Position numbers and translations under genes: made by a program. The notes below the pieces were generated by a model, which saw only the letters and a list, made by a program, of their open reading frames with translations, did no database searches and was not told where the DNA came from. 64,000 bases of DNA from Octopus sinensis (taxonomy: Eukaryota). The stretch spans positions 13,144,001-13,208,000 of the forward strand of contig NC_043010.1 of NCBI RefSeq assembly GCF_006345805.1. Reading direction: 5' to 3'. Positions within the stretch are counted from its first letter, which is position 1. Every line of letters begins with the position of its first letter. Shown here piece after piece: positions 1 through 64,000 of this stretch.

Positions 1-591
1 GCCCTCACTTGACAACTGATGCTGGCGTAGTTATGTTCCTGTAACTTAGCAGTTCGGCAAAAGAGGCCGATAGAATAAGTACAAAGAATAAGTCCTGGGA
101 TTGGTTTCTTCGACTAACACCCTTTAAGGTAGTGCTCCAACATGACCGCAGTCAAATGACTGAAACAAGTAAAAGGATAAAAAATAAAAGAATGTGTGTG
201 TGTGTGTGTTTCTGTGTGTGAATGTGTGTGTGTGTGTATATAAATGTGTCTTTGTGTGTGTATCTTTGTGTTTGAGTTCCTGCCTTCCACCACTTGACAA
301 CTGGAGTTGTTTTGTCTAGACACATGTAACTTATCAATTTAGCAAATAAGACCGATAGGATAAATACTGGACTTAAAAGAAAGCAAGTACTGTCCCAAGA
401 ACAGGGACAGTCCATCTCAATGGACTTCTAGACAGTTTCCATCAACTTATATCTTACACATAGAGAAATTGAACATGAAACCTCCAGTTCAAAATCAACT
501 TTCTAACTACATGACAATGTCTGTTCCCAGTTATCAACATCTCCGTTTGTTGATATACATTGAATATAAGGAATTTCATAGAATGCTTTAC

Positions 592-741
592 CTTTTTAGC
601 TGTTGGTATCTTCACTGTAGTGGTTGATGCTTTCCATTCATTTGGTGGCTCAACAACAAAGTAAAAGAGACTGGCTGACTTCCTTAGGTGTGAGTACCTC
701 TTCTCAGCAGGATTTCTTATGAAGGCAAAAGGGTTGTTTGT
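592..741 (-). CDS. Internal coding exon (repeat exon D) of an uncharacterised spliced gene; TNNPFAFIRNPAEKRYSHLRKSASLFYFVVEPPNEWKASTTTVKIPTAKK
   Basis: 150 nt, phase 0-0. Acceptor tatttttag|ACA, donor AAG|gtaaag. No stop codon. Contains the FYFV.EP.NEWKASTT motif shared with three other exons. Confidence 0.8.
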
Positions 742-819
742 CTAAAAATAAAACCAGATTCTCGCTTTGTGTTCAATGCAATTTATAAAATAACAATAAC
801 AACAACAACAAAAAAATAA

Positions 820-868
<49 letters not shown>

Positions 869-1951
869 TGCATTCTAGGGTGAAGCCTCAGCTCAGGAAT
901 GTGGAGTTAGCTCCTAGTTACCACTTCTCCCAGATCTACTCATTCCTGTGGTGGTGTTATGGGTCAAATAACAGAAGATGATCCTGTGAGTAAGGCAATG
1001 CATGACTCAAAAAAAGAATGGCCCCTATGCATGTGTCTATACACAGGCCCATCTGTATGTGGAAATGCCTTGATTCCATGTGAACCAGTTCCCCTGCCTA
1101 TGGATTAGATAGGCCCTGTGTGCCAAGGGTAAACTTGAGAGAACAAGAGACAAAAGGTGTAAACTGTAAATAAGCCAGCAGAAGTCTACCACTCCTGGAA
1201 TCTTTCTCAACAGAACTCACAAATCTTCAGATTTTAGGCTCTTGATTGTTGATGTCTGTCAGGATGGCACATGAGAAAAGAAATAATTAAAAACGTCTAC
1301 TTTATTTTTTCATAATTAAAAACTAAATTTGAATTTTTTCATTGCTGAGTTAGAAATTTTATAAATGATGAATTTTTTGAGTTTTGCAGGAATGCTTCAA
1401 CCAGCTATTTACAGACAGAACAGGGCATCTACATGATTACCTAGCCTGCTAGGAATAGCAGTCAAACCCTCCTCAAATTATGATTCATGTGGCCAACAAA
1501 GAATAACTGGGAGTTAAACTTACAGTTGTGTACAATGTGTGTGTGTGTTTGTATGTATATGTATATATGTGTGTGTGCATATGTATATGTGTATATGTAT
1601 ATATATGGAAGGGAAAATTATAAGGCAGAATGCTAAATTGAAAGTAAATTTTGATAAAAATGGGTGTATGAAAAATTAAGAAAGAAAAAATAATAAATCA
1701 AACCGGTTTTCATTGCAAGGTAAATTTTCAAGATTTGGAAGGGGGAAAATTTTTTTTTTTAAACTGAGGAAGGGGAAAAATAAATTTACATTTAAAATAC
1801 ATGCATCCTAACCCTCCAAAGAAGTTTTTCCAAGGACTATTCTTGAACTCTAAAAGCATAAAGACTCTACAATGGATTGGTATACTTATTAATTTTTGTA
1901 TATATGTATTATTTTTTTGAAAAAACATTGTAAATTTCTTTTTCCCCTTCC

Positions 1952-2296
1952 TCATCATCATCATCATCATCGTTTAGCGTCCGCTTTCCATGCTAGCATG
2001 GGTTAGATGGTTCAACTGGTGTCTGGGAAGCCAGAAGGCTGCACCAGGCCCAGTTTGATCTGGCAATGTTTCTACGACTGGATGCCCTTCCTAACGCCAA
2101 CCACTCCATGAGTGTAGTGGGTGCTTTTTACGTGCCACCGGACGGGGGCCAGGCGAGGCTGGCAATGGCCACGAACGGATGGTGCTTTTTACGTGCCACC
2201 GACATGAGGCCAGTCGGGGCGGTGCTGGCAACGGCCACATTCGGATGGTTCTCTTACGTGCCACCGGCACTGGTAACTCAGCTGCAATTTCCATAG
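1952..2296 (-). mobile_element. RTE-clade LINE 3' end (5'-truncated)
   Basis: (ATG)n tail and 3' UTR shared with the RT-bearing copy at 11831-13280. Near-duplicated target tttttcccc(c)ttcc on both sides. Confidence 0.8.
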
Positions 2297-2313
2297 AATT
2301 TTTCCCCCCTTCC

Positions 2314-2355
2314 AAATCTTGAAAATTTGCCTTGCCTTGAAAACCGGTTTGATTT
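2314..2355 (+). ncRNA. Minimal hammerhead-ribozyme-like motif, U3-A8 variant (mirror copy 1695-1736 on minus)
   Basis: AAATC-TTGAAAA-[stem II]-GAAAA-CCGG-TTT-GATTT. Stem I is AAATC/GATTT; stem III is the palindrome AACCGGTT. Confidence 0.55.
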
Positions 2356-2562
2356 ATTATTTTTTCTTTCTTAATTTTTCATACGCCCATTTTTATAAAA
2401 ATTTACTTTCAATTTAGCATTCTGCCTTATAATTTTTCCTTTCCTATCATTTTTCCACGTGCGGTTAACACAACCCCACTATTTACTGATTTGTATATAT
2501 ATGTATACACATATGCATATATGGATGTTTAAATATATGCATATATGCTTGCAATTTTTTAC

Positions 2563-2670
2563 CTGTTGCATTGGTAGACTTCTTGATGTACTTGAAGCAA
2601 TCCATTTATTTTGTGGTTCAAGTACAAAGTAGAATTGACTTGTTGATTCGGTCAATTGAGAATCATTGGT
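2563..2670 (-). CDS. Internal coding exon (repeat exon C); TNDSQLTESTSQFYFVLEPQNKWIASSTSRSLPMQQ
   Basis: 108 nt, phase 0-0. Acceptor ttctttccag|ACC, donor CAG|gtaaaa. Paralogous motif SQFYFVLEPQNKW. Confidence 0.85.
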
Positions 2671-2802
2671 CTGGAAAGAAAAATAAGAAGAAAAAACAAA
2701 TATGATGAGAAGGTTAAGAAACCACTTCTAAAAGAGAGCAATGTCAAATACATTTCATGGTACAAATCATCATAAAATATATATATACAAAATTTTTGTA
2801 TA

Positions 2803-3150
2803 CTAGCACTATATATATAGTGCTAGTGCATGCATATACAGCTGCGTGCGTGCGCATATGCACGTGAGTGCTGTCCAAATCTCTGACCAATCACATACAA
2901 CTAGCTGGCATTCAATTGGCGTATCAAGTTTCGGGCATTTTGATTGGGTTTTGGATAGAAAATTCATAAAAAAGTCACTTCTATTGAATTTTTAATGGCT
3001 TTGCGGGGTGACTGGGGAAATGTAAAGATGTGCACGACCACCCTTGGATGGTTTTGAATGACCATAGAAAGTGCAGCCCACTAACTGAAAAATTGTGGAT
3101 TTGTATAAAGGACACACACACAGACATTTTGCCGTTTATATATATAGAGA
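2803..3150 (-). mobile_element. Non-autonomous Helitron
   Basis: Minus strand A|TCTCTATATATATAAA..TGTCTGTG ... CTAG|T: TC and CTAG termini in an AT target, no TSD. Terminal palindrome ctagcactatatatatagtgctag. Confidence 0.6.
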
Positions 3151-3324
3151 TATGTTTTGATTACAATAGGTCCCTATTTCCTTATGTTGTAAGAAGTTAC
3201 TAAAAGATTGAATATTCTCATCCAACTCCAACCAGTTTATAACTTATTCTATTATACTTTTACATGTTTCATTCATTAGACTGTGGCCATGCTGGGGCAC
3301 TATCCTGTTAAAAAAAAGAAATGT

Positions 3325-3437
3325 TGTCCTGGGAGAGGCTTGAATTCACAACCTCCGCATTTCTTTAAACTTGAGAATAAACACAAGGAAGGTGCTGTCT
3401 ATAAGTATGGTGCACTAACCAATTATGCCACCAGGGG
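3325..3437 (-). pseudogene. tRNA-Ile(TAT) pseudogene retaining its intron
   Basis: CCCCTGGTGGCATAATTGGTTAGTGCACCATACTTATA-[~39-nt intron]-ATGCGGAGGTTGTGAATTCAAGCCTCTCCCAGGACA matches the architecture of metazoan intron-containing tRNA-Ile(UAU). CpG-type decay and acceptor-stem mismatches. T-run immediately downstream. Confidence 0.75.
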
Positions 3438-3469
3438 ATATAAAATGTTGATGATAAGGATCATCATCA

Positions 3470-4045
3470 AAATCATCACCATCATCATTTAATGCCCATT
3501 CTCCATGCTGTGGAGGCACATGGCCTAGTGGTTAGAGCAGCGGACTCACGGTCAAGGGATCATGGGTTCGAATCTCAGACCGAATGATGTGTGTGTTTAT
3601 GAGCGAAAACACCTAAGTTCCACGTGGCTCTGGCAGAAGGTATTGGCGAAACTTCTGCTGACTCTTTCACCACAACTTTCTCTCACTCTTTCCTCCTGCA
3701 TCTTGCAGCTCACCTGCGATGGACCGGCGTCCCGTCCAGGTGGGGAACCTATATGCCAAGAAACCGGGAAACTGACCCTTATGAACCAGGCATGGCTCGA
3801 GAAGAAAATAAACAAAATTCTCCATGCTGGCATCGGTTAGATAGCTTGACAGGAACTGGTAAGGCCGGAGGCCTCACCAAGTTCCAAAGTCTGTTTTGGC
3901 TTGATTTCTACAACTGGATACCCTTCTTAACGCTAACCACTTTACAGAGTGTACTGGGTGCTTTTTATGTGGAACCATCAGCCATGCTTTTTGCATGGAA
4001 CCAGCACCAATGCTTTTTATGTGGCACCAGCACCAGTGCAAACTC
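3470..4045 (-). mobile_element. Old RTE 3' fragment interrupted by a SINE
   Basis: Divergent match to the RTE 3' UTR on both sides of the 3511-3816 insertion. Confidence 0.6.
3511..3816 (+). mobile_element. tRNA-derived SINE, family B
   Basis: A box TGGCCTAGTGG, B box GGTTCGAATC. 13-bp TSD attctccatgctg (3498-3510 / 3817-3829). Confidence 0.85.
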
Positions 4046-4046
4046 A

Positions 4047-4315
4047 TTAAAAAAAAATAAAATATAAATGCGCCCTTTTAAATCCTAGCCAGGCTCATGG
4101 GCCCGGTTTCCCGGTTTCAATGGCGTATGCATTCCCCAGCTGGATGGGACACCAGTCCATCGCAGTGTTACTCATTTTTGCCAGCTGAGTGGACTGGAAC
4201 AACGTGAAATGAAGTGTTTTGCTCAAGAACACAACGCGTCGCCCAGTCCAGGAATCGAAACTAAAATCTTACGATCATGATGCTGACACCCTAACCACTA
4301 AGCCACACGCCTCCA
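4047..4315 (-). mobile_element. tRNA-derived SINE, family C (CORE-like body)
   Basis: A/B boxes and tgtgttcttgagcaaaacactt block. TSD tgcaaactca (4037-4046 / 4316-4325). Confidence 0.8.
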
Positions 4316-4546
4316 TGCAAACTCACTTATGAAATCATTTGAATATTTTATTTATTAATTGGCTAGTTCCTTATTAGATCAAATGTATGTTCAGCCTCTA
4401 GGTTTTTACTCGCTAGAAAATACAACCAAATCTCCCTCGAATTAAATCCTATCATAATAAAAATATATATATTTTGGATCTTCTTCTTCTTCTTCTTCTT
4501 CATCTTCTTCTTAGGAATGAGAACCCAGGTTCGAAATTTCCCCAAG

Positions 4547-4590
4547 ACACCTGATGAAGGCTGGAGGGTATATCTGTTGAAACGTTGTGT
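4547..4590 (+). ncRNA. Minimal hammerhead-ribozyme-like motif (C3-G8) in a short Penelope-like remnant (~4480-4640)
   Basis: ACAC-CTGATGA-A-GGCTG..CTGTT-GAAAC-GTT-GTGT. Stem I ACAC/GTGT, palindromic stem III AACGTT, stem II partly decayed. Confidence 0.6.
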
Positions 4591-4944
4591 TAACAACAAA
4601 CAAGATGAGGACAAATATCCGTCAAATGTAAATAATGTATATTACAAACCTTTCCCCTATTTAACTGTTCTTGGACACTATATACCTGCTCTGTCTTAAT
4701 AATTTTGGGATCTACACTCTGACTCTCATACAGATGGTAGGTGCCAAGCCAAATACAAATGAGACATACATAACAGCTAGTTTACTTTTTAAATCTATCT
4801 CTACAGAAATAGAAATTAGAACCATCACTGGTTTCAAAGACAGAAAAATAGATAACGGATGTATACGTATATTTCAGGAATTCTGCTCCTTCTTTGGCTT
4901 CACATCCAACCCATTAACCATCTATGAACACATTGCTTAAACAA

Positions 4945-5100
4945 CCCCCACTGCATAACTGGTACTTAATTTATCGACCCCGAATGGATGAAAGGCAAAG
5001 TCGACCTCAGCAGAATTTGAACTCAGAACGTAACGCCAGACGAAATACTGCTAAGCATTTCGCATGGCGTGCTAACGTTTCTGCCAGCTCGCCGCCCTTA
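4945..5100 (-). mobile_element. SINE family D (Nin-domain-like), partial
   Basis: ctggtactt..atcgacccc..ggatgaaaggcaaagtcgac block, same as the copy at 35488-35720. Confidence 0.7.
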
Positions 5101-5267
5101 AACACACGCACCTTTAATGTAATTATCAGCACAACAAAGCATATGACAAGACAGGGCATTTTTTAATTACATGTACAATCCATCAGATGGGCTTCAGCAC
5201 AGTTTCCTGTCAACCCAATTTCACTCATAAGGCTTGAGTGAAGTTGAAGCTAAGGCAAAAGACACTT

Positions 5268-5552
5268 CATGGAGGCATATGGCCTAGTGGTTAGAGCAGC
5301 GGACTCACGGTCGAGGGATCGTGTCTTCGAATCTCAGACCGGGCAATGTGTGTGGTTATGAGCGAAACACCTAAGTTCCACGTGGCTCCGGCAGAAGGTA
5401 ATGTTGAACTTCTGCTAACTCTTTTGCCACAAACTTTCTCTCACTCTTTCCTCCTGCGATGGACCGGCGTCCCGTCCAGGTGGGGAACCTATACACCACG
5501 GAAACCAGGAAACCAGCCCTTATGAGCCAGGCATGGTTCAAGAAGAAAGAAA
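5268..5552 (+). mobile_element. tRNA-derived SINE, family B, nested in an old family-A SINE
   Basis: Highly similar to 3511-3816. 12-bp TSD caaaagacactt (5256-5267 / 5553-5564). Confidence 0.85.
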
Positions 5553-6006
5553 CAAAAGACACTTGCTAGATTTGCCACACATTGGGACTGGACCTGGATT
5601 TTCATGATTGTGAAATGAACTTTCCATCCGTTCAACTATGCAACAGCATTTGATAGATAATAAAATAATAATGAACTCACTGTATACAGTGCTCAGGTAC
5701 ACTACAACTCACCAGAAAAAGGGACCAAAACTACATGATCAGCAATATAGAATATGCACAGGAAGTAAAGAGTGAATATTCTTCCATTCTTTCATTCTTT
5801 TATTCTTTTACTTGTTTCAGTCATTTTGACTACAGCCATGCTAGAGTACCGCCTTTAGTCAAACAAATCGAACCCAAGACTTATTCTTTGTAAGCCTAGT
5901 ACTTATTCTAACAGTCTCTTTTGCTGAACCACTAAGTTACAGAAACATAAACACACCAACATCGGTTGTCAAGCGATAGTGGAGGGACAAACACAGACAT
6001 AGAAAT

Positions 6007-6048
<42 letters not shown>

Positions 6049-6150
6049 AATTTAGGGTAGCAAAAAAATTCAATAGAAATTTATCGCTACCAGCGGCCTG
6101 GTGGAAAAGAGAAAGTAGTCATCGACTAAATATATAATATCTCCCAGGTT

Positions 6151-6249
6151 TTTTACTGATGAAGTGTAACCTATGGTAGATTAGCTTAATTTAATTTAAT
6201 TAAGCTAATTTAATCATTAATGACACAGAAACGTTGCAACGTCCTAAAA
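6151..6249 (+). ncRNA. Hammerhead-ribozyme-like motif, copy 1
   Basis: TTTTA-CTGATGA-A-GTGT...ACAC-A-GAAAC-GTTGCAAC-GTC-(C)TAAAA. Confidence 0.55.
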
Positions 6250-6619
6250 GATGAATTAGGGTAAATGTTTTTAAATTTTCACCTAATTTCTGAATTACTA
6301 CTACTTGGCGGTGGGAGTTATGGCTGCTATTTCTGGTGACGAGTGACCGTTAGGGTCACTCCTAAATTGTTATATTACTATATTAGCCGATGACTACTTT
6401 CTCTTTTCCACCAGGCCGCTGGTAGCGATAAATTTATTGAATTTTTTTGCTACCCTAAATTGACTAATTGATAATTTTCTGATTAATTCTGAGATTGAAT
6501 CGGCAGTTTATATTTACTGCTGATAAGTTTGGCGCGAATACGTCAGTCTTGAAAAATTTAAGACAGATAGCCGTAGGCATCGATACAGACGCCTCGTGTA
6601 TATTTGTCTCTCCCAGGTT

Positions 6620-6715
6620 TTTTACTGATGAAGTGTAACCTATGGTGAGATTAGCTTAATTAATTTAATTAAGCTAATTAATCATTAATGGACAGAAACG
6701 TTGCAACGTCTAAAA
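6620..6715 (+). ncRNA. Hammerhead-ribozyme-like motif, copy 2
   Basis: TTTTA-CTGATGA...GAAAC-GTTGCAAC-GTC-TAAAA. Stem I TTTTA/TAAAA, 12-nt palindromic stem III ACGTTGCAACGT, GUC cleavage triplet. Confidence 0.6.
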
Positions 6716-6863
6716 GATGAATTAGGGTAAATGTTTTTAAATTTTCACCTAATTTCTAATTACTACTACTTGGCGGTGTGAGTTATGGCTGCTCTTTTGG
6801 TGGACGAGTGACCTGTTAGGGTCACTCCTAATTGTTATATATATATATATATATATATACATA

Positions 6864-7030
6864 TATAAACGAGAAGAGAAGCAACAAGAATGGATTAGTT
6901 TATAATCTCGTTTATAATCACCCCACATTACTGTATGGTTAACACCATATAGTATTTCTGGTGCATCTAAGTTAAGTACCACATTCAAGTAAATTCATTG
7001 GAATTTACTTGAATCTTAATTGCTTTGATT
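6864..7030. mobile_element. Short (TA)n-flanked repeat, probable Penelope-like end; second copy ~40400-40548
   Basis: Both loci share tataatcacccca..aacaccata..ctggtgcatctaa.ttaagtacca and have a 5' fold-back. Confidence 0.5.
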
Positions 7031-7616
7031 ATATACATATATATATATACATATATATATATCACATCATCGTCATTTAACATCCGCTTTCCATGCTAGC
7101 ATGGGTTGGACGATTTGACTGAGGTCTGGCAAACCAGACTCCAATCTGATCTGGCAGAGTTTCTACAGCTGGATGCCCTTCTTAACGCCAACCACACCGA
7201 GAGTGTAGTGGGTGCTTTTACAAAGGCCAGTTTGGTGGTACTGGCAATGGCCACACCCAAATGGTGCTTTTTATGTGCCACCTGCACAGGGGCCAGTCCA
7301 GCGGCATATATATATATTACAAAGCTTTGGTCAGTCTGAGGCTATAGTAGAAGACACTTGCCCAAGGTGCCACACAGTGGGACTGAATCTGGAACCATGT
7401 GGTTGGGAAGCCAGGTTCTTTCCACACAGCCACTCATTAAAAATAAAGTTATCAAAGGTTAATTTCTTCTGCTCCTAGAGTCTCTATCATGGGAGGCTAT
7501 CCAAAGCTGATTTCCTAGATCTGACAATTCATTTGATATTATATTACTATAAAATAAACTAAATCCCTAATTCTCTCTTTTACTTTTATATATGCAAATT
7601 TGGGCAGTTATTACTT

Positions 7617-8260
7617 AACATAAGAGTGTAAGTACCTTGAGAGAAAAGTTGAACATAAGAAGCATCAGATGTGGTGTGCAAGCAAGAGAGACGACTACGC
7701 TGGTATGGTCATGTGGCGAGAATGGATGAGGACAGCTGTGTGAAAAAGTGCCACACCCTAGCGGTTGAGGGAACCTGTGGAAGAGGTAGACCCAGGAAGA
7801 CCTGGGATGCAGAGGTGAAGCACAACCTTTGAACTTAAAAGGCACCATTCGAGCGTGATCATTACCAGCGTCACCTTACTGGCACTCGAGCCCCGTGCTA
7901 GTAAGGTATTAAGAGCATCATCCAAGCGTGATCGTTGCCAGAGCAGCCATCTGGCCTCTGTGCTGGTGGCATGTAAAAGACACCATTCGAGCGTGATCGT
8001 TACCAGCATCGCCTTACTGGCACCTGTGCCAGTGGCATGTGTAAAAGATTCGAGCGAGGTCATTGCCAGTACCACCTGACTGGCCTCGTGTCGGTAGCAT
8101 GTAAAAAGCAACCACTACACTCTCGGAGCGGTTGGCGTTAGGAGGGCATCCAGCTGTAGAAACTCTGCCAGATCAAGATTGAAGCCTGGTGCAGCCATCT
8201 GGTTCGCCAACCCTCAGTCATTCATCCAACCCATGCTAGCATGGAAAGCGGACGTTAAAC

Positions 8261-8292
<32 letters not shown>
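7617..8292 (+). mobile_element. RTE-clade LINE 3' fragment
   Basis: Encodes the RRLRWYGHVARMDED..RGRPRKTW C-terminal motif; 3' UTR and (ATG)n tail. Confidence 0.85.
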
Positions 8293-8293
<1 letters not shown>

Positions 8294-8734
8294 AAGACAA
8301 TTGATTCGCAGATAACAATCCCATAATTTTTCACAAAGGAACTGGATTTTCCAGCATACAAGCCAGAATTTATAAGCATTGTCCCTATCTTTCCAAATCC
8401 TGCTGCATTTCACATAGAATTTTTGGTCCTCCAGAGTTGTCTTGGTGCAGAAGTCTATCTACCATTTTTGGGGGCTGTGAATTTTGGTCTGAAAAATTTA
8501 ACATGTGTGCCAGAAAATATGGTAAACTAAAGTCCTAAACAATTGTTTTTACAGTCAACAATTGATTATTTTTTGGCAACTCTGTTGTCTGAAACAGATT
8601 ACTGTAGTTGATGGCATATAAGACATTTAAAAAAAAACAAAATGTTTCTTAAAATTACCCCAGGTCTTATATGCAAATTTGGGTCTCCTGTGAGCTACTT
8701 TTGTTTCTGATGCTCGCTTTTTCTTAAATATGCT

Positions 8735-8994
8735 CTACCGGTGGCACGAAAAAAGCACCAACCGATCGTAGCCGTTGCCAGCCTCACCTAGCACCTGTGC
8801 CAGTGGCACGTAAAAAGCACCCACTACATTCACAGAGTGGTTGGCATTAGGAAGGGCATCCAGCTGTAGAAACACTGCCAGATCTGACTGGGCCTGGTGC
8901 AGCCTCCTGGCTTCCCAGACCCCAATCGAACCGTCCAACCCATGCTAGCATGGAAAGCAGACGTTAAACGATGATGATGATGATGATGATGATG
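8735..8994 (+). mobile_element. RTE 3' end
   Basis: Shared 3' UTR and (ATG)n tail. Confidence 0.8.
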
Positions 8995-9423
8995 CTCAAA
9001 GTGGGGGAGCATGTAATATCCTTTCTACAATAAACCCAGCACTGAAGTTTGGAGAAGGTGAGAGTGAGTAATCAATCACAACCCCAGTACAAGACTGGTA
9101 CTTACTTTACTGACCCCAAAAGGTTGAAAGGCAAAGTCGACTACAGTGGAATTTGAACTTAGAATGTACAGAAGGACAAAATGCTGCTAAGCATCTGGAT
9201 CAGCATCTTTTATGGCATCAAATGTAGTTATAAGACACTATTATCTAAAACATACGACTAATCTGGCCTTGTGGTTGTGTGGTAAGTAGCTTGCTAACCA
9301 ACCACATAGTTCCGGGTTCAGTCCCACTGCGTGGCATCTTGGGCAAGTGTCTTCTACTATAGCCCTGGGCCGACCAATGCCTTGTGAGTGGATCTGGTAG
9401 ACGGAAACTGAATGAAGCCTGTC

Positions 9424-9461
<38 letters not shown>

Positions 9462-9663
9462 GTGTGTGTGTGTGTGTGGTGTGTGTGTGTGTATATGTTT
9501 GTGTGTCTGTGTTTGTTCCCCTAGCATTGCTTGACAACCGATGCTGGTGTGTTTACGTCCCCGTAACTTAGCAGTGCAGCACACAGATGTAATAAGTTAC
9601 ACCTACAAATAGACAGGACTACATATCAAATAACTCTGTAAGTTATGCTTATAATAGTCATCA

Positions 9664-9999
9664 GTGAAGGCACATGGCTCAGTGGTTAAAGTGTCGGGCT
9701 TACGATTGTGAGGTTGTGAGTTCGATTCCCGGACCGGGCTGCGTGTTGTGTTCTTGAGCAAGACACTTTATTTCACGTTGCTCCAGTTAACTCAGCTGTA
9801 GAAATGAGATGCGACATCACAGGTGCCAAGCTGTATCAGCCCCTTTGCCTTTCCCTTGGAGAACATTGGTGGCATGGAGAGAGGAGGCTGGTATGCATGG
9901 GCGACTGCTGGTCTTCCATAAACAACCTTGCCCGGACTTGTACCTCGGAGGGTAACCTTCTAGGTGCAATCCCATTCATGACCGAAGGAGGTCTCCCCC
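9664..9999 (+). mobile_element. tRNA-derived SINE with family-C-type head and a distinct 3' body; related copy ~38220-38523 (-)
   Basis: A/B boxes and CORE-like block. 11-bp TSD aatagtcatca (9653-9663 / 10000-10010). Confidence 0.8.
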
Positions 10000-10606
10000 A
10001 ATAGTCATCACCATCATTGATCACTTTTCCACTTTTTAAGGATAAATTTTCCATGCTTGCATGGGTTGGACAGAGATTATTGAGGCAGATTTTATACAAC
10101 TTGATGTCATTCCTGCCACCAACTCTCACCTAGTTCCAAACAAGGTAATATTTCCGCATAACCAGGCATGTTTCTGCAGGAAATTGGAAATAAATTACTC
10201 TGCTTGTATGACAACAACACACATCACACACTATCAAGACAAGAAGACACAAGCATGTACATGCACAAATACACAAACACACACACACATGACAGGCTTC
10301 TTCTAGTTTCCTTCAACCAAATCCACTCACAAGGCTTTGGTTGGCATGGACTGAACCAAGAGCCCAGTGACTAGGGAGAAAACCTCTTAACCACACAGCC
10401 ACACCTGTGCCCATAGCCATGCTTGCTCCTATCAGTTACAAATTTACTGTCAGAGGGTTTCTGGTTTTGTGGTACCAAATCCATACATGCTATTGTTTGG
10501 AGTGATACTACAATAGTCTTCATTACATTTACTGATTGGTTTGCTTATCTGACACACTGTTGTATTTCAGTTAGTTAAATGGCTTAGCACAACACTTTCT
10601 GAAGGG

Positions 10607-10854
10607 ACATGTAGCTGAATTATTAGCATTATTTAATCCCTGATAGCAGGGGTGGATTGAGAGTATTAAGAGGCCTCGGGCGTGACTGTTCACCAGGCCC
10701 CTTAGCATTGATATCAAAGAGAGTTAACATGTAGCTGAATTATTAGCATTATTTAATCCCTGATAGCAGGGGTGGATTGAGAATATTAAGAGGCCTCGGG
10801 CATGACTGTTCACCAGGCCTCTTAGCATTGATACCAAAGAGAGTTAACATGTAG
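10607..10854. repeat. 120-bp tandem duplication covering the left end of the hAT MITE
   Basis: Two near-identical copies offset by exactly 120 bp. Confidence 0.9.
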
Positions 10855-10923
10855 ACTGCAAGCCCCTTAGAGCTTCAGGCCCTTGGGCAGTGCCCGATTG
10901 ACCAATGGCTTAGTCAACCCCAG
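10767..10923. mobile_element. hAT-type MITE
   Basis: Imperfect TIRs caggggtggattga / ttagtcaaccccag. 8-bp TSD cctgatag (10759-10766 / 10924-10931). Confidence 0.7.
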
Positions 10924-11294
10924 CCTGATAGTAACATACTGCCTGATGTAAAGAAGTACCAATGGATTTGGTGATTGCTATAAGATCGGCCACCAATTCA
11001 CTAAGTCATAAATGTTTGATATTGTTGCATTTTGGAATGGTCATTTTGCCAGTTTAGCCAATAAAAACACACGCACTATATATATTTGGTGTTACTTTGC
11101 TTCAGTGTTATTTATTTTTTACATTAAACTTAATCTTATTTCGGCCAGAGTTCTTTCGTCACACTCCTGTGACCGCATCAGTGGTCCTTTGCTTTCTTCT
11201 TTCTTATTTGTGTGGTTAAACTGGCAAAATGACCATTCCGAAATACAACAATATCTGTTTCAACACAGGATTTCACATAAAAAATCTTGCACAA

Positions 11295-11620
11295 CGAGGC
11301 TGGCACGGCCATCCGATTGTGGCCGTGCCAGCCTCGCCTGGCCTCCGTGCCGGTGGCACATAAAAAACACCATCCGAGCGTGGCCGTTTGCCAGCCTCGT
11401 CTGGCACCTGTGTCGGTGGCACATAAAAAGCACCCACTACACTCACGGAGTGGTTGGCGTTAGGAAGGGCATCCAGCTGTAGAAACACTGCCAGATCTGA
11501 CTGGCCTGGTGCAGCCTTCGGGCTTCCCAGACCCCAGTTGAACCGTCCAACCCATGCTAGCATGGAAAGCGGACGTTAAACGATGATGATGATGATGATG
11601 TGATGATGATGATGATGATG
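11295..11620 (+). mobile_element. RTE 3' end
   Basis: Shared 3' UTR with internal gtgccggtggcac..aaaaagcacc subrepeats; (ATG)n tail. Confidence 0.8.
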
Positions 11621-11830
11621 TTTGATAATGGCAATTGATGTAACACCTGAGAGTATGAAATGTGGTGATAAGTCTCTTACACCCTTCGGTATCCAAGTCC
11701 CCATATGAATTATGCTATAGGTATCACTCAGCATGTTATATCAATGCTCTGAATTATACTTGCAGGATAATTCTTGCAGAGAGCTGAATGTTGGTGAAGC
11801 ACTGCCAATGATCAGAGTTCATAAGGTACT

Positions 11831-13280
11831 CATCCTCCTCATCATCATCATCGTCATTTAACATCCGTTTTCCATGCTGGCATAGGTTGGACAGTTTGAC
11901 TGAGGTCTGGAGAGCCAGCAGCTGTGCCAGACTCCAATCTGATCTAGCAATGTTTCTATAGCTGGATTTCCCTTCCTAATGCCAACCACTCCGAGAGTGT
12001 AGTGGATGCTTTTTATGTGTCACTGGCACAGGTAGGAGCCAGTCAGGCAGGCCTGGCATCAACCAAGTTCAGATGGTGCTTTTTATGTGCCACTGGCAAT
12101 GGGAGCCAGTCAGGGGGTACTGACCACAGCTACGATATTGGCTTTACTCGATTAACTGGTCTTCTCAAGCATATCATATCGCACGACACATCAGAGGTAC
12201 TCTTAACTGGTCTGGACATGCATGGCAGCAATCTCACTTTAGATGCTATGTCTTCTCAATCACAGCATATCTCCAAAGGTCCTGGTCTCCTATCATTGCC
12301 TCTCTGATGCCCAATGTTCGAAGGTCATGCTTCACCACCTCATCCCGTGTCTTCCTGGGTCTACCTCTTCCACGGGTTCCTTTCACAGTTAGGGAGTGGC
12401 ACTTCCTCACACAGTTGTCCTCGTCCATACATAACACATGACCATACCAGTGCAGCATCTCTTTTGCACACCACATTTGATGCTTCTTATGCCCAACTTT
12501 TCTCTCAGGGCACTTACATTCTGTTGTGTATGCACACTGACATTACACATCCAGTGGATCATACTAGCTTCCTTTCTTTCAAGCCTATGTATGTCCTCAG
12601 CATTCATGGACCATTCTTTCACTGCTGTGTAGCATGGCAGTTCACACACATGCATCATACAGTCTACCTTTCATCCTGAGTGAGAGGTCCTTAGTTGCCA
12701 GCAGAGGTAGGAGCTCCCTGAACTTTGCCCAGGCTATTCTTATTGTAGCTGCTACACTCTCAGAGCAACCACCCCCACTACAGACTTGATCACCTAGGTA
12801 GTTTCTTCCTTTGGCATGTGATGGAATCTGTTTCCTGTACATCTTCATTGTTTATTGCCCCCATGAATCTGCCACACACGCAAACTATTTTCCCGGTTAA
12901 ACTTCCTTTGATATTACTGCACCTTTTATGTGTCCATAGCTTACACCAGGTACATTGTATGGAGTTTCTACCCATGCCTTTTCTACAGATTGAGCAGGGC
13001 CATCTACCTGAAGGGGATTCTGGTTTGGCAGCCTTTCTACTTACTAAGACTTTGGTTTTTGCTAGGTTGACCCTAAGGTCCTTCAATTCTAGACCTTGCT
13101 TCCACACCCTAAACTTCGTCTCTAGTTCTGGCAGTGACTTGGCTATTAGGGCAAGGTCATCAGCATAGAGGAGCTCCCAGGTGCAGCCTGTCTTGAATTT
13201 CTCTGTTATTGCTTGGAGGACTATAATGAAAAGAGGGGACTGAGGACTGATCCTTCGTGAACCCCTACTTCTACTCAGAA
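11831..13280 (-). mobile_element. 5'-truncated RTE-clade LINE with a frameshifted reverse transcriptase
   Basis: Translates to GSVLSP..ELLYADD (RT motifs), VNLAKTKVL, a Cys-rich insert CSICRKG..CTWCKLWTHKRC, and WYGHV..RGRPRKT. (ATG)n tail; several frameshifts. Confidence 0.92.
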
Positions 13281-13289
13281 TGTTGCTGT

Positions 13290-13745
13290 TGTGAGTGGTG
13301 ATGGTGGTGGCGGTGGTCGTGGTGGTGACAGCGGTTGTTGTTGTTGGTGGTGGTGGTGGTGGTGGTGGTGGTGGTAGTGATGGTGGTGTTGCTGCTGCTG
13401 CTGTAGTTACTGAAGCTCTTGTTACAACTATGATTGCTGTTATTAATTTTTACTTTGTTAGATTTTACTTTTGATGTTGTTGTTGTTGTTGCACATTATT
13501 TTTGTTATTACTGCAACCGGTGGTGTTACCAATGCTGCTGTGTTTAGGGTTACTACTACTACTACTTCTACTTCTGCAGTATGCTACCAATACTACTACT
13601 ACTACAAGCCACAACTACTATTACTACTACTATTATTACTACTACTACTACTACTACAAGCCACTACCACTACTGCTACAGCCCACCACCACCACCATCA
13701 CTACTACTATTACTTCTACTATTACGACTACCACTACTACTACTT

Positions 13746-13777
<32 letters not shown>

Positions 13778-13865
13778 GCAATATGCTAGCAATACTACTA
13801 TTACAAGCGACTACCACTGCTACTACAATCCACCACTATCACTACTACTACTCCTACTACTATTG
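13290..13865. repeat. (GGT)n/(GTT)n/(CTA)n trinucleotide block
   Basis: Direct inspection; source of the poly-Y/T/L ORFs. Confidence 0.9.
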
Positions 13866-14113
13866 TATGTGTGAGGTTTTTTGAGGAAGTCTGATAGTTG
13901 CCTATGAACACTAGTTTCCCCTATCTATATCACTAATGTTTATTCAAGGGGACGGCTTCCAAACATGGGTCGATTCAACTTTGGAACCAGTGTTGTTACA
14001 GGTGTTGCTGTCAGGTAGCAAAGAGCTGGAACAAGGCATCTTACATGACATCTTGCTCAACTCTCAAAAAGTTCAGCCAATCCAATGATCTCGATTAGCA
14101 CATTTTACCAACT

Positions 14114-14450
14114 GCGAAAGCTTGCTTGGTACGGTCAAATATCCTGCCACAACTCCCTGTCTGAAACCATTCTTCAGGGCACAGTTGGGAGAGGATGAAA
14201 GAGAGGCAGATGAAGAAAATCCTGCCTAGGTCAACTTTACCTGCCATTCTTTCATCATCATCATTATCATTAAGATCCCTTAACTGATGCAACCAAGCAT
14301 TGGGATGCCTCTGTAGATGCTTTTATAGTGTCAACCTTTGCCACTGGTCTCTGTTCTCTGTCATGGGTAGCAAGGTCATTGTGCTGTGACCTGTCCAGTT
14401 CTTGATGCTGTCAAACCCCTCTGTTTGGTATCTGTTCTAACTTCCTCCTC
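14114..14450. mobile_element. Degenerate RTE fragments of a second family, in both orientations
   Basis: Plus: RKLAWYGQISCHNSLSETILQGTV..KRGR. Minus: DSIKNWTGHSTMTLL..NRDQW. Both are RTE C-terminal motifs; in-frame stops present. Confidence 0.6.
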
Positions 14451-15020
14451 TGTTATTGTCTTGAGGACTATAATGAAAAGAGGGGACTGAGGACTGATCC
14501 TTCATGAACCCCTACTTCGACTCAGAATGTTGCTGTCGTTGTTATTGTAGATGGTGATGGTGGTGGCAGTGGTGGTCGTGGTGGTCGTGGCAGTGGTGGC
14601 GGTGGTGGCAGTGGTGGCAGTGGTGGTGGCAGCAACATACCACCAGGAATCAAACTTACAACAACCTTATGATCATGAGCTGAACACACTAATCTCTAAA
14701 CTACACACCTTCATTCTATGTTTACTTAAATGACATGGAAACCAGGTAACAGGCCTTGTAAGTCCATGGGCTTAAGAAAAATATAATTTTAAAAAATGAA
14801 CCAATTTACTTTAAGATGATATACCTATCTTTTTACTGTATAATTTTGCTTACCTGCATCTTTCTACCTGTGCCATAGTTCTATTTTAACCTTCTTCATA
14901 ATAACTCATCTAAGTCCACCCATGACTCTATGATACAAAGTTACCATTTTAAAGTAATGTAAATTAAAACATTCCATCAAAATTTCTGTTTAATTTATGT
15001 ACTGAACTCCAACATAATGG

Positions 15021-15352
15021 CGAACCACATGTTTCCAGGTTCAGTCCCAGTGCGTGGCACCTCAAGCAAGTGTCTTCTACTAAAGCCTTGGGCCGACCAA
15101 AGCCTTGTGAGTGGATTTGGTAGACGGAAACTGAAAGAAGCCCGTCGTATGTATGTATATGTGTGTGTGTGGTGTGTGTGTGTGTTTGTCCCCCCAACAT
15201 CGCTTGACAACTGATGCTGGTGTGTTTGCGTCCCTGTAACTTAGCAGTTCAGCAAAAGTGAACGATAGAATAAGTCCTGGGGTCGATTTGCTCGACTAAA
15301 GGTGGTGCTCCAGCATGGCCACAGTCAAATGACTGAAACAAGAAAAAGAGTA
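15021..15352 (+). mobile_element. tRNA-derived SINE, family A (dominant family, internal microsatellite)
   Basis: ggttcagtcc..accttgggcaagtgtc..gtgagtggatttggtagacggaaactgaaagaagc..(TA/TG)n..gtcaaatgactgaaacaag..agagtaa. Other copies or fragments near 1-385(+), 5795-6010(-), 7320-7435(-), 9268-9580(+), 22855-23235(+), 24135-24545(+), 37125-37490(-), 39737-39875(+), 51590-51731(-), 63725-63870(+). Confidence 0.85.
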
Positions 15353-15951
15353 ATTAATTGAAACATGCACAAGCAGTGCATTCCAACAGCAGTAAGACAT
15401 CTTTTATGCATTCCTCCAATACACCAAACCCCTGTCTTACAAGCTTCGCTTTAACTTCCCCAATATCACTCACATACACCATCAAATTTGTATCACATGA
15501 AATGTTTTTTCTCCTTATAATAATAACAAAAAAATAAGCCCAATCTTTATGCCATGGCTCCACTACATGCTAGATGAATAAAATGCGATCATTATCCCTT
15601 GCAATATCTATAACCATTATGGACTTAACATCTCTGATTTATATTCTACTGGAAGATAAATTTCTATTCATAATAAAGCTTTCACTAAATTATAAATTGA
15701 TCTAAACATATTAATGGGCTACTCTAAAGAGAGCAAAAAATATATACATTTTGCCAGTTACGTATTTCTCCTAAATCTAATCCATAATTTTGTTGCCATT
15801 ATTTTTTTTAATATATTCCAGAGTTTAATCTTTCATTAAGTGCTAGGATAATGTTGATGTTAATATGGCTGTCTGTTAAGATGATTTGCCATGATAGCCA
15901 ATTATGGCATCAGTGTATTGTGCAAATGATGCTTAATTCCACCCAACTTAC

Positions 15952-16059
15952 TTCTGGGAGCTTTATTGCTGTAGTTGAGGCTTTCCATTCATTTTGTGGT
16001 TCAAGGACAAAGTAAAACTGATTTGATGATGACTCTGTTATGGCAGCTGGAGTGTTAGT
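15952..16059 (-). CDS. Internal coding exon (repeat exon B); TNTPAAITESSSNQFYFVLEPQNEWKASTTAIKLPE
   Basis: 108 nt, phase 0-0. Acceptor gtatttttcag|ACT, donor GAA|gtaagt. Motif QFYFVLEPQNEWKASTT. Confidence 0.87.
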
Positions 16060-17325
16060 CTGAAAAATACATGGAAGTTACATGAAATTGCAATGGAATA
16101 CAGCAAAGTCTTTGGGTTTGGGTTTGGCTAGTGATATAATTAACAGATTAAAGCTGAACGACACAGCTTGAAACCATTCATTTTCGTGTAGCATCTCAGT
16201 TGTTGAAAGTGACTAGTGGAAAATTATCCTTTAAGTGAAATAGCCTTAAGTGTTTTGGAGGGGAGTAGAAATTGCTTCAGATACCAAATATCAGATTAAA
16301 TTAAAGACTTTAGAATAAAGCAATTTAGAAAGCAATTTTTTTTTTAATAATAATTAGTAGTATTCTATGCCAAATAACTTAGTCATAATTTTTACCAAGA
16401 TTAGTAGGGTACAAACAGATACAGGACCAAATTTAGACTAATAAATCTAATTTCAAAAATTAATTCTAGCTAGCAACAAAAATAGGAATTATATTGGGCA
16501 ATTAATATAATTATTATTTATTTTTAAAAATCTTTATATATTAGAGACTTCACAAAGATGCTGATATTTACAGCAATCATAAATCAGAAAGGGCAAAATA
16601 AATTTTGTCTCTGATAAAATTTAAAGATTTTTCATTTACATCATGTATACCGTTTATGCTAAGGTCGAAAAAAAAAAAAAAAAAAGAAGTAAATAGATAA
16701 AATACTCCGTAAAATAATAAAACTATATCTGGTATCGGTTGATTATCTTAAATTTTACAGACTGAATGAAATATTCTGGACGACTAGAAGAAGAAGCATT
16801 CCGCAGAAGTCGGAATTTTCTTCAAACTGAAATATTAGTTGTTGATGACTGATACAACAAAAGGCAGAGCCTCGTTGTGGTTGTTTGTTTTCCATTTAAT
16901 TGTTACAACCATTATCAGCAGCTGGCATGTATTCCAGACCAAACTGCTGCTACGCTTCAAGGATTACTCTGCTGTTACTTCCACTCTGCACTGTTTCCCA
17001 TTCAAGCTGCAGCAGCTGCTGCTGCTGTTGCTGCTGTTGTTGCTGCTGTTGCTGCTGCTGCTGCTGCCACTGCTGTTGATTCTGATAATAACCAAGGCAG
17101 CTACTACTGTCACACAGAAATGAAGGGATAGCTACTGCACAACAGAGAGAAGAAATAGCAATTTTACTAGCTTGTTCGATATCTTTTATTTCACGGTATC
17201 ATTTGTTCAATTATCAACATCAACTGAATTCAATGATTTATCTATCAAGTTAATTTTTTCAAATAAATTCTTGGTTTTTGCCAACCAAATATTATAAATA
17301 TATATATAAATACATAAATGTATAC

Positions 17326-17396
<71 letters not shown>

Positions 17397-17407
17397 GTGT
17401 ATATATA

Positions 17408-17448
<41 letters not shown>

Positions 17449-17953
17449 TATATTTATATATATATATAATATATATATATATATTATATATATATATATA
17501 TATTATATATATGTATGTATATATATATGTATATATATATGTATGTATGTATTTTTTATCATGAAATGAGATGCATGACAAGCAAAGACTGTGACAAGAT
17601 TATAGATAATCCATAGAAACATCTAAATGTTTTCTGGAAACTACATCATTTTCATTCTGTAGAAATATCTGCAAAGAAAGTTTGCTAATTCAGCTGTCGA
17701 AAAATAAATGAATGTTTCTGTAGACACAAACATAATGATCTGAAAATGAATTTCTCTGGAATATTTCCGAACAGGTTCATCTCAAAATTCTACACTGAAA
17801 AATATCCCTGCAAATCAAGATAGAGAGAGAGAGAGAAAAAAAAACAGCTTCCATAGCTTTTATAATAGAATTATTGAATAAATATACTTTTAACCCACAT
17901 CTGATAGCGCTTATTTGTTTGGGATAGAATTTTAGAGAGAAAGCAGGACTTAC

Positions 17954-18085
17954 CGGTTTAGGTGGTGGTGGTTTGAATGTGGTGGTTGAAGCTTTCCACT
18001 CATTTTGTGGTTCAAGGACAAAGTAAAACTGACTTGACGCGTCAGCCATAAGAGGGTTTCCGAATATGTCTGCAGAGCTGTAATT
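17954..18085 (-). CDS. Internal coding exon (repeat exon A); NYSSADIFGNPLMADASSQFYFVLEPQNEWKASTTTFKPPPPKP
   Basis: 132 nt, phase 0-0. Acceptor ccattccttag|AAT, donor CCG|gtaagt. Its 17-codon core differs from exon B only at four synonymous third positions. Confidence 0.87.
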
Positions 18086-18591
18086 CTAAGGAATGGAAAA
18101 GAAATGAGGGTGTTTTAGAGGAGCAAAATGGACAAAGAATTATGGTTTTATATCATAGCAGAAACACACAAACATAGGACATATACACATACATATCATT
18201 ATATATATATATATATATATGCACACACACACACACAGAGTTGTTTATGTATATAAATAAATATATATATATGTATAAATATATATATATATACATATAT
18301 ATTATATATATGTGTGTGTGTGTATATATATATATGCATGTATGTATCTATCCATATATATTTATACATACATACATTTATATATATATATATATATTAT
18401 ATATATTATAACTGTTTTGATCTATACATGTAAATCCCAATGAATGTATTGAGTGCCTTTCTTTCCTTTTTCTAATCACTCATATATATAATATATATAT
18501 ATATATATACACATATATATATAAATATATGCATATATAAATATATGCATATATAAATATATACATATATACACAAGAAAATTTGTGTGTG

Positions 18592-18639
<48 letters not shown>

Positions 18640-18708
18640 CACACACAAATTTTCTTGTGTATATATGTATATATTTATATATGCATATATTTATATATAT
18701 ATATATAT

Positions 18709-18764
<56 letters not shown>

Positions 18765-18797
18765 TGTATGAATACACACACACACACATATACATGC

Positions 18798-18872
<75 letters not shown>

Positions 18873-18995
18873 ATACAGATCTGGAGAAAACATACTTGGT
18901 AAACAACAATCAGTGCATAGAAAGCAATCAATGTAAACAGAACACAATAAAACAAATCACAGCCATGAATAACAGAGTAACAATAAGCAAGTGCA

Positions 18996-19002
18996 TATCA
19001 TC

Positions 19003-19046
<44 letters not shown>

Positions 19047-19078
19047 CATTATTATCATTATTATTATCATTATTATTA

Positions 19079-19121
<43 letters not shown>

Positions 19122-19212
19122 TATTATTATTATCATTATTATCATCATTTTTATTATCATTATTATTATTACTATTATTATCATCATCATTATTATCATT
19201 ATTATTATTACA

Positions 19213-19264
<52 letters not shown>

Positions 19265-19391
19265 CATTATTATTATTACTATTATTATCATCATCATTAT
19301 TATTATCCTTATTATTATTACAATTATTATATCATTATTATTATTACTATTATCATTATTATTATTATCATTATTATTATTACTATTATCA

Positions 19392-19421
<30 letters not shown>
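18996..19421. repeat. (ATT/ATC)n microsatellite within a compound TA/GA/GATA region (18180-19421)
   Basis: Direct inspection. Confidence 0.95.
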
Positions 19422-19422
<1 letters not shown>

Positions 19423-21250
19423 GAGGCTGCTAGTATTGGTAACAAAACTATAAACCTTGAGTAAAATAATAAGAATATTGAACAAAAGCATAGTACTGAA
19501 CACCAAAAAAAAAAAAAATCTAATCAACACTGGACTATGACCTTCAGAGGCCACGCATTTTAATGTATTTAATATGCATATTGTAGAGGCAAAACAGCCG
19601 AACAAACAGATAAAGTATTGGACTGACAGGACTACTGCTAGCTTCTCGGTGCAGAGTTGTTGTGCTCTATAGTGTTGTTATTATTTAGCCCCAGGTCGAT
19701 TCTAATTGAGCAAAGCCTATGATCATATGCATTTTAGCTGTGACCATCCCAACATATGTAGGATTATCATTATCTAATGTGTTCTCTTCTTACATAAAGC
19801 GATAGGGTTTGATTCAATGGAGATACGGTTGGTATTAATCTGGTTGAATGACCACATAGAAGCTCGCTTGATAGCTCGTATCTTCCACAGTTGTTTTATT
19901 ATGTCTCAGGACAGGGCACTGAAGAATTCTTGTTATGCTTGCTTCAGTTTTACTTGCTTCGGTTATGCTTGCTTCAGTTGGGGATTACATGCAAGACTGT
20001 ATCGGAATATTACTTCTCCCAGCATGGCATCTTATCTAGGGAGAGACTCAGCTCTCATTCACTTAATGTTATGGAGCCTAGAGTAATAATAATCACTACA
20101 TATTTTAAATATTCACGTCAGTACACAGTGAAATTGGTGACTCCAATTCAGATAGAATAACAGTAATAAAATTGTTGATAATTTTATTTTTTTAATAAAG
20201 ACAAAAGAAGAAAATTTAACACTTATTGATGCATAATAATAATTATTTCTAAAATTAAATAAATAAAAAAAAAACATTATTTATTTTTCACAGGTTACAT
20301 TATTCTGTCACAGCCTCAAAATGTAGATATTATCATATAATCGAATACAACATTTGAACATATTTACTCATATGCACTAAGACTCAATATGTAAATATGC
20401 TAGGTCACTAAACTAAATAAGCTGACATAGGTCATTACACTCAGTTTGTAGGCATGATAGCTCATGAAGCAGAACAAGCAAACATACTACAACACAAGGA
20501 ACCACCATATGTAGGTTTCCTAGGCCGTCAAACCCAATTATAATATTTAAACTCATTAGGTTGTTAAATTCAGGCTGTATATTCTTTTATTCTTCTTCTG
20601 TTCATCCGTTATTCTATTCTTTTAGTGGACGACAATCATTGGACGGTAACCATGCTGGAGCACTGCTTATGAAGAATTTTGAGTTAATTATAGTGACACC
20701 TGTACTTCTTTCTGCCTGGTATTTGTTTCATCAATCTCTACCTATCAAACAGCAAAGTTTGCTTTTGACATATTGTTTTACATTAACAAACGCACACATA
20801 CATATATTCATAGCAATATACATATATATATATATATATATATGTCTGATTATATGTATATATGTATATAGATATATGTATTTATGTTTGTGTGTGTATG
20901 TGTAGTACATATATGCATATATACACATGTATGTATATGTATCCATCTGTCTATATATATATATATATAGTGCTGATTATATGTACATATGTATATAGAT
21001 ATATGTATTTATGTTTGTGTGTGTATGTGTAGTACATATATGCATATATACACATGTATGTATATGTATCCATCTGTCTACACACACACACATATATATA
21101 TATATATGTCTGATTATATGCATATATGTATATAGATATATGTATTTATGTTTGTGTGTGTAGGTGTAGTACATATATGCATATATATACATGTATGTAT
21201 ATGTATCCATCTGTCTATATATATATATATATATACATACACATACATAC

Positions 21251-21288
<38 letters not shown>

Positions 21289-21534
21289 CCAGTGAGTTTC
21301 CGCATAGTTTTGTCTGCCAAAATCCCACTCACAAGGCATTGTTTGAACCAAGGCAACAGTAAAATGCTCATCATTTCCAGAGGCATCAAACTCAGAACCA
21401 TGTAGTTGCAAATCCATCCTCTTAACCAAACAGGTGTTCCTGTACCTTTATATTTGATTAGCAAATATAAAATTCAGGTATGTAAAGTAATCAAACCCCC
21501 TAGATGTAGATGTTTGCAAATATTCTGTCTTATA

Positions 21535-21930
21535 TACTCTTTACTCTTTTACTTGTTTCAGTCATGCTGGAGCACCGCCTTTAGTCGAGCAAATCGACCC
21601 TGGGACTTATTTTTTGTAAGCCCAGTACTTATTCTATTGGTGTCTTTTGCCAAACCGCTAGGTGACGGGGACGTAAACACACCAGCATCGGTTGTCAAGC
21701 AATGCTAGGGGGACAAACACAGACACACAAACATACGCACACACACATGTATATATATACATATGTACGACAGGCTTCTTTCAGTTTCCATCTACCAAAT
21801 CCACTCACAAGGCATTGGTCGGCCTGAGGCTATAGCAGAAGACATTTGCCCAAGATGCCACGCAGTGGGACTGAATCCGGAACCATGTGGTTGGTAAGCA
21901 AGCTACTTACCACACAGCCACTCCTGCGCA
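21535..21930 (-). mobile_element. SINE family A, near full length
   Basis: Reverse complement of the family-A sequence from head to gagtaa tail. Confidence 0.85.
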
Positions 21931-22176
21931 TATGTTAATATGTGGACATATTAACATATTAAGCATAACATTTAAATATTCTTAGATATTTTAGGTTGTC
22001 AAAATAAACAGATTTATGTATCAGTCCATTGTATTTGATAATAGTATATGTTAGAGCAGAGATGGAGAATCTTATAATGTTGGAAGGTTGCATTGAAGTT
22101 AATTGCCATCTGAGGAATCCAAGCTTATTGTTTTACAAAATTTAAGTATTCATAAAAATTTTAACAAAATGCTAAA

Positions 22177-22540
22177 ACACCTTGGGCAAGTATCTTCTAC
22201 TATAGCCTCGGGCCGACCAAAGCCTTGTGAGTGGATTTGGTAGACGGAAACTGAAAGAAGCTCGTCGTATATATGTATATATATATATATATATATAATA
22301 TATATATATGCGTGTGTGTGTTTGTGTGTCTGTGTTTGTCCCCCTAGCATTGCTTGACAACCGATGCTGGTGTATTTACGTCCCTGTTACTTAGCGGTTC
22401 GGCAAAAGAGACCGATAGAATAAGTACTGGGCTTACAAAAGAATAAGTCCTGGGGTCGAGTTGCTTGACTAAAAGGCGGTGCTCCAGCATGGCCGCAGTC
22501 AAATGACTGAAACAAGTAAAAGAGTAAAAGAAAAGAGTAA
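22177..22540 (+). mobile_element. SINE family A, 5'-truncated
   Basis: Family-A body and tail. Confidence 0.85.
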
Positions 22541-23484
22541 TAGTTTTGGAATAAGAATCAACACTGGACTTTTCTTCAGATTCTTATGTCAAATATATTT
22601 GCAATAACTTGAACCATTTTGAAACCAACCATTCTGAGCCCACCCCTGTTCTGTGATAGAAACTTTCTAATTTAAAGTGGTTTAAATTAAAACCTTCCCT
22701 CAAAATTTCTTGTTAATTTAAGTAAAAAGTACCAACTTAATAATGACAAAATCATTTTATTAAACTTTTCATTATTTTAAAAATTGTAACATTAGTAATG
22801 TATTTTTTTAAAGTTATAACAAAAGGATTAAATTAGTAATTAGTAGTGAAGATAAAGAAAGCTATATGGTAAAAATTTTGCTTCTCAACAACATTGTTCT
22901 GGGTTCAGTCCCACTGTGTTGCACCTGGACAAGTACCTTCTGCAGTCTCAGGCTGATCAAAGCCTTGTGAGTGGATTTGGTAGATGGAAACTGAAAGAAG
23001 CTTGTTGTGTGTATATGTGTGTCTGTCTGTTTGTCCCCCCACCCTACTGCTTGACAACAGGTGTTAGTGTGTTTACGTCCATGTGACTTAGCAGTTCAGC
23101 AAAAGAGATGGACAGATTAAGTACCAGGCTTTAAGAAATGGATAAGTACTGGAATCAGTTCATTTGACAAAAAATTCAAGATGGTGCCTCAGCATGGCTG
23201 CAGTCTAATGATGAAAACAAGCAACAGATAAAGAACAAGACATTTCTGATCACTTAGATAAACTTAGATATGTTTCGACCAAAGATTGATCCAAGCCATG
23301 TCTAACTTAATAGCACCCCCTGATAGGATTATCTAAATCCTGTTTAAGTCAAGTTTTATTTATGGTCCATTCAAGTAGTGAGTTCTTGTTGAGTGAGTTG
23401 TATCCAGGTATGGTTGGCTTATCCAATTGTATCCAGGTATGGGTGGCTTGTTTACAGTTTGTTGAAAAGATGATGATGATGATC

Positions 23485-23731
23485 CTCATCATCATTTAAC
23501 GTCCGTTTTCCATGCTAGCATGGGTCGGATGGTTCAACTAAGGTCTGGAAGCAATGGAGGCTGCACCAGGCTTTAGTCTGATTTGGCAGTGTTTCTACAG
23601 CTGGATGCCCTTCCTAATGCCAACCATTCCATGAGTGTAGTGGGTGTTTTTTACATGTCACCGGCACAGGGGCCAGATCAGGCTGGCAAACGGCCACAAT
23701 CGGTTGGTGCTTTTACATGTCACCGACACAG
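23485..23731 (-). mobile_element. RTE 3' end adjacent to the 18S fragment
   Basis: Shared RTE 3' UTR. Confidence 0.75.
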
Positions 23732-23804
23732 ATAAACCAACAACTCTGTATTCTCGTGAAATGATTTCCTCACAAACACACTTCTTTCAGAGGGTTGCAT
23801 TTAG

Positions 23805-24074
23805 CCCTCAAGAAGGCGAAGATGCGGCGGCTGCCGAACGTCATTTTTAGGCCCGACGCCTGGGTGCGACCTGCAATCGCAGCTTTGGTTGCATATATTA
23901 GCTCTAGAATTGCCACAGTTATCCACTCTCCTCACGGTGAAGAATACGGTCCCGAGGATTAGGTCCGGTTCCTGAGCCATTCGCGGTTTCACCATTCGTT
24001 TACGGCATGAACTTACACTTGCATGGCTTAAGCTTTGAGACAAGCATATGACTACTGGCAGGATCAACCAGGTA
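23805..24074 (-). pseudogene. 5' fragment (~270 nt) of 18S rRNA, dispersed copy
   Basis: Minus strand starts TACCTGGTTGATCCTGCCAGTAGTCATATGCTTGTCTCAAAG..TTAAGCCATGC, then GAAACCGCGAATGGCTCA and TGGATAACTGTGGCAATTCTAGAGCTAAT. Truncated in the GC-rich variable region. 3' boundary approximate. Confidence 0.92.
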
Positions 24075-24855
24075 TCATCAAGATAACACCAATATATTTG
24101 CTTCATCAGAATACAATGTTTGTTATCACACCTTGCAGGCATAGCTGTGAGATAAAAAGTTTGCTTCCCAACCACATGGTTCTAGGTTCAGTTCCAGTGA
24201 GTGGCACCTTGGGCAAGTGTCTTCTACTGTAGCCACAGGCTGACCAAAACTTTGTGAGTGGATTTGGTAGCATGAAACTGAAAGAAGTTCATCATGTGTG
24301 TGTTTGTGTTTGTGTGTATATATGTGTGTGTGTCTGTGTGTCTGTGATTGTCCCCTCTACCACTTGGCAACCAGTGCTGGTTTGTTTTCATCCCCATAAC
24401 TTAGCAGTTCAGCCAAAGAGACCGATAGAATATGTATCAGGCTTTAAAAAAAATGTACTACGATCAAGTCATTCAACAAAATATTCTTCAAGGCAGTGCC
24501 CCAGCATGGCTGTAGTCTAATGATTGAAACAAGTAAAGAAAAGGATTTTGTTTTCACAACTGAAAATCCCTAAAGATATGCCTTTCAAAATTTATAAATT
24601 TTTAGTCATCAGTCATTTTTAGTTATTAGTCATTTGGTTGAGAAATTCAATCTGTGACCACATTATTCCAGTTTCAATCCCACTACGCTGAAAGAAACCT
24701 TGAACAAGAATCTTCTATCATAGCCTAAGTTTGGCCGATGTTTTATGAATGGAATTTGTTCAACAGATAAATGGAAACTGTGTGAAAGCCCCCTGCATAT
24801 TTTCTAATTTATTTTTCAATCTATTTGTCTGTCTGTCTATCTATCTATCTATCTC

Positions 24856-24923
<68 letters not shown>

Positions 24924-25072
24924 GATAGATAGATAGATAGATAGATACATATTTACTCACTCACACATACATATATATACATATACATATATATATGTAT
25001 GTATATGTATATACTTATATATATATATATATGTATGTATATATATATGTATATGTCTCTCTCTCTCTCTCT

Positions 25073-25117
<45 letters not shown>

Positions 25118-25264
25118 GATAGATAGATAGATAGATAGATACATATTTACTCACTCACACATACATATATATACATATACATATATATGTATGTATATGT
25201 ATATACTTATATATATATATATGTATGTATATATATATGTATATGTCTCTCTCTCTCTCTCAAT

Positions 25265-25296
<32 letters not shown>

Positions 25297-25619
25297 ATGT
25301 GATAGACAGGTATAGTGGGATATTTGTGTGTGTGTGTGAGTCCATGTGTGTGTCCGTGTGTCCCTATTCATGTTTGCAGCTAGTGTAAACAACCACGTTG
25401 AGTTGCACTCCTGTATGTAAAAAAAACAAACAAAAATAAGGTAGCATAAGTATCATTTGACAAACAGACATCAATAAAATGAGTCCCAGACTAAATCTGG
25501 TACTCGGGGCAGATGTGGTAGGGTCAAGGTCAACAAAGTACTCTGAAAAATTCCTTGAAAGCATTGCCCCAGCATGGCCTGTGTAAAAGAGTAAAAGACT
25601 AGCTGAAGTATTGATGGGT

Positions 25620-25706
25620 GCATTATTATTATCATTATTACTATTATGATTGTTTGTTGTTGTTGTTATTATTATTATTATTATTATTATTTTATTATTA
25701 TTATTA

Positions 25707-25757
<51 letters not shown>

Positions 25758-26007
25758 CATTATTATTATTTTGGTGGATATGTCTTTCCACAGTTTCATA
25801 TGTTCAATCTAATTATCATTGCTGCTTTGATTGCTAGTGGTCGCAGTGTTCTTTTGTTGTTATTGATAATGATGATGATGGTGATGATGATGATAATGAC
25901 AACGATGATGATGGTGATGATGATGATAATGACAACGATGATGATGGTGATGATGATGATAATGACGATGATGATGGTGATGATGATGATGATGACGATG
26001 ATGATGG

Positions 26008-26040
<33 letters not shown>

Positions 26041-26396
26041 CGATGATGATGACGATGATGATGATGATGATAAGGACAACAGCGACGACGATGATGACAA
26101 TGACGATGATGGTGACAATGAACAATGACAACGACAGCAATGACAATAATGATAATGATGATGAAGATGATGACAGTGGTGGAGGTGGTGGTGGTAGTGA
26201 TGGTGGTGGTGGTAGTGATGGTGGTGTTGGTGGTGGTGCTGATGATGATGGCAATAGCAATCACAATGATGATGATGATGATGGCTATGATTATGATAAT
26301 GGTGAATGGAGTGATGGTTTTGCTGATGATGATGATGATGATGATGATGATGACAACAATGATGAAGACAATGATCATGATAATGATGATGATAAC

Positions 26397-26428
<32 letters not shown>

Positions 26429-26648
26429 CGACGATGACGATCATGATGATTATCATCCTTATGATGATGATGATGATGACAACGATGATGAAGACAATGA
26501 TCATGATAATGATGATGATAACGATGATGATGAAGATGATGATGATGATGATGACGACGATGACGATCATGATGATTATCATCCTTATGATGATGATGAT
26601 GATGACAACGATGATGAAGACAATGATGATGATGATGATGATGATAAC

Positions 26649-26683
<35 letters not shown>

Positions 26684-26885
26684 CGATGACGATCATGATG
26701 ATTATCATCCTTATGATGATGATGATGATGACAACGATGATGAAGACAATGATCATGATAATGATGATGATAACGATGATGATGATGATGATGACAACAA
26801 TGATGAAGACAATGATCATGATGATGATGATGATAACGATGATGATGATGATGATGATGATGATGATCATGATGCTGATGGTGCT
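25620..26885. repeat. (ATT)n then (GAT)n trinucleotide array with ~125-bp higher-order units
   Basis: The marker gacgatcatgatgattatcatccttat recurs three times (~26437, ~26562, ~26688). Confidence 0.9.
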
Positions 26886-27532
26886 GACGGTGTTGTTGTT
26901 TATACAGAGGTAGTCAACATTAGCAATATACAGCTGCAGTAAGCAGTAGTTCTATGGTGGTATAGCAGTAGCCAATCAAATACTTCGGAGCAATACTTAT
27001 AGATGTAACACTCCGGATATGCCGTGCATCAGTCTGGGACCATGTTGCACATCCCATCAACTGGTGGGAAATCAGATGCAACAGTCAGGTCATGCTGCAT
27101 CTGGGTTTTTTTTTTTTCCATAATTGCATCCGGTTAATAAATAACGAAAATATTTCTTGTCAGTTCCAGAGATGGACAATGTTATGTTGTTGTTATTATT
27201 GTTGTTATTGCTACTGTTGTTGTTGTTATTGAATCTCTTAGTTGCCCTGACTGAACATGTCTATGTTCAAATGTATTTCAGCCATGACCATCCTGTCTGC
27301 TCAAGGGCTATTTATGACTACATTGTCTAATGTGTTTTTATTTTTTAAAACTTTTTTTTAATACAGCAGAGAGTGATTTGTGAGAAATTTGGCTGCTCTT
27401 TCTAGCTTTCTAGTAGAATGACCTATCACATAATGGCTCTTCTTTTTGGCTCAAGAAAGAAGGAATGGAATGTGATATCAGTTGGAATGTAGAACTTTGA
27501 ATTCCTGGAGTTCACATAGGTTAGTTAATAAT

Positions 27533-27890
27533 AGGTGCAGGAATGGCTGTGTGGTAAGTAGCTTGCTTACTGACCACATGGTTCCGGGTTCAGTCCCACT
27601 AAGCCTTGTGAGTGGATTTGGTAGACGGAAACTGAAAGAAGCCTGTCGTATATATGTATATATATATATATTTATGTGTGTGTGTTTGTGTGTCTGTGTT
27701 TGTCCCCCTAGCATTGCTTGACAACCGATGCTGGTGTGTTTACGTCCCCATCACTTAGCGGTTCGGCAAAAGAGACCGATAGAATAAATACTAGGCTTCC
27801 AAAGAATAAGTGCTGGGGTTGATTTGTTTGACTAAATGCAGTGCTCCAGCATGGCCGCAGTCAAATGACTGAAACAAGTAAAAGAGTAAC
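27533..27890 (+). mobile_element. SINE family A with an internal deletion
   Basis: Head ggtgcaggaatggctgtgtggtaag through tail gagtaa. Confidence 0.85.
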
Positions 27891-29027
27891 CCAGTACTGA
27901 ATTTTATCCTAGTCTGGGAATTGATGATGGAGTTATTTTGGTACATGTATATATATATATATACACCCTTTAAGTTCATTTAAGGGAAATGTTTTGAATA
28001 TGCCTATAAAAGTTCCCTATTTCATTATGCCAGCTACAGTCTAATGATGCCAACTGGCAATACCAGTTTTTTGGGGGTTGCACCAAGTTCTGTCGATATA
28101 ATGTAGGATAAATATAGCAATAATAATAATCATAGGATGGTATTTATAAATATTCCAATGCTTTGCTACATGTAATATATATATATATATATGTGTGTAT
28201 ATATGTATGTATATCGGTCAGTAGTCTATATATCCGAAAAAGAAGCTTGCTCTAAAACATTAGAGTAGTAATATCTAGAAGGTTTTTTTGTTGTGGCTGG
28301 TCAGAAACTGACCATTGGCTTCACACCTATAAGGTGCTTAGCTTTATTGGTGACTCAATAAACTCAAAAACGGTAGAAGTTGCCTATGCAGCTAGTACCT
28401 TACAGGTGTGTAACCACTGATCACTCACTGACTAACCTTAAAAAAAACCCCACTTTTTTTGGTTTCATAGTGTTTTTAGGGTTTGTGCCAATGAGATATT
28501 GAAACTAGAAATATAAGCAAGATTGAGACTGGCCCCCCATTCACGGTTGGGCCCATCCAGAGTCTTCTTTGAGGCATTATAGGCCCCTGTGCAAATCACT
28601 GCACTGAACCAAACAGTATATATTCAGTGAGAGCAAACCACAGTCAGAATCGGGTCCCTAGACCTGTGAGGTCCCTGAGCAACTACTGAGTATGCCCGTG
28701 CCTTAACCCTTAGCCCTTTAGCATTTGGGTTACCTTGTCAAATGTAATGCTTGTTCATTCATATTGTTTTGAATCCATTATCTCATAGCTTTGAGATTTT
28801 CATGATGGAATTCTATGTTTAGAATGACTATGTTGAATAGGTGTGACAGGCCAGATCTAGCCAGTTTAACACATAAAACAGGTAGACTCAATATGGCCAG
28901 TTTAAACACAAAAGGATTATGACAGTACTAGGTCCATCATTTTTATAGAACGGTGTTCTAAGATTATTGTTGTAATTGCATTATTTTTATCTGAATTGTG
29001 TTTTGTGTAGCTTGAAGTTTTACTCAC

Positions 29028-29076
29028 TGTGATGTGTGATGCAATGCTATTTTTTTTTTCTCGTAGAATACAGTAC
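29028..29076 (-). CDS. Candidate coding exon; (W)YCILREKKNSIASHIT
   Basis: 49 nt, phase 2-0. Acceptor cttccttag|G, donor ACA|gtgagt. Links the phase-2 exon at 48107-48196 to the phase-0 repeat exons without a stop. Confidence 0.5.
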
Positions 29077-29500
29077 CTAAGGAAGATAACTTGTAATATA
29101 TGGTTTGTGCTAATGCTTGTTTGTTTCTGCAAAGACATTTGTTTTAATTTATGTATATAATTTATTATAATTTTCAATATGCTGAAGTGATTGGGAATAC
29201 TTTGTAGCAATATTAAATCTCTTGGTACTTGACTGCTATTTTATTTTATCAACCCTGGAAGAAGGAATGACAAAACTGCTCCCCAGCAAGATTTGAACTC
29301 AGAACGTAAATGGTGGCAACTAAATACAGCAGTTCTAACGGATATCTCACAAACGCTGGTATATATTTCAAACAACTTATTGAAGTTAGCTTTGTAGAAG
29401 GTATAGCATGGATTGTCTGGCCTAGATTTGAACTTTGAGAGCCACGAGTTCAGAGTCCAGTACCATAAACCCCAACCCCGACAGCTTTATACCTCTAAAC

Positions 29501-29719
29501 CAGTGGTTTTCAACCAGGGTTCCTCGGAACCTTAGGGTTCTGCCAGTACAGTCCAGGGGTTCCGCAAGAAGTTACAAAACTGCTAAAATCGGCAGTAATT
29601 TTTAATTCTCCTGTGCAGATATGTGTGCATAAGACTATTAAATTATTGCATAGGGGTTCCTCGAGCCAGTGGAATGTTTCCTTGGGGTTCCGCTCCAGCA
29701 AAAAGTTTGAAAAGCACTG
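29501..29719. mobile_element. hAT (Charlie-type) MITE
   Basis: TIRs cagtggttttcaa / ttgaaaagcactg (12/13 match). Perfect 8-bp TSD ctctaaac (29493-29500 / 29720-29727). Confidence 0.88.
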
Positions 29720-30083
29720 CTCTAAACATTTATTAAGAATGATGGATGAATAACAGGCTGAACATGGTGAGAGTTGTTGTCTTAAAACTTGTATTAAAAT
29801 AACTATTTTCAGTTTCTGTTAGAATTATATGACTTCTATATTGATTTCTTATATTGGCAGTCGACCAAGGTAGAGATATAGTCGATTGAATTGGCTCCGG
29901 TACATTATTGGTACTCCAGAAAAGACTCAAACTCTACAAGATTGAAAGCAAAGTTGACCCCAGAGGTATTTCAACTCAGAAATGTAGACAAATAAAAGCT
30001 AGATATTATTGCAGGGCATTTATTGCAGTGCAGTACAGTTCTAGTACTAGCACTGCATGTATGCATGTATATATGTATGTATG

Positions 30084-30117
<34 letters not shown>

Positions 30118-30346
30118 TGTATGTATGTATGTATGTATGTATGCATGTATATATGTATGTATATATTTATGTATGTATGTATGTATGCATGTATGTATGT
30201 ATGCATGTATATATGTATGTATGTATATATTTATGTATGTATGTATGTATGTATGTATGTATGTATGTATATACCCATACACACACACATAGGTCTCATC
30301 TGATCCTTGCAACCATAGAAAAGTAGCATTTAAAATTATGACAATC

Positions 30347-30389
<43 letters not shown>

Positions 30390-30419
30390 CATGAGTGTAT
30401 GTATATATATATAATAAAT

Positions 30420-30667
30420 ATTAGGGAATGAATCCAAAATTACAGGGAAAAATCAGATTTAGGGTTAAATCCAATTTTATAGTAAAATATTATATAATAT
30501 AATTTGAGACAAAACCACTATTTTAAAACCAAACAAGGAAAGACTTAATCAATACATAAAATTTTAATATAAATTAAATAAACCGCCACTACAAATGTTT
30601 ATGTATTGATTAAGTCTTTCCTTGTTTGGTTTTAAAATAGTGGTTTTGTCTCAAATTATATTATATA
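30420..30667. mobile_element. Fold-back remnant (~70-bp inverted arms 30491-30560 / 30598-30667 plus tail), probable Penelope-like end
   Basis: Reverse-complementary arms embedded in (TA)n. Confidence 0.55.
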
Positions 30668-30750
30668 TATATAATATATATATATCATCATCATCATCAT
30701 TTAATGTCTGTCTTTCATGCTAGCATGGGTTGGACAAAAGTAGGTTTTCC

Positions 30751-30823
30751 TGTACGTGTGAGACTCGAACCCACACCTTTTTGTTTATGCGAGCAAGTGT
30801 GCTACTAATTACACCAGTGAACC
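30751..30823 (-). pseudogene. tRNA-like sequence (degenerate tRNA or SINE head)
   Basis: A-box-like TGGTGTAATTAGTAGC and T-arm GTGGG-TTCGAGT-CTCAC. Anticodon arm and acceptor stem are imperfect, so the isotype cannot be assigned. Confidence 0.4.
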
Positions 30824-31027
30824 AAAATGTATATATATATAATACATATATAATACATATATATGTGTGCATTTGTAAACCAATTTAGCCTTTTTCATCT
30901 TCCTTTGGTGCACCTCTTCTAATTTGCATATTTTTATATAATATATACACATATATATATATATATAATATATTATATATTATATATATATAATATATAC
31001 ATATATAACATACATACATATATATAT

Positions 31028-31078
<51 letters not shown>

Positions 31079-31084
31079 TATATC

Positions 31085-31410
31085 AAGAGCACTCCGTCGG
31101 TTTCGACGACGAGGGTCCCAGCTGATATGATCAATGGAACAGCCAGCTCGTGAAATAAATGTGCAAGTGGCTGAGCAATCCACAGACACGTGTACCCTTA
31201 ACATAGTTCTCAGGGAGATTCAGCATGACACAGAGTGTGACAAGGCTGACCCTTTGAAATACAGGTACAACCCATCTTTGCCAGCTGAGTGGATTGGAGC
31301 AACATGAAATAAAGTGTCTTGCTCAAGGACACAAGTCGTCGCCGGAAATTGAACTCACGACCTTACAATTGTGAGCCAAATGCCCTAACCACTAAGCCAC
31401 ATACCTTCAT
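31085..31410 (-). mobile_element. SINE with family-C-type head and a third 3' body; related copy ~55420-55700 (+)
   Basis: tRNA-like head ggtatgtggcttagtggttagggc, CORE-like block, and a body shared with 55420-55700. Confidence 0.7.
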
Positions 31411-31533
31411 ATATACACATATACACACACACACATACAGATATATATATATATACATACACACATACATATATATATATATAAAAATATACATACATAT
31501 ATACATGAATACATACATAAATATATATATACA

Positions 31534-31565
<32 letters not shown>

Positions 31566-32042
31566 CACATATATATATATATGCGCATGCACACACACAC
31601 AGACACATATACATATATGTGTGTGTATATGTGTCTGTATGTATATATATGTGTGTGTATATGTGTGTGTATATATGTGTATATGTGTATATATGTGTGT
31701 GCATATATGTGTCTGTATGTATATATATATGCATACATCTACGTATTATAAATATGTGTGGGCCTGCTTGTGTCTTCAAGATTATTTCTCAGGTAAATTT
31801 TTACACCAAAAGGACTAAGCAACTTATCCAACCAAGGTTAAGTTTCTTTAGCTATTAAACCATGAAGAGACTTACTATAAGGCTCTTATATGTATACATT
31901 ATATACTTTTAGATGTGCAGGAAAGCAAGGAATTTAATACCTTGATCTGGTAAAGAATAGATTATGTGATTATAGTGCTTGGTTAATTCTCAGATAGCCT
32001 TTCCGAATAGTCACCAAATTAGATGTCACTTCATGTTAATCA

Positions 32043-32466
32043 TTTACTCTTTTACTTTTTTACTTGTTTCAGTCATTTGACTGCAGCCATGCTGGAGCAC
32101 CGCCTTTTTAGTCGAGCAAATCGACCTCGGGACTTATTCTTTTTTTGTAAGCCCAGTACTTATTCTGTCGGTCTCTTTTTGCCGAACCGCTAGGTGACGG
32201 GGACGTAAACACACCAGCATCGGTTGTCAAGCAATGCTACGGGGACAAATATAGACACACAAACACATACACACACACATATATATATATATCTATATAT
32301 ACGACAGGCTTCTTTCAGTTTCCGTCTACCAAATCCACTCACAAGGCATTGGTCGGCCTGGGGCTATAGCAGGAGACACTTGCCCAAGGTGCCATGCAGT
32401 GGGAGTGAACCCAGAACCATGTGGTTGGTTAGCAAGCTACTTACCACACAGCCACTCCTGCGCCTA
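32043..32466 (-). mobile_element. SINE family A, full length
   Basis: Complete family-A sequence. Confidence 0.88.
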
Positions 32467-33653
32467 TTTGCAGAGATTTTTTTCTTAAGTAGGTGCATTC
32501 TTTTTTTTTAACCTTCTCCATGTCATACCGACTCATAAGGGCTGGCTTTCTGGTTTCATGGCATATATATTCTGCACCTGGATGGGACGCCAGTCCATCA
32601 CAGGATTATTTCTTTTTTTGCCAGCTGAGTGGACTGGAGCAACATGAAATAAAGTGTTTCGCTCGGGAACACCATGTGTCACCCAGTCCAGGAATTGAAA
32701 CCAGAATTGTACGATCATGAGTCCAGTACTCTAACCACTAAGCCAAGTGCTTCCATGGTTTTTAGATGTACCAGAGAAAGGGTAGCAGAGGGGAAATAAT
32801 GTAAGGATGTGACATTCAGAAATATTTTTCTCAAGAGTAAATTGCTTTCAGATTGTTGCTGTTGTTGCCATCATTGTCATTGTCATCATTGTTGCTGTTG
32901 TTGTCATCATTATTTAACAGTCATTTTCCAAACTGACATGCGTTGGTTAGATGATTCAACTGGAGCTCGCAGGCAAGGGGACTGCGTCAAGCTCCAACGT
33001 CTCTTTTGGCATGTCTTCGATAGCTAGGTGCTTTTCTTAATGCCAAGAACCTTACAGAGTGTACTGGATGCCTTTAAATGGCACCAGCACCTTTGAGATC
33101 ACCAAATAAACCAGCAGGACAATACAGTCCCCTGCCCTCAACTGAGAGTAGGAGAGTAGTATTGAGGAAGCTGGCTCTATACCAGGTGATGAGAGGTTAA
33201 AGCATGATAGAGGGACAGAAACAGGTGTCTTACCACAGGTGAGGTACATGGGTGGCCCAACTGGAAAAGAAAGAGGATGGTGGTGAAGATGTGTAAGAGC
33301 ATATCCCTAAGTTACAAGACAGTGAATATAAGAGGAGTGGTATGGATAGGTAAGGAAGTTCATGTGTGTGTAAGAGGTAAGTGGCAGATAGATAGAGATG
33401 GTGACAAAGGAAAATGCAGAGGGAGGTGAACATGGGTGAAGACATAATCAAACAGGAATCAGAACTAGGTTCTGGTTAAGGATTCAGTTGTGTGTACCTA
33501 AATTGCGATTAACTCGCTCTCAGCAGATGCTAAATAAAACATAATTTTCACAAATGGATTTTCTTCAAGACACTCCCAAATTGAAATTATTTATAATTAG
33601 ATATATTAGGAACTATTTAATTAGATAGAGAAAAACTCAAGATTTAGAATTTA

Positions 33654-34214
33654 CTAGTAACCAGCTTTAAAGCCACACCCTGTGCAGACTTTTGAGTTAC
33701 CTCTTGTGGAGGGCGGAGGGCTAATTGGTCCTGCAGCCCAGAACTAAAGAGAGCTAAATAGCATGACTATACTACGTCTATAATAACTTTATGCTCTGGT
33801 GGAGTTTGATTAGGGGTTAAGGACGGATGAGAATTAATTCTGTAATACAATCATTCTATTGTTCCAGTCCCAGTTTGAATTCCAACTGTTGGCCAATTTG
33901 TCCCAAAATTCTTATCTCGACGTAAAATCAACGAAGTGAATGTCATTTATCTCCCCCTTGATCTCTGATGTCATTTGACAAATGCCAACCAAGATGGTGT
34001 GAATCAGTTAAGCTTTACCTGCTAGAAATAGCAACCCAAATGTTTTTAAATCAGATCCCAATAATGGATGTTCAAGAACCAAATGAAGGGCAGATTTTTA
34101 AAACTGGGACCATCCTGATTCCAAAAAGGTATAATATGTCTATGTAGAGCAAATGTAGACTGAGGCATTAGGGTCTTAGACGGACAGACAGAACTTCACT
34201 TTTATTATTATAGA
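33654..34214 (-). mobile_element. Non-autonomous Helitron (second family)
   Basis: Minus strand A|TCTATAATAATAAAAGTGAAGTTCTGTCTGTCCGTC ... CTAG|T. Confidence 0.55.
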
Positions 34215-34299
34215 TTAGTATTAGAAAGTATTGACAGGCAAGTAATTACAGAAACTCTTACATTGTAACTGTTAATACATTCTAGTATATACTAGAAAC

Positions 34300-35720
34300 A
34301 TTGGTTTCAAATTTTAGCACAAGGCCAACAATTTTGGGAGAGGGGATAAGTCAATGACATTGACCAGAGGGTTTAACTGGTACTTATTTTGTTAACCCTG
34401 AAAGGATGAAAGGTAAAGTCAACCTTAGCGGAATTTGAACTCAGAACATAAAGAGAGACAAAATACTGCAAAGCATTTTGCCTGGCATGCTAAAGATTCT
34501 ACCAGCTCACCACGTTAGTAATGCTTAGTAATGTTAGGGTGTACTAAAGCAGTGAGCTGACAGAACCATTATTCCGCTATGCAAAATACTTAGTGGCATT
34601 TCATTCGTCTTTACATTTTGAGTTCAAATTCTGCAGAGGTCAATTTTGCTTTTCATCCCTATGAGTCGATAAAATAAGTAGCAGTCCAGCACGGAGTCTA
34701 ATATAATCGACTTACCCACTCCCTCAAAATTGCTGGCTTTGTGCCAAAAATAGAAACCAATATTAAAATGTACTGGTTGTTGAATGTTATAAGAGAATTA
34801 ATTAATATTATAATAGCCCTTTCAACTCGAAGCACAAGGCCTCAAATTTGGGGGAAGAGATTAAGCTGTTTACATTGACCCCAGCATGTAACTGGTACTT
34901 ATTTAATCAGCCCTGTAAAGATGAAAGGCAAAGATGACCTCAGTGTAATTTGAACTCAGAGTGTAGCAACGGGCGAAATACCACTAAGCATTTCGCCCAG
35001 CATACTAACAATTCTGCCTGCTCACTGTTTTAATAAATGCTATAATAGTATTATAAGATATCATATGATTGTGACAATAGCATATATCTGAGATACTATA
35101 GTAAGATATAAGCATTTTAACGATACCCCTTTACTTTTCTTGGGTCCTAGGACTCATAAGACTGTCTTCCACTTTCCATGACTCATAAGTGAATGAGATC
35201 ACAGTATTGTCTCTGAATGGAACCCAGTCCATTGCAGGGTTCACTGCTAGCGATTTTGGAAGGAGGGAGCAGGTTGATTAAATTTACCCCAGTACTTGAG
35301 TGGTACTTTATTTTATCAACCCTGAAGTAATAAAAGGTAAAGTTGGCATCAGCGGGATTTGAACTCAGATTCTAAAGAGCTGGTGGAAATACTGCTTAGC
35401 ACTTTGTCTGACATGCTAATGATTCTGCTAACCTGTTGCCTTATGATACTTAGATATGACTATAGTAATGTAACATTATGTATACCTATTTCTTTACTAC
35501 CCACAAGGGGCTAAACACAGAGAGGACAAATAAGGACAGACAAAGGGATTAAGTCGATTATATCGACCCCAGTGCGTAACTGGTACTTATTTAATCGACC
35601 CTGAAAGGATAAAAGGCAAAGTTGACCTCGGCGGAATTTGAACTCAGAACGTAGCGGCAGACGAAATACCGCTAAGAATTTCGCCCAGCGTGCTAACGTT
35701 TCTGCCAGCTCGCCACCTTA
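34300..35720. mobile_element. Cluster of five Nin-domain-like SINEs (family D): ~34300-34520(-), ~34545-34760(+), ~34820-35030(-), ~35250-35445(-), 35488-35720(-)
   Basis: Repeated actggtactt..atcgaccc..aaaggatgaaaggcaaagtcgacc..ggaatttgaactcagaac block with a tRNA-like head. Confidence 0.75.
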
Positions 35721-36536
35721 ATGTAGCATTATGTATACCAGTGTGTGTGTGTGTGTATGTGTGTATGTCACATGAAACAAATATAGAAGTGTACAAAATT
35801 ATGTAAACATTTATGACAGAAAGTCACTGTGACAACAATACAGCTGTAATTTATTCTTGTACGTACACAAGTGAAGAAACATAATCACATTTGTATGACT
35901 GAGAAAATGTTATGATGAAGATAAGAAAAGGGTGGACATTATAACATAGTATATATCTTAGGGTGAGGTCATACATTAAGACAGAAATATAGTGGAGGTA
36001 AAATCAAAGACAATACAACAGAATCAATATTACAGTGGAAATGATCATGATCAAAGAAAGCCAAAGTTTCATATAAAGCCATTTTTGAGTTCGCTTCCAA
36101 TCAAAATTCAATTTCACAGAGAAGAGAACAATTGAAGTGGTAACATTCATCATTCATGCATCGCCCACAGATATTATTGATATAAGGGAAATATACATAC
36201 ATATATATATATTTGTGTATGTGTATACATACATACATACATAATATATATATATATGTATGTATATATGTATATATGTATATATATATATATATTATAT
36301 ATATATATATTATATATATTTATAAATATACATGTATACATATACATACACACACACATATATATATATATATAGGTGTTGGATGGCTGTGCAGTTGGGA
36401 AGCTTGTTTCCCAACTATGTAAACTCAAGTTCAGCCTACTACAGCATTGGGCTGACTAAAACCTTCTGAATGGATTTGGTAGATGGAATTAAAAGAAGCC
36501 TGTTATATATTTATGATATATATATATATATATATA

Positions 36537-36813
36537 GGGAGAGTTTACGAAAAAAACAACAAAAGACGAAGGCAGGTGGTGTACAAAACAAACAGATGTA
36601 TTAATATAATGCTCAGGAATAGAAAAAGTCTTTTACGTTTCGAGCATACGCTCTTCTACAGAAAGGTACACAGTAAAAACAAGGAGAGAAACAAGGAGAG
36701 AAAAAAGGAGAGAAAAAAGGAGAGAGAAAAAAGGAGAGAAAAAAGGAGAGAAAAAAAGGAGAGAAAAAAGGAGAGAAAAAAGGAGAGAAACAAGGAGAAA
36801 AAAAAGGAGAGAA
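36537..36813 (-). mobile_element. Penelope-like remnant with a hammerhead-like motif (36630-36665) and a 12-bp aaggagagaaa(a/c) tandem array; related copy ~55085-55267 (+)
   Basis: Minus strand CTTT-CTGTAGA-A-GAGC-GTAT-GCTC-GAAAC-GTA-AAAG. The second copy reads CTTT-CTGTGGA-A-GAGC-ATAG-GCTC-GAAAC-ATT-AAAG at 55153-55188. Confidence 0.55.
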
Positions 36814-37327
36814 AAATATTCATATATGTATATATGTATGTATGTATGTATGCGCATATGTACAAGTGCACTATTTTCTTGGCATAATTTGATGGCTGTA
36901 AATAAGTATCACCATCATACAAGTGGTGTTGTTCATTTCCACTCATGTGTGAGAAAAATATCCATCCTTGGGAATATACCTTACTTGGAAACAAGTGACA
37001 GTTGGTGCCAGGACGAGCATCCAACCTTGGAAAATCTACCACAGCAAAATTTATCTGTCCCATGCAAGCATGCTAAAATGGATGTTAGACAATGATGATG
37101 TTGATATATATATATGTATATATGCTTTTACTCTTTTACTTGTTTCAGTCATTTGACTTCAGCCATGCTGGAGCACCACCTTTAGTTGAATAAATCGACC
37201 CCAGGACTTATTTTTTGTAAGCCTATTACTTATTCTATTGGTTACTTTTTCCAAACTGCTAAGTTATGGGAACATAAACACACCAACATCGGTTGTCAAG
37301 CGATGGTTGGGGGACAAACACAGACAC

Positions 37328-37363
<36 letters not shown>

Positions 37364-37614
37364 GACAGGCTTCTTTCAGCTTCCGTCTACTCACAAGGCT
37401 TTGGTTGGGCCTAGGCTATAGTAGAAGACACTTGCCCAAGTTACCATGCAGTGGGATTGAACCAAGAACCATGTCGTTAGGAAGCATGCTTATGATGTAC
37501 CATCCATTAGTATAAAACTTGGTTTGTTAAGAGATTTTCATGAGCTGCTTCCATGACATAAACAGAACATAATATATTTGTGTGTTTGTATGTGTGTGTA
37601 TATATATATATACT

Positions 37615-38000
37615 GTACTGAGGTGTTCTGTGAACATTGATAGAAGGGGAAGATTAGGAAATTAGGATTAAGATTCCTAGCACACCTTTCTATGTGTTCA
37701 TTAACCTGTATCTGTCTGTATTGTGGGTGGTGGATTTGTTCTTTGTGGAGAGTGGTTCTTCGACGTAGTGATATTCCTGTTTTGGCCAATATAATTATTA
37801 CCACACCCTAAGAATGTAATGGCATAGATTAGATTTTCTGAGGCACAGGTGAAATTTGATTTAATCTTAAATATTTCACCTTGTTTAAAGTGGAATTCTG
37901 AACCCTCCAAAAGGTGGGGGCATGTACCACAGTTAGGTCGACCACATTTTTTCACTTTTGGTTCAGTTGTTAATGGATATAGTCTTGCGCTGGTTAAGAT
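37615..38000 (-). mobile_element. Penelope-like element GIY-YIG endonuclease fragment (frameshifted)
   Basis: CGRPNCGTC..FTCASENLIYAITFLGCGNNYIGQ / TGISLRRRTTLHKEQI..VNEHIERC: GIY-YIG motifs, conserved Arg and His residues, upstream Cys cluster. Confidence 0.85.
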
Positions 38001-38025
38001 TTATATGTATATATATATATATATG

Positions 38026-38096
<71 letters not shown>

Positions 38097-38564
38097 TCAA
38101 ACATATATACGTTGACATTATGAAAATTTATAAACTTAGAATGTGAAATAATTCTTTTTTGGAACGCTGGATTTGAAAGCAGAAAATGCTATAAATAATA
38201 GCATGTAAATATGCTATTGAAAGACCATGGGATTGCACCTAGAAAGTTCCCCTCCAAGGCACAAGTCCAGGCAAGCTTTTTATGGAAGACCAGCAATCAC
38301 CCATGCATACCAGCCTCCTGTCTCCACATTACCGATGTTATCCAAGGGAAAGGCAAAGGCCGATACAGCTTGGCACCAGTGATGTCACAACTCATTTCTA
38401 CAGCTGAGCAACGTGAAATAGAGTATCTTGCTCAAAAACACAAACATGCAGCCTGGTCCAGGAATCGAACTCACAACCTCATGATCATGAGTCCAATGCT
38501 CTAACCACTGAGCCATATGCCTTATGTTTGCATACAAGTATCTGTATATGTGTGTGTATTTATA

Positions 38565-38985
38565 TACTCTTTACTCTTTACTCTTTTACTTGTTTCAGTC
38601 ATTTGACTGCGGCCATGCTGGAGCACCGCCTTTAGTCGAGCAAGTCGACCCCGGGACTTATTCTTTGTAAGCCCAGTACTTATTCCATCGGTCTCTTTTG
38701 CCGAACCGCTAAGTGATGGGGACGTAAACACACCAGCATCGGTTGTCAAGCAATGCTAGGGGGACAAACACACACACACACACACATACACATATATATA
38801 TATATATATATACATATATACGACAGGCTTCTTTCAGTTTTCGTCTACCAAATCCACTCACAAGGCATTAGTCAGCCCGGGGCTATAGCAGATGACACTT
38901 GCCCAAGATGCCATGCAGTGGGACTGAACCCGGAACCATGTGGTTGGTTAGCAAGCTACTTACCACACAGCCACTCCTGTGCCTA
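38565..38985 (-). mobile_element. SINE family A, full length
   Basis: Complete family-A sequence. Confidence 0.88.
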
Positions 38986-39225
38986 TATACTCACACATAT
39001 AAATTATTATGTCATTATATCGTTATAAATTATTTGTTATATTTATCATAATACATACATAATTTACACACATATGTATGCACACACACACACATACATA
39101 TACACACATATACACACATATGTACAATGTCTTTATTATGATATCATTCATTCTTTCATTCATTCAACATTCATTTCCCCAAGCTAGCATGTGTTGGACA
39201 GATATTTATGTGCATCCTATTCATC

Positions 39226-39270
<45 letters not shown>

Positions 39271-39328
39271 CTCACACTCTCTCTCTCTCTTTATATATAT
39301 ACATATATCTATATATATACGCATGTGT

Positions 39329-39630
39329 TGGCGCAATGGCCTAGTGGTTAGGGCAGCGGACTTGCGGTCGCAGGATTGCGGTTTCGATTCCCAGACCGGG
39401 CGTTGTGAGTGTTTATTGAGCGAAAACACCTAAAAGCTCCACGAGGCTCCGGCAGGGGGTGGTGATCCCTGCTGTACTCTTTCTCCACTCTTTCTCCCAC
39501 TCTTTCTTCTGTTGGCCTGCTCACTTAGCCAGCGGGGTGGCATCAATCGAAGGCTAAAACGATGCGAACGCATTGTGACCAGCGATGTGTAACAACATCT
39601 AATGGTCTGGTCGGTCACGTGATTACGTGA
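39329..39630 (+). mobile_element. SINE with family-B-type head and a different 3' half
   Basis: Head shared with 3511-3816 up to ggctccggcag, then divergent; ends in (TA)n. Confidence 0.7.
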
Positions 39631-39703
39631 TATATATATACATATACACACATGCATACATATATGCATACATATATACATACATACCTACATAAATATG
39701 TTT

Positions 39704-39739
<36 letters not shown>

Positions 39740-39876
39740 AGAAGCTTGCTTCCTGACTACATGGTTCTGGGCTCAGTCCCACTGCATGGCACCTTGGATA
39801 AGGGCTTTCTACTATATCCCCAACCAAAACCTTATGAGTGGATTTGGCAAAGAGAAACTGAAAGAAGACTGTCATA

Positions 39877-39907
<31 letters not shown>

Positions 39908-40069
39908 CAATTATAATAATAATAAATCTAGACAAATAAGTATAAGTCAATTAGTGTGTTTAAATGTTAAGCAGAACAGCAGGACAGTTTAGGCTACCTG
40001 TTGTCATCTACAGATGTGGTACACTTCCTTACGACCTACTTCAAGAACTCTGCAGTGACACTTAGGGTT

Positions 40070-40161
40070 ATAGTATTAATTAATAGTAGGAGATGGATTT
40101 TGCATTTGATTTTTTAAAAAGTCTAATACAAAATCCATCTCCTACAATTAATTAATACTAT
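40070..40161. repeat. Imperfect ~45-bp-arm palindrome next to (TA)n
   Basis: atagtattaattaatagtaggagatggattttg ... caaaatccatctcctacaattaattaatactat. Confidence 0.75.
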
Positions 40162-40164
40162 ATT

Positions 40165-40212
<48 letters not shown>

Positions 40213-40299
40213 CGTACATATATATATACATATATATATATATATTTCTTTACTACCCACAAGGGGCTAAACAAAGACGGGACAAACAAGGACAGACAA

Positions 40300-40357
<58 letters not shown>

Positions 40358-40544
40358 TATATACATACATATATAATACATATATATACACATATATATA
40401 CTCAAAATAAGCAACAAGAGTAACTCCAGTTATTCTTGTTGCTTATTTTGATTATAATCACCCCATGGATTTATATGGATAACACCATACAAAATTCTGG
40501 TGCATCTAACTTAAGTACCATATTCATTTGAATCTAAATTTTGC

Positions 40545-40632
<88 letters not shown>

Positions 40633-40639
40633 TTATATA

Positions 40640-40861
40640 TATTATTTTATAGAAGGAGCTTCTAAGGACTAGAAAACTGTTTCATTCAAAAGAAATCATC
40701 AGGATGATTTCTTTTGAATGAAACAACAGTTCTAGTCCTGTAGAAGCTCCTTCTATAAAATAAATTAATTTACTCTGCTATGTATTGAGTACCTTATTTA
40801 CTGTGGTTAACCCCGACTCAACCCGGGACCTACATATATATATATATACATATATACTATA

Positions 40862-40894
<33 letters not shown>

Positions 40895-41374
40895 GTGTAT
40901 GTATATGTATCTTTGTGTTTGTTTGTGTCTGTGTTTGAGGCCCCCCCCCCCCGCCAACGATTGTCAACCAATGCTGGTGTGTTTACATCCCGGTAACCTA
41001 GTGGCTTTGCAAAAGTGACTGATAGAATAAGTACAAGGCTTACAAAAAAAATAAGTCTTGGGGGTCAATTTCTTTGATTAAAACCCTTTAAGGTGGTGCT
41101 CCAGCATGGCCACAGTCAAATGGCTGAAACAAGTAACAGACCATCAATAAGTGTTTGAGTGTATTTTTATGCAAAAGGTGCAAACAGAGTACTCAATACT
41201 CAAAAGTAGAGCTAAAAACGAAATGCAATCCAGTATACATGTACAGGAATATGCATCCAAAATACACCAGGAAGTACGAATATTAATATGGAAATACATA
41301 CATAGACATGTACATACATACATATATTTTATATATATATATATAATATATATATATATATATACCTACATATA

Positions 41375-41413
<39 letters not shown>

Positions 41414-41421
41414 TACTAATA

Positions 41422-41472
<51 letters not shown>

Positions 41473-42163
41473 ACACATATATATATATATATATATTTAT
41501 TTTATAGAAGGAGCTTCTACAGGACTAGAACTGTTTCATTCAAAAGAAATCATCAGGATGATTTCTTTTGAATGAAACAGTTCTAGTCCTGTAGAAGCTC
41601 CTTCTATAAAATAAATTAATTTACTCTCTGCTATGTATTGGAGTACCTTATTTACTGTGGTTAACCCCGACTCAACCCGGGACCTACATATATATATATA
41701 TAATCATATACTATATATGTGTGTGTGTGTGTATATATATATATATGTGTATGTATATGTATCTTTGTGTTTGTTTGTGTCTGTGTTTGAGGCCCCCCCC
41801 CCCCGCCAACGATTGTCAACCAATGCTGGTGTGTTTACATCCCGGTAACCTAGTGGCTTTGCAAAAGTGACTGATAGAATAAGTACAAGGCTTACAAAAA
41901 AAATAAGTCTTGGGGGTCAATTTCTTTGATTAAAACCCTTTAAGGTGGTGCTCCAGCATGGCCACAGTCAAATGGCTGAAACAAGTAACGGACCATCAAT
42001 AAGTGTTTGAGTGTATTTTTATGCAAAAGGTGCAAACAGAGTACTCAATACTCAAAAGTAGAGCTAAAAACGAAATGCAATCCAGTATACATGTACAGGA
42101 ATATGCATTCCAAAATACACACCAGGAATACGATATTAATATTGAATATTATACATAGACATG

Positions 42164-42218
<55 letters not shown>

Positions 42219-42229
42219 ACATATATATA

Positions 42230-42264
<35 letters not shown>

Positions 42265-42273
42265 CTACATATA

Positions 42274-42318
<45 letters not shown>

Positions 42319-42330
42319 ACACATATTATA
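40640..42330. repeat. ~850-bp tandem duplication (palindrome + SINE A half + unique flank)
   Basis: 40640-41470 and 41495-42330 are near-identical and differ mainly by small indels. Confidence 0.9.
41495..41616. mobile_element. Perfect 60-bp-arm palindrome (2-nt loop) with a hammerhead core at the apex; Penelope-like fold-back
   Basis: Arms 41495-41554 / 41557-41616 are exact reverse complements. Minus strand from 41556 reads CTGATGA-TTTC-TTTT-GAAT-GAAAC-AG..CT-GTA. Confidence 0.7.
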
Positions 42331-42476
42331 TATATAGAAAAGGAAACATACATAGATACATACATATATCATCATCATCATCATCATCATCGTTTAACGT
42401 CCGTTTTCCATGCTAGCATGGGTTGGACGGTTCGACCGGGGATCTGGGAAGCCAGAAGGCTGCACCAGGCTCCAGT

Positions 42477-42513
<37 letters not shown>

Positions 42514-42596
42514 ACATATATATATTGATATATATATATATAATATATTATATATATATATATATATATACCTACATATATATTATATTATATACT

Positions 42597-42627
<31 letters not shown>

Positions 42628-42637
42628 ACCGTACATA

Positions 42638-42677
<40 letters not shown>

Positions 42678-42731
42678 ACATATATATATTTATATATATA
42701 TTATATATATTAATATAATATATTATATACC

Positions 42732-42772
<41 letters not shown>

Positions 42773-42969
42773 ACATATAATATTTATAATATATATATAT
42801 AGCTATATATATATACCTTACATATATATATTTATATATATATATATATTATATTTATATATATATATATTTATATATATAATATATTTATATAGAAGAG
42901 GAAAGAAAGAAAACAGAAAAGAAAAACAGAAAAAAGAGATAAAAAGAATAAGACAAAGACTATAGTAAA

Positions 42970-43001
<32 letters not shown>

Positions 43002-43007
43002 AATATG

Positions 43008-43040
<33 letters not shown>

Positions 43041-43154
43041 ATATATAATAAAAGATCAAAGCATTTTTGAAAGAATGAAGGAAAGTGAAAGCATTTCAAG
43101 AGAACATATGGAAGATGTTGGAAAGGTTGAAGGAAAGATGCTGAATCTGGAGAA

Positions 43155-43550
43155 GTGTGCGTGTGTGCATGTGTGTGTGTGTGTGCGTGTGTGTGTGTGA
43201 GTGTGTGTATGTGTGCGGGCATGCGTGCGTGTGTGCGTGTGTGTGTGTGCGTGCGTGTTTGTGTGTGTGTGAGTGTGTGATGTGTGCGGGCATGCGGGTG
43301 TGGGCATGTGTGTGTGTGCGTGGTGTGTTGTGTGTGTGTGTGAGTGTGTGTATGTGTGCGGGCATGCGTGCGTGTGTGCATGTGTGTGTGTGCGTGCGTG
43401 TGTGTGTGTGTGTGTGAGTGTGTGTATGTGTGCGGGCATGCGTGCGTGTGTGCATGTGTGGTGTGTGCGTGCGTGTGTGTGTGTGTTGTGAGTGTGTGTA
43501 TGTGTGCGGGCATGCGTGCGTGTGTGCGTGTGTGTGTGTGTGTGTGTTTG
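43155..43550. repeat. (GT/GC)n tract with a repeated gtatgtgtgcgggcatgcgtgcgtgtgtgc higher-order unit
   Basis: The gcgggcatgcg marker recurs five times. Confidence 0.85.
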
Positions 43551-44184
43551 TGGCACTGAAGAAATATAAGGAATATGTCAAAAGATGAAGGAGACAATAT
43601 TGGAAACGAGGTGGGGGGGTCGAGGGGGGGAATGGAAAGAAGAAATTGGTGGGGTGGGGTGGGAGGAAGACGAGGTGGTGGTGTTGTAGGATAGGTGGGA
43701 GGGTGGGGGTGAAGATTTGCTGCAAAATGGTGATGGGTGGGGGTGGGGGGATAATTGACATAAAAAAATAGAGAGTAAATGGAGAGGAGACTAAAAGGAG
43801 GAAGGAGGGGGCTGGGGGGGGGTTAGATTAAATATGGTGATGGAGGGGGGTAGTGGGTTTGAGTGGGGTGGGTGGGGTATTGAAAAGGTAGGAGTGGCAG
43901 GGCAGCAATAGGTTATGGAATGAGAGAAGGGAGCAGAACAAGGAGAAAATTAAGTATATGATAGGGGGAGCTGGGGAGATGGTGGTGGTGGTGGTGGTGG
44001 TGGAGGCGGTGGTGGTGGTGGTGGTGGTGGTGGTGGTGGAGTTGGTGGTGATGCTGATGCTGATGCTGCTTGTGGTGGTTGTGGTGACGGTAGTGATGCT
44101 GGTGGTTGTGGTGGTGGTGGTGGTGGTGGTGGTGGTGATGCTGGAATAGGCAATGATGATTATGATAGTGATGTTGATTGTTGC

Positions 44185-44217
<33 letters not shown>

Positions 44218-44512
44218 ACCCCAGGATATCAGTATCATCATCCCCGATCAAGCAGAGCTATATGATGAAAAAGGCATTCCAGCAGTGGCCATTCCATCTT
44301 TTTTTATTTGTATTTTTATTTTTATTTTTATTTTCACCCCCCCCCCGCATGCGCACAGAAACCCAGATCTACGGATATCCAACATGTTTCTTTTTCTGAG
44401 GTAGCGAGGATATGATTTTGAGAGAAGAATTTCTCTCTACTATTTCTTGCAGATCGTGCAACCGTGTAGAAGCCTCCCCACATTGGTTCGTTGGAAATGC
44501 TGGTGTTGATTG

Positions 44513-44547
<35 letters not shown>

Positions 44548-44799
44548 CTGATGATGATAAGGGACGATAGTAGTAGAAGAGGTATCTTCGCTGTTGTTGT
44601 TGTTCTTGTTGCTATTGTGAGATGGCTGTAGATGAAGTTGTAGTAATGCTAGTATCGGTGGCGGTGGTGGTGGTGGTGGTGGTGGTGGTGGTGGCGGTGG
44701 TGGTGGTTGAAGCGGGGGTGGGGGTGGGGGTGGGGGGATTGCAATGGACTTAAAAGTGTAATCCTTCAGTGTTGTTTAAAGGACAGAAGAATTTGGTTA

Positions 44800-47700
44800 G
44801 AAATCAATTCATAATAAAGACAAAGAGAGAGAGAGAGAAGATTGGCGGGTGGGGGTGGGGGCGGTTGTGGAGAATAAGAAGAGGAAGAAAAAGAAGGAGG
44901 AGGAAGAGGAAGGGGAGGAGGAGAGGTGGGAGGAAGGGGAGGAGGAGGAATGATGGGAAATAGGAAAAAATATGAAGGAGGGGAAAAGGGAAGAGGAAGG
45001 AGAGAGACAGATTAAGCAAGACATTTGGAAGAGTAAGGAGGAAGAAAATGAGGGCAAAATAGGATAGAAATGGAGGAAGGAAGAAGGGGGGGCGAAGAGA
45101 ATGAAGAAGAAAGGAAAAAAGAGGGAAACGTTGAAGAAAATGAGTGTGGAAGAAAAGGAAGACGAAAAGATAAGAAATGGAGAGATTGAGAATATAGGAG
45201 AGAATATAAGAGAGGAAGGATAAAAAGGAGAGAGATAGAAGGCAGAAGAAAATGAGTGGGGACAGAGAGAGAGAGAGGGAGAGAGAGAGGGGAGAGGATG
45301 AAGAAGAAAAGGATTAGAATATAGAGCAAAAAAAAACCAGAGGAAAGTGAGAAAAATCAATGGTAAAGAAAGAGACATAGGAAAGAAGAATGAGGAAGAA
45401 AAAATAATGAGAATTAAAATAAAACGAGGGGAGGGGAATAAATAAGCCACATAAAAACCCAATAAATATATAAAGGAGAGAAAGAAAACACGGAGGATGA
45501 AATTGTGGGACAGAGAGAAGGAGAGAGAGAGAGAGAGGGGGGTAAAGAAAAGGGAGGTGAAGAGAAAGGATAAGAGATGGGAGAGTAAGGGGAGAGAAAG
45601 GATAAGAAATTGGAGAGTAAGGGGAGAGAAAGGAGAAGAGATAGGAGAGAAAGGGGAGAGAAAGGATAAGAGATGGGAGAGTAAGGGGAGAGAAAGGATA
45701 AGAGATGGGAGAGTAATGAGAGAGAAAGGATAAGAGATGGGAGAGTAAGGGGAGAGAAAGGATAAGAGATGGGAGAGTAAGGGGAGAGAAAGGATAAGAG
45801 ATTGGAGAGTAAGGGGGGGAGAAATGGAGAGTAGATTTGAGAGGAGAGGCTGGTTGTGAGGAAGTGAGGAAGAGGTGAAGAGTGTATGTGAAAACTGAAT
45901 GAAAGCCAGATAGCAAATGAATGTTATTATAGGAGCTGCATTGCTACAAACAGACATATAACAAGGGGTGGTGGGATTGTATGTGGGGGGGGGTAGATGA
46001 GGATGGAGTGAAAGAAGAGAGGGTGGAGGAGGTTTGAGAGGGAGGTAGAGAGAGTAGGAATAAATGGAGACATTGAGAGAAATTGAGAGAAAGAGTAACA
46101 GGGACAGAGAGAGGGAAGGAGAAGAGAGTGAGAGAATGAGAGAGTAAGAAAGAGTAAATCAGAGAATGAAAACAGTATGAGAACAGTAGGTGGGAGAGAA
46201 AAGAAAGATTGGAGAGATAGGAGAGAAAGAAGAGATGGGAGAGAAAGGAGAGATGGAGAGAAAGGAAATGGAGAGAAGGAGAGATGGGAGAGAAAGGAGG
46301 GATGGGAGAGAAAGGAGAGATAGGAGAGATGGGAGAGAAAGTGAGAGATTGTAGGAGAGAGGGTTAGTTAAAGTGAATGAAGGAGAGAAAGTGACAGAGA
46401 GAGAGAGAGAAAGAGAGAGAGGAGGGGTAATGGAGAGAAAGAGAGACAACAAAAAAGAGAGAGTAACAGAGAGAAAGATGGAGGAGAGTAAGAGATTCAG
46501 GGAGAGAGGGACAGCTAGAGCTAGTGAGAGAAAGTGACAGAGTAAGAGAGAATAAGCAAAGAGAAAGAGAGACAATAAAGGAGAGAGAGGGAGAGGGAGA
46601 GAGAGAGGGAGAGGATGAAGAAGAAAAGGATTAGAATATAGAGCAAAAAAAAACCAGAGGAAAGTGAGAAAAATCAATGGTAAAGAAAGAGACATAGGAA
46701 AGAAGAATGAGGAAGAAAAAATAATGAGAATTAAAATAAAACGAGGGGAGGGGAATAAATAAGCCACATAAAAACCCAATAAATATATAAAGGAGAGGAT
46801 GAAATTGTGGGACAGAGAGAAGGAGAGAGAGAGAGAGAGAGGGGGGTAAAGAAAAGGGAGGTGAAGAGAAAGGATAAGAGATTGGAGAGTAAGGGGAGAG
46901 AAAGGATAAGAAATTGGAGAGTAATTGGAGAGAAAGGAGGAGAGATAGGAGAGTAAGGGGAGAGAAAGGATAAGAGATGGGAGAGTAAGGGGAGAGAAAG
47001 GATAAGGGATGGGAGAGTAATGAGAGAGAAAGGATAAGAGATGGGAGAGTAAGGGGAGAGAAAGGATAAGAGATGGGAGAGTAAGGGGAGAGAAAGGATA
47101 AGAGATTGGAGAGTAAGGGGGGAGAAATGGAGAGTAGATTTGAGAGGAGAGGCTGGTTGTGAGGAAGTGAGGAAGAGGTGAAGAGTGTATGTGAAAACTG
47201 AATGAAAGCCAGATAGCAAATGAATGTTATTATAGGAGCTGCATTGCTACAAACAGACATATAACAAGGGGTGGTGGGATTGTATGTGGGGGAGTAGATG
47301 AGGATGGAGTGAAAGAAAGAGAGGTGGAGGAAGGTTTGAGAGGGAGGTAGAGAGAGTAGGAATAAATGGGAGACATTGAGAGAAATTGAGAGAAAGAGTA
47401 ACAGGGACAGAGAGAGGGAAGGAGAAGAGAGTGAGAGAATGAGAGAGTAAGAAAGAGTAAATCAGAGAATGAAAACAGTATGAGAACAGTAGGTGGGAGA
47501 GAAAAGAAAGATTGGAGAGATAGGAGAGAAAGAAGAGATGGGAGAGAAAGGAGAGATGGAGAGAAAGGAAAGATGGAGAGAAAGGAGAGATGGGAGAGAA
47601 AGGAGAGATAGGAGAGATGGGAGAGAAAGTGAGAGATTGTAGGAGAGAGGGTTAGTTAAAGTGAATGAAGGAGAGAAAGTGACAGAGAGAGAGAGAGAAA

Positions 47701-48045
47701 GAGAGAGAGGAGGGGTAATGGAGAGAAAGAGAGACAACAAAAAAGAGAGAGTAACAGAGAGAAAGATGGAGGAGAGTAAGAGATTCAGGGAGAGAGGGAC
47801 AGCTAGAGCTAGTGAGAGAAAGTGACAGAGTAAGAGAGAATAAGCAAAGAGAAAGAGAGACAATAAAGGAGAGAGAGGGAAGGGAGAGAGAGAGAGAGAG
47901 AGAGAGAGGAAACAAGAAAGACAGAATAAGATGGAGAAAGAGAGAGCGAGAGTGAGAAATAGGAGAGAGGGAATGAATAAATGAGAGAAGGACAGATAAT
48001 GAGAGAGAGAGAGAGAGAGAGAGAGTTAGAGAAAGAAAGAGAGAT
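44800..48045. repeat. ~3.2-kb polypurine (GA-rich) tract containing a ~1.3-kb tandem duplication and ~33-bp minisatellite units
   Basis: ~45285-46605 is repeated at ~46605-47880; unit aaggataagagatgggagagtaaggggagaga. Confidence 0.9.
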
Positions 48046-48106
48046 TTATTTTCAAGGTCATTGAATAAACTGTACACTTCAGCTGCCAACTTGCAAAAAA
48101 GTTTAC

Positions 48107-48196
48107 CATGCACAGCTGCAATCTAATTCACAAGTTGTAACCCTATCATTTGTAGATAAATCTGTGAAATTTCTGATGGTGACTGATGTCTGACCA
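48107..48196 (-). CDS. Candidate coding exon; (C)GQTSVTIRNFTDLSTNDRVTTCELDCSCA(W)
   Basis: 90 nt, phase 2-2 (the only open frame). Acceptor tcctatgtag|T, donor TG|gtaaac. Island of complex sequence between a GA-rich tract and a GATA microsatellite. Confidence 0.5.
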
Positions 48197-48202
48197 CTAC
48201 AT

Positions 48203-48229
48203 AGGATAGATAGATAGATAGATAGATAG

Positions 48230-48281
<52 letters not shown>

Positions 48282-48310
48282 GGATGGATAGATGGATGGA
48301 TGGATGGATG

Positions 48311-48349
<39 letters not shown>

Positions 48350-48374
48350 TGACAGATAGACAGACAGACAGATC

Positions 48375-48425
<51 letters not shown>

Positions 48426-48435
48426 GTAGATAGAC

Positions 48436-48510
<75 letters not shown>

Positions 48511-48591
48511 CAGACAGAAAGATAGATAAATAGATAGATAGATAGATAGATAGATAGACAGACAGAAAGATAGATAGATAGATATACAGAC

Positions 48592-48637
<46 letters not shown>

Positions 48638-48666
48638 GTAGATAGATAGATCGACAGACAGACAGT

Positions 48667-48714
<48 letters not shown>

Positions 48715-48715
48715 C

Positions 48716-48778
<63 letters not shown>

Positions 48779-48820
48779 CAGACAGAAAGATAGATAGATA
48801 GATATACAGACAGACAGACA

Positions 48821-48851
<31 letters not shown>

Positions 48852-48925
48852 CATACATACATACATACATACATAGGTGGAATATGGATCGATAGATAGA
48901 TAGATAGATAGATTGACAGATAGAT
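48203..48925. repeat. (GATA)n microsatellite with GACA/GATG variants
   Basis: Direct inspection; source of the SIYL-repeat ORFs. Confidence 0.95.
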
Positions 48926-49369
48926 GTCCAATAACCAAACCCTTGGTTGTTGGTGTTCTTGGTGGTGGTGGTGGTGGTGGAGATAACAGTAGGAATGGTG
49001 GTGCTGCTGCTGATTGTAGGGACACTGACTGTAATGGTGATGGTCATGGTGAGAATGTGGTGGAGAAGGATGAGAGGAGGAGGAGGAGGGCACTGATGAT
49101 AATTATGATGATGCGCAAAATATTGATGGAAGAGCGTGGTGGCAATGATGGTGGTTGTGGTGGTGGTGGGTGGTGATGGTGGTGGCGATGGTGGTGGTGA
49201 TTACGATGATGACGACGATGTTGAGGATGAGTAGAAGGACGGGGATAACAATGATGATGATGATCATCATCATCATCATCATAATCATTATCACCCACTG
49301 TATGATGAGGAAGAGTGAGAAGCAGGACGATGAGGAGGAATAAAAAGAAGTGGATAATGTTGTTATTGG

Positions 49370-49715
49370 TGGCAGCGGCGGTGGTGGCGGTGGTGGTGGT
49401 GGTGGTGGTAGTGGTGGTGGTGGCGAAGGCGGTGGCGTGGTGGTGGGTGGTGGTGGTGGTGGTTGATGGTGGTGGTGGTGGTGATGGTGGTGGTGGCGGT
49501 GGTGGTAGTGGTGGTGGTGGCGAAGGCGGTGGCGTGGTGGTGGTGGTGTGGTGGTGGTGGTGGTTGATGGTGGTGGTGGTGGTGATGGTGGTGGTGGCGG
49601 TGGTGGTGGCGGTAGTGGTGGTGGTGGTGGTGGTGTCTCAGAATGCAGATGGCTTTTCTTTTTATGAAGAATAAAAAGGAGGATGCTAATAATTTTTTTT
49701 ACAACTGAGTAAAGT

Positions 49716-49751
<36 letters not shown>

Positions 49752-50455
49752 TAAGAGAGAAAGAGGGGGAGAGTGAGAGGGAAGGAGAATGGAGAAGTTA
49801 ATATATGAAAGAGAAAGAATTAGGCTGGCTGGCTGGCAGGCTGGTCGGTTGGTTGGTTGGTGGTTGGTTGGTTGGTTGGAGGGCTCGCCAGTAGGTAGAT
49901 ACATGGGTAGGTAGATAGGCCATTAGATAGGTAGGTACAATTGTAGGTGAGTGAATAAGCAGGTGGGACGGTAAGTAGGCAGGTAGGTAGGTAGGTAGGA
50001 AGGTACGGAGGTTGGTAGGTAGGTAGGTAGGTAGGTAGGTAGGTAGGAAGGAAGGTACATAGGTGGTAGGTAGGTAGGTAGGTAAGTAGATAGGTAGGTA
50101 GGTAGGTAGGTAGGTAGGTAGGTAGGTAGGTAGGTAGATATGTAGGTAAGTACATAGGTAAGCACATATGTAGGTATGCAGCTAGATAGGTAGATTGGTG
50201 GTAGGTACATACAATTGTTAGGTACATAGGTGAGTAGCTAACCAGACAGGTAGGCAGGTAAACAGATAGGTACATAGGTTAGTAGATAGGTAGATAGATA
50301 TATTGGCATATATGTAGATAGGTAAATAGGTAAATGGAAAAATAGGCAGAAAAGTAAATGGGTAGATTTGTAGAAAGATAAGTAGGTAAACAGACCAATA
50401 GGTATGTTGATAAATAGGAAGATAGGGAGGTATATAGACAGGTAAGTAGGTAAAT

Positions 50456-50460
<5 letters not shown>
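49370..50460. repeat. (GGT)n, (GA)n and degenerate (GGTA)n microsatellites
   Basis: Direct inspection. Confidence 0.9.
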
Positions 50461-50500
<40 letters not shown>

Positions 50501-50543
50501 TATCCATACAAAGCCTATTTAATTAAAAATGTTTATGTGGAGA

Positions 50544-51125
50544 GGAGGTGCATGGCTTAGTGGTTAGGGTGTCAGCATCATGATCGCAAGATTGTGGTTT
50601 CGGTTCCTGAACCGGGTGACGCGTTGTGTTCTTGAGCAAAACACTTCATTTCACATTGCTCCAGTCCACTGAGCTGGCAAAAACAAGTAACGCTGCGATA
50701 GACTGGCGTCTCGTCCAGCTGGGGAACACATACGCTATGGAAACCAGGAACCTGGGCCCATCAGCCTGGCTAGGCTTTAAAAGGGCGCATTTAGTATATA
50801 TATATATGTATATACACATACATACTTACAAATATATACATATATATATATGCGTGTGTGTGTGGAGGTGCGTGGCTTAGTGGTTAGGGTGTCAGCATCA
50901 TGATCGCAAGATTGTGGTTTCGATTCCTGGACCGGGCGACGCGTTGTGTTCTTGAGTAAAACACTTCATTTCACGTTGCTCCTGTCCTCTCAGCTGGCAA
51001 AAATGAGCAACGCTGTGATGGACTGGCATCTCATCCAGCTGGGGAACACATACGTCACTGAAATCGAGAAACCGGGCTCATGAGCCTGGTTAGGCTTTAA
51101 AAGGGCGCATTTATTATTTTTTTTA
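50544..51125 (+). mobile_element. Tandem dimer of family-C SINEs (50544-50793 and 50863-51115)
   Basis: Two complete copies separated by a TA/TG tract. One outer 15-bp direct repeat tttatgtggagagga (50532-50546 / 51126-51140). Confidence 0.85.
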
Positions 51126-51732
51126 TTTATGTGGAGAGGAAAAGACAACTTTAGCTCAATGACTTATGTTTCAGACTTGTGGCAACATAAGAGATAATTT
51201 GGAATATGCTTTGATCGTCTAAGACTTTTCCACTGAAGAATGGACCTCATTGTATTTACTGATGTTATGATAAGGGAATCACTAAGACTGCAGTAATGTA
51301 ACCGAAGCAAAGATACAAAATGAAAAAAATTTTTTTAATAAATTGCTAAGATTAATTACTCAGAGACACACCATCAGCATAAAAAACACAGTCAAGTTAG
51401 TATTATCATAACTAATGCAATGAACTTCAAAAATCTAAATATTTTTGCTTAAACTTAATGCTTTGAAAATGTAATATCCAAATAAATATCTGTAAATATA
51501 AAACCATCCGAATTTTTGAGTACCTCATTTCTTCTAATATAAAATACCTGTACATCATCTCCAAACCTTTTAATATATATATATACAATAGGTTTCGTTC
51601 AGTTTCTGTCTACTAAATCCACTCACAAGGATTTGGTCGGCCTGAGGCTATAGTAAAAGACACATGCCCAAGGTGCCATGCGGTGGGACTGAACCCAGAG
51701 CCATGTGATTGGGAAGCAATCTTCTTACCACA

Positions 51733-51768
<36 letters not shown>

Positions 51769-51861
51769 ATATATGTATATATATACATATATACATATAT
51801 GTGTGTGTGTGTATATGTATATATGTATACACACACACACACATATATATATATATATCCC

Positions 51862-52475
51862 GTGTGCAAAGAGCTATGCTACATGGCAGTGAAACATGGT
51901 CTGTGACGGCCAAGGACATGCATAGGCTTAAAAGAAATGAAGCCAGTATGCTTAGCTGGATGTGCAATGTCAGTGTACATGTTCGATAGTGTGCAAGAGA
52001 GAGACGACTGCACTGGTATGGTTATGTGATGCATAAGGACAAGGACAGCTGTGTGAAGACGTGCTGATCTCTAACTGTGGAAGGCACCTGTGGTAGAGGT
52101 AGACCCAGGAAGACATGGGACAAGGTGGTGAGGCATGGTCTTCAAACTTTGGGTTTCACAGAGGTAATGATTAGCAACTGAGATCTTTGGCGATTTGCTG
52201 TGCTTGAGAAGACCTGTCAAGCCAAGTGAAATCATAGTCGTGACAGATGCTGGTGTCATGTAACTGGCACCTGTGCCAGTGGCACGTAAGGAGCACCTTT
52301 CAAGCATTGGGCCTCATGGAGGCAAAGTGGCTGAGTTTTCCTTTCGAGTGTTGGGCCTCTTGGAGCCAGTGAGCAAGACCTTTGGCATTATGTCGTGCTT
52401 CAGAAGAAGACCCCCCTCAAACCGAGCAAAATCCCAGTCATGGCAGATGCCGGTGTCACACAAATGGCACCTGTA
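51862..52475 (+). mobile_element. RTE-clade LINE fragment
   Basis: [45 protein letters not shown]. Confidence 0.85.
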
Positions 52476-52843
52476 CCAAGAGAAACACATCAGTGTCACC
52501 TCACAACAACAGCTCAACAAACAATGCCTTATATTGCTGCATATTGACATCTACAGGGAAAATAGATAGATAGATAGATAAACTTACACACACCACACAC
52601 ACATATATATATATACATACATATTTTACATATATACATATGTCTGCCTTTGTATATGTGTTTATGTACATCTTTAGGCAACTTTTTGTTTTATAAGACC
52701 ATGGATCTTAACCTGGAAAATCTTGTTTCAATCTGAGCTGATGGGACAGCGTCTATTTTCCCTGTAGATGTCAATACGCAGCAATATAAGGCATTGTTTG
52801 TTGAGCTGTTGTTGTGAGGTGACACTGATGTGTTTCTCTTGGT
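52475..52843. repeat. ~92-bp inverted duplication (52475-52566 / 52752-52843) of a probable degenerate Penelope endonuclease segment
   Basis: Arms are near-exact reverse complements. Adjacent minus-strand YTC..PYLGEQKRPVQGR loosely resembles a GIY-YIG YIGET.R motif. Confidence 0.5.
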
Positions 52844-53262
52844 TTCCACCCCAGATAATGTCGTATGGAAGGCTTGCAATTGACTATGCAGTAGATCTCC
52901 CTTGTACAGGACGCTTTTGTTCTCCAAGATAAGGTGTTCTAAGTAGCTTGGCACAAGGGCTGTGGCAAGTGTAATCAGAATGTAATGTATATGTATGTAT
53001 CTATGTGTAAGCCGTTGCTTTTTGAATGTTTTTGAATGTTGTGGTTCATGTATTCACCGGATGAAAACGGCTTTTTTCTAATGAGGTAATGTCTTCATTA
53101 ATCAATTAAAATTTCGTTGGAAACAGCTGTAGTGACTTGTCACGTTATCCATTTGTTGTTATTTATTCATTTATCTATGTATGTATATATATATATGTAT
53201 GTATAAGATACATTTATACAAGCAATGCATATGTGCATATATATATATATATGTATATATAT

Positions 53263-53597
53263 TCGGTTGTGTCTGGGGAGAGTCATTTTCTTTTTGTGCC
53301 TTATTATTTAACACATTCACCAGTAAAATTTCCACTTATTTCTTATTTTTATTTTCCTAAAATTTTCGTTGCATCTTGTAACCTTTTCAATAGTTTTGAG
53401 TTTAATCTGTCGAAAAGGTTGCAAGACACAACGAAAATTTTGGGAAAATAAAAATAAGAAAAAAGTGGAAATTTTACCGGTGATTGTGTTAAATAATAAG
53501 GCACAAAAAGAAAATGACTCTCCCTGGACACAACAGAATATGCTTCAACACACGAACTCATATAAAGAATCTTGCAAACCAATTCCAAGAACGAAAT
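53263..53597. mobile_element. Penelope-like fold-back (arms ~53263-53393 / 53407-53538 plus tail) with a U3-A8 hammerhead-like motif
   Basis: Minus 53393-53357 reads CTA-TTGAAAA-G-GTTAC-AAGAT-GCAAC-GAAA-ATTT-TAG. Confidence 0.6.
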
Positions 53598-53613
53598 ATA
53601 TATATATATAAAC

Positions 53614-53965
53614 AATTGCATCGTGGAAGGTGTTTATAAGCCATTTAAGAAACGCAAAAACTGTTAGATTCACTTCAACATTTAATTTTAATTTGCCAAA
53701 ATATTTTCGTCGCTTTGAGACCGCGACCGGTTCACTGACGAAATTCCATGCTGCACAGAATTTTATAAGTGAACAGGTCAGTGAACAGGTTATGCTCTCA
53801 AAGCAACAAAAATATTTTGGCAAATTAAATTTAAATGTTGAAGTGAATCTAACGGTTTTTGTGTGTTTCTTAAATGGCTTATAAACACCTTCCACACTGC
53901 AATGATTTTCGTTCCAGCACACAATCTCAGATTAGATCACTTGCTATGCAAGTACATCTCCGTAA
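53614..53965. mobile_element. Penelope-like fold-back (arms ~53615-53739 / 53777-53902 plus tail) with a G3-C8 hammerhead-like motif
   Basis: Arm consensus GTCA-GTGAACA-G-GTCGC..GCGAC-GAAAA-TA-TTT-TGGC. Confidence 0.6.
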
Positions 53966-54740
53966 TATATATATATATGTGTGTATATGTGAGCACATGT
54001 ATGTGTAGATATATGTGTTTGAATTGCACACATATGTAAAATTAGCTACAGATATAAATACACAGACATTAGGTATACATAAAATTAAGAAACTGCGTTA
54101 TCAGTTGTGGCAATGCAGTAAGTAACCATTTCTTTCGGAGAATATGAATTCACATTGATTGACTGATATTATTTGAAGTATGAACAGCAAAATCTGTTAA
54201 AGCCAAGAGCCAGATCAAAGAGTAAAATGTTTTCACACTGATGATATTACCAGCAGCAGGCTTATGATGAGTGAAAATCCTACTCCAAGCTTTATTCTAC
54301 ATGTGAAATATGCTAAATCTATAATTATTTTAGAATAATTTTCATTGTAATCTAGTCTGTAAAATCTTATAATCTATTCTAGCATAATATCCTTTAATCA
54401 TATGTAGCACATCAACTCAAGATTTGTCTTTCGAATGTTCAGCTTTCTATATCTCTTGCTATAATTCCTTCAATTGTCATGTCCAAATTTTGTCTTTACG
54501 TTCAGCTTAATCCAAAACACATGTTAGTAGTAACTCTTTATAAAGCTATTGTTGTCATATTAAGAATAGCAATGGGCTAGTTATATTTAATCAATACAAG
54601 CTAACCCTTTGACAGCAAGCTAATCAATTAAAAAAAAAAAACATTAAGTCCGACTGAAAAATCTTCTTTTAACATAGATTTGTAGTACTCAAGTGGAAGG
54701 ATTTGTAAACATTAATAATTTCACCATAATGATAGTTATA

Positions 54741-54782
<42 letters not shown>

Positions 54783-55365
54783 ATTATTATCTCTTATGCA
54801 AAGCCAGAAATCCGGGATCTGGAATTATCCAGTAATTTTTTGCTAGTTTATTTTCTCTCTTTGTCTTCTCTCCTAGAGCTATATGAACATTTAATATGGT
54901 TTTAGAGTCAAGTTTTGACTGGTATTTTCAGTGTGGTGGTATCTCTTAGATACCCTAAATTATAATTTTAAATTATTATTACCATTGAAAGATTTTTTAT
55001 TCCCATGCTGGCCACTTGATAAGATCGAAATTTTAATATCGATCTTATCCTTATTTATAAAAAAATATATATATATATATATGCCATTCGACATGATAGA
55101 TTGCTATCCACTACACTTTCTTTATTTTTTCTCCCTGTTTCTATTTGTGTTCCTTTCTGTGGAAGAGCATAGGCTCGAAACATTAAAGACTTTTTCACTT
55201 CCTGAGCGTTAAACTAATAAATCTGTTTGTTGTCTACACCACCTGTCTTCAACTTTTGTATTCTCCCTATATATATATATATGTATCTACATGTATATAA
55301 ATATATACACACATATATATACACACACACACATATATATGTGTGTGTGCGTGTGTATAATTTGG

Positions 55366-55407
<42 letters not shown>

Positions 55408-55710
55408 CATATATATACTTGTGAAGGTGTGTGGCTTAGTGATTAGGGCATTCATCCATCAGCACGTTGTGTCTTTGAGCAAGACACTCCACTCAATTAG
55501 CAAAAGTAAGCAGTTCCTGTGATTCAAAGGACCGGCCCCGACACATTTTGTGTCACGCTGAATCTCCCTGAGCACTACATAAAGGTTATGTGTGTCTGTG
55601 GAGCATTCAGCTACTTGCATGTTAACTTCCCAAGCAGGTTGTTCCATTCATCAGATCAACTGAAACCCTTATCATCATAACCAACAAAGTTCCAGTTACA
55701 TATACATATA

Positions 55711-55807
<97 letters not shown>

Positions 55808-56276
55808 TATAAATATGCATATATATACACATATACACACACACAAATATATATACATATATATATACACATTTGTACACACACACCCACACGCACACAC
55901 ATATGTGTGTGTATATATATGTGTACAAATGTGTATATATATGTGTGTATATGTATGTATGTGTGTGTGTATGTGTATATGTATGTGTGTGTGTATGTGT
56001 ATGTATGTATAATTGAAAACAAAGGTTGTCAAGACAAGTTGACACAAGCACACACTGATTCATGCATACAGGCACACATGCACTCACACAGACACACACG
56101 CACACACGTGTATGTGTGTATCAAATCCACTCAGAAGGCTTTAGTTGGCTCAGGGTTATAGTAGACATTACAGTACACATTACTAGCAAAAAGTATTAAT
56201 TTCACCAAAATAACAAAATTTACATTCATTTTTGTTTTTTTGTTAGATCTCAAAAATCATATTCTGGTACACTTAC

Positions 56277-56315
56277 CACATCTCCATAACAAGGCCTGAT
56301 ATACTTGGATGCATT
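56277..56315 (-). CDS. Candidate micro-exon; MHPSISGLVMEM(C) in phase 2-2, or NASKYIRPCYGDV in phase 0
   Basis: 39 nt with near-consensus splice sites ttattttttcag|A and GTG|gtaagt. The phase 2-2 reading joins the 48107-48196 exon in frame. Confidence 0.5.
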
Positions 56316-56489
56316 CTGAAAAAATAACAATAATAATAATATCAGTTAGGGGCAACAAATTTAATCTTTTTTTTTCTTCTTTTCTTTTCGAAACATTAAT
56401 AAATTAACAAAGAATGTAGTATGGAGTATATGTAGTAAATGTGATGTTTGGTGCTAGTGAAACATAGGTGTGGTGAATGGAAGATTAAC

Positions 56490-56655
56490 AGGTGTAGGAG
56501 TGGCTGTGTGGTAAGTAGCTTGCTTACAAACCACATGGCTTCGGGTTCAGTCCCACTGCGTGGCATCTTGGGCAAGTGTCTTCTACTATAGCTTCAAGCT
56601 GACCAAAGCCTTGTGAGTGGATTTGGTAGACGAAAACTGAAAGAAGCCCGTCGTA

Positions 56656-56739
<84 letters not shown>

Positions 56740-56962
56740 GTGGTGTGTGTGTGTGTGTGTGTTTGTCCCTCCCCCCAACGTCGTTTGATAACTGATGCTG
56801 GTATGTTTACGTCCCCATGACTTATCGGTTTGGCAAAAAAGACCGATAGAATAAGTACTAGGCTTAGAAAGAATAAGTCCTGGGGTTGATTTGCTCGAGT
56901 AAAATCAGTGCTCCAGCATGGCCACAGTCAAATGACTGAAATAAGTAAAAGTGTAAAAGAGA
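56490..56962 (+). mobile_element. SINE family A, full length
   Basis: Complete family-A sequence. Confidence 0.88.
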
Positions 56963-56999
56963 GGCTAAAGATGGATTAATTGTGTATGATCCTTTTTAT

Positions 57000-57402
57000 A
57001 TTACTCTTTTACTTGTTTCAGTCATTTGACTGTGGCCATGCTGGAGAACCACCTTTTAGTCGAGCAAATTGACCCTAGGACTTATCCTTTTTGTAAGCCC
57101 AGTACTTATTCTATCGATCTCTTTTGTCGAACTGCTAAGTGACGGGGATGTAAACACACTAGCATCGGTTGTCAAGCAATGCTAGGGAGACAAACACAGA
57201 CACATAAACATATACACATACATATATACATGTATACGACAGGCTTCTTTCAGTTTCCGTCTACCAAATCTACTCACAAGGCTTTGGTCGGCCCGAGGCT
57301 ATAGTAGGAGACACTTGCCCAAGATGCCACGCAGTGGGACTGAACCTGGAACCATGAGGCTGGTAAGCAAGCTACTTACCACACAGCCACTCCTGTGCCT
57401 AT
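57000..57402 (-). mobile_element. SINE family A, full length, tail-to-tail with 56490-56962
   Basis: Complete family-A sequence, reverse orientation. Confidence 0.88.
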
Positions 57403-59242
57403 TGAAAAAATTAAATAAGAGAATCAGCCAATGTATGCAAATAGGAAAGGGCCACCCTGGTATGTGGAATGTGATTCAATTAGGAAAATGTTCTGCTAAA
57501 ATGTTAAAAGGGTGAATATTGTCAATGATGGTGGAATTTGTTGGAAGTTTCTTCGCTTTGTAGCAGATGCAGACCATGGAAGAAGAGATGACAAGATGAG
57601 AATGTAGGGCTGCCTGCTCAGACAAGAATAATCCCATCAATTCATTCAGTGCCTGTCAGTATGGAATAACAGGTATCAAATCAGCGATAGTGATGTGACA
57701 GACAAGATGGAAAGAGAGCAGGAGGACGGGTGGAGAGGTGGAGGGAGGGGACAAGGAGGATGAGGACGACAAGGACAAGGAGGAGGACAACAACGAGGTG
57801 GATGACAACGAGGAGGAGGGCAATGAAGTAGAGGTGGTGTTGGTGGTAGTGGTGGTGGTACTGTTGGTGGTGGTGGTGTTGATGGTGAAGACGATGGAAG
57901 GAAAGGTAGAAGTGGAAGCAAAAAGGGATTAATGAAAATGACCATAAGCTTCCGTAAACAAATTTTGTTTTGGTTACATCCTACTTTGGACCAACATGGT
58001 GATCCAAATTTTTTTTTCTTAAGTCAATTTAGCATGATTGAATCATAACTGACTTCACTGTCAAAATCATCGAAGCACTTTAATGACATCCACAATAACA
58101 TGTGTCCAGACTAAGGTCAGTCCACTGCAGAACAGCAGCTAATCTGTTTTGTTTGAGACGTCATAATCCCCATTATATATCCAATGTGTCATGTATTTCT
58201 CGGCAAGACACAGACTACCTTGCATTGAACAATGTGGATAGAGCAATCCTAGGTCCTTGAATTCGGCTTCTTGAATTGTTCCTAAGGAACAATTCAAAAG
58301 ACTAACAAGATATGCGTCATTTGGAATTTGAATGTTAATTTGGAAGTGTCAGAAACACCATACAAAATAATAATTTAATGTAATGGAATTTGGCAAGGTG
58401 GTGTAGTTAAAAAGATTACTTCCTGACCACATGGTCTCAGGTTCTGTCTTCCTGCATGGGCAATTGTCTTCTACTATAACCTCTGGTTGGCCAAAAGCCT
58501 TAGGAGTAGATTTTGTATAAGGAAACTAAAAGAAGCATGTAGTGTGTGTACGTGTGTGTGTGTATGCATGTATGGATGTGCGTGTGTGTGCATGCATGCG
58601 CACATGCATATGTGTGTTTGTGTGAGTGAGTTTGTATTTCCCTAGTCGTCGTGTGTGTTTGCTGACAGTAAACAATGGGTCACTGATGATGTCATTAAGT
58701 GCATTCATTGCAAAAAACATGTCCAGGTTTCTTGACATGTTTTGATATGTTGTGTGATCTTTGTAAGCAAACATTTCGTTCATAGGGTGTCGTTTGCTTC
58801 CAATTCTCTGCATAAGCATATCCAGAATGCTTGTTGCTCAACCACTTGAAAGATTATTTACCCGCTTGGAAACAAATGGAGGTTGGCAACTGAAAGAGCA
58901 TCTAACCATAGAAAACTCTGCCCCTGGATACTCTATTTTACTTCAGATTTTCATTGGTAAACTGTTTCATTTATCCAACCAGGAATTCCCAGGCTTCTTC
59001 TAGGAAGCAATTGTTAATCCCGTAATATAATAATTTATCTGGTGATTGAATCAGATCTGTACCAAAGTTGACTAAATTATATTTTTTCTCATTTACCTTT
59101 GCCTTTGTGTGTGTGTTTACTTTACTGAGTAATTATTATGTATTGAGTTTACTAGCAACCAAGTATTAACAAAGCCACACGAATGAACTTTACTGTTTTA
59201 AAAATGTATGAAATATTATTATTACTTAATAATCTTTTGATT

Positions 59243-59811
59243 AGGTGGTGAAGCACAACCTTCGAACATTAGGTCTCACCGAGGCAATGACTAGTGACCG
59301 AGACCTTTGGAAGTATGCTGTGCGTGAGAAGACCCGGCAGGACAAGTGAGACCATAACCGGTGGCCTCTACCTGGGATGTAGCCAGCCCACTTATGCATA
59401 CCTTTCCTTCTTGGGACACAAAACTCTACTTGTGAAGACCTGTTGAGGCAAGTGAAATTGAAATTGAAATCGATCAAAATCAATGGAAATTGTAGTTGTG
59501 ATACCAGTGCCGGGGGCATGTAAGAGAACCATCCGAACATTGCCGTTGTCAGCGCCGCCCCCGACTGGCCTCCGTGCCGGTGGCACGTAAAAAGCACCAT
59601 CCGATCATGGCCGTTGCCAGCCTCATCTGGCACCTGTGCTGGTGTTACGTAAAAAGCACCCACTACACTCACGGAGTGGTTGGCATTAGGAAGGGCATCC
59701 AGCTATAGAAACACCGCCAGATCAGACTGGGCCTGGTGCAGCCTTCTGGCTTCCCAGACCCCAGTCCAACTGTCCAACCCATGGAAAGCAGACTTTAAAC
59801 GATGATGATGA
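59243..59811 (+). mobile_element. RTE 3' fragment (end of ORF plus complete 3' UTR)
   Basis: VVKHNLRTLGLTEAMTSDRDLWKYAVREKTR, then the shared UTR and (ATG)n. Confidence 0.85.
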
Positions 59812-59944
59812 TTATATCATTCTAAAATATGCTGAGATAACTTGTGATCAGAGATGTGATCGAGAATAATCCGACTGTATATGGTGAAGTCCATGTTTTG
59901 GGCTTTAGATGCTGAAGTTGGATGCTGGTTATTATATTCTCTTT

Positions 59945-60352
59945 TTTTTCTCTTTTACTTGTTTCAGTCATTTGACTGCGGCCATGCTGGAGCACCGCCT
60001 TTAATCGAGCAAATCGACCCAGGGACTTATTCTTTGTAAGCCCAGTACTTATTCTATCGGTCTCTTTTGCCGAACCACTAAGTGACGGGGACGTAAACAC
60101 ACCAGCATCAGTCGTCAAGCAATGCTAGGGGGACAAACACAGACACACAAACATACACACACACACATACATATATATATACATATATATGACAGGCTTC
60201 TTTCAGTTTCCGTCTACCAAATCCACTCACAAGGCATTGGTCGGCCCGGGGCTATAGCAGAAGACACTTACCCAAGATGCCACGCAGTGGGACTGAACCC
60301 GGAACCATGTGGTTTGTTAGCAAGCTACTTACCACACAGCCACTCCTGCGCC
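59945..60352 (-). mobile_element. SINE family A, full length
   Basis: Complete family-A sequence. Confidence 0.88.
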
Positions 60353-61399
60353 TTGAAGACATCCTTAATAAAACCAGTGGTTCTTTTGATCATCTTCAAT
60401 CAGGGTGGCCATAAAAAATTACTGAAATAATTGGGGCCGAGTTGATACATCCACAGTTTATTGATGTAGAAAAGGAGACTGACTTCTGTTGACATTTTAA
60501 ATGACATTCAACAGATATATACTACATGCAGATTTTGTGTCACTACCAGCAAAACCAAAGCAGTTTGGACTTTTGGGACATGTCAGTAAAAACTGTATAT
60601 TTCTCTGAAAAAACCAATGTACTTGCATTCATCTTGCTCTGGAGTATAACTGTATGTCATTGTGTTACAATCAATATTTTCAATAGAAAATATGACTATC
60701 ATTCAGAACTTCTGTGAAACCCATTGCTTTCAGAAAGCCTTGTTCTACACTATCAGACATACCCTACTCTCTAACTAATTCCTGGCCCCACTTCCCCACT
60801 CATTTTTACCTATCTTGTACTTTGAATGTCCACCCTGATGCCTCATCACCATTATTTTTTATCTCTTTTAACCTCCACCTTGGTCACTCCCATCTTCTCT
60901 TCTAAAATCTAAGTATTCATATAGCTCCTCTAAGTATTCATATAGTATTCATATAGTATTCATATAGTATTCCTCTAGTATTCATATAGCTCCTCTATAG
61001 TAAGAAACTTGCTATGTTCCCATCTTTTTCTCTCATACTATACCCACTTCTACTCCTTATTCTCCCAGCATAAACTTTTCCTCCTCACTCAAGGTTCATA
61101 GTCTTGCAAATTGCATGACAACCTCACTGTTGCTGGTGACATGAAAAAAGTACCCAATGCACTTTGTAAAGTGGTTGGCATTATGAAGGGCATCCATTTA
61201 TAGACAGTGGAGCATGATGTAATCCTTGTACCATCGGGTCCAGTAAAACTGTCCAACCCATAGCAGCATAGAATATGAACGTTAAAAAATGACGATGACG
61301 GTTTGTACTACTTAATATTGGTTTTAGAATCTTCGTTTTCATTCTAGTAAATGTACAGTTAACCTAATCAACTGTAAACCATTTGCTATAAAACTACAT

Positions 61400-61630
61400 T
61401 CAGACATGTGATTAGAATTTCAAGATGGATTCTTGGAAGAATCACAAGATGGATTCTTCAAGCCGAGCCAACTGGCAGGAAGCCTAGGGGTAGCCCAAAG
61501 AATGAGATGGCTAGATAAGATCCATATTCTCAGTTGGTCATACTTGGGAATCCAGCCAGAAAATTTGATGATGGTTGTTTCTGATTGGACCTTATGGAGG
61601 AGATGCCTAAGGGCTCTACCTCCATGACTC
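61400..61630 (+). mobile_element. Degenerate RTE-clade (Expander-like) ORF C-terminus
   Basis: RMRWLDKI..LSWSYLGIQPENL..VSD..LWRRCL.ALPP resembles RTE C-terminal motifs. Confidence 0.5.
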
Positions 61631-61779
61631 TCTGCAAGGAATTGTGGTCAAAGAAGATAAATGGATGGATTGCAATTCCAACTAATAATGATAATAAAAG
61701 TTCACCACACATTGAAGTTGCTACAACTTCATACATCCAGCTATTTTATATGACTTATATGTGAAACATATAAAGAAAC

Positions 61780-62182
61780 ACCGTTTCGACCCTGTGCTTG
61801 AGGAGACCTATTGAGTCAAGTACATCAACATCAAAAATCAATGGAAATTGTAGTTATGATCCCTGTGCCAGTGGCACGTAAAAAGCACCATCCAAACGTG
61901 GCTGATACCAGCGCCGCCTTGACTGGCTTCCATGCCTGTGGCACGTAAAAAGCACCAATCCGATCATGGCCGTTGCCAGCCTCATCTGGCACCTGTGCCG
62001 GTGGCACATAAAAAGCACCCACTACACTTACGGAGTGGTTGGCATTAGGAAGGACATCCAGCTGTAGAAACACTGCCAGATGAGACTGGAGCCTGGCGCA
62101 GCCTTCTGGCTTCCCAGATCCCAGTCGAACTGTCCAACCCATGCTAGCATGGAGAACGGACGTTCAACGATGATGATGATGT
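61780..62182 (+). mobile_element. RTE 3' end
   Basis: Shared 3' UTR with three subrepeats and (ATG)n. Confidence 0.8.
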
Positions 62183-64000
62183 GGTAATAAGCTCATGGTA
62201 TAAAGACTAAAGACTAAAGACTTGATTTTGATCATTCCTAGTAACCTGAAGTCATTTTCGTTTTATGTACCTAGTAACTTCCTATCTCCATTCTGCTTAT
62301 AATCACGTGGTTTCAAATCTGGTCAAAGCCACAATAAATAAGTAAATAATAGGGGAATGATGATAGTGGTGGTGGTGGTGGTTGTCATCATCATCATCAT
62401 CCTCATCATTGCTGTTGTGGTGAGGAGGGGGAGAGAGCAGGCTAAGGAGGAGGGAGAGAGGACGCTGAGTGGGGGGGAGGAAGGATGCTGAGGAGGACGC
62501 TATGAAGGAAGGAGGCAGGATGCTGAGGAAGAGGCTGAGAAGGAGGGAGGGAGCAGGCTGAGGCAGTGGGAAGGAGAAGACTGAGGTAGAGAGAGGGAAG
62601 AGGCTGAGGGTGAAGGAATGAAGAGTCCGAGGAGGTGGTATTTTTTGCATTGGTTCAAGGCCTAATCAACTGAATTGACCAGACTCTTCTCTTCTTCCGC
62701 TACAGTTTACTGTGTTGTGCTGATGGAAGATGACTTCACAGATGAGATGATAGATAAAAGTTGACCATGAGTTAATCACACAAGTAACTCCAAAGAAAAA
62801 TAGGTATTTGGGGTCAAGAAAAAAAAATATATAGAAAGATTAACATGCTTTCAGGGAGGTTTCATGAATACAGTTAAAGAAAAACAAAAAAGTGCAGACA
62901 TGGTGTATGTAGTTAAGAAGTTCACTTTACAACTTTATAGTTTTAGGTTCAATTCCTCTGCCCAGTACCTTGGGCAAATGTCTTCTGCTTTACATTTAGA
63001 CTGACCAATACTAGAGTGTTGAAGTTGTATTCATTATGTGTGTTTGGTCTTTACTGGTCTTTACTGGTCTCTGACAAAGATGCAAAACCCCCATCGATCG
63101 AATGTCAGTTACAAAAGCGATGATGTTACATTTTGAACTAGAGAACAGTTTTGCATATTTATAATGTCCTGCTTACAGATTGTATTTAGCTGGCTTCTTT
63201 CTTTTTCTGAAAAAAACTGTGCATATGCATATGTGTGTGTGTACATACATACATACATATGTATACATATATTCTATATAATTATATATAAAACATATAT
63301 AATTGGTTATTCTACTAATTGTATACGTTTTTATTTTTTTTTTTTTTGCTATTTACTTAATCAATGATATTTTATTGTTATTTTAATTTTAATATTTCTA
63401 TTATATGTAATTTTCTAGATGGTGTAATTTAATTGTTCATTTTGAATTGATAAAAGGTGTTTTTTTCTAATTTTTTATATATATATATTATATTGTGTGA
63501 AATTTGATTTAGCATTTCTAAATTGAATTTTTTTTCCCTGTAAGTTTGGATTTATATTCCCTCAAATAATTTTTATATATACATATATATATAGATATAT
63601 ATACATACATTATACACACACACTTGTGTGTGTGTGTGTGTGTGCATGTGAGTGTGTATCAGAGTATATGTTTACTGGTGTAAACCAAAATGTCAACCTG
63701 TATTTCTTTACATCAAAAGCATAATATAGTAATTCAACAAATAGAGATCAATAAAATAAGTACCTGACTGAAATAAGCGCTGGGGTCGATATGATCGACT
63801 AAAACCCTTGAAGGCGGTGCCCCAGCATGACCACAGTTCAATGACTAAAACCAGGAAAAGATTAAAAGTGTAGTAGAATACAAATGAAAGGAATGGCATA
63901 TAATATACTGTACATATGTCCCTTAAATGGAGACAGCCACCAATGGTCCAATTAGAAAACCTTACAATCCCTGATGACCCAAATTACCAAGGACAGATGC

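Follow-up and report, generated by a model that had tools for sequence, protein, structure and literature searches.

The results of the present analysis indicate that the hammerhead motifs dispersed over the 64,000-nucleotide stretch of Octopus sinensis DNA examined here (the window) are, with a rough probability of 85% on sequence grounds, minimal type I hammerheads that stem from pseudo-LTRs (pLTRs) belonging to several families of Penelope-like retroelements (PLEs), and that most of the copies in the window are probably inactive. The eight cores listed by an earlier, sequence-only reading (nine including the mirror copy of the G3-C8 core) represent six families, the mirror copies being the arms of one insertion. 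A seventh family (G), with the core CUGUNGA, ends at 55188, which is the end coordinate given by that reading, and is absent from its description. All seven families (A–G) have a Watson–Crick pair at positions 3 and 8. The motifs and the insertions in which they lie are as follows.

1603..2493, unstranded: family A insertion, head-to-head arms 1603–1749 and 2301–2447 (94%)
1695..1736, minus strand: family A hammerhead with a U3-A8 pair (U3 at 1731), stem I of 5 bp, stem III AACCGGTT
2314..2355, plus strand: family A hammerhead with a U3-A8 pair (U3 at 2319) and a decayed stem II
4546..4591, plus strand: minimal hammerhead of family B, C3-G8 (4551), stem I of 5 bp, stem III ACGT
6044..6840, plus strand: family C, direct units 6140–6375 and 6609–6840 (95%), period 469 nt
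6149..6251, plus strand: family C hammerhead copy 1, C3-G8 (6156), one additional C at the cleavage site
6617..6717, plus strand: family C hammerhead copy 2, C3-G8 (6625), stem I of 7–8 bp, C17 present
36630..36665, minus strand: family G hammerhead-like motif, U in core position 6, C3-G8 pair (C3 at 36661), stem III ACGT
40642..40833, unstranded: family D fold-back copy 1, arms 40642–40763, tail to 40833, core 40702(-)
41495..41687, unstranded: family D fold-back copy 2, arms 41495–41616, tail to 41687, C3-G8 core 41556(-)
53259..53595, unstranded: family E fold-back, arms 53259–53541 (89%), tail 53542–53595, (TA)n flanks
53357..53393, minus strand: family E hammerhead, U3-A8 (53390), stem I of 3 bp, one mismatch in stem II
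53406..53444, plus strand: family E mirror, U3-A8 (53410), U4 lost in the window copy
53615..53964, unstranded: family F fold-back, arms 53615–53903 (81%), tail 53904–53964, (TA)n flanks
53692..53742, minus strand: family F hammerhead, G3-C8 (G3 at 53735, C8 at 53730), stem II of 5 bp, stem III AATATT
53777..53821, plus strand: family F mirror, G3-C8 (53781), G12 lost, one mismatch in stem II
55153..55188, plus strand: family G motif, U in core position 6, C3-G8 pair (C3 at 55157), palindrome of stem III decayed to ACAT

We infer the PLE origin in part from the layout of these insertions. All five fold-backs measured (A, D twice, E, and F) are bordered by (TA)n on both sides and carry a tail of 46–71 nt on the direct arm only; in family A, the one-sided tail occupies 2448–2493, and other repeats separate the arms. 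The head-to-head arrangement, the tail on one side, and the (TA)n are shared with PLE insertions as published, the tails being longer here than the published 30–40 bp. The pieces in the window would be short, 5′-truncated, decaying pLTR fragments, mostly inserted into (TA)n as head-to-head pairs in which an inverted copy is followed by a direct copy with a tail. A Pfam scan of the 140 window reading frames of at least 70 aa found remnants of neither a PLE reverse transcriptase nor a GIY-YIG domain, as expected if the copies are 5′-truncated, and the sole RVT_1 match is LINE-like and lies at least 6 kb from any motif. Two further fold-backs (30487–30672 and 40069–40162) contain no hammerhead motif.

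The layout of family C, with two direct units 469 nt apart and no ORF between them, would also suit hammerheads of non-autonomous non-LTR retrozymes, which consist of tandem 170–400 nt units and spread as circular RNA, rather than of PLE pLTRs proper. Such an origin appears quite improbable, because families A, D, E, and F are arranged head-to-head rather than in tandem, B and G are solo, and retrozyme hammerheads are canonical type I motifs with loop 1–loop 2 contacts, the minimal ones belonging to PLEs and Terminons (PMC7229834). Tandem 170–400 nt units with a canonical type I hammerhead were not found in the window, the pair of family C being the only direct one; this family also has inverted arms (6044–6140 and 6372–6466) and (TA)n on both sides. 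According to a 2026 preprint (10.64898/2026.07.22.740005), retrozymes derive from PLE pLTRs, so that the two grade into one another.

The core heptamers proposed previously were confirmed for CTGATGA (C3-G8) at 4551, 6156, 6625, and 41556(-), and for TTGAAAA (U3-A8) at 2319, 1731(-), and 53390(-). At 53781, the G3-C8 heptamer GTGAACA is present as described, but the GAAA said to follow it reads AAAA (G12 lost, 53808); its G3-C8 mirror reads GTGAACC, with A9 lost (53729), and TCGAAAA, with U4 lost, stands at 53410, the mirror of 53390(-). Stem II, thought to follow each core, amounts to 0 or only 2–3 bp at 2319, 1731(-), and 41556(-), and it is not intact throughout, a mismatch being present at 4551 and 53390(-). 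Stem III at 6625 is a 12-nt palindrome, ACGTTGCAACGT, instead of AACGTT, whereas the extra nucleotide postulated between A9 and stem II is indeed found in A, B, C, D, E, F, and G. Most copies are damaged rather than whole folds (G12, A9, or U4 lost in the F and E copies, and stem I missing at 41556(-)), so that the view of these motifs as real hammerhead folds stands with regard to descent but not to the completeness of each copy.

The core bases (U4 G5 A6 N7 A9, G12 A13 A14, A15.1-U16.1, and H17) are all present in individual copies of A, B, C (6625), and E(-), and in the majority letters of E and F; they are incomplete in the window copies at 53410, 53735, and 53781, and family G deviates at position 6. 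Stems I–III are complete in B, C, F, G, and E (with a stem I of 3 bp), stem II is weak in A, and stem I is absent in D; a palindromic 15.2-16.2 together with the extra base after A9 occurs in A, B, C, E, F, and G. Family C copy 2 (6625) is the most complete of all the window copies; in it, a 63-nt stem II hairpin and the 12-nt palindromic stem III are followed by C17. Family A at 1695..1736(-) has a stem II of at most 3 bp with an unpaired U on either side, family B is a single copy within the window with one mismatch in stem II, and in family G at 36630..36665(-) stems I and II are both 4 bp. The family D core at 41556(-), which has a twin at 40702(-), begins at the centre of the palindrome or inversion; both copies lack the 5′ strand of stem I, and the extra base after A9 is present while an even palindrome is absent.

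The occurrence of three pairing states in 64 kb had been taken to argue that the folds are real, but a core with stem II and GAAA gave 19 matches in the window against 16.7 ± 4.2 in 200 local dinucleotide shuffles; on their own, the three states are therefore no evidence. The shuffled controls proposed as a check thus yielded such motifs as frequently as the window, and yet never reached its counts of Watson–Crick 3-8 pairs. With descriptors composed after the motifs had been seen and leaving positions 3 and 8 free, a stem I of at least 4 bp plus a palindromic stem III gave five matches (shuffle mean 2.0, maximum 6, 100 shuffles), all five of which are Watson–Crick at 3-8 compared with 31% in shuffles, and none of the 100 shuffles reached five; an exact core with a stem I of at least 5 bp gave four, all Watson–Crick, a count reached by none of 200 shuffles. 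No window copy passed a strict hammerhead descriptor. It might be supposed that the motifs are chance look-alikes in AT-rich fold-back repeats such as MITEs, picked out for their 3-8 pairing, in view of the post hoc descriptors, the equal frequency of core, stem II, and GAAA in shuffles, the five relaxed matches lying within the shuffle range, the near absence of stem II in families A and D, and the fortuitous appearance of the matches at 52204, 37630, and 24609(-). We regard this as most improbable given the Watson–Crick counts (0/100 and 0/200), the one-sided tail and the arms that abut or nearly abut, which suit PLEs and not MITEs, and the letters of other copies described below.

Several matches were discarded. 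The U3-A8-like match at 52204 belongs to a frequent repeat, six aligned copies of which do not keep the motif; that at 37630 (GTGAACA) is single and weak, with a G-A change in GAAA and a stem I of 3 bp; and that at 24609/24612(-) is likewise single and weak, 24609(-) being the sole chance match of the first descriptor, which allowed no stem II mismatch. When two core deviations were allowed, 10 of the 11 matches were noise. No hammerhead model of Rfam was among the 10 matches at 4400–6830 or the 35 at 53330–53850 (E ≤ 10), or among the 150 listed of 372 matches for the whole window, and the matches obtained were dismissed as noise of a microRNA-like kind, arising from (TA)n and fold-backs; this negative is presumably a weak test, as minimal PLE forms are not what the models were made for. 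For four window copies, the hammerhead fold of two molecules lies 6–19 kcal/mol above the cofold minimum, a value uninformative for decayed copies, and in a transcript spanning a whole fold-back (A, E, or F) the core is predicted to be fully paired, with a probability of ~1 at most core positions.

Reads over families E and F revealed how the window copies differ from other copies. Among the 40 differences listed of 199, 15 lie within the E or F hammerheads. In run X1, 11 of these reach ≥44%, and 10 of that group either bring back a core base or make a stem pair whole or stronger. The lost core bases are back in other copies (A9 in 99%, U4 in 82%, and G12 in 78%, run X1), the stem II mismatch of family E at 53357..53393(-) is absent from them, and stem I of family F at 53692..53742(-) lengthens from 4 to 7 bp with their majority letters; a majority change at 53373 shortens stem II of family E from 6 to 5 bp. 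For E and F, the family letters are thus better formed than those of the window copies, and the chance explanation is largely refuted for these two families. The earlier suggestion that family consensus letters would preserve the stems and the 3-8 pair was borne out in E and F, the two families testable. 'Full covariation' of the 3-8 pair, also claimed, is seen between unrelated families but not inside an alignment of homologues. No C3-G8 form of family F was found at ≥8% in three DNA runs: the sole G>C place per run is 53400, whereas such a form needs 53730 or 53781, and it must accordingly lie below 8%, a bound applying to family F in the DNA runs and not to family E or the RNA run, which has four unlisted G>C places. 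The family F pattern had no matches in the genome contigs and viral contigs searched; one metagenome contig (L001) matched within bacterial-looking coding DNA, which was taken as chance.

As for function, the hammerhead of the parent element most likely freed the element RNA from a tandem or read-through transcript by cutting after nucleotide 17, and may have acted as a dimer through its palindromic stem III, probably aided by the protein of the element; the 3-8 pair would have been held Watson–Crick while its identity drifted across families from C-G to U-A and G-C. The natural high-copy G3-C8 family (F) and the U6 family (G) are possibly new, and we tentatively suggest, at somewhat less than even odds, that this lineage carries high-copy PLE families with working, previously unrecorded natural cores of these two types. 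The G3-C8 and U6 folds could instead be real and PLE-derived but now serve, without cutting, as a signal in the element RNA for protein binding or dimerisation. In the Anolis element, hammerhead mutants left insertion in vitro unchanged and no RNA-seq reads end at the cut site (PMC11167929); the parts of PMC3088659 compared give a rate below 0.1 per minute upon A6C, and those of PMC4209133 describe PLE hammerheads as weak cleavers in vitro. This non-cutting role is compatible with the PLE origin, differing in function alone, and is considered unlikely, since in E and F the majority letters are the catalytically important G12, A9, U4, and 3-8 pair. No pile-up of read ends was seen among 2,505 reads, lying in both directions, from ~6% of RNA run X23, an ordinary cDNA library being a weak test.

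Returning to working cores, with a natural high-copy G3-C8 family the covariation of the catalytic 3-8 pair known from nature would be complete, and a case could be made that PLE hammerheads remain under selection for the active fold, even though cleavage was dispensable for insertion in vitro (PMC11167929). A many-copy family of this kind would also be a natural test that PLEs select 3-8 pairing and not base identity. As predicted by the sequence-only reading, CUGANGA searches miss G3-C8, this string being used in both published descriptors examined; if such families are true, descriptors blind to G3-C8 and U6 would have led to an undercount of PLE hammerheads, and some PLEs reported without a canonical hammerhead may hold these variants. 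Ribozyme and repeat annotation should leave positions 3, 6, and 8 free and permit a long stem II. The hammerhead class itself is known, so the finding opens no new system and its value is narrow.

Indeed, the class is not uncatalogued, as had been proposed: the parts of PMC4209133 compared already cover such minimal hammerheads in PLEs, with an extra base after A9, a stem I of 3–5 bp, a palindrome, U3-A8 (~1,300 matches in Schistosoma mansoni), and opposite-strand pairs 100–700 bp apart. Shared with these are the type I topology, short stem I, palindromic stem III, extra base after A9, dispersed truncated copies, opposite-strand pairs, U3-A8, and G10.1-C11.1 (B, E, F, and G here). The same text parts and a 56-row alignment, which includes no cephalopod, hold no G3-C8 or U6 core, and the 63-nt stem II of family C far exceeds their descriptor (stem 3–7 bp, loop 3–10). 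Natural core variants in the compared passages of Perreault et al. 2011 (PMC3088659) likewise include U3-A8 covariation, the natural change at position 6 there being the low-activity A6C as against U6 in family G; G3-C8 and A6U are absent from those passages. Only engineered cases of G3-C8, among them a C3G/G8C double mutant of an Anolis PLE hammerhead in which cleavage is partly rescued (PMC11167929), were found in the literature, with Lunse, Weinberg, and Breaker 2017 represented by its title and a review. The small dimer-cleaving PLE hammerheads of Lunse et al. share, according to that review (PMC6765202), the short palindromic stem III and the PLE link. In Craig et al. 2021 (PMC8557442), an Octopus bimaculoides hammerhead is included among those of Hydra-clade PLEs (File S2), every row of which has a CUGANGA core, unlike A, E, F, and G. 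Nine short strings of the window families gave one 8-mer match, in unrelated sequence, in the parts of its supplement searched, and identification of the families as 3′ ends of the published octopus Naiad/Hydra consensus was set aside for want of a string match, line breaks possibly hiding some in both cases. Hydra-clade PLE hammerheads nevertheless resemble those of the window in the unpaired base that flanks stem II on each side (A, C, and D) and the longer palindromic stem III (A and C, and D by its layout), and their elements in the (TA)n targets and the inverted, 5′-truncated copy.

The motifs found in the window (seven families, labeled A–G) descend, with a probability that we put at about 0.85, from hammerheads of Penelope-like element (PLE) pseudo-LTRs (pLTRs). 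The sequence-only reading had listed eight core heptamers of hammerheads with C3–G8, U3–A8 and G3–C8 cores (3–8 being the core pair that is Watson–Crick in active hammerheads), and all eight lie at the positions that it gave; the folds around them are less complete than it claimed. A strict minimal-hammerhead descriptor, which demanded stem I of at least 3, a mismatch-free stem II of at least 4 and an exact core but left positions 3 and 8 open to any base, found 0 matches within the whole 64-kb window, and a relaxed one found 4. Self-comparison of the window divides the sites into six families and adds a seventh:

1731(-)/2319, family A; stem II is slight in both
4551, family B
6156/6625, family C
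40702/41556(-), family D; 41556(-) starts at the palindrome centre and therefore lacks the 5' strand of stem I
53390(-)/53410, family E; in the mirror of 53390(-), U4 is replaced by C
53735/53781, family F; 53781 has AAAA in place of GAAA, its mirror C for A9
55157/36661(-), family G; 84% alike, each with U at core position 6

At 6625, stem III had been misplaced; in the better reading it is a 12-nt palindrome, C17 precedes a stem I of 7–8 bp, and stem II forms a hairpin of 63 nt. Forcing this fold costs 4.8 kcal/mol relative to the minimum. That stem II (6632–6694, 63 nt) contains a perfect AT-rich hairpin and is well beyond the length that published PLE descriptors permit. Between the two family C units, a second hammerhead-like stretch (6515–6550; CTGATAA ... 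GAATACGTC) is degenerate and decayed too far for a call. The family D fold-backs (40642–40833 and 41495–41687) are 95% alike, 850 bp apart and identical at the junction, so that one was either duplicated locally or is an echo produced in assembly. Both family G copies, 55153–55188(+) and 36630–36665(-), have a well-formed minimal layout apart from the U for A at position 6, each being followed by ~85 nt and then (TA)n.

Three pairing states had been taken as an argument for real ribozyme folds. The core with stem II and GAAA alone gave 19 matches in the window versus 16.7 ± 4.2 in 200 local dinucleotide shuffles, so that neither this count nor the mere presence of three states is evidence; in the same scan, positions 3 and 8 were Watson–Crick in 10 of the 19 versus 4.1 ± 2.1. 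Requiring stem I of at least 4 and a palindromic stem III, with one deviation allowed, left 5 matches (shuffle mean 2.0, maximum 6), all Watson–Crick at 3–8 versus 31% in shuffles, and five such matches were reached in 0/100 shuffles. With stem I of at least 3, the fraction was 9/10 versus 27% (nine reached in 0/100); three of these nine are regarded as chance. With an exact core, stem I of at least 5 and stem II of any kind up to 110 nt, 4/4 were Watson–Crick (reached in 0/200 shuffles; four matches of any kind in 1/200), and with stem I of at least 4, 4/5. These chance figures come from descriptors composed after the motifs had been viewed, and they count each mirror arm, mirrored motifs thus counting twice; with arms collapsed, the two stricter scans come down to A, B, C, E, F and G, and each of these six families is Watson–Crick at 3–8.

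Four of 24 public runs (three contig sets and one raw RNA run, X23) were aligned to 53262–53910 at 80% likeness. Because 21,375 to 36,146 contigs aligned per contig run, E and F are high-copy repeats, alignment depth here not being equal to copy number. Among the differences listed (40 of 199), 15 fall inside the four motifs; four of these are common in the RNA run only, and the other 11 are carried by 44–99% in X1, one of the contig runs. Outside copies restore core bases at three of the 11 (A9 at 53729, 99%; U4 at 53411, 82%; G12 at 53808, 78%) and restore or strengthen stem pairs at seven (53379, 53409, 53428, 53442, 53696, 53740 and 53820); at the remaining one, 53373, the majority change costs E the final pair of its stem II. 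With the majority letters at 53696/53820 and 53740, stem I of F grows from 4 to 7 bp. From one F arm to the other, a C–G pair becomes U–A; this looks compensatory, but CpG decay can account for it, and it was left uncounted. A C3–G8 form of F would require G>C at 53730 or 53781; since the sole G>C place listed for each contig run is 53400, the same in all three, G3–C8 is the state of family F in the contig runs. The RNA run has four G>C places among the differences not listed, and minority forms of E may also exist. In X23, which is from another organism, reads at 53777 run on upstream of the F motif, where a pyrimidine tract ends in CAG ~17 nt before stem I, resembling a 3' splice site; pLTR introns of Drosophila virilis PLEs are described as ending near stem I (PMC4209133).

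The same arrangement recurs in families A, D (twice), E and F: (TA)n, inverted arm, head-to-head direct arm, a tail of 46–71 nt on the direct arm only, and (TA)n. The mirror copies are insertion products, as this layout matches that described for PLE insertions, in which an inverted copy is truncated at its 5' end, junctions are palindromic and head to head, and a 30–40-bp tail stands at one end (PMC8557442, PMC3846280). If transcription spans the fold-back, the long hairpin is predicted to take up the cores of A, E and F in pairing. Two further fold-backs adjoining (TA)n (30487–30672 and 40069–40162) contain no hammerhead motif and may be PLE ends whose truncation point lies below the ribozyme. 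The 140 low-repeat frames of at least 70 aa in the window yielded no PLE coding remnant; an RVT_1 match at 12793–13449(-) (E 2.3e-5) is LINE-like and unlinked to the motifs. It is a decayed reverse transcriptase remnant with a C1/PHD-like cysteine motif, and a frequent repeat at ~52170–52270 resembles the sequence just downstream of it. The region 42000–51000, with extreme GC skew (to 0.85) and long open frames, is probably a simple-sequence satellite.

Weak cutting, either in dimers formed via the palindrome or with protein help, is established for the hammerheads of PLE pLTRs. The parent elements would have employed these folds for RNA processing, and the window copies are presumably dead debris decaying at catalytic positions. 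That the G3–C8 parent cleaves appears reasonably probable. In an Anolis PLE, a single C3G or G8C abolishes cleavage, which the double change partly restores; cleavage there requires protein and is dispensable for insertion in vitro (PMC11167929). An engineered G3–C8 is mentioned in PMC3884650; a natural one was not found in the literature searched, to which Lunse et al. 2017 (which may well contain such cores), Arkhipova et al. 2017 and Hammann et al. 2012 do not belong. G3–C8, the state that the high-copy family F has, is a well-supported variant. Natural U3–A8 and A6C hammerheads are known (PMC3088659), and no other natural change at position 6 was found in the literature searched; the U6 variant, with two copies, is less tested than G3–C8. 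For Octopus vulgaris, 31 recently active PLE families are reported, with a repeat library on Zenodo, and neither "hammerhead" nor "ribozyme" occurs in the main text (PMC13282606).

Motif anatomy, insertion layout and the better-formed family letters of E and F are established here. The window motifs are most probably new members of the PLE minimal hammerheads, mostly of a known kind. Minimal hammerheads in PLE pLTRs across animals include an extra base after A9, the palindrome and U3–A8; opposite-strand pairs lie 100–700 bp apart, and monomers are reported not to cleave and dimers to cleave at a low level (PMC4209133). Hydra-clade PLE hammerheads, one of them from Octopus bimaculoides, are given in File S2 of PMC8557442, and A, C and D resemble these in the unpaired bases flanking stem II and the longer palindromic stem III.
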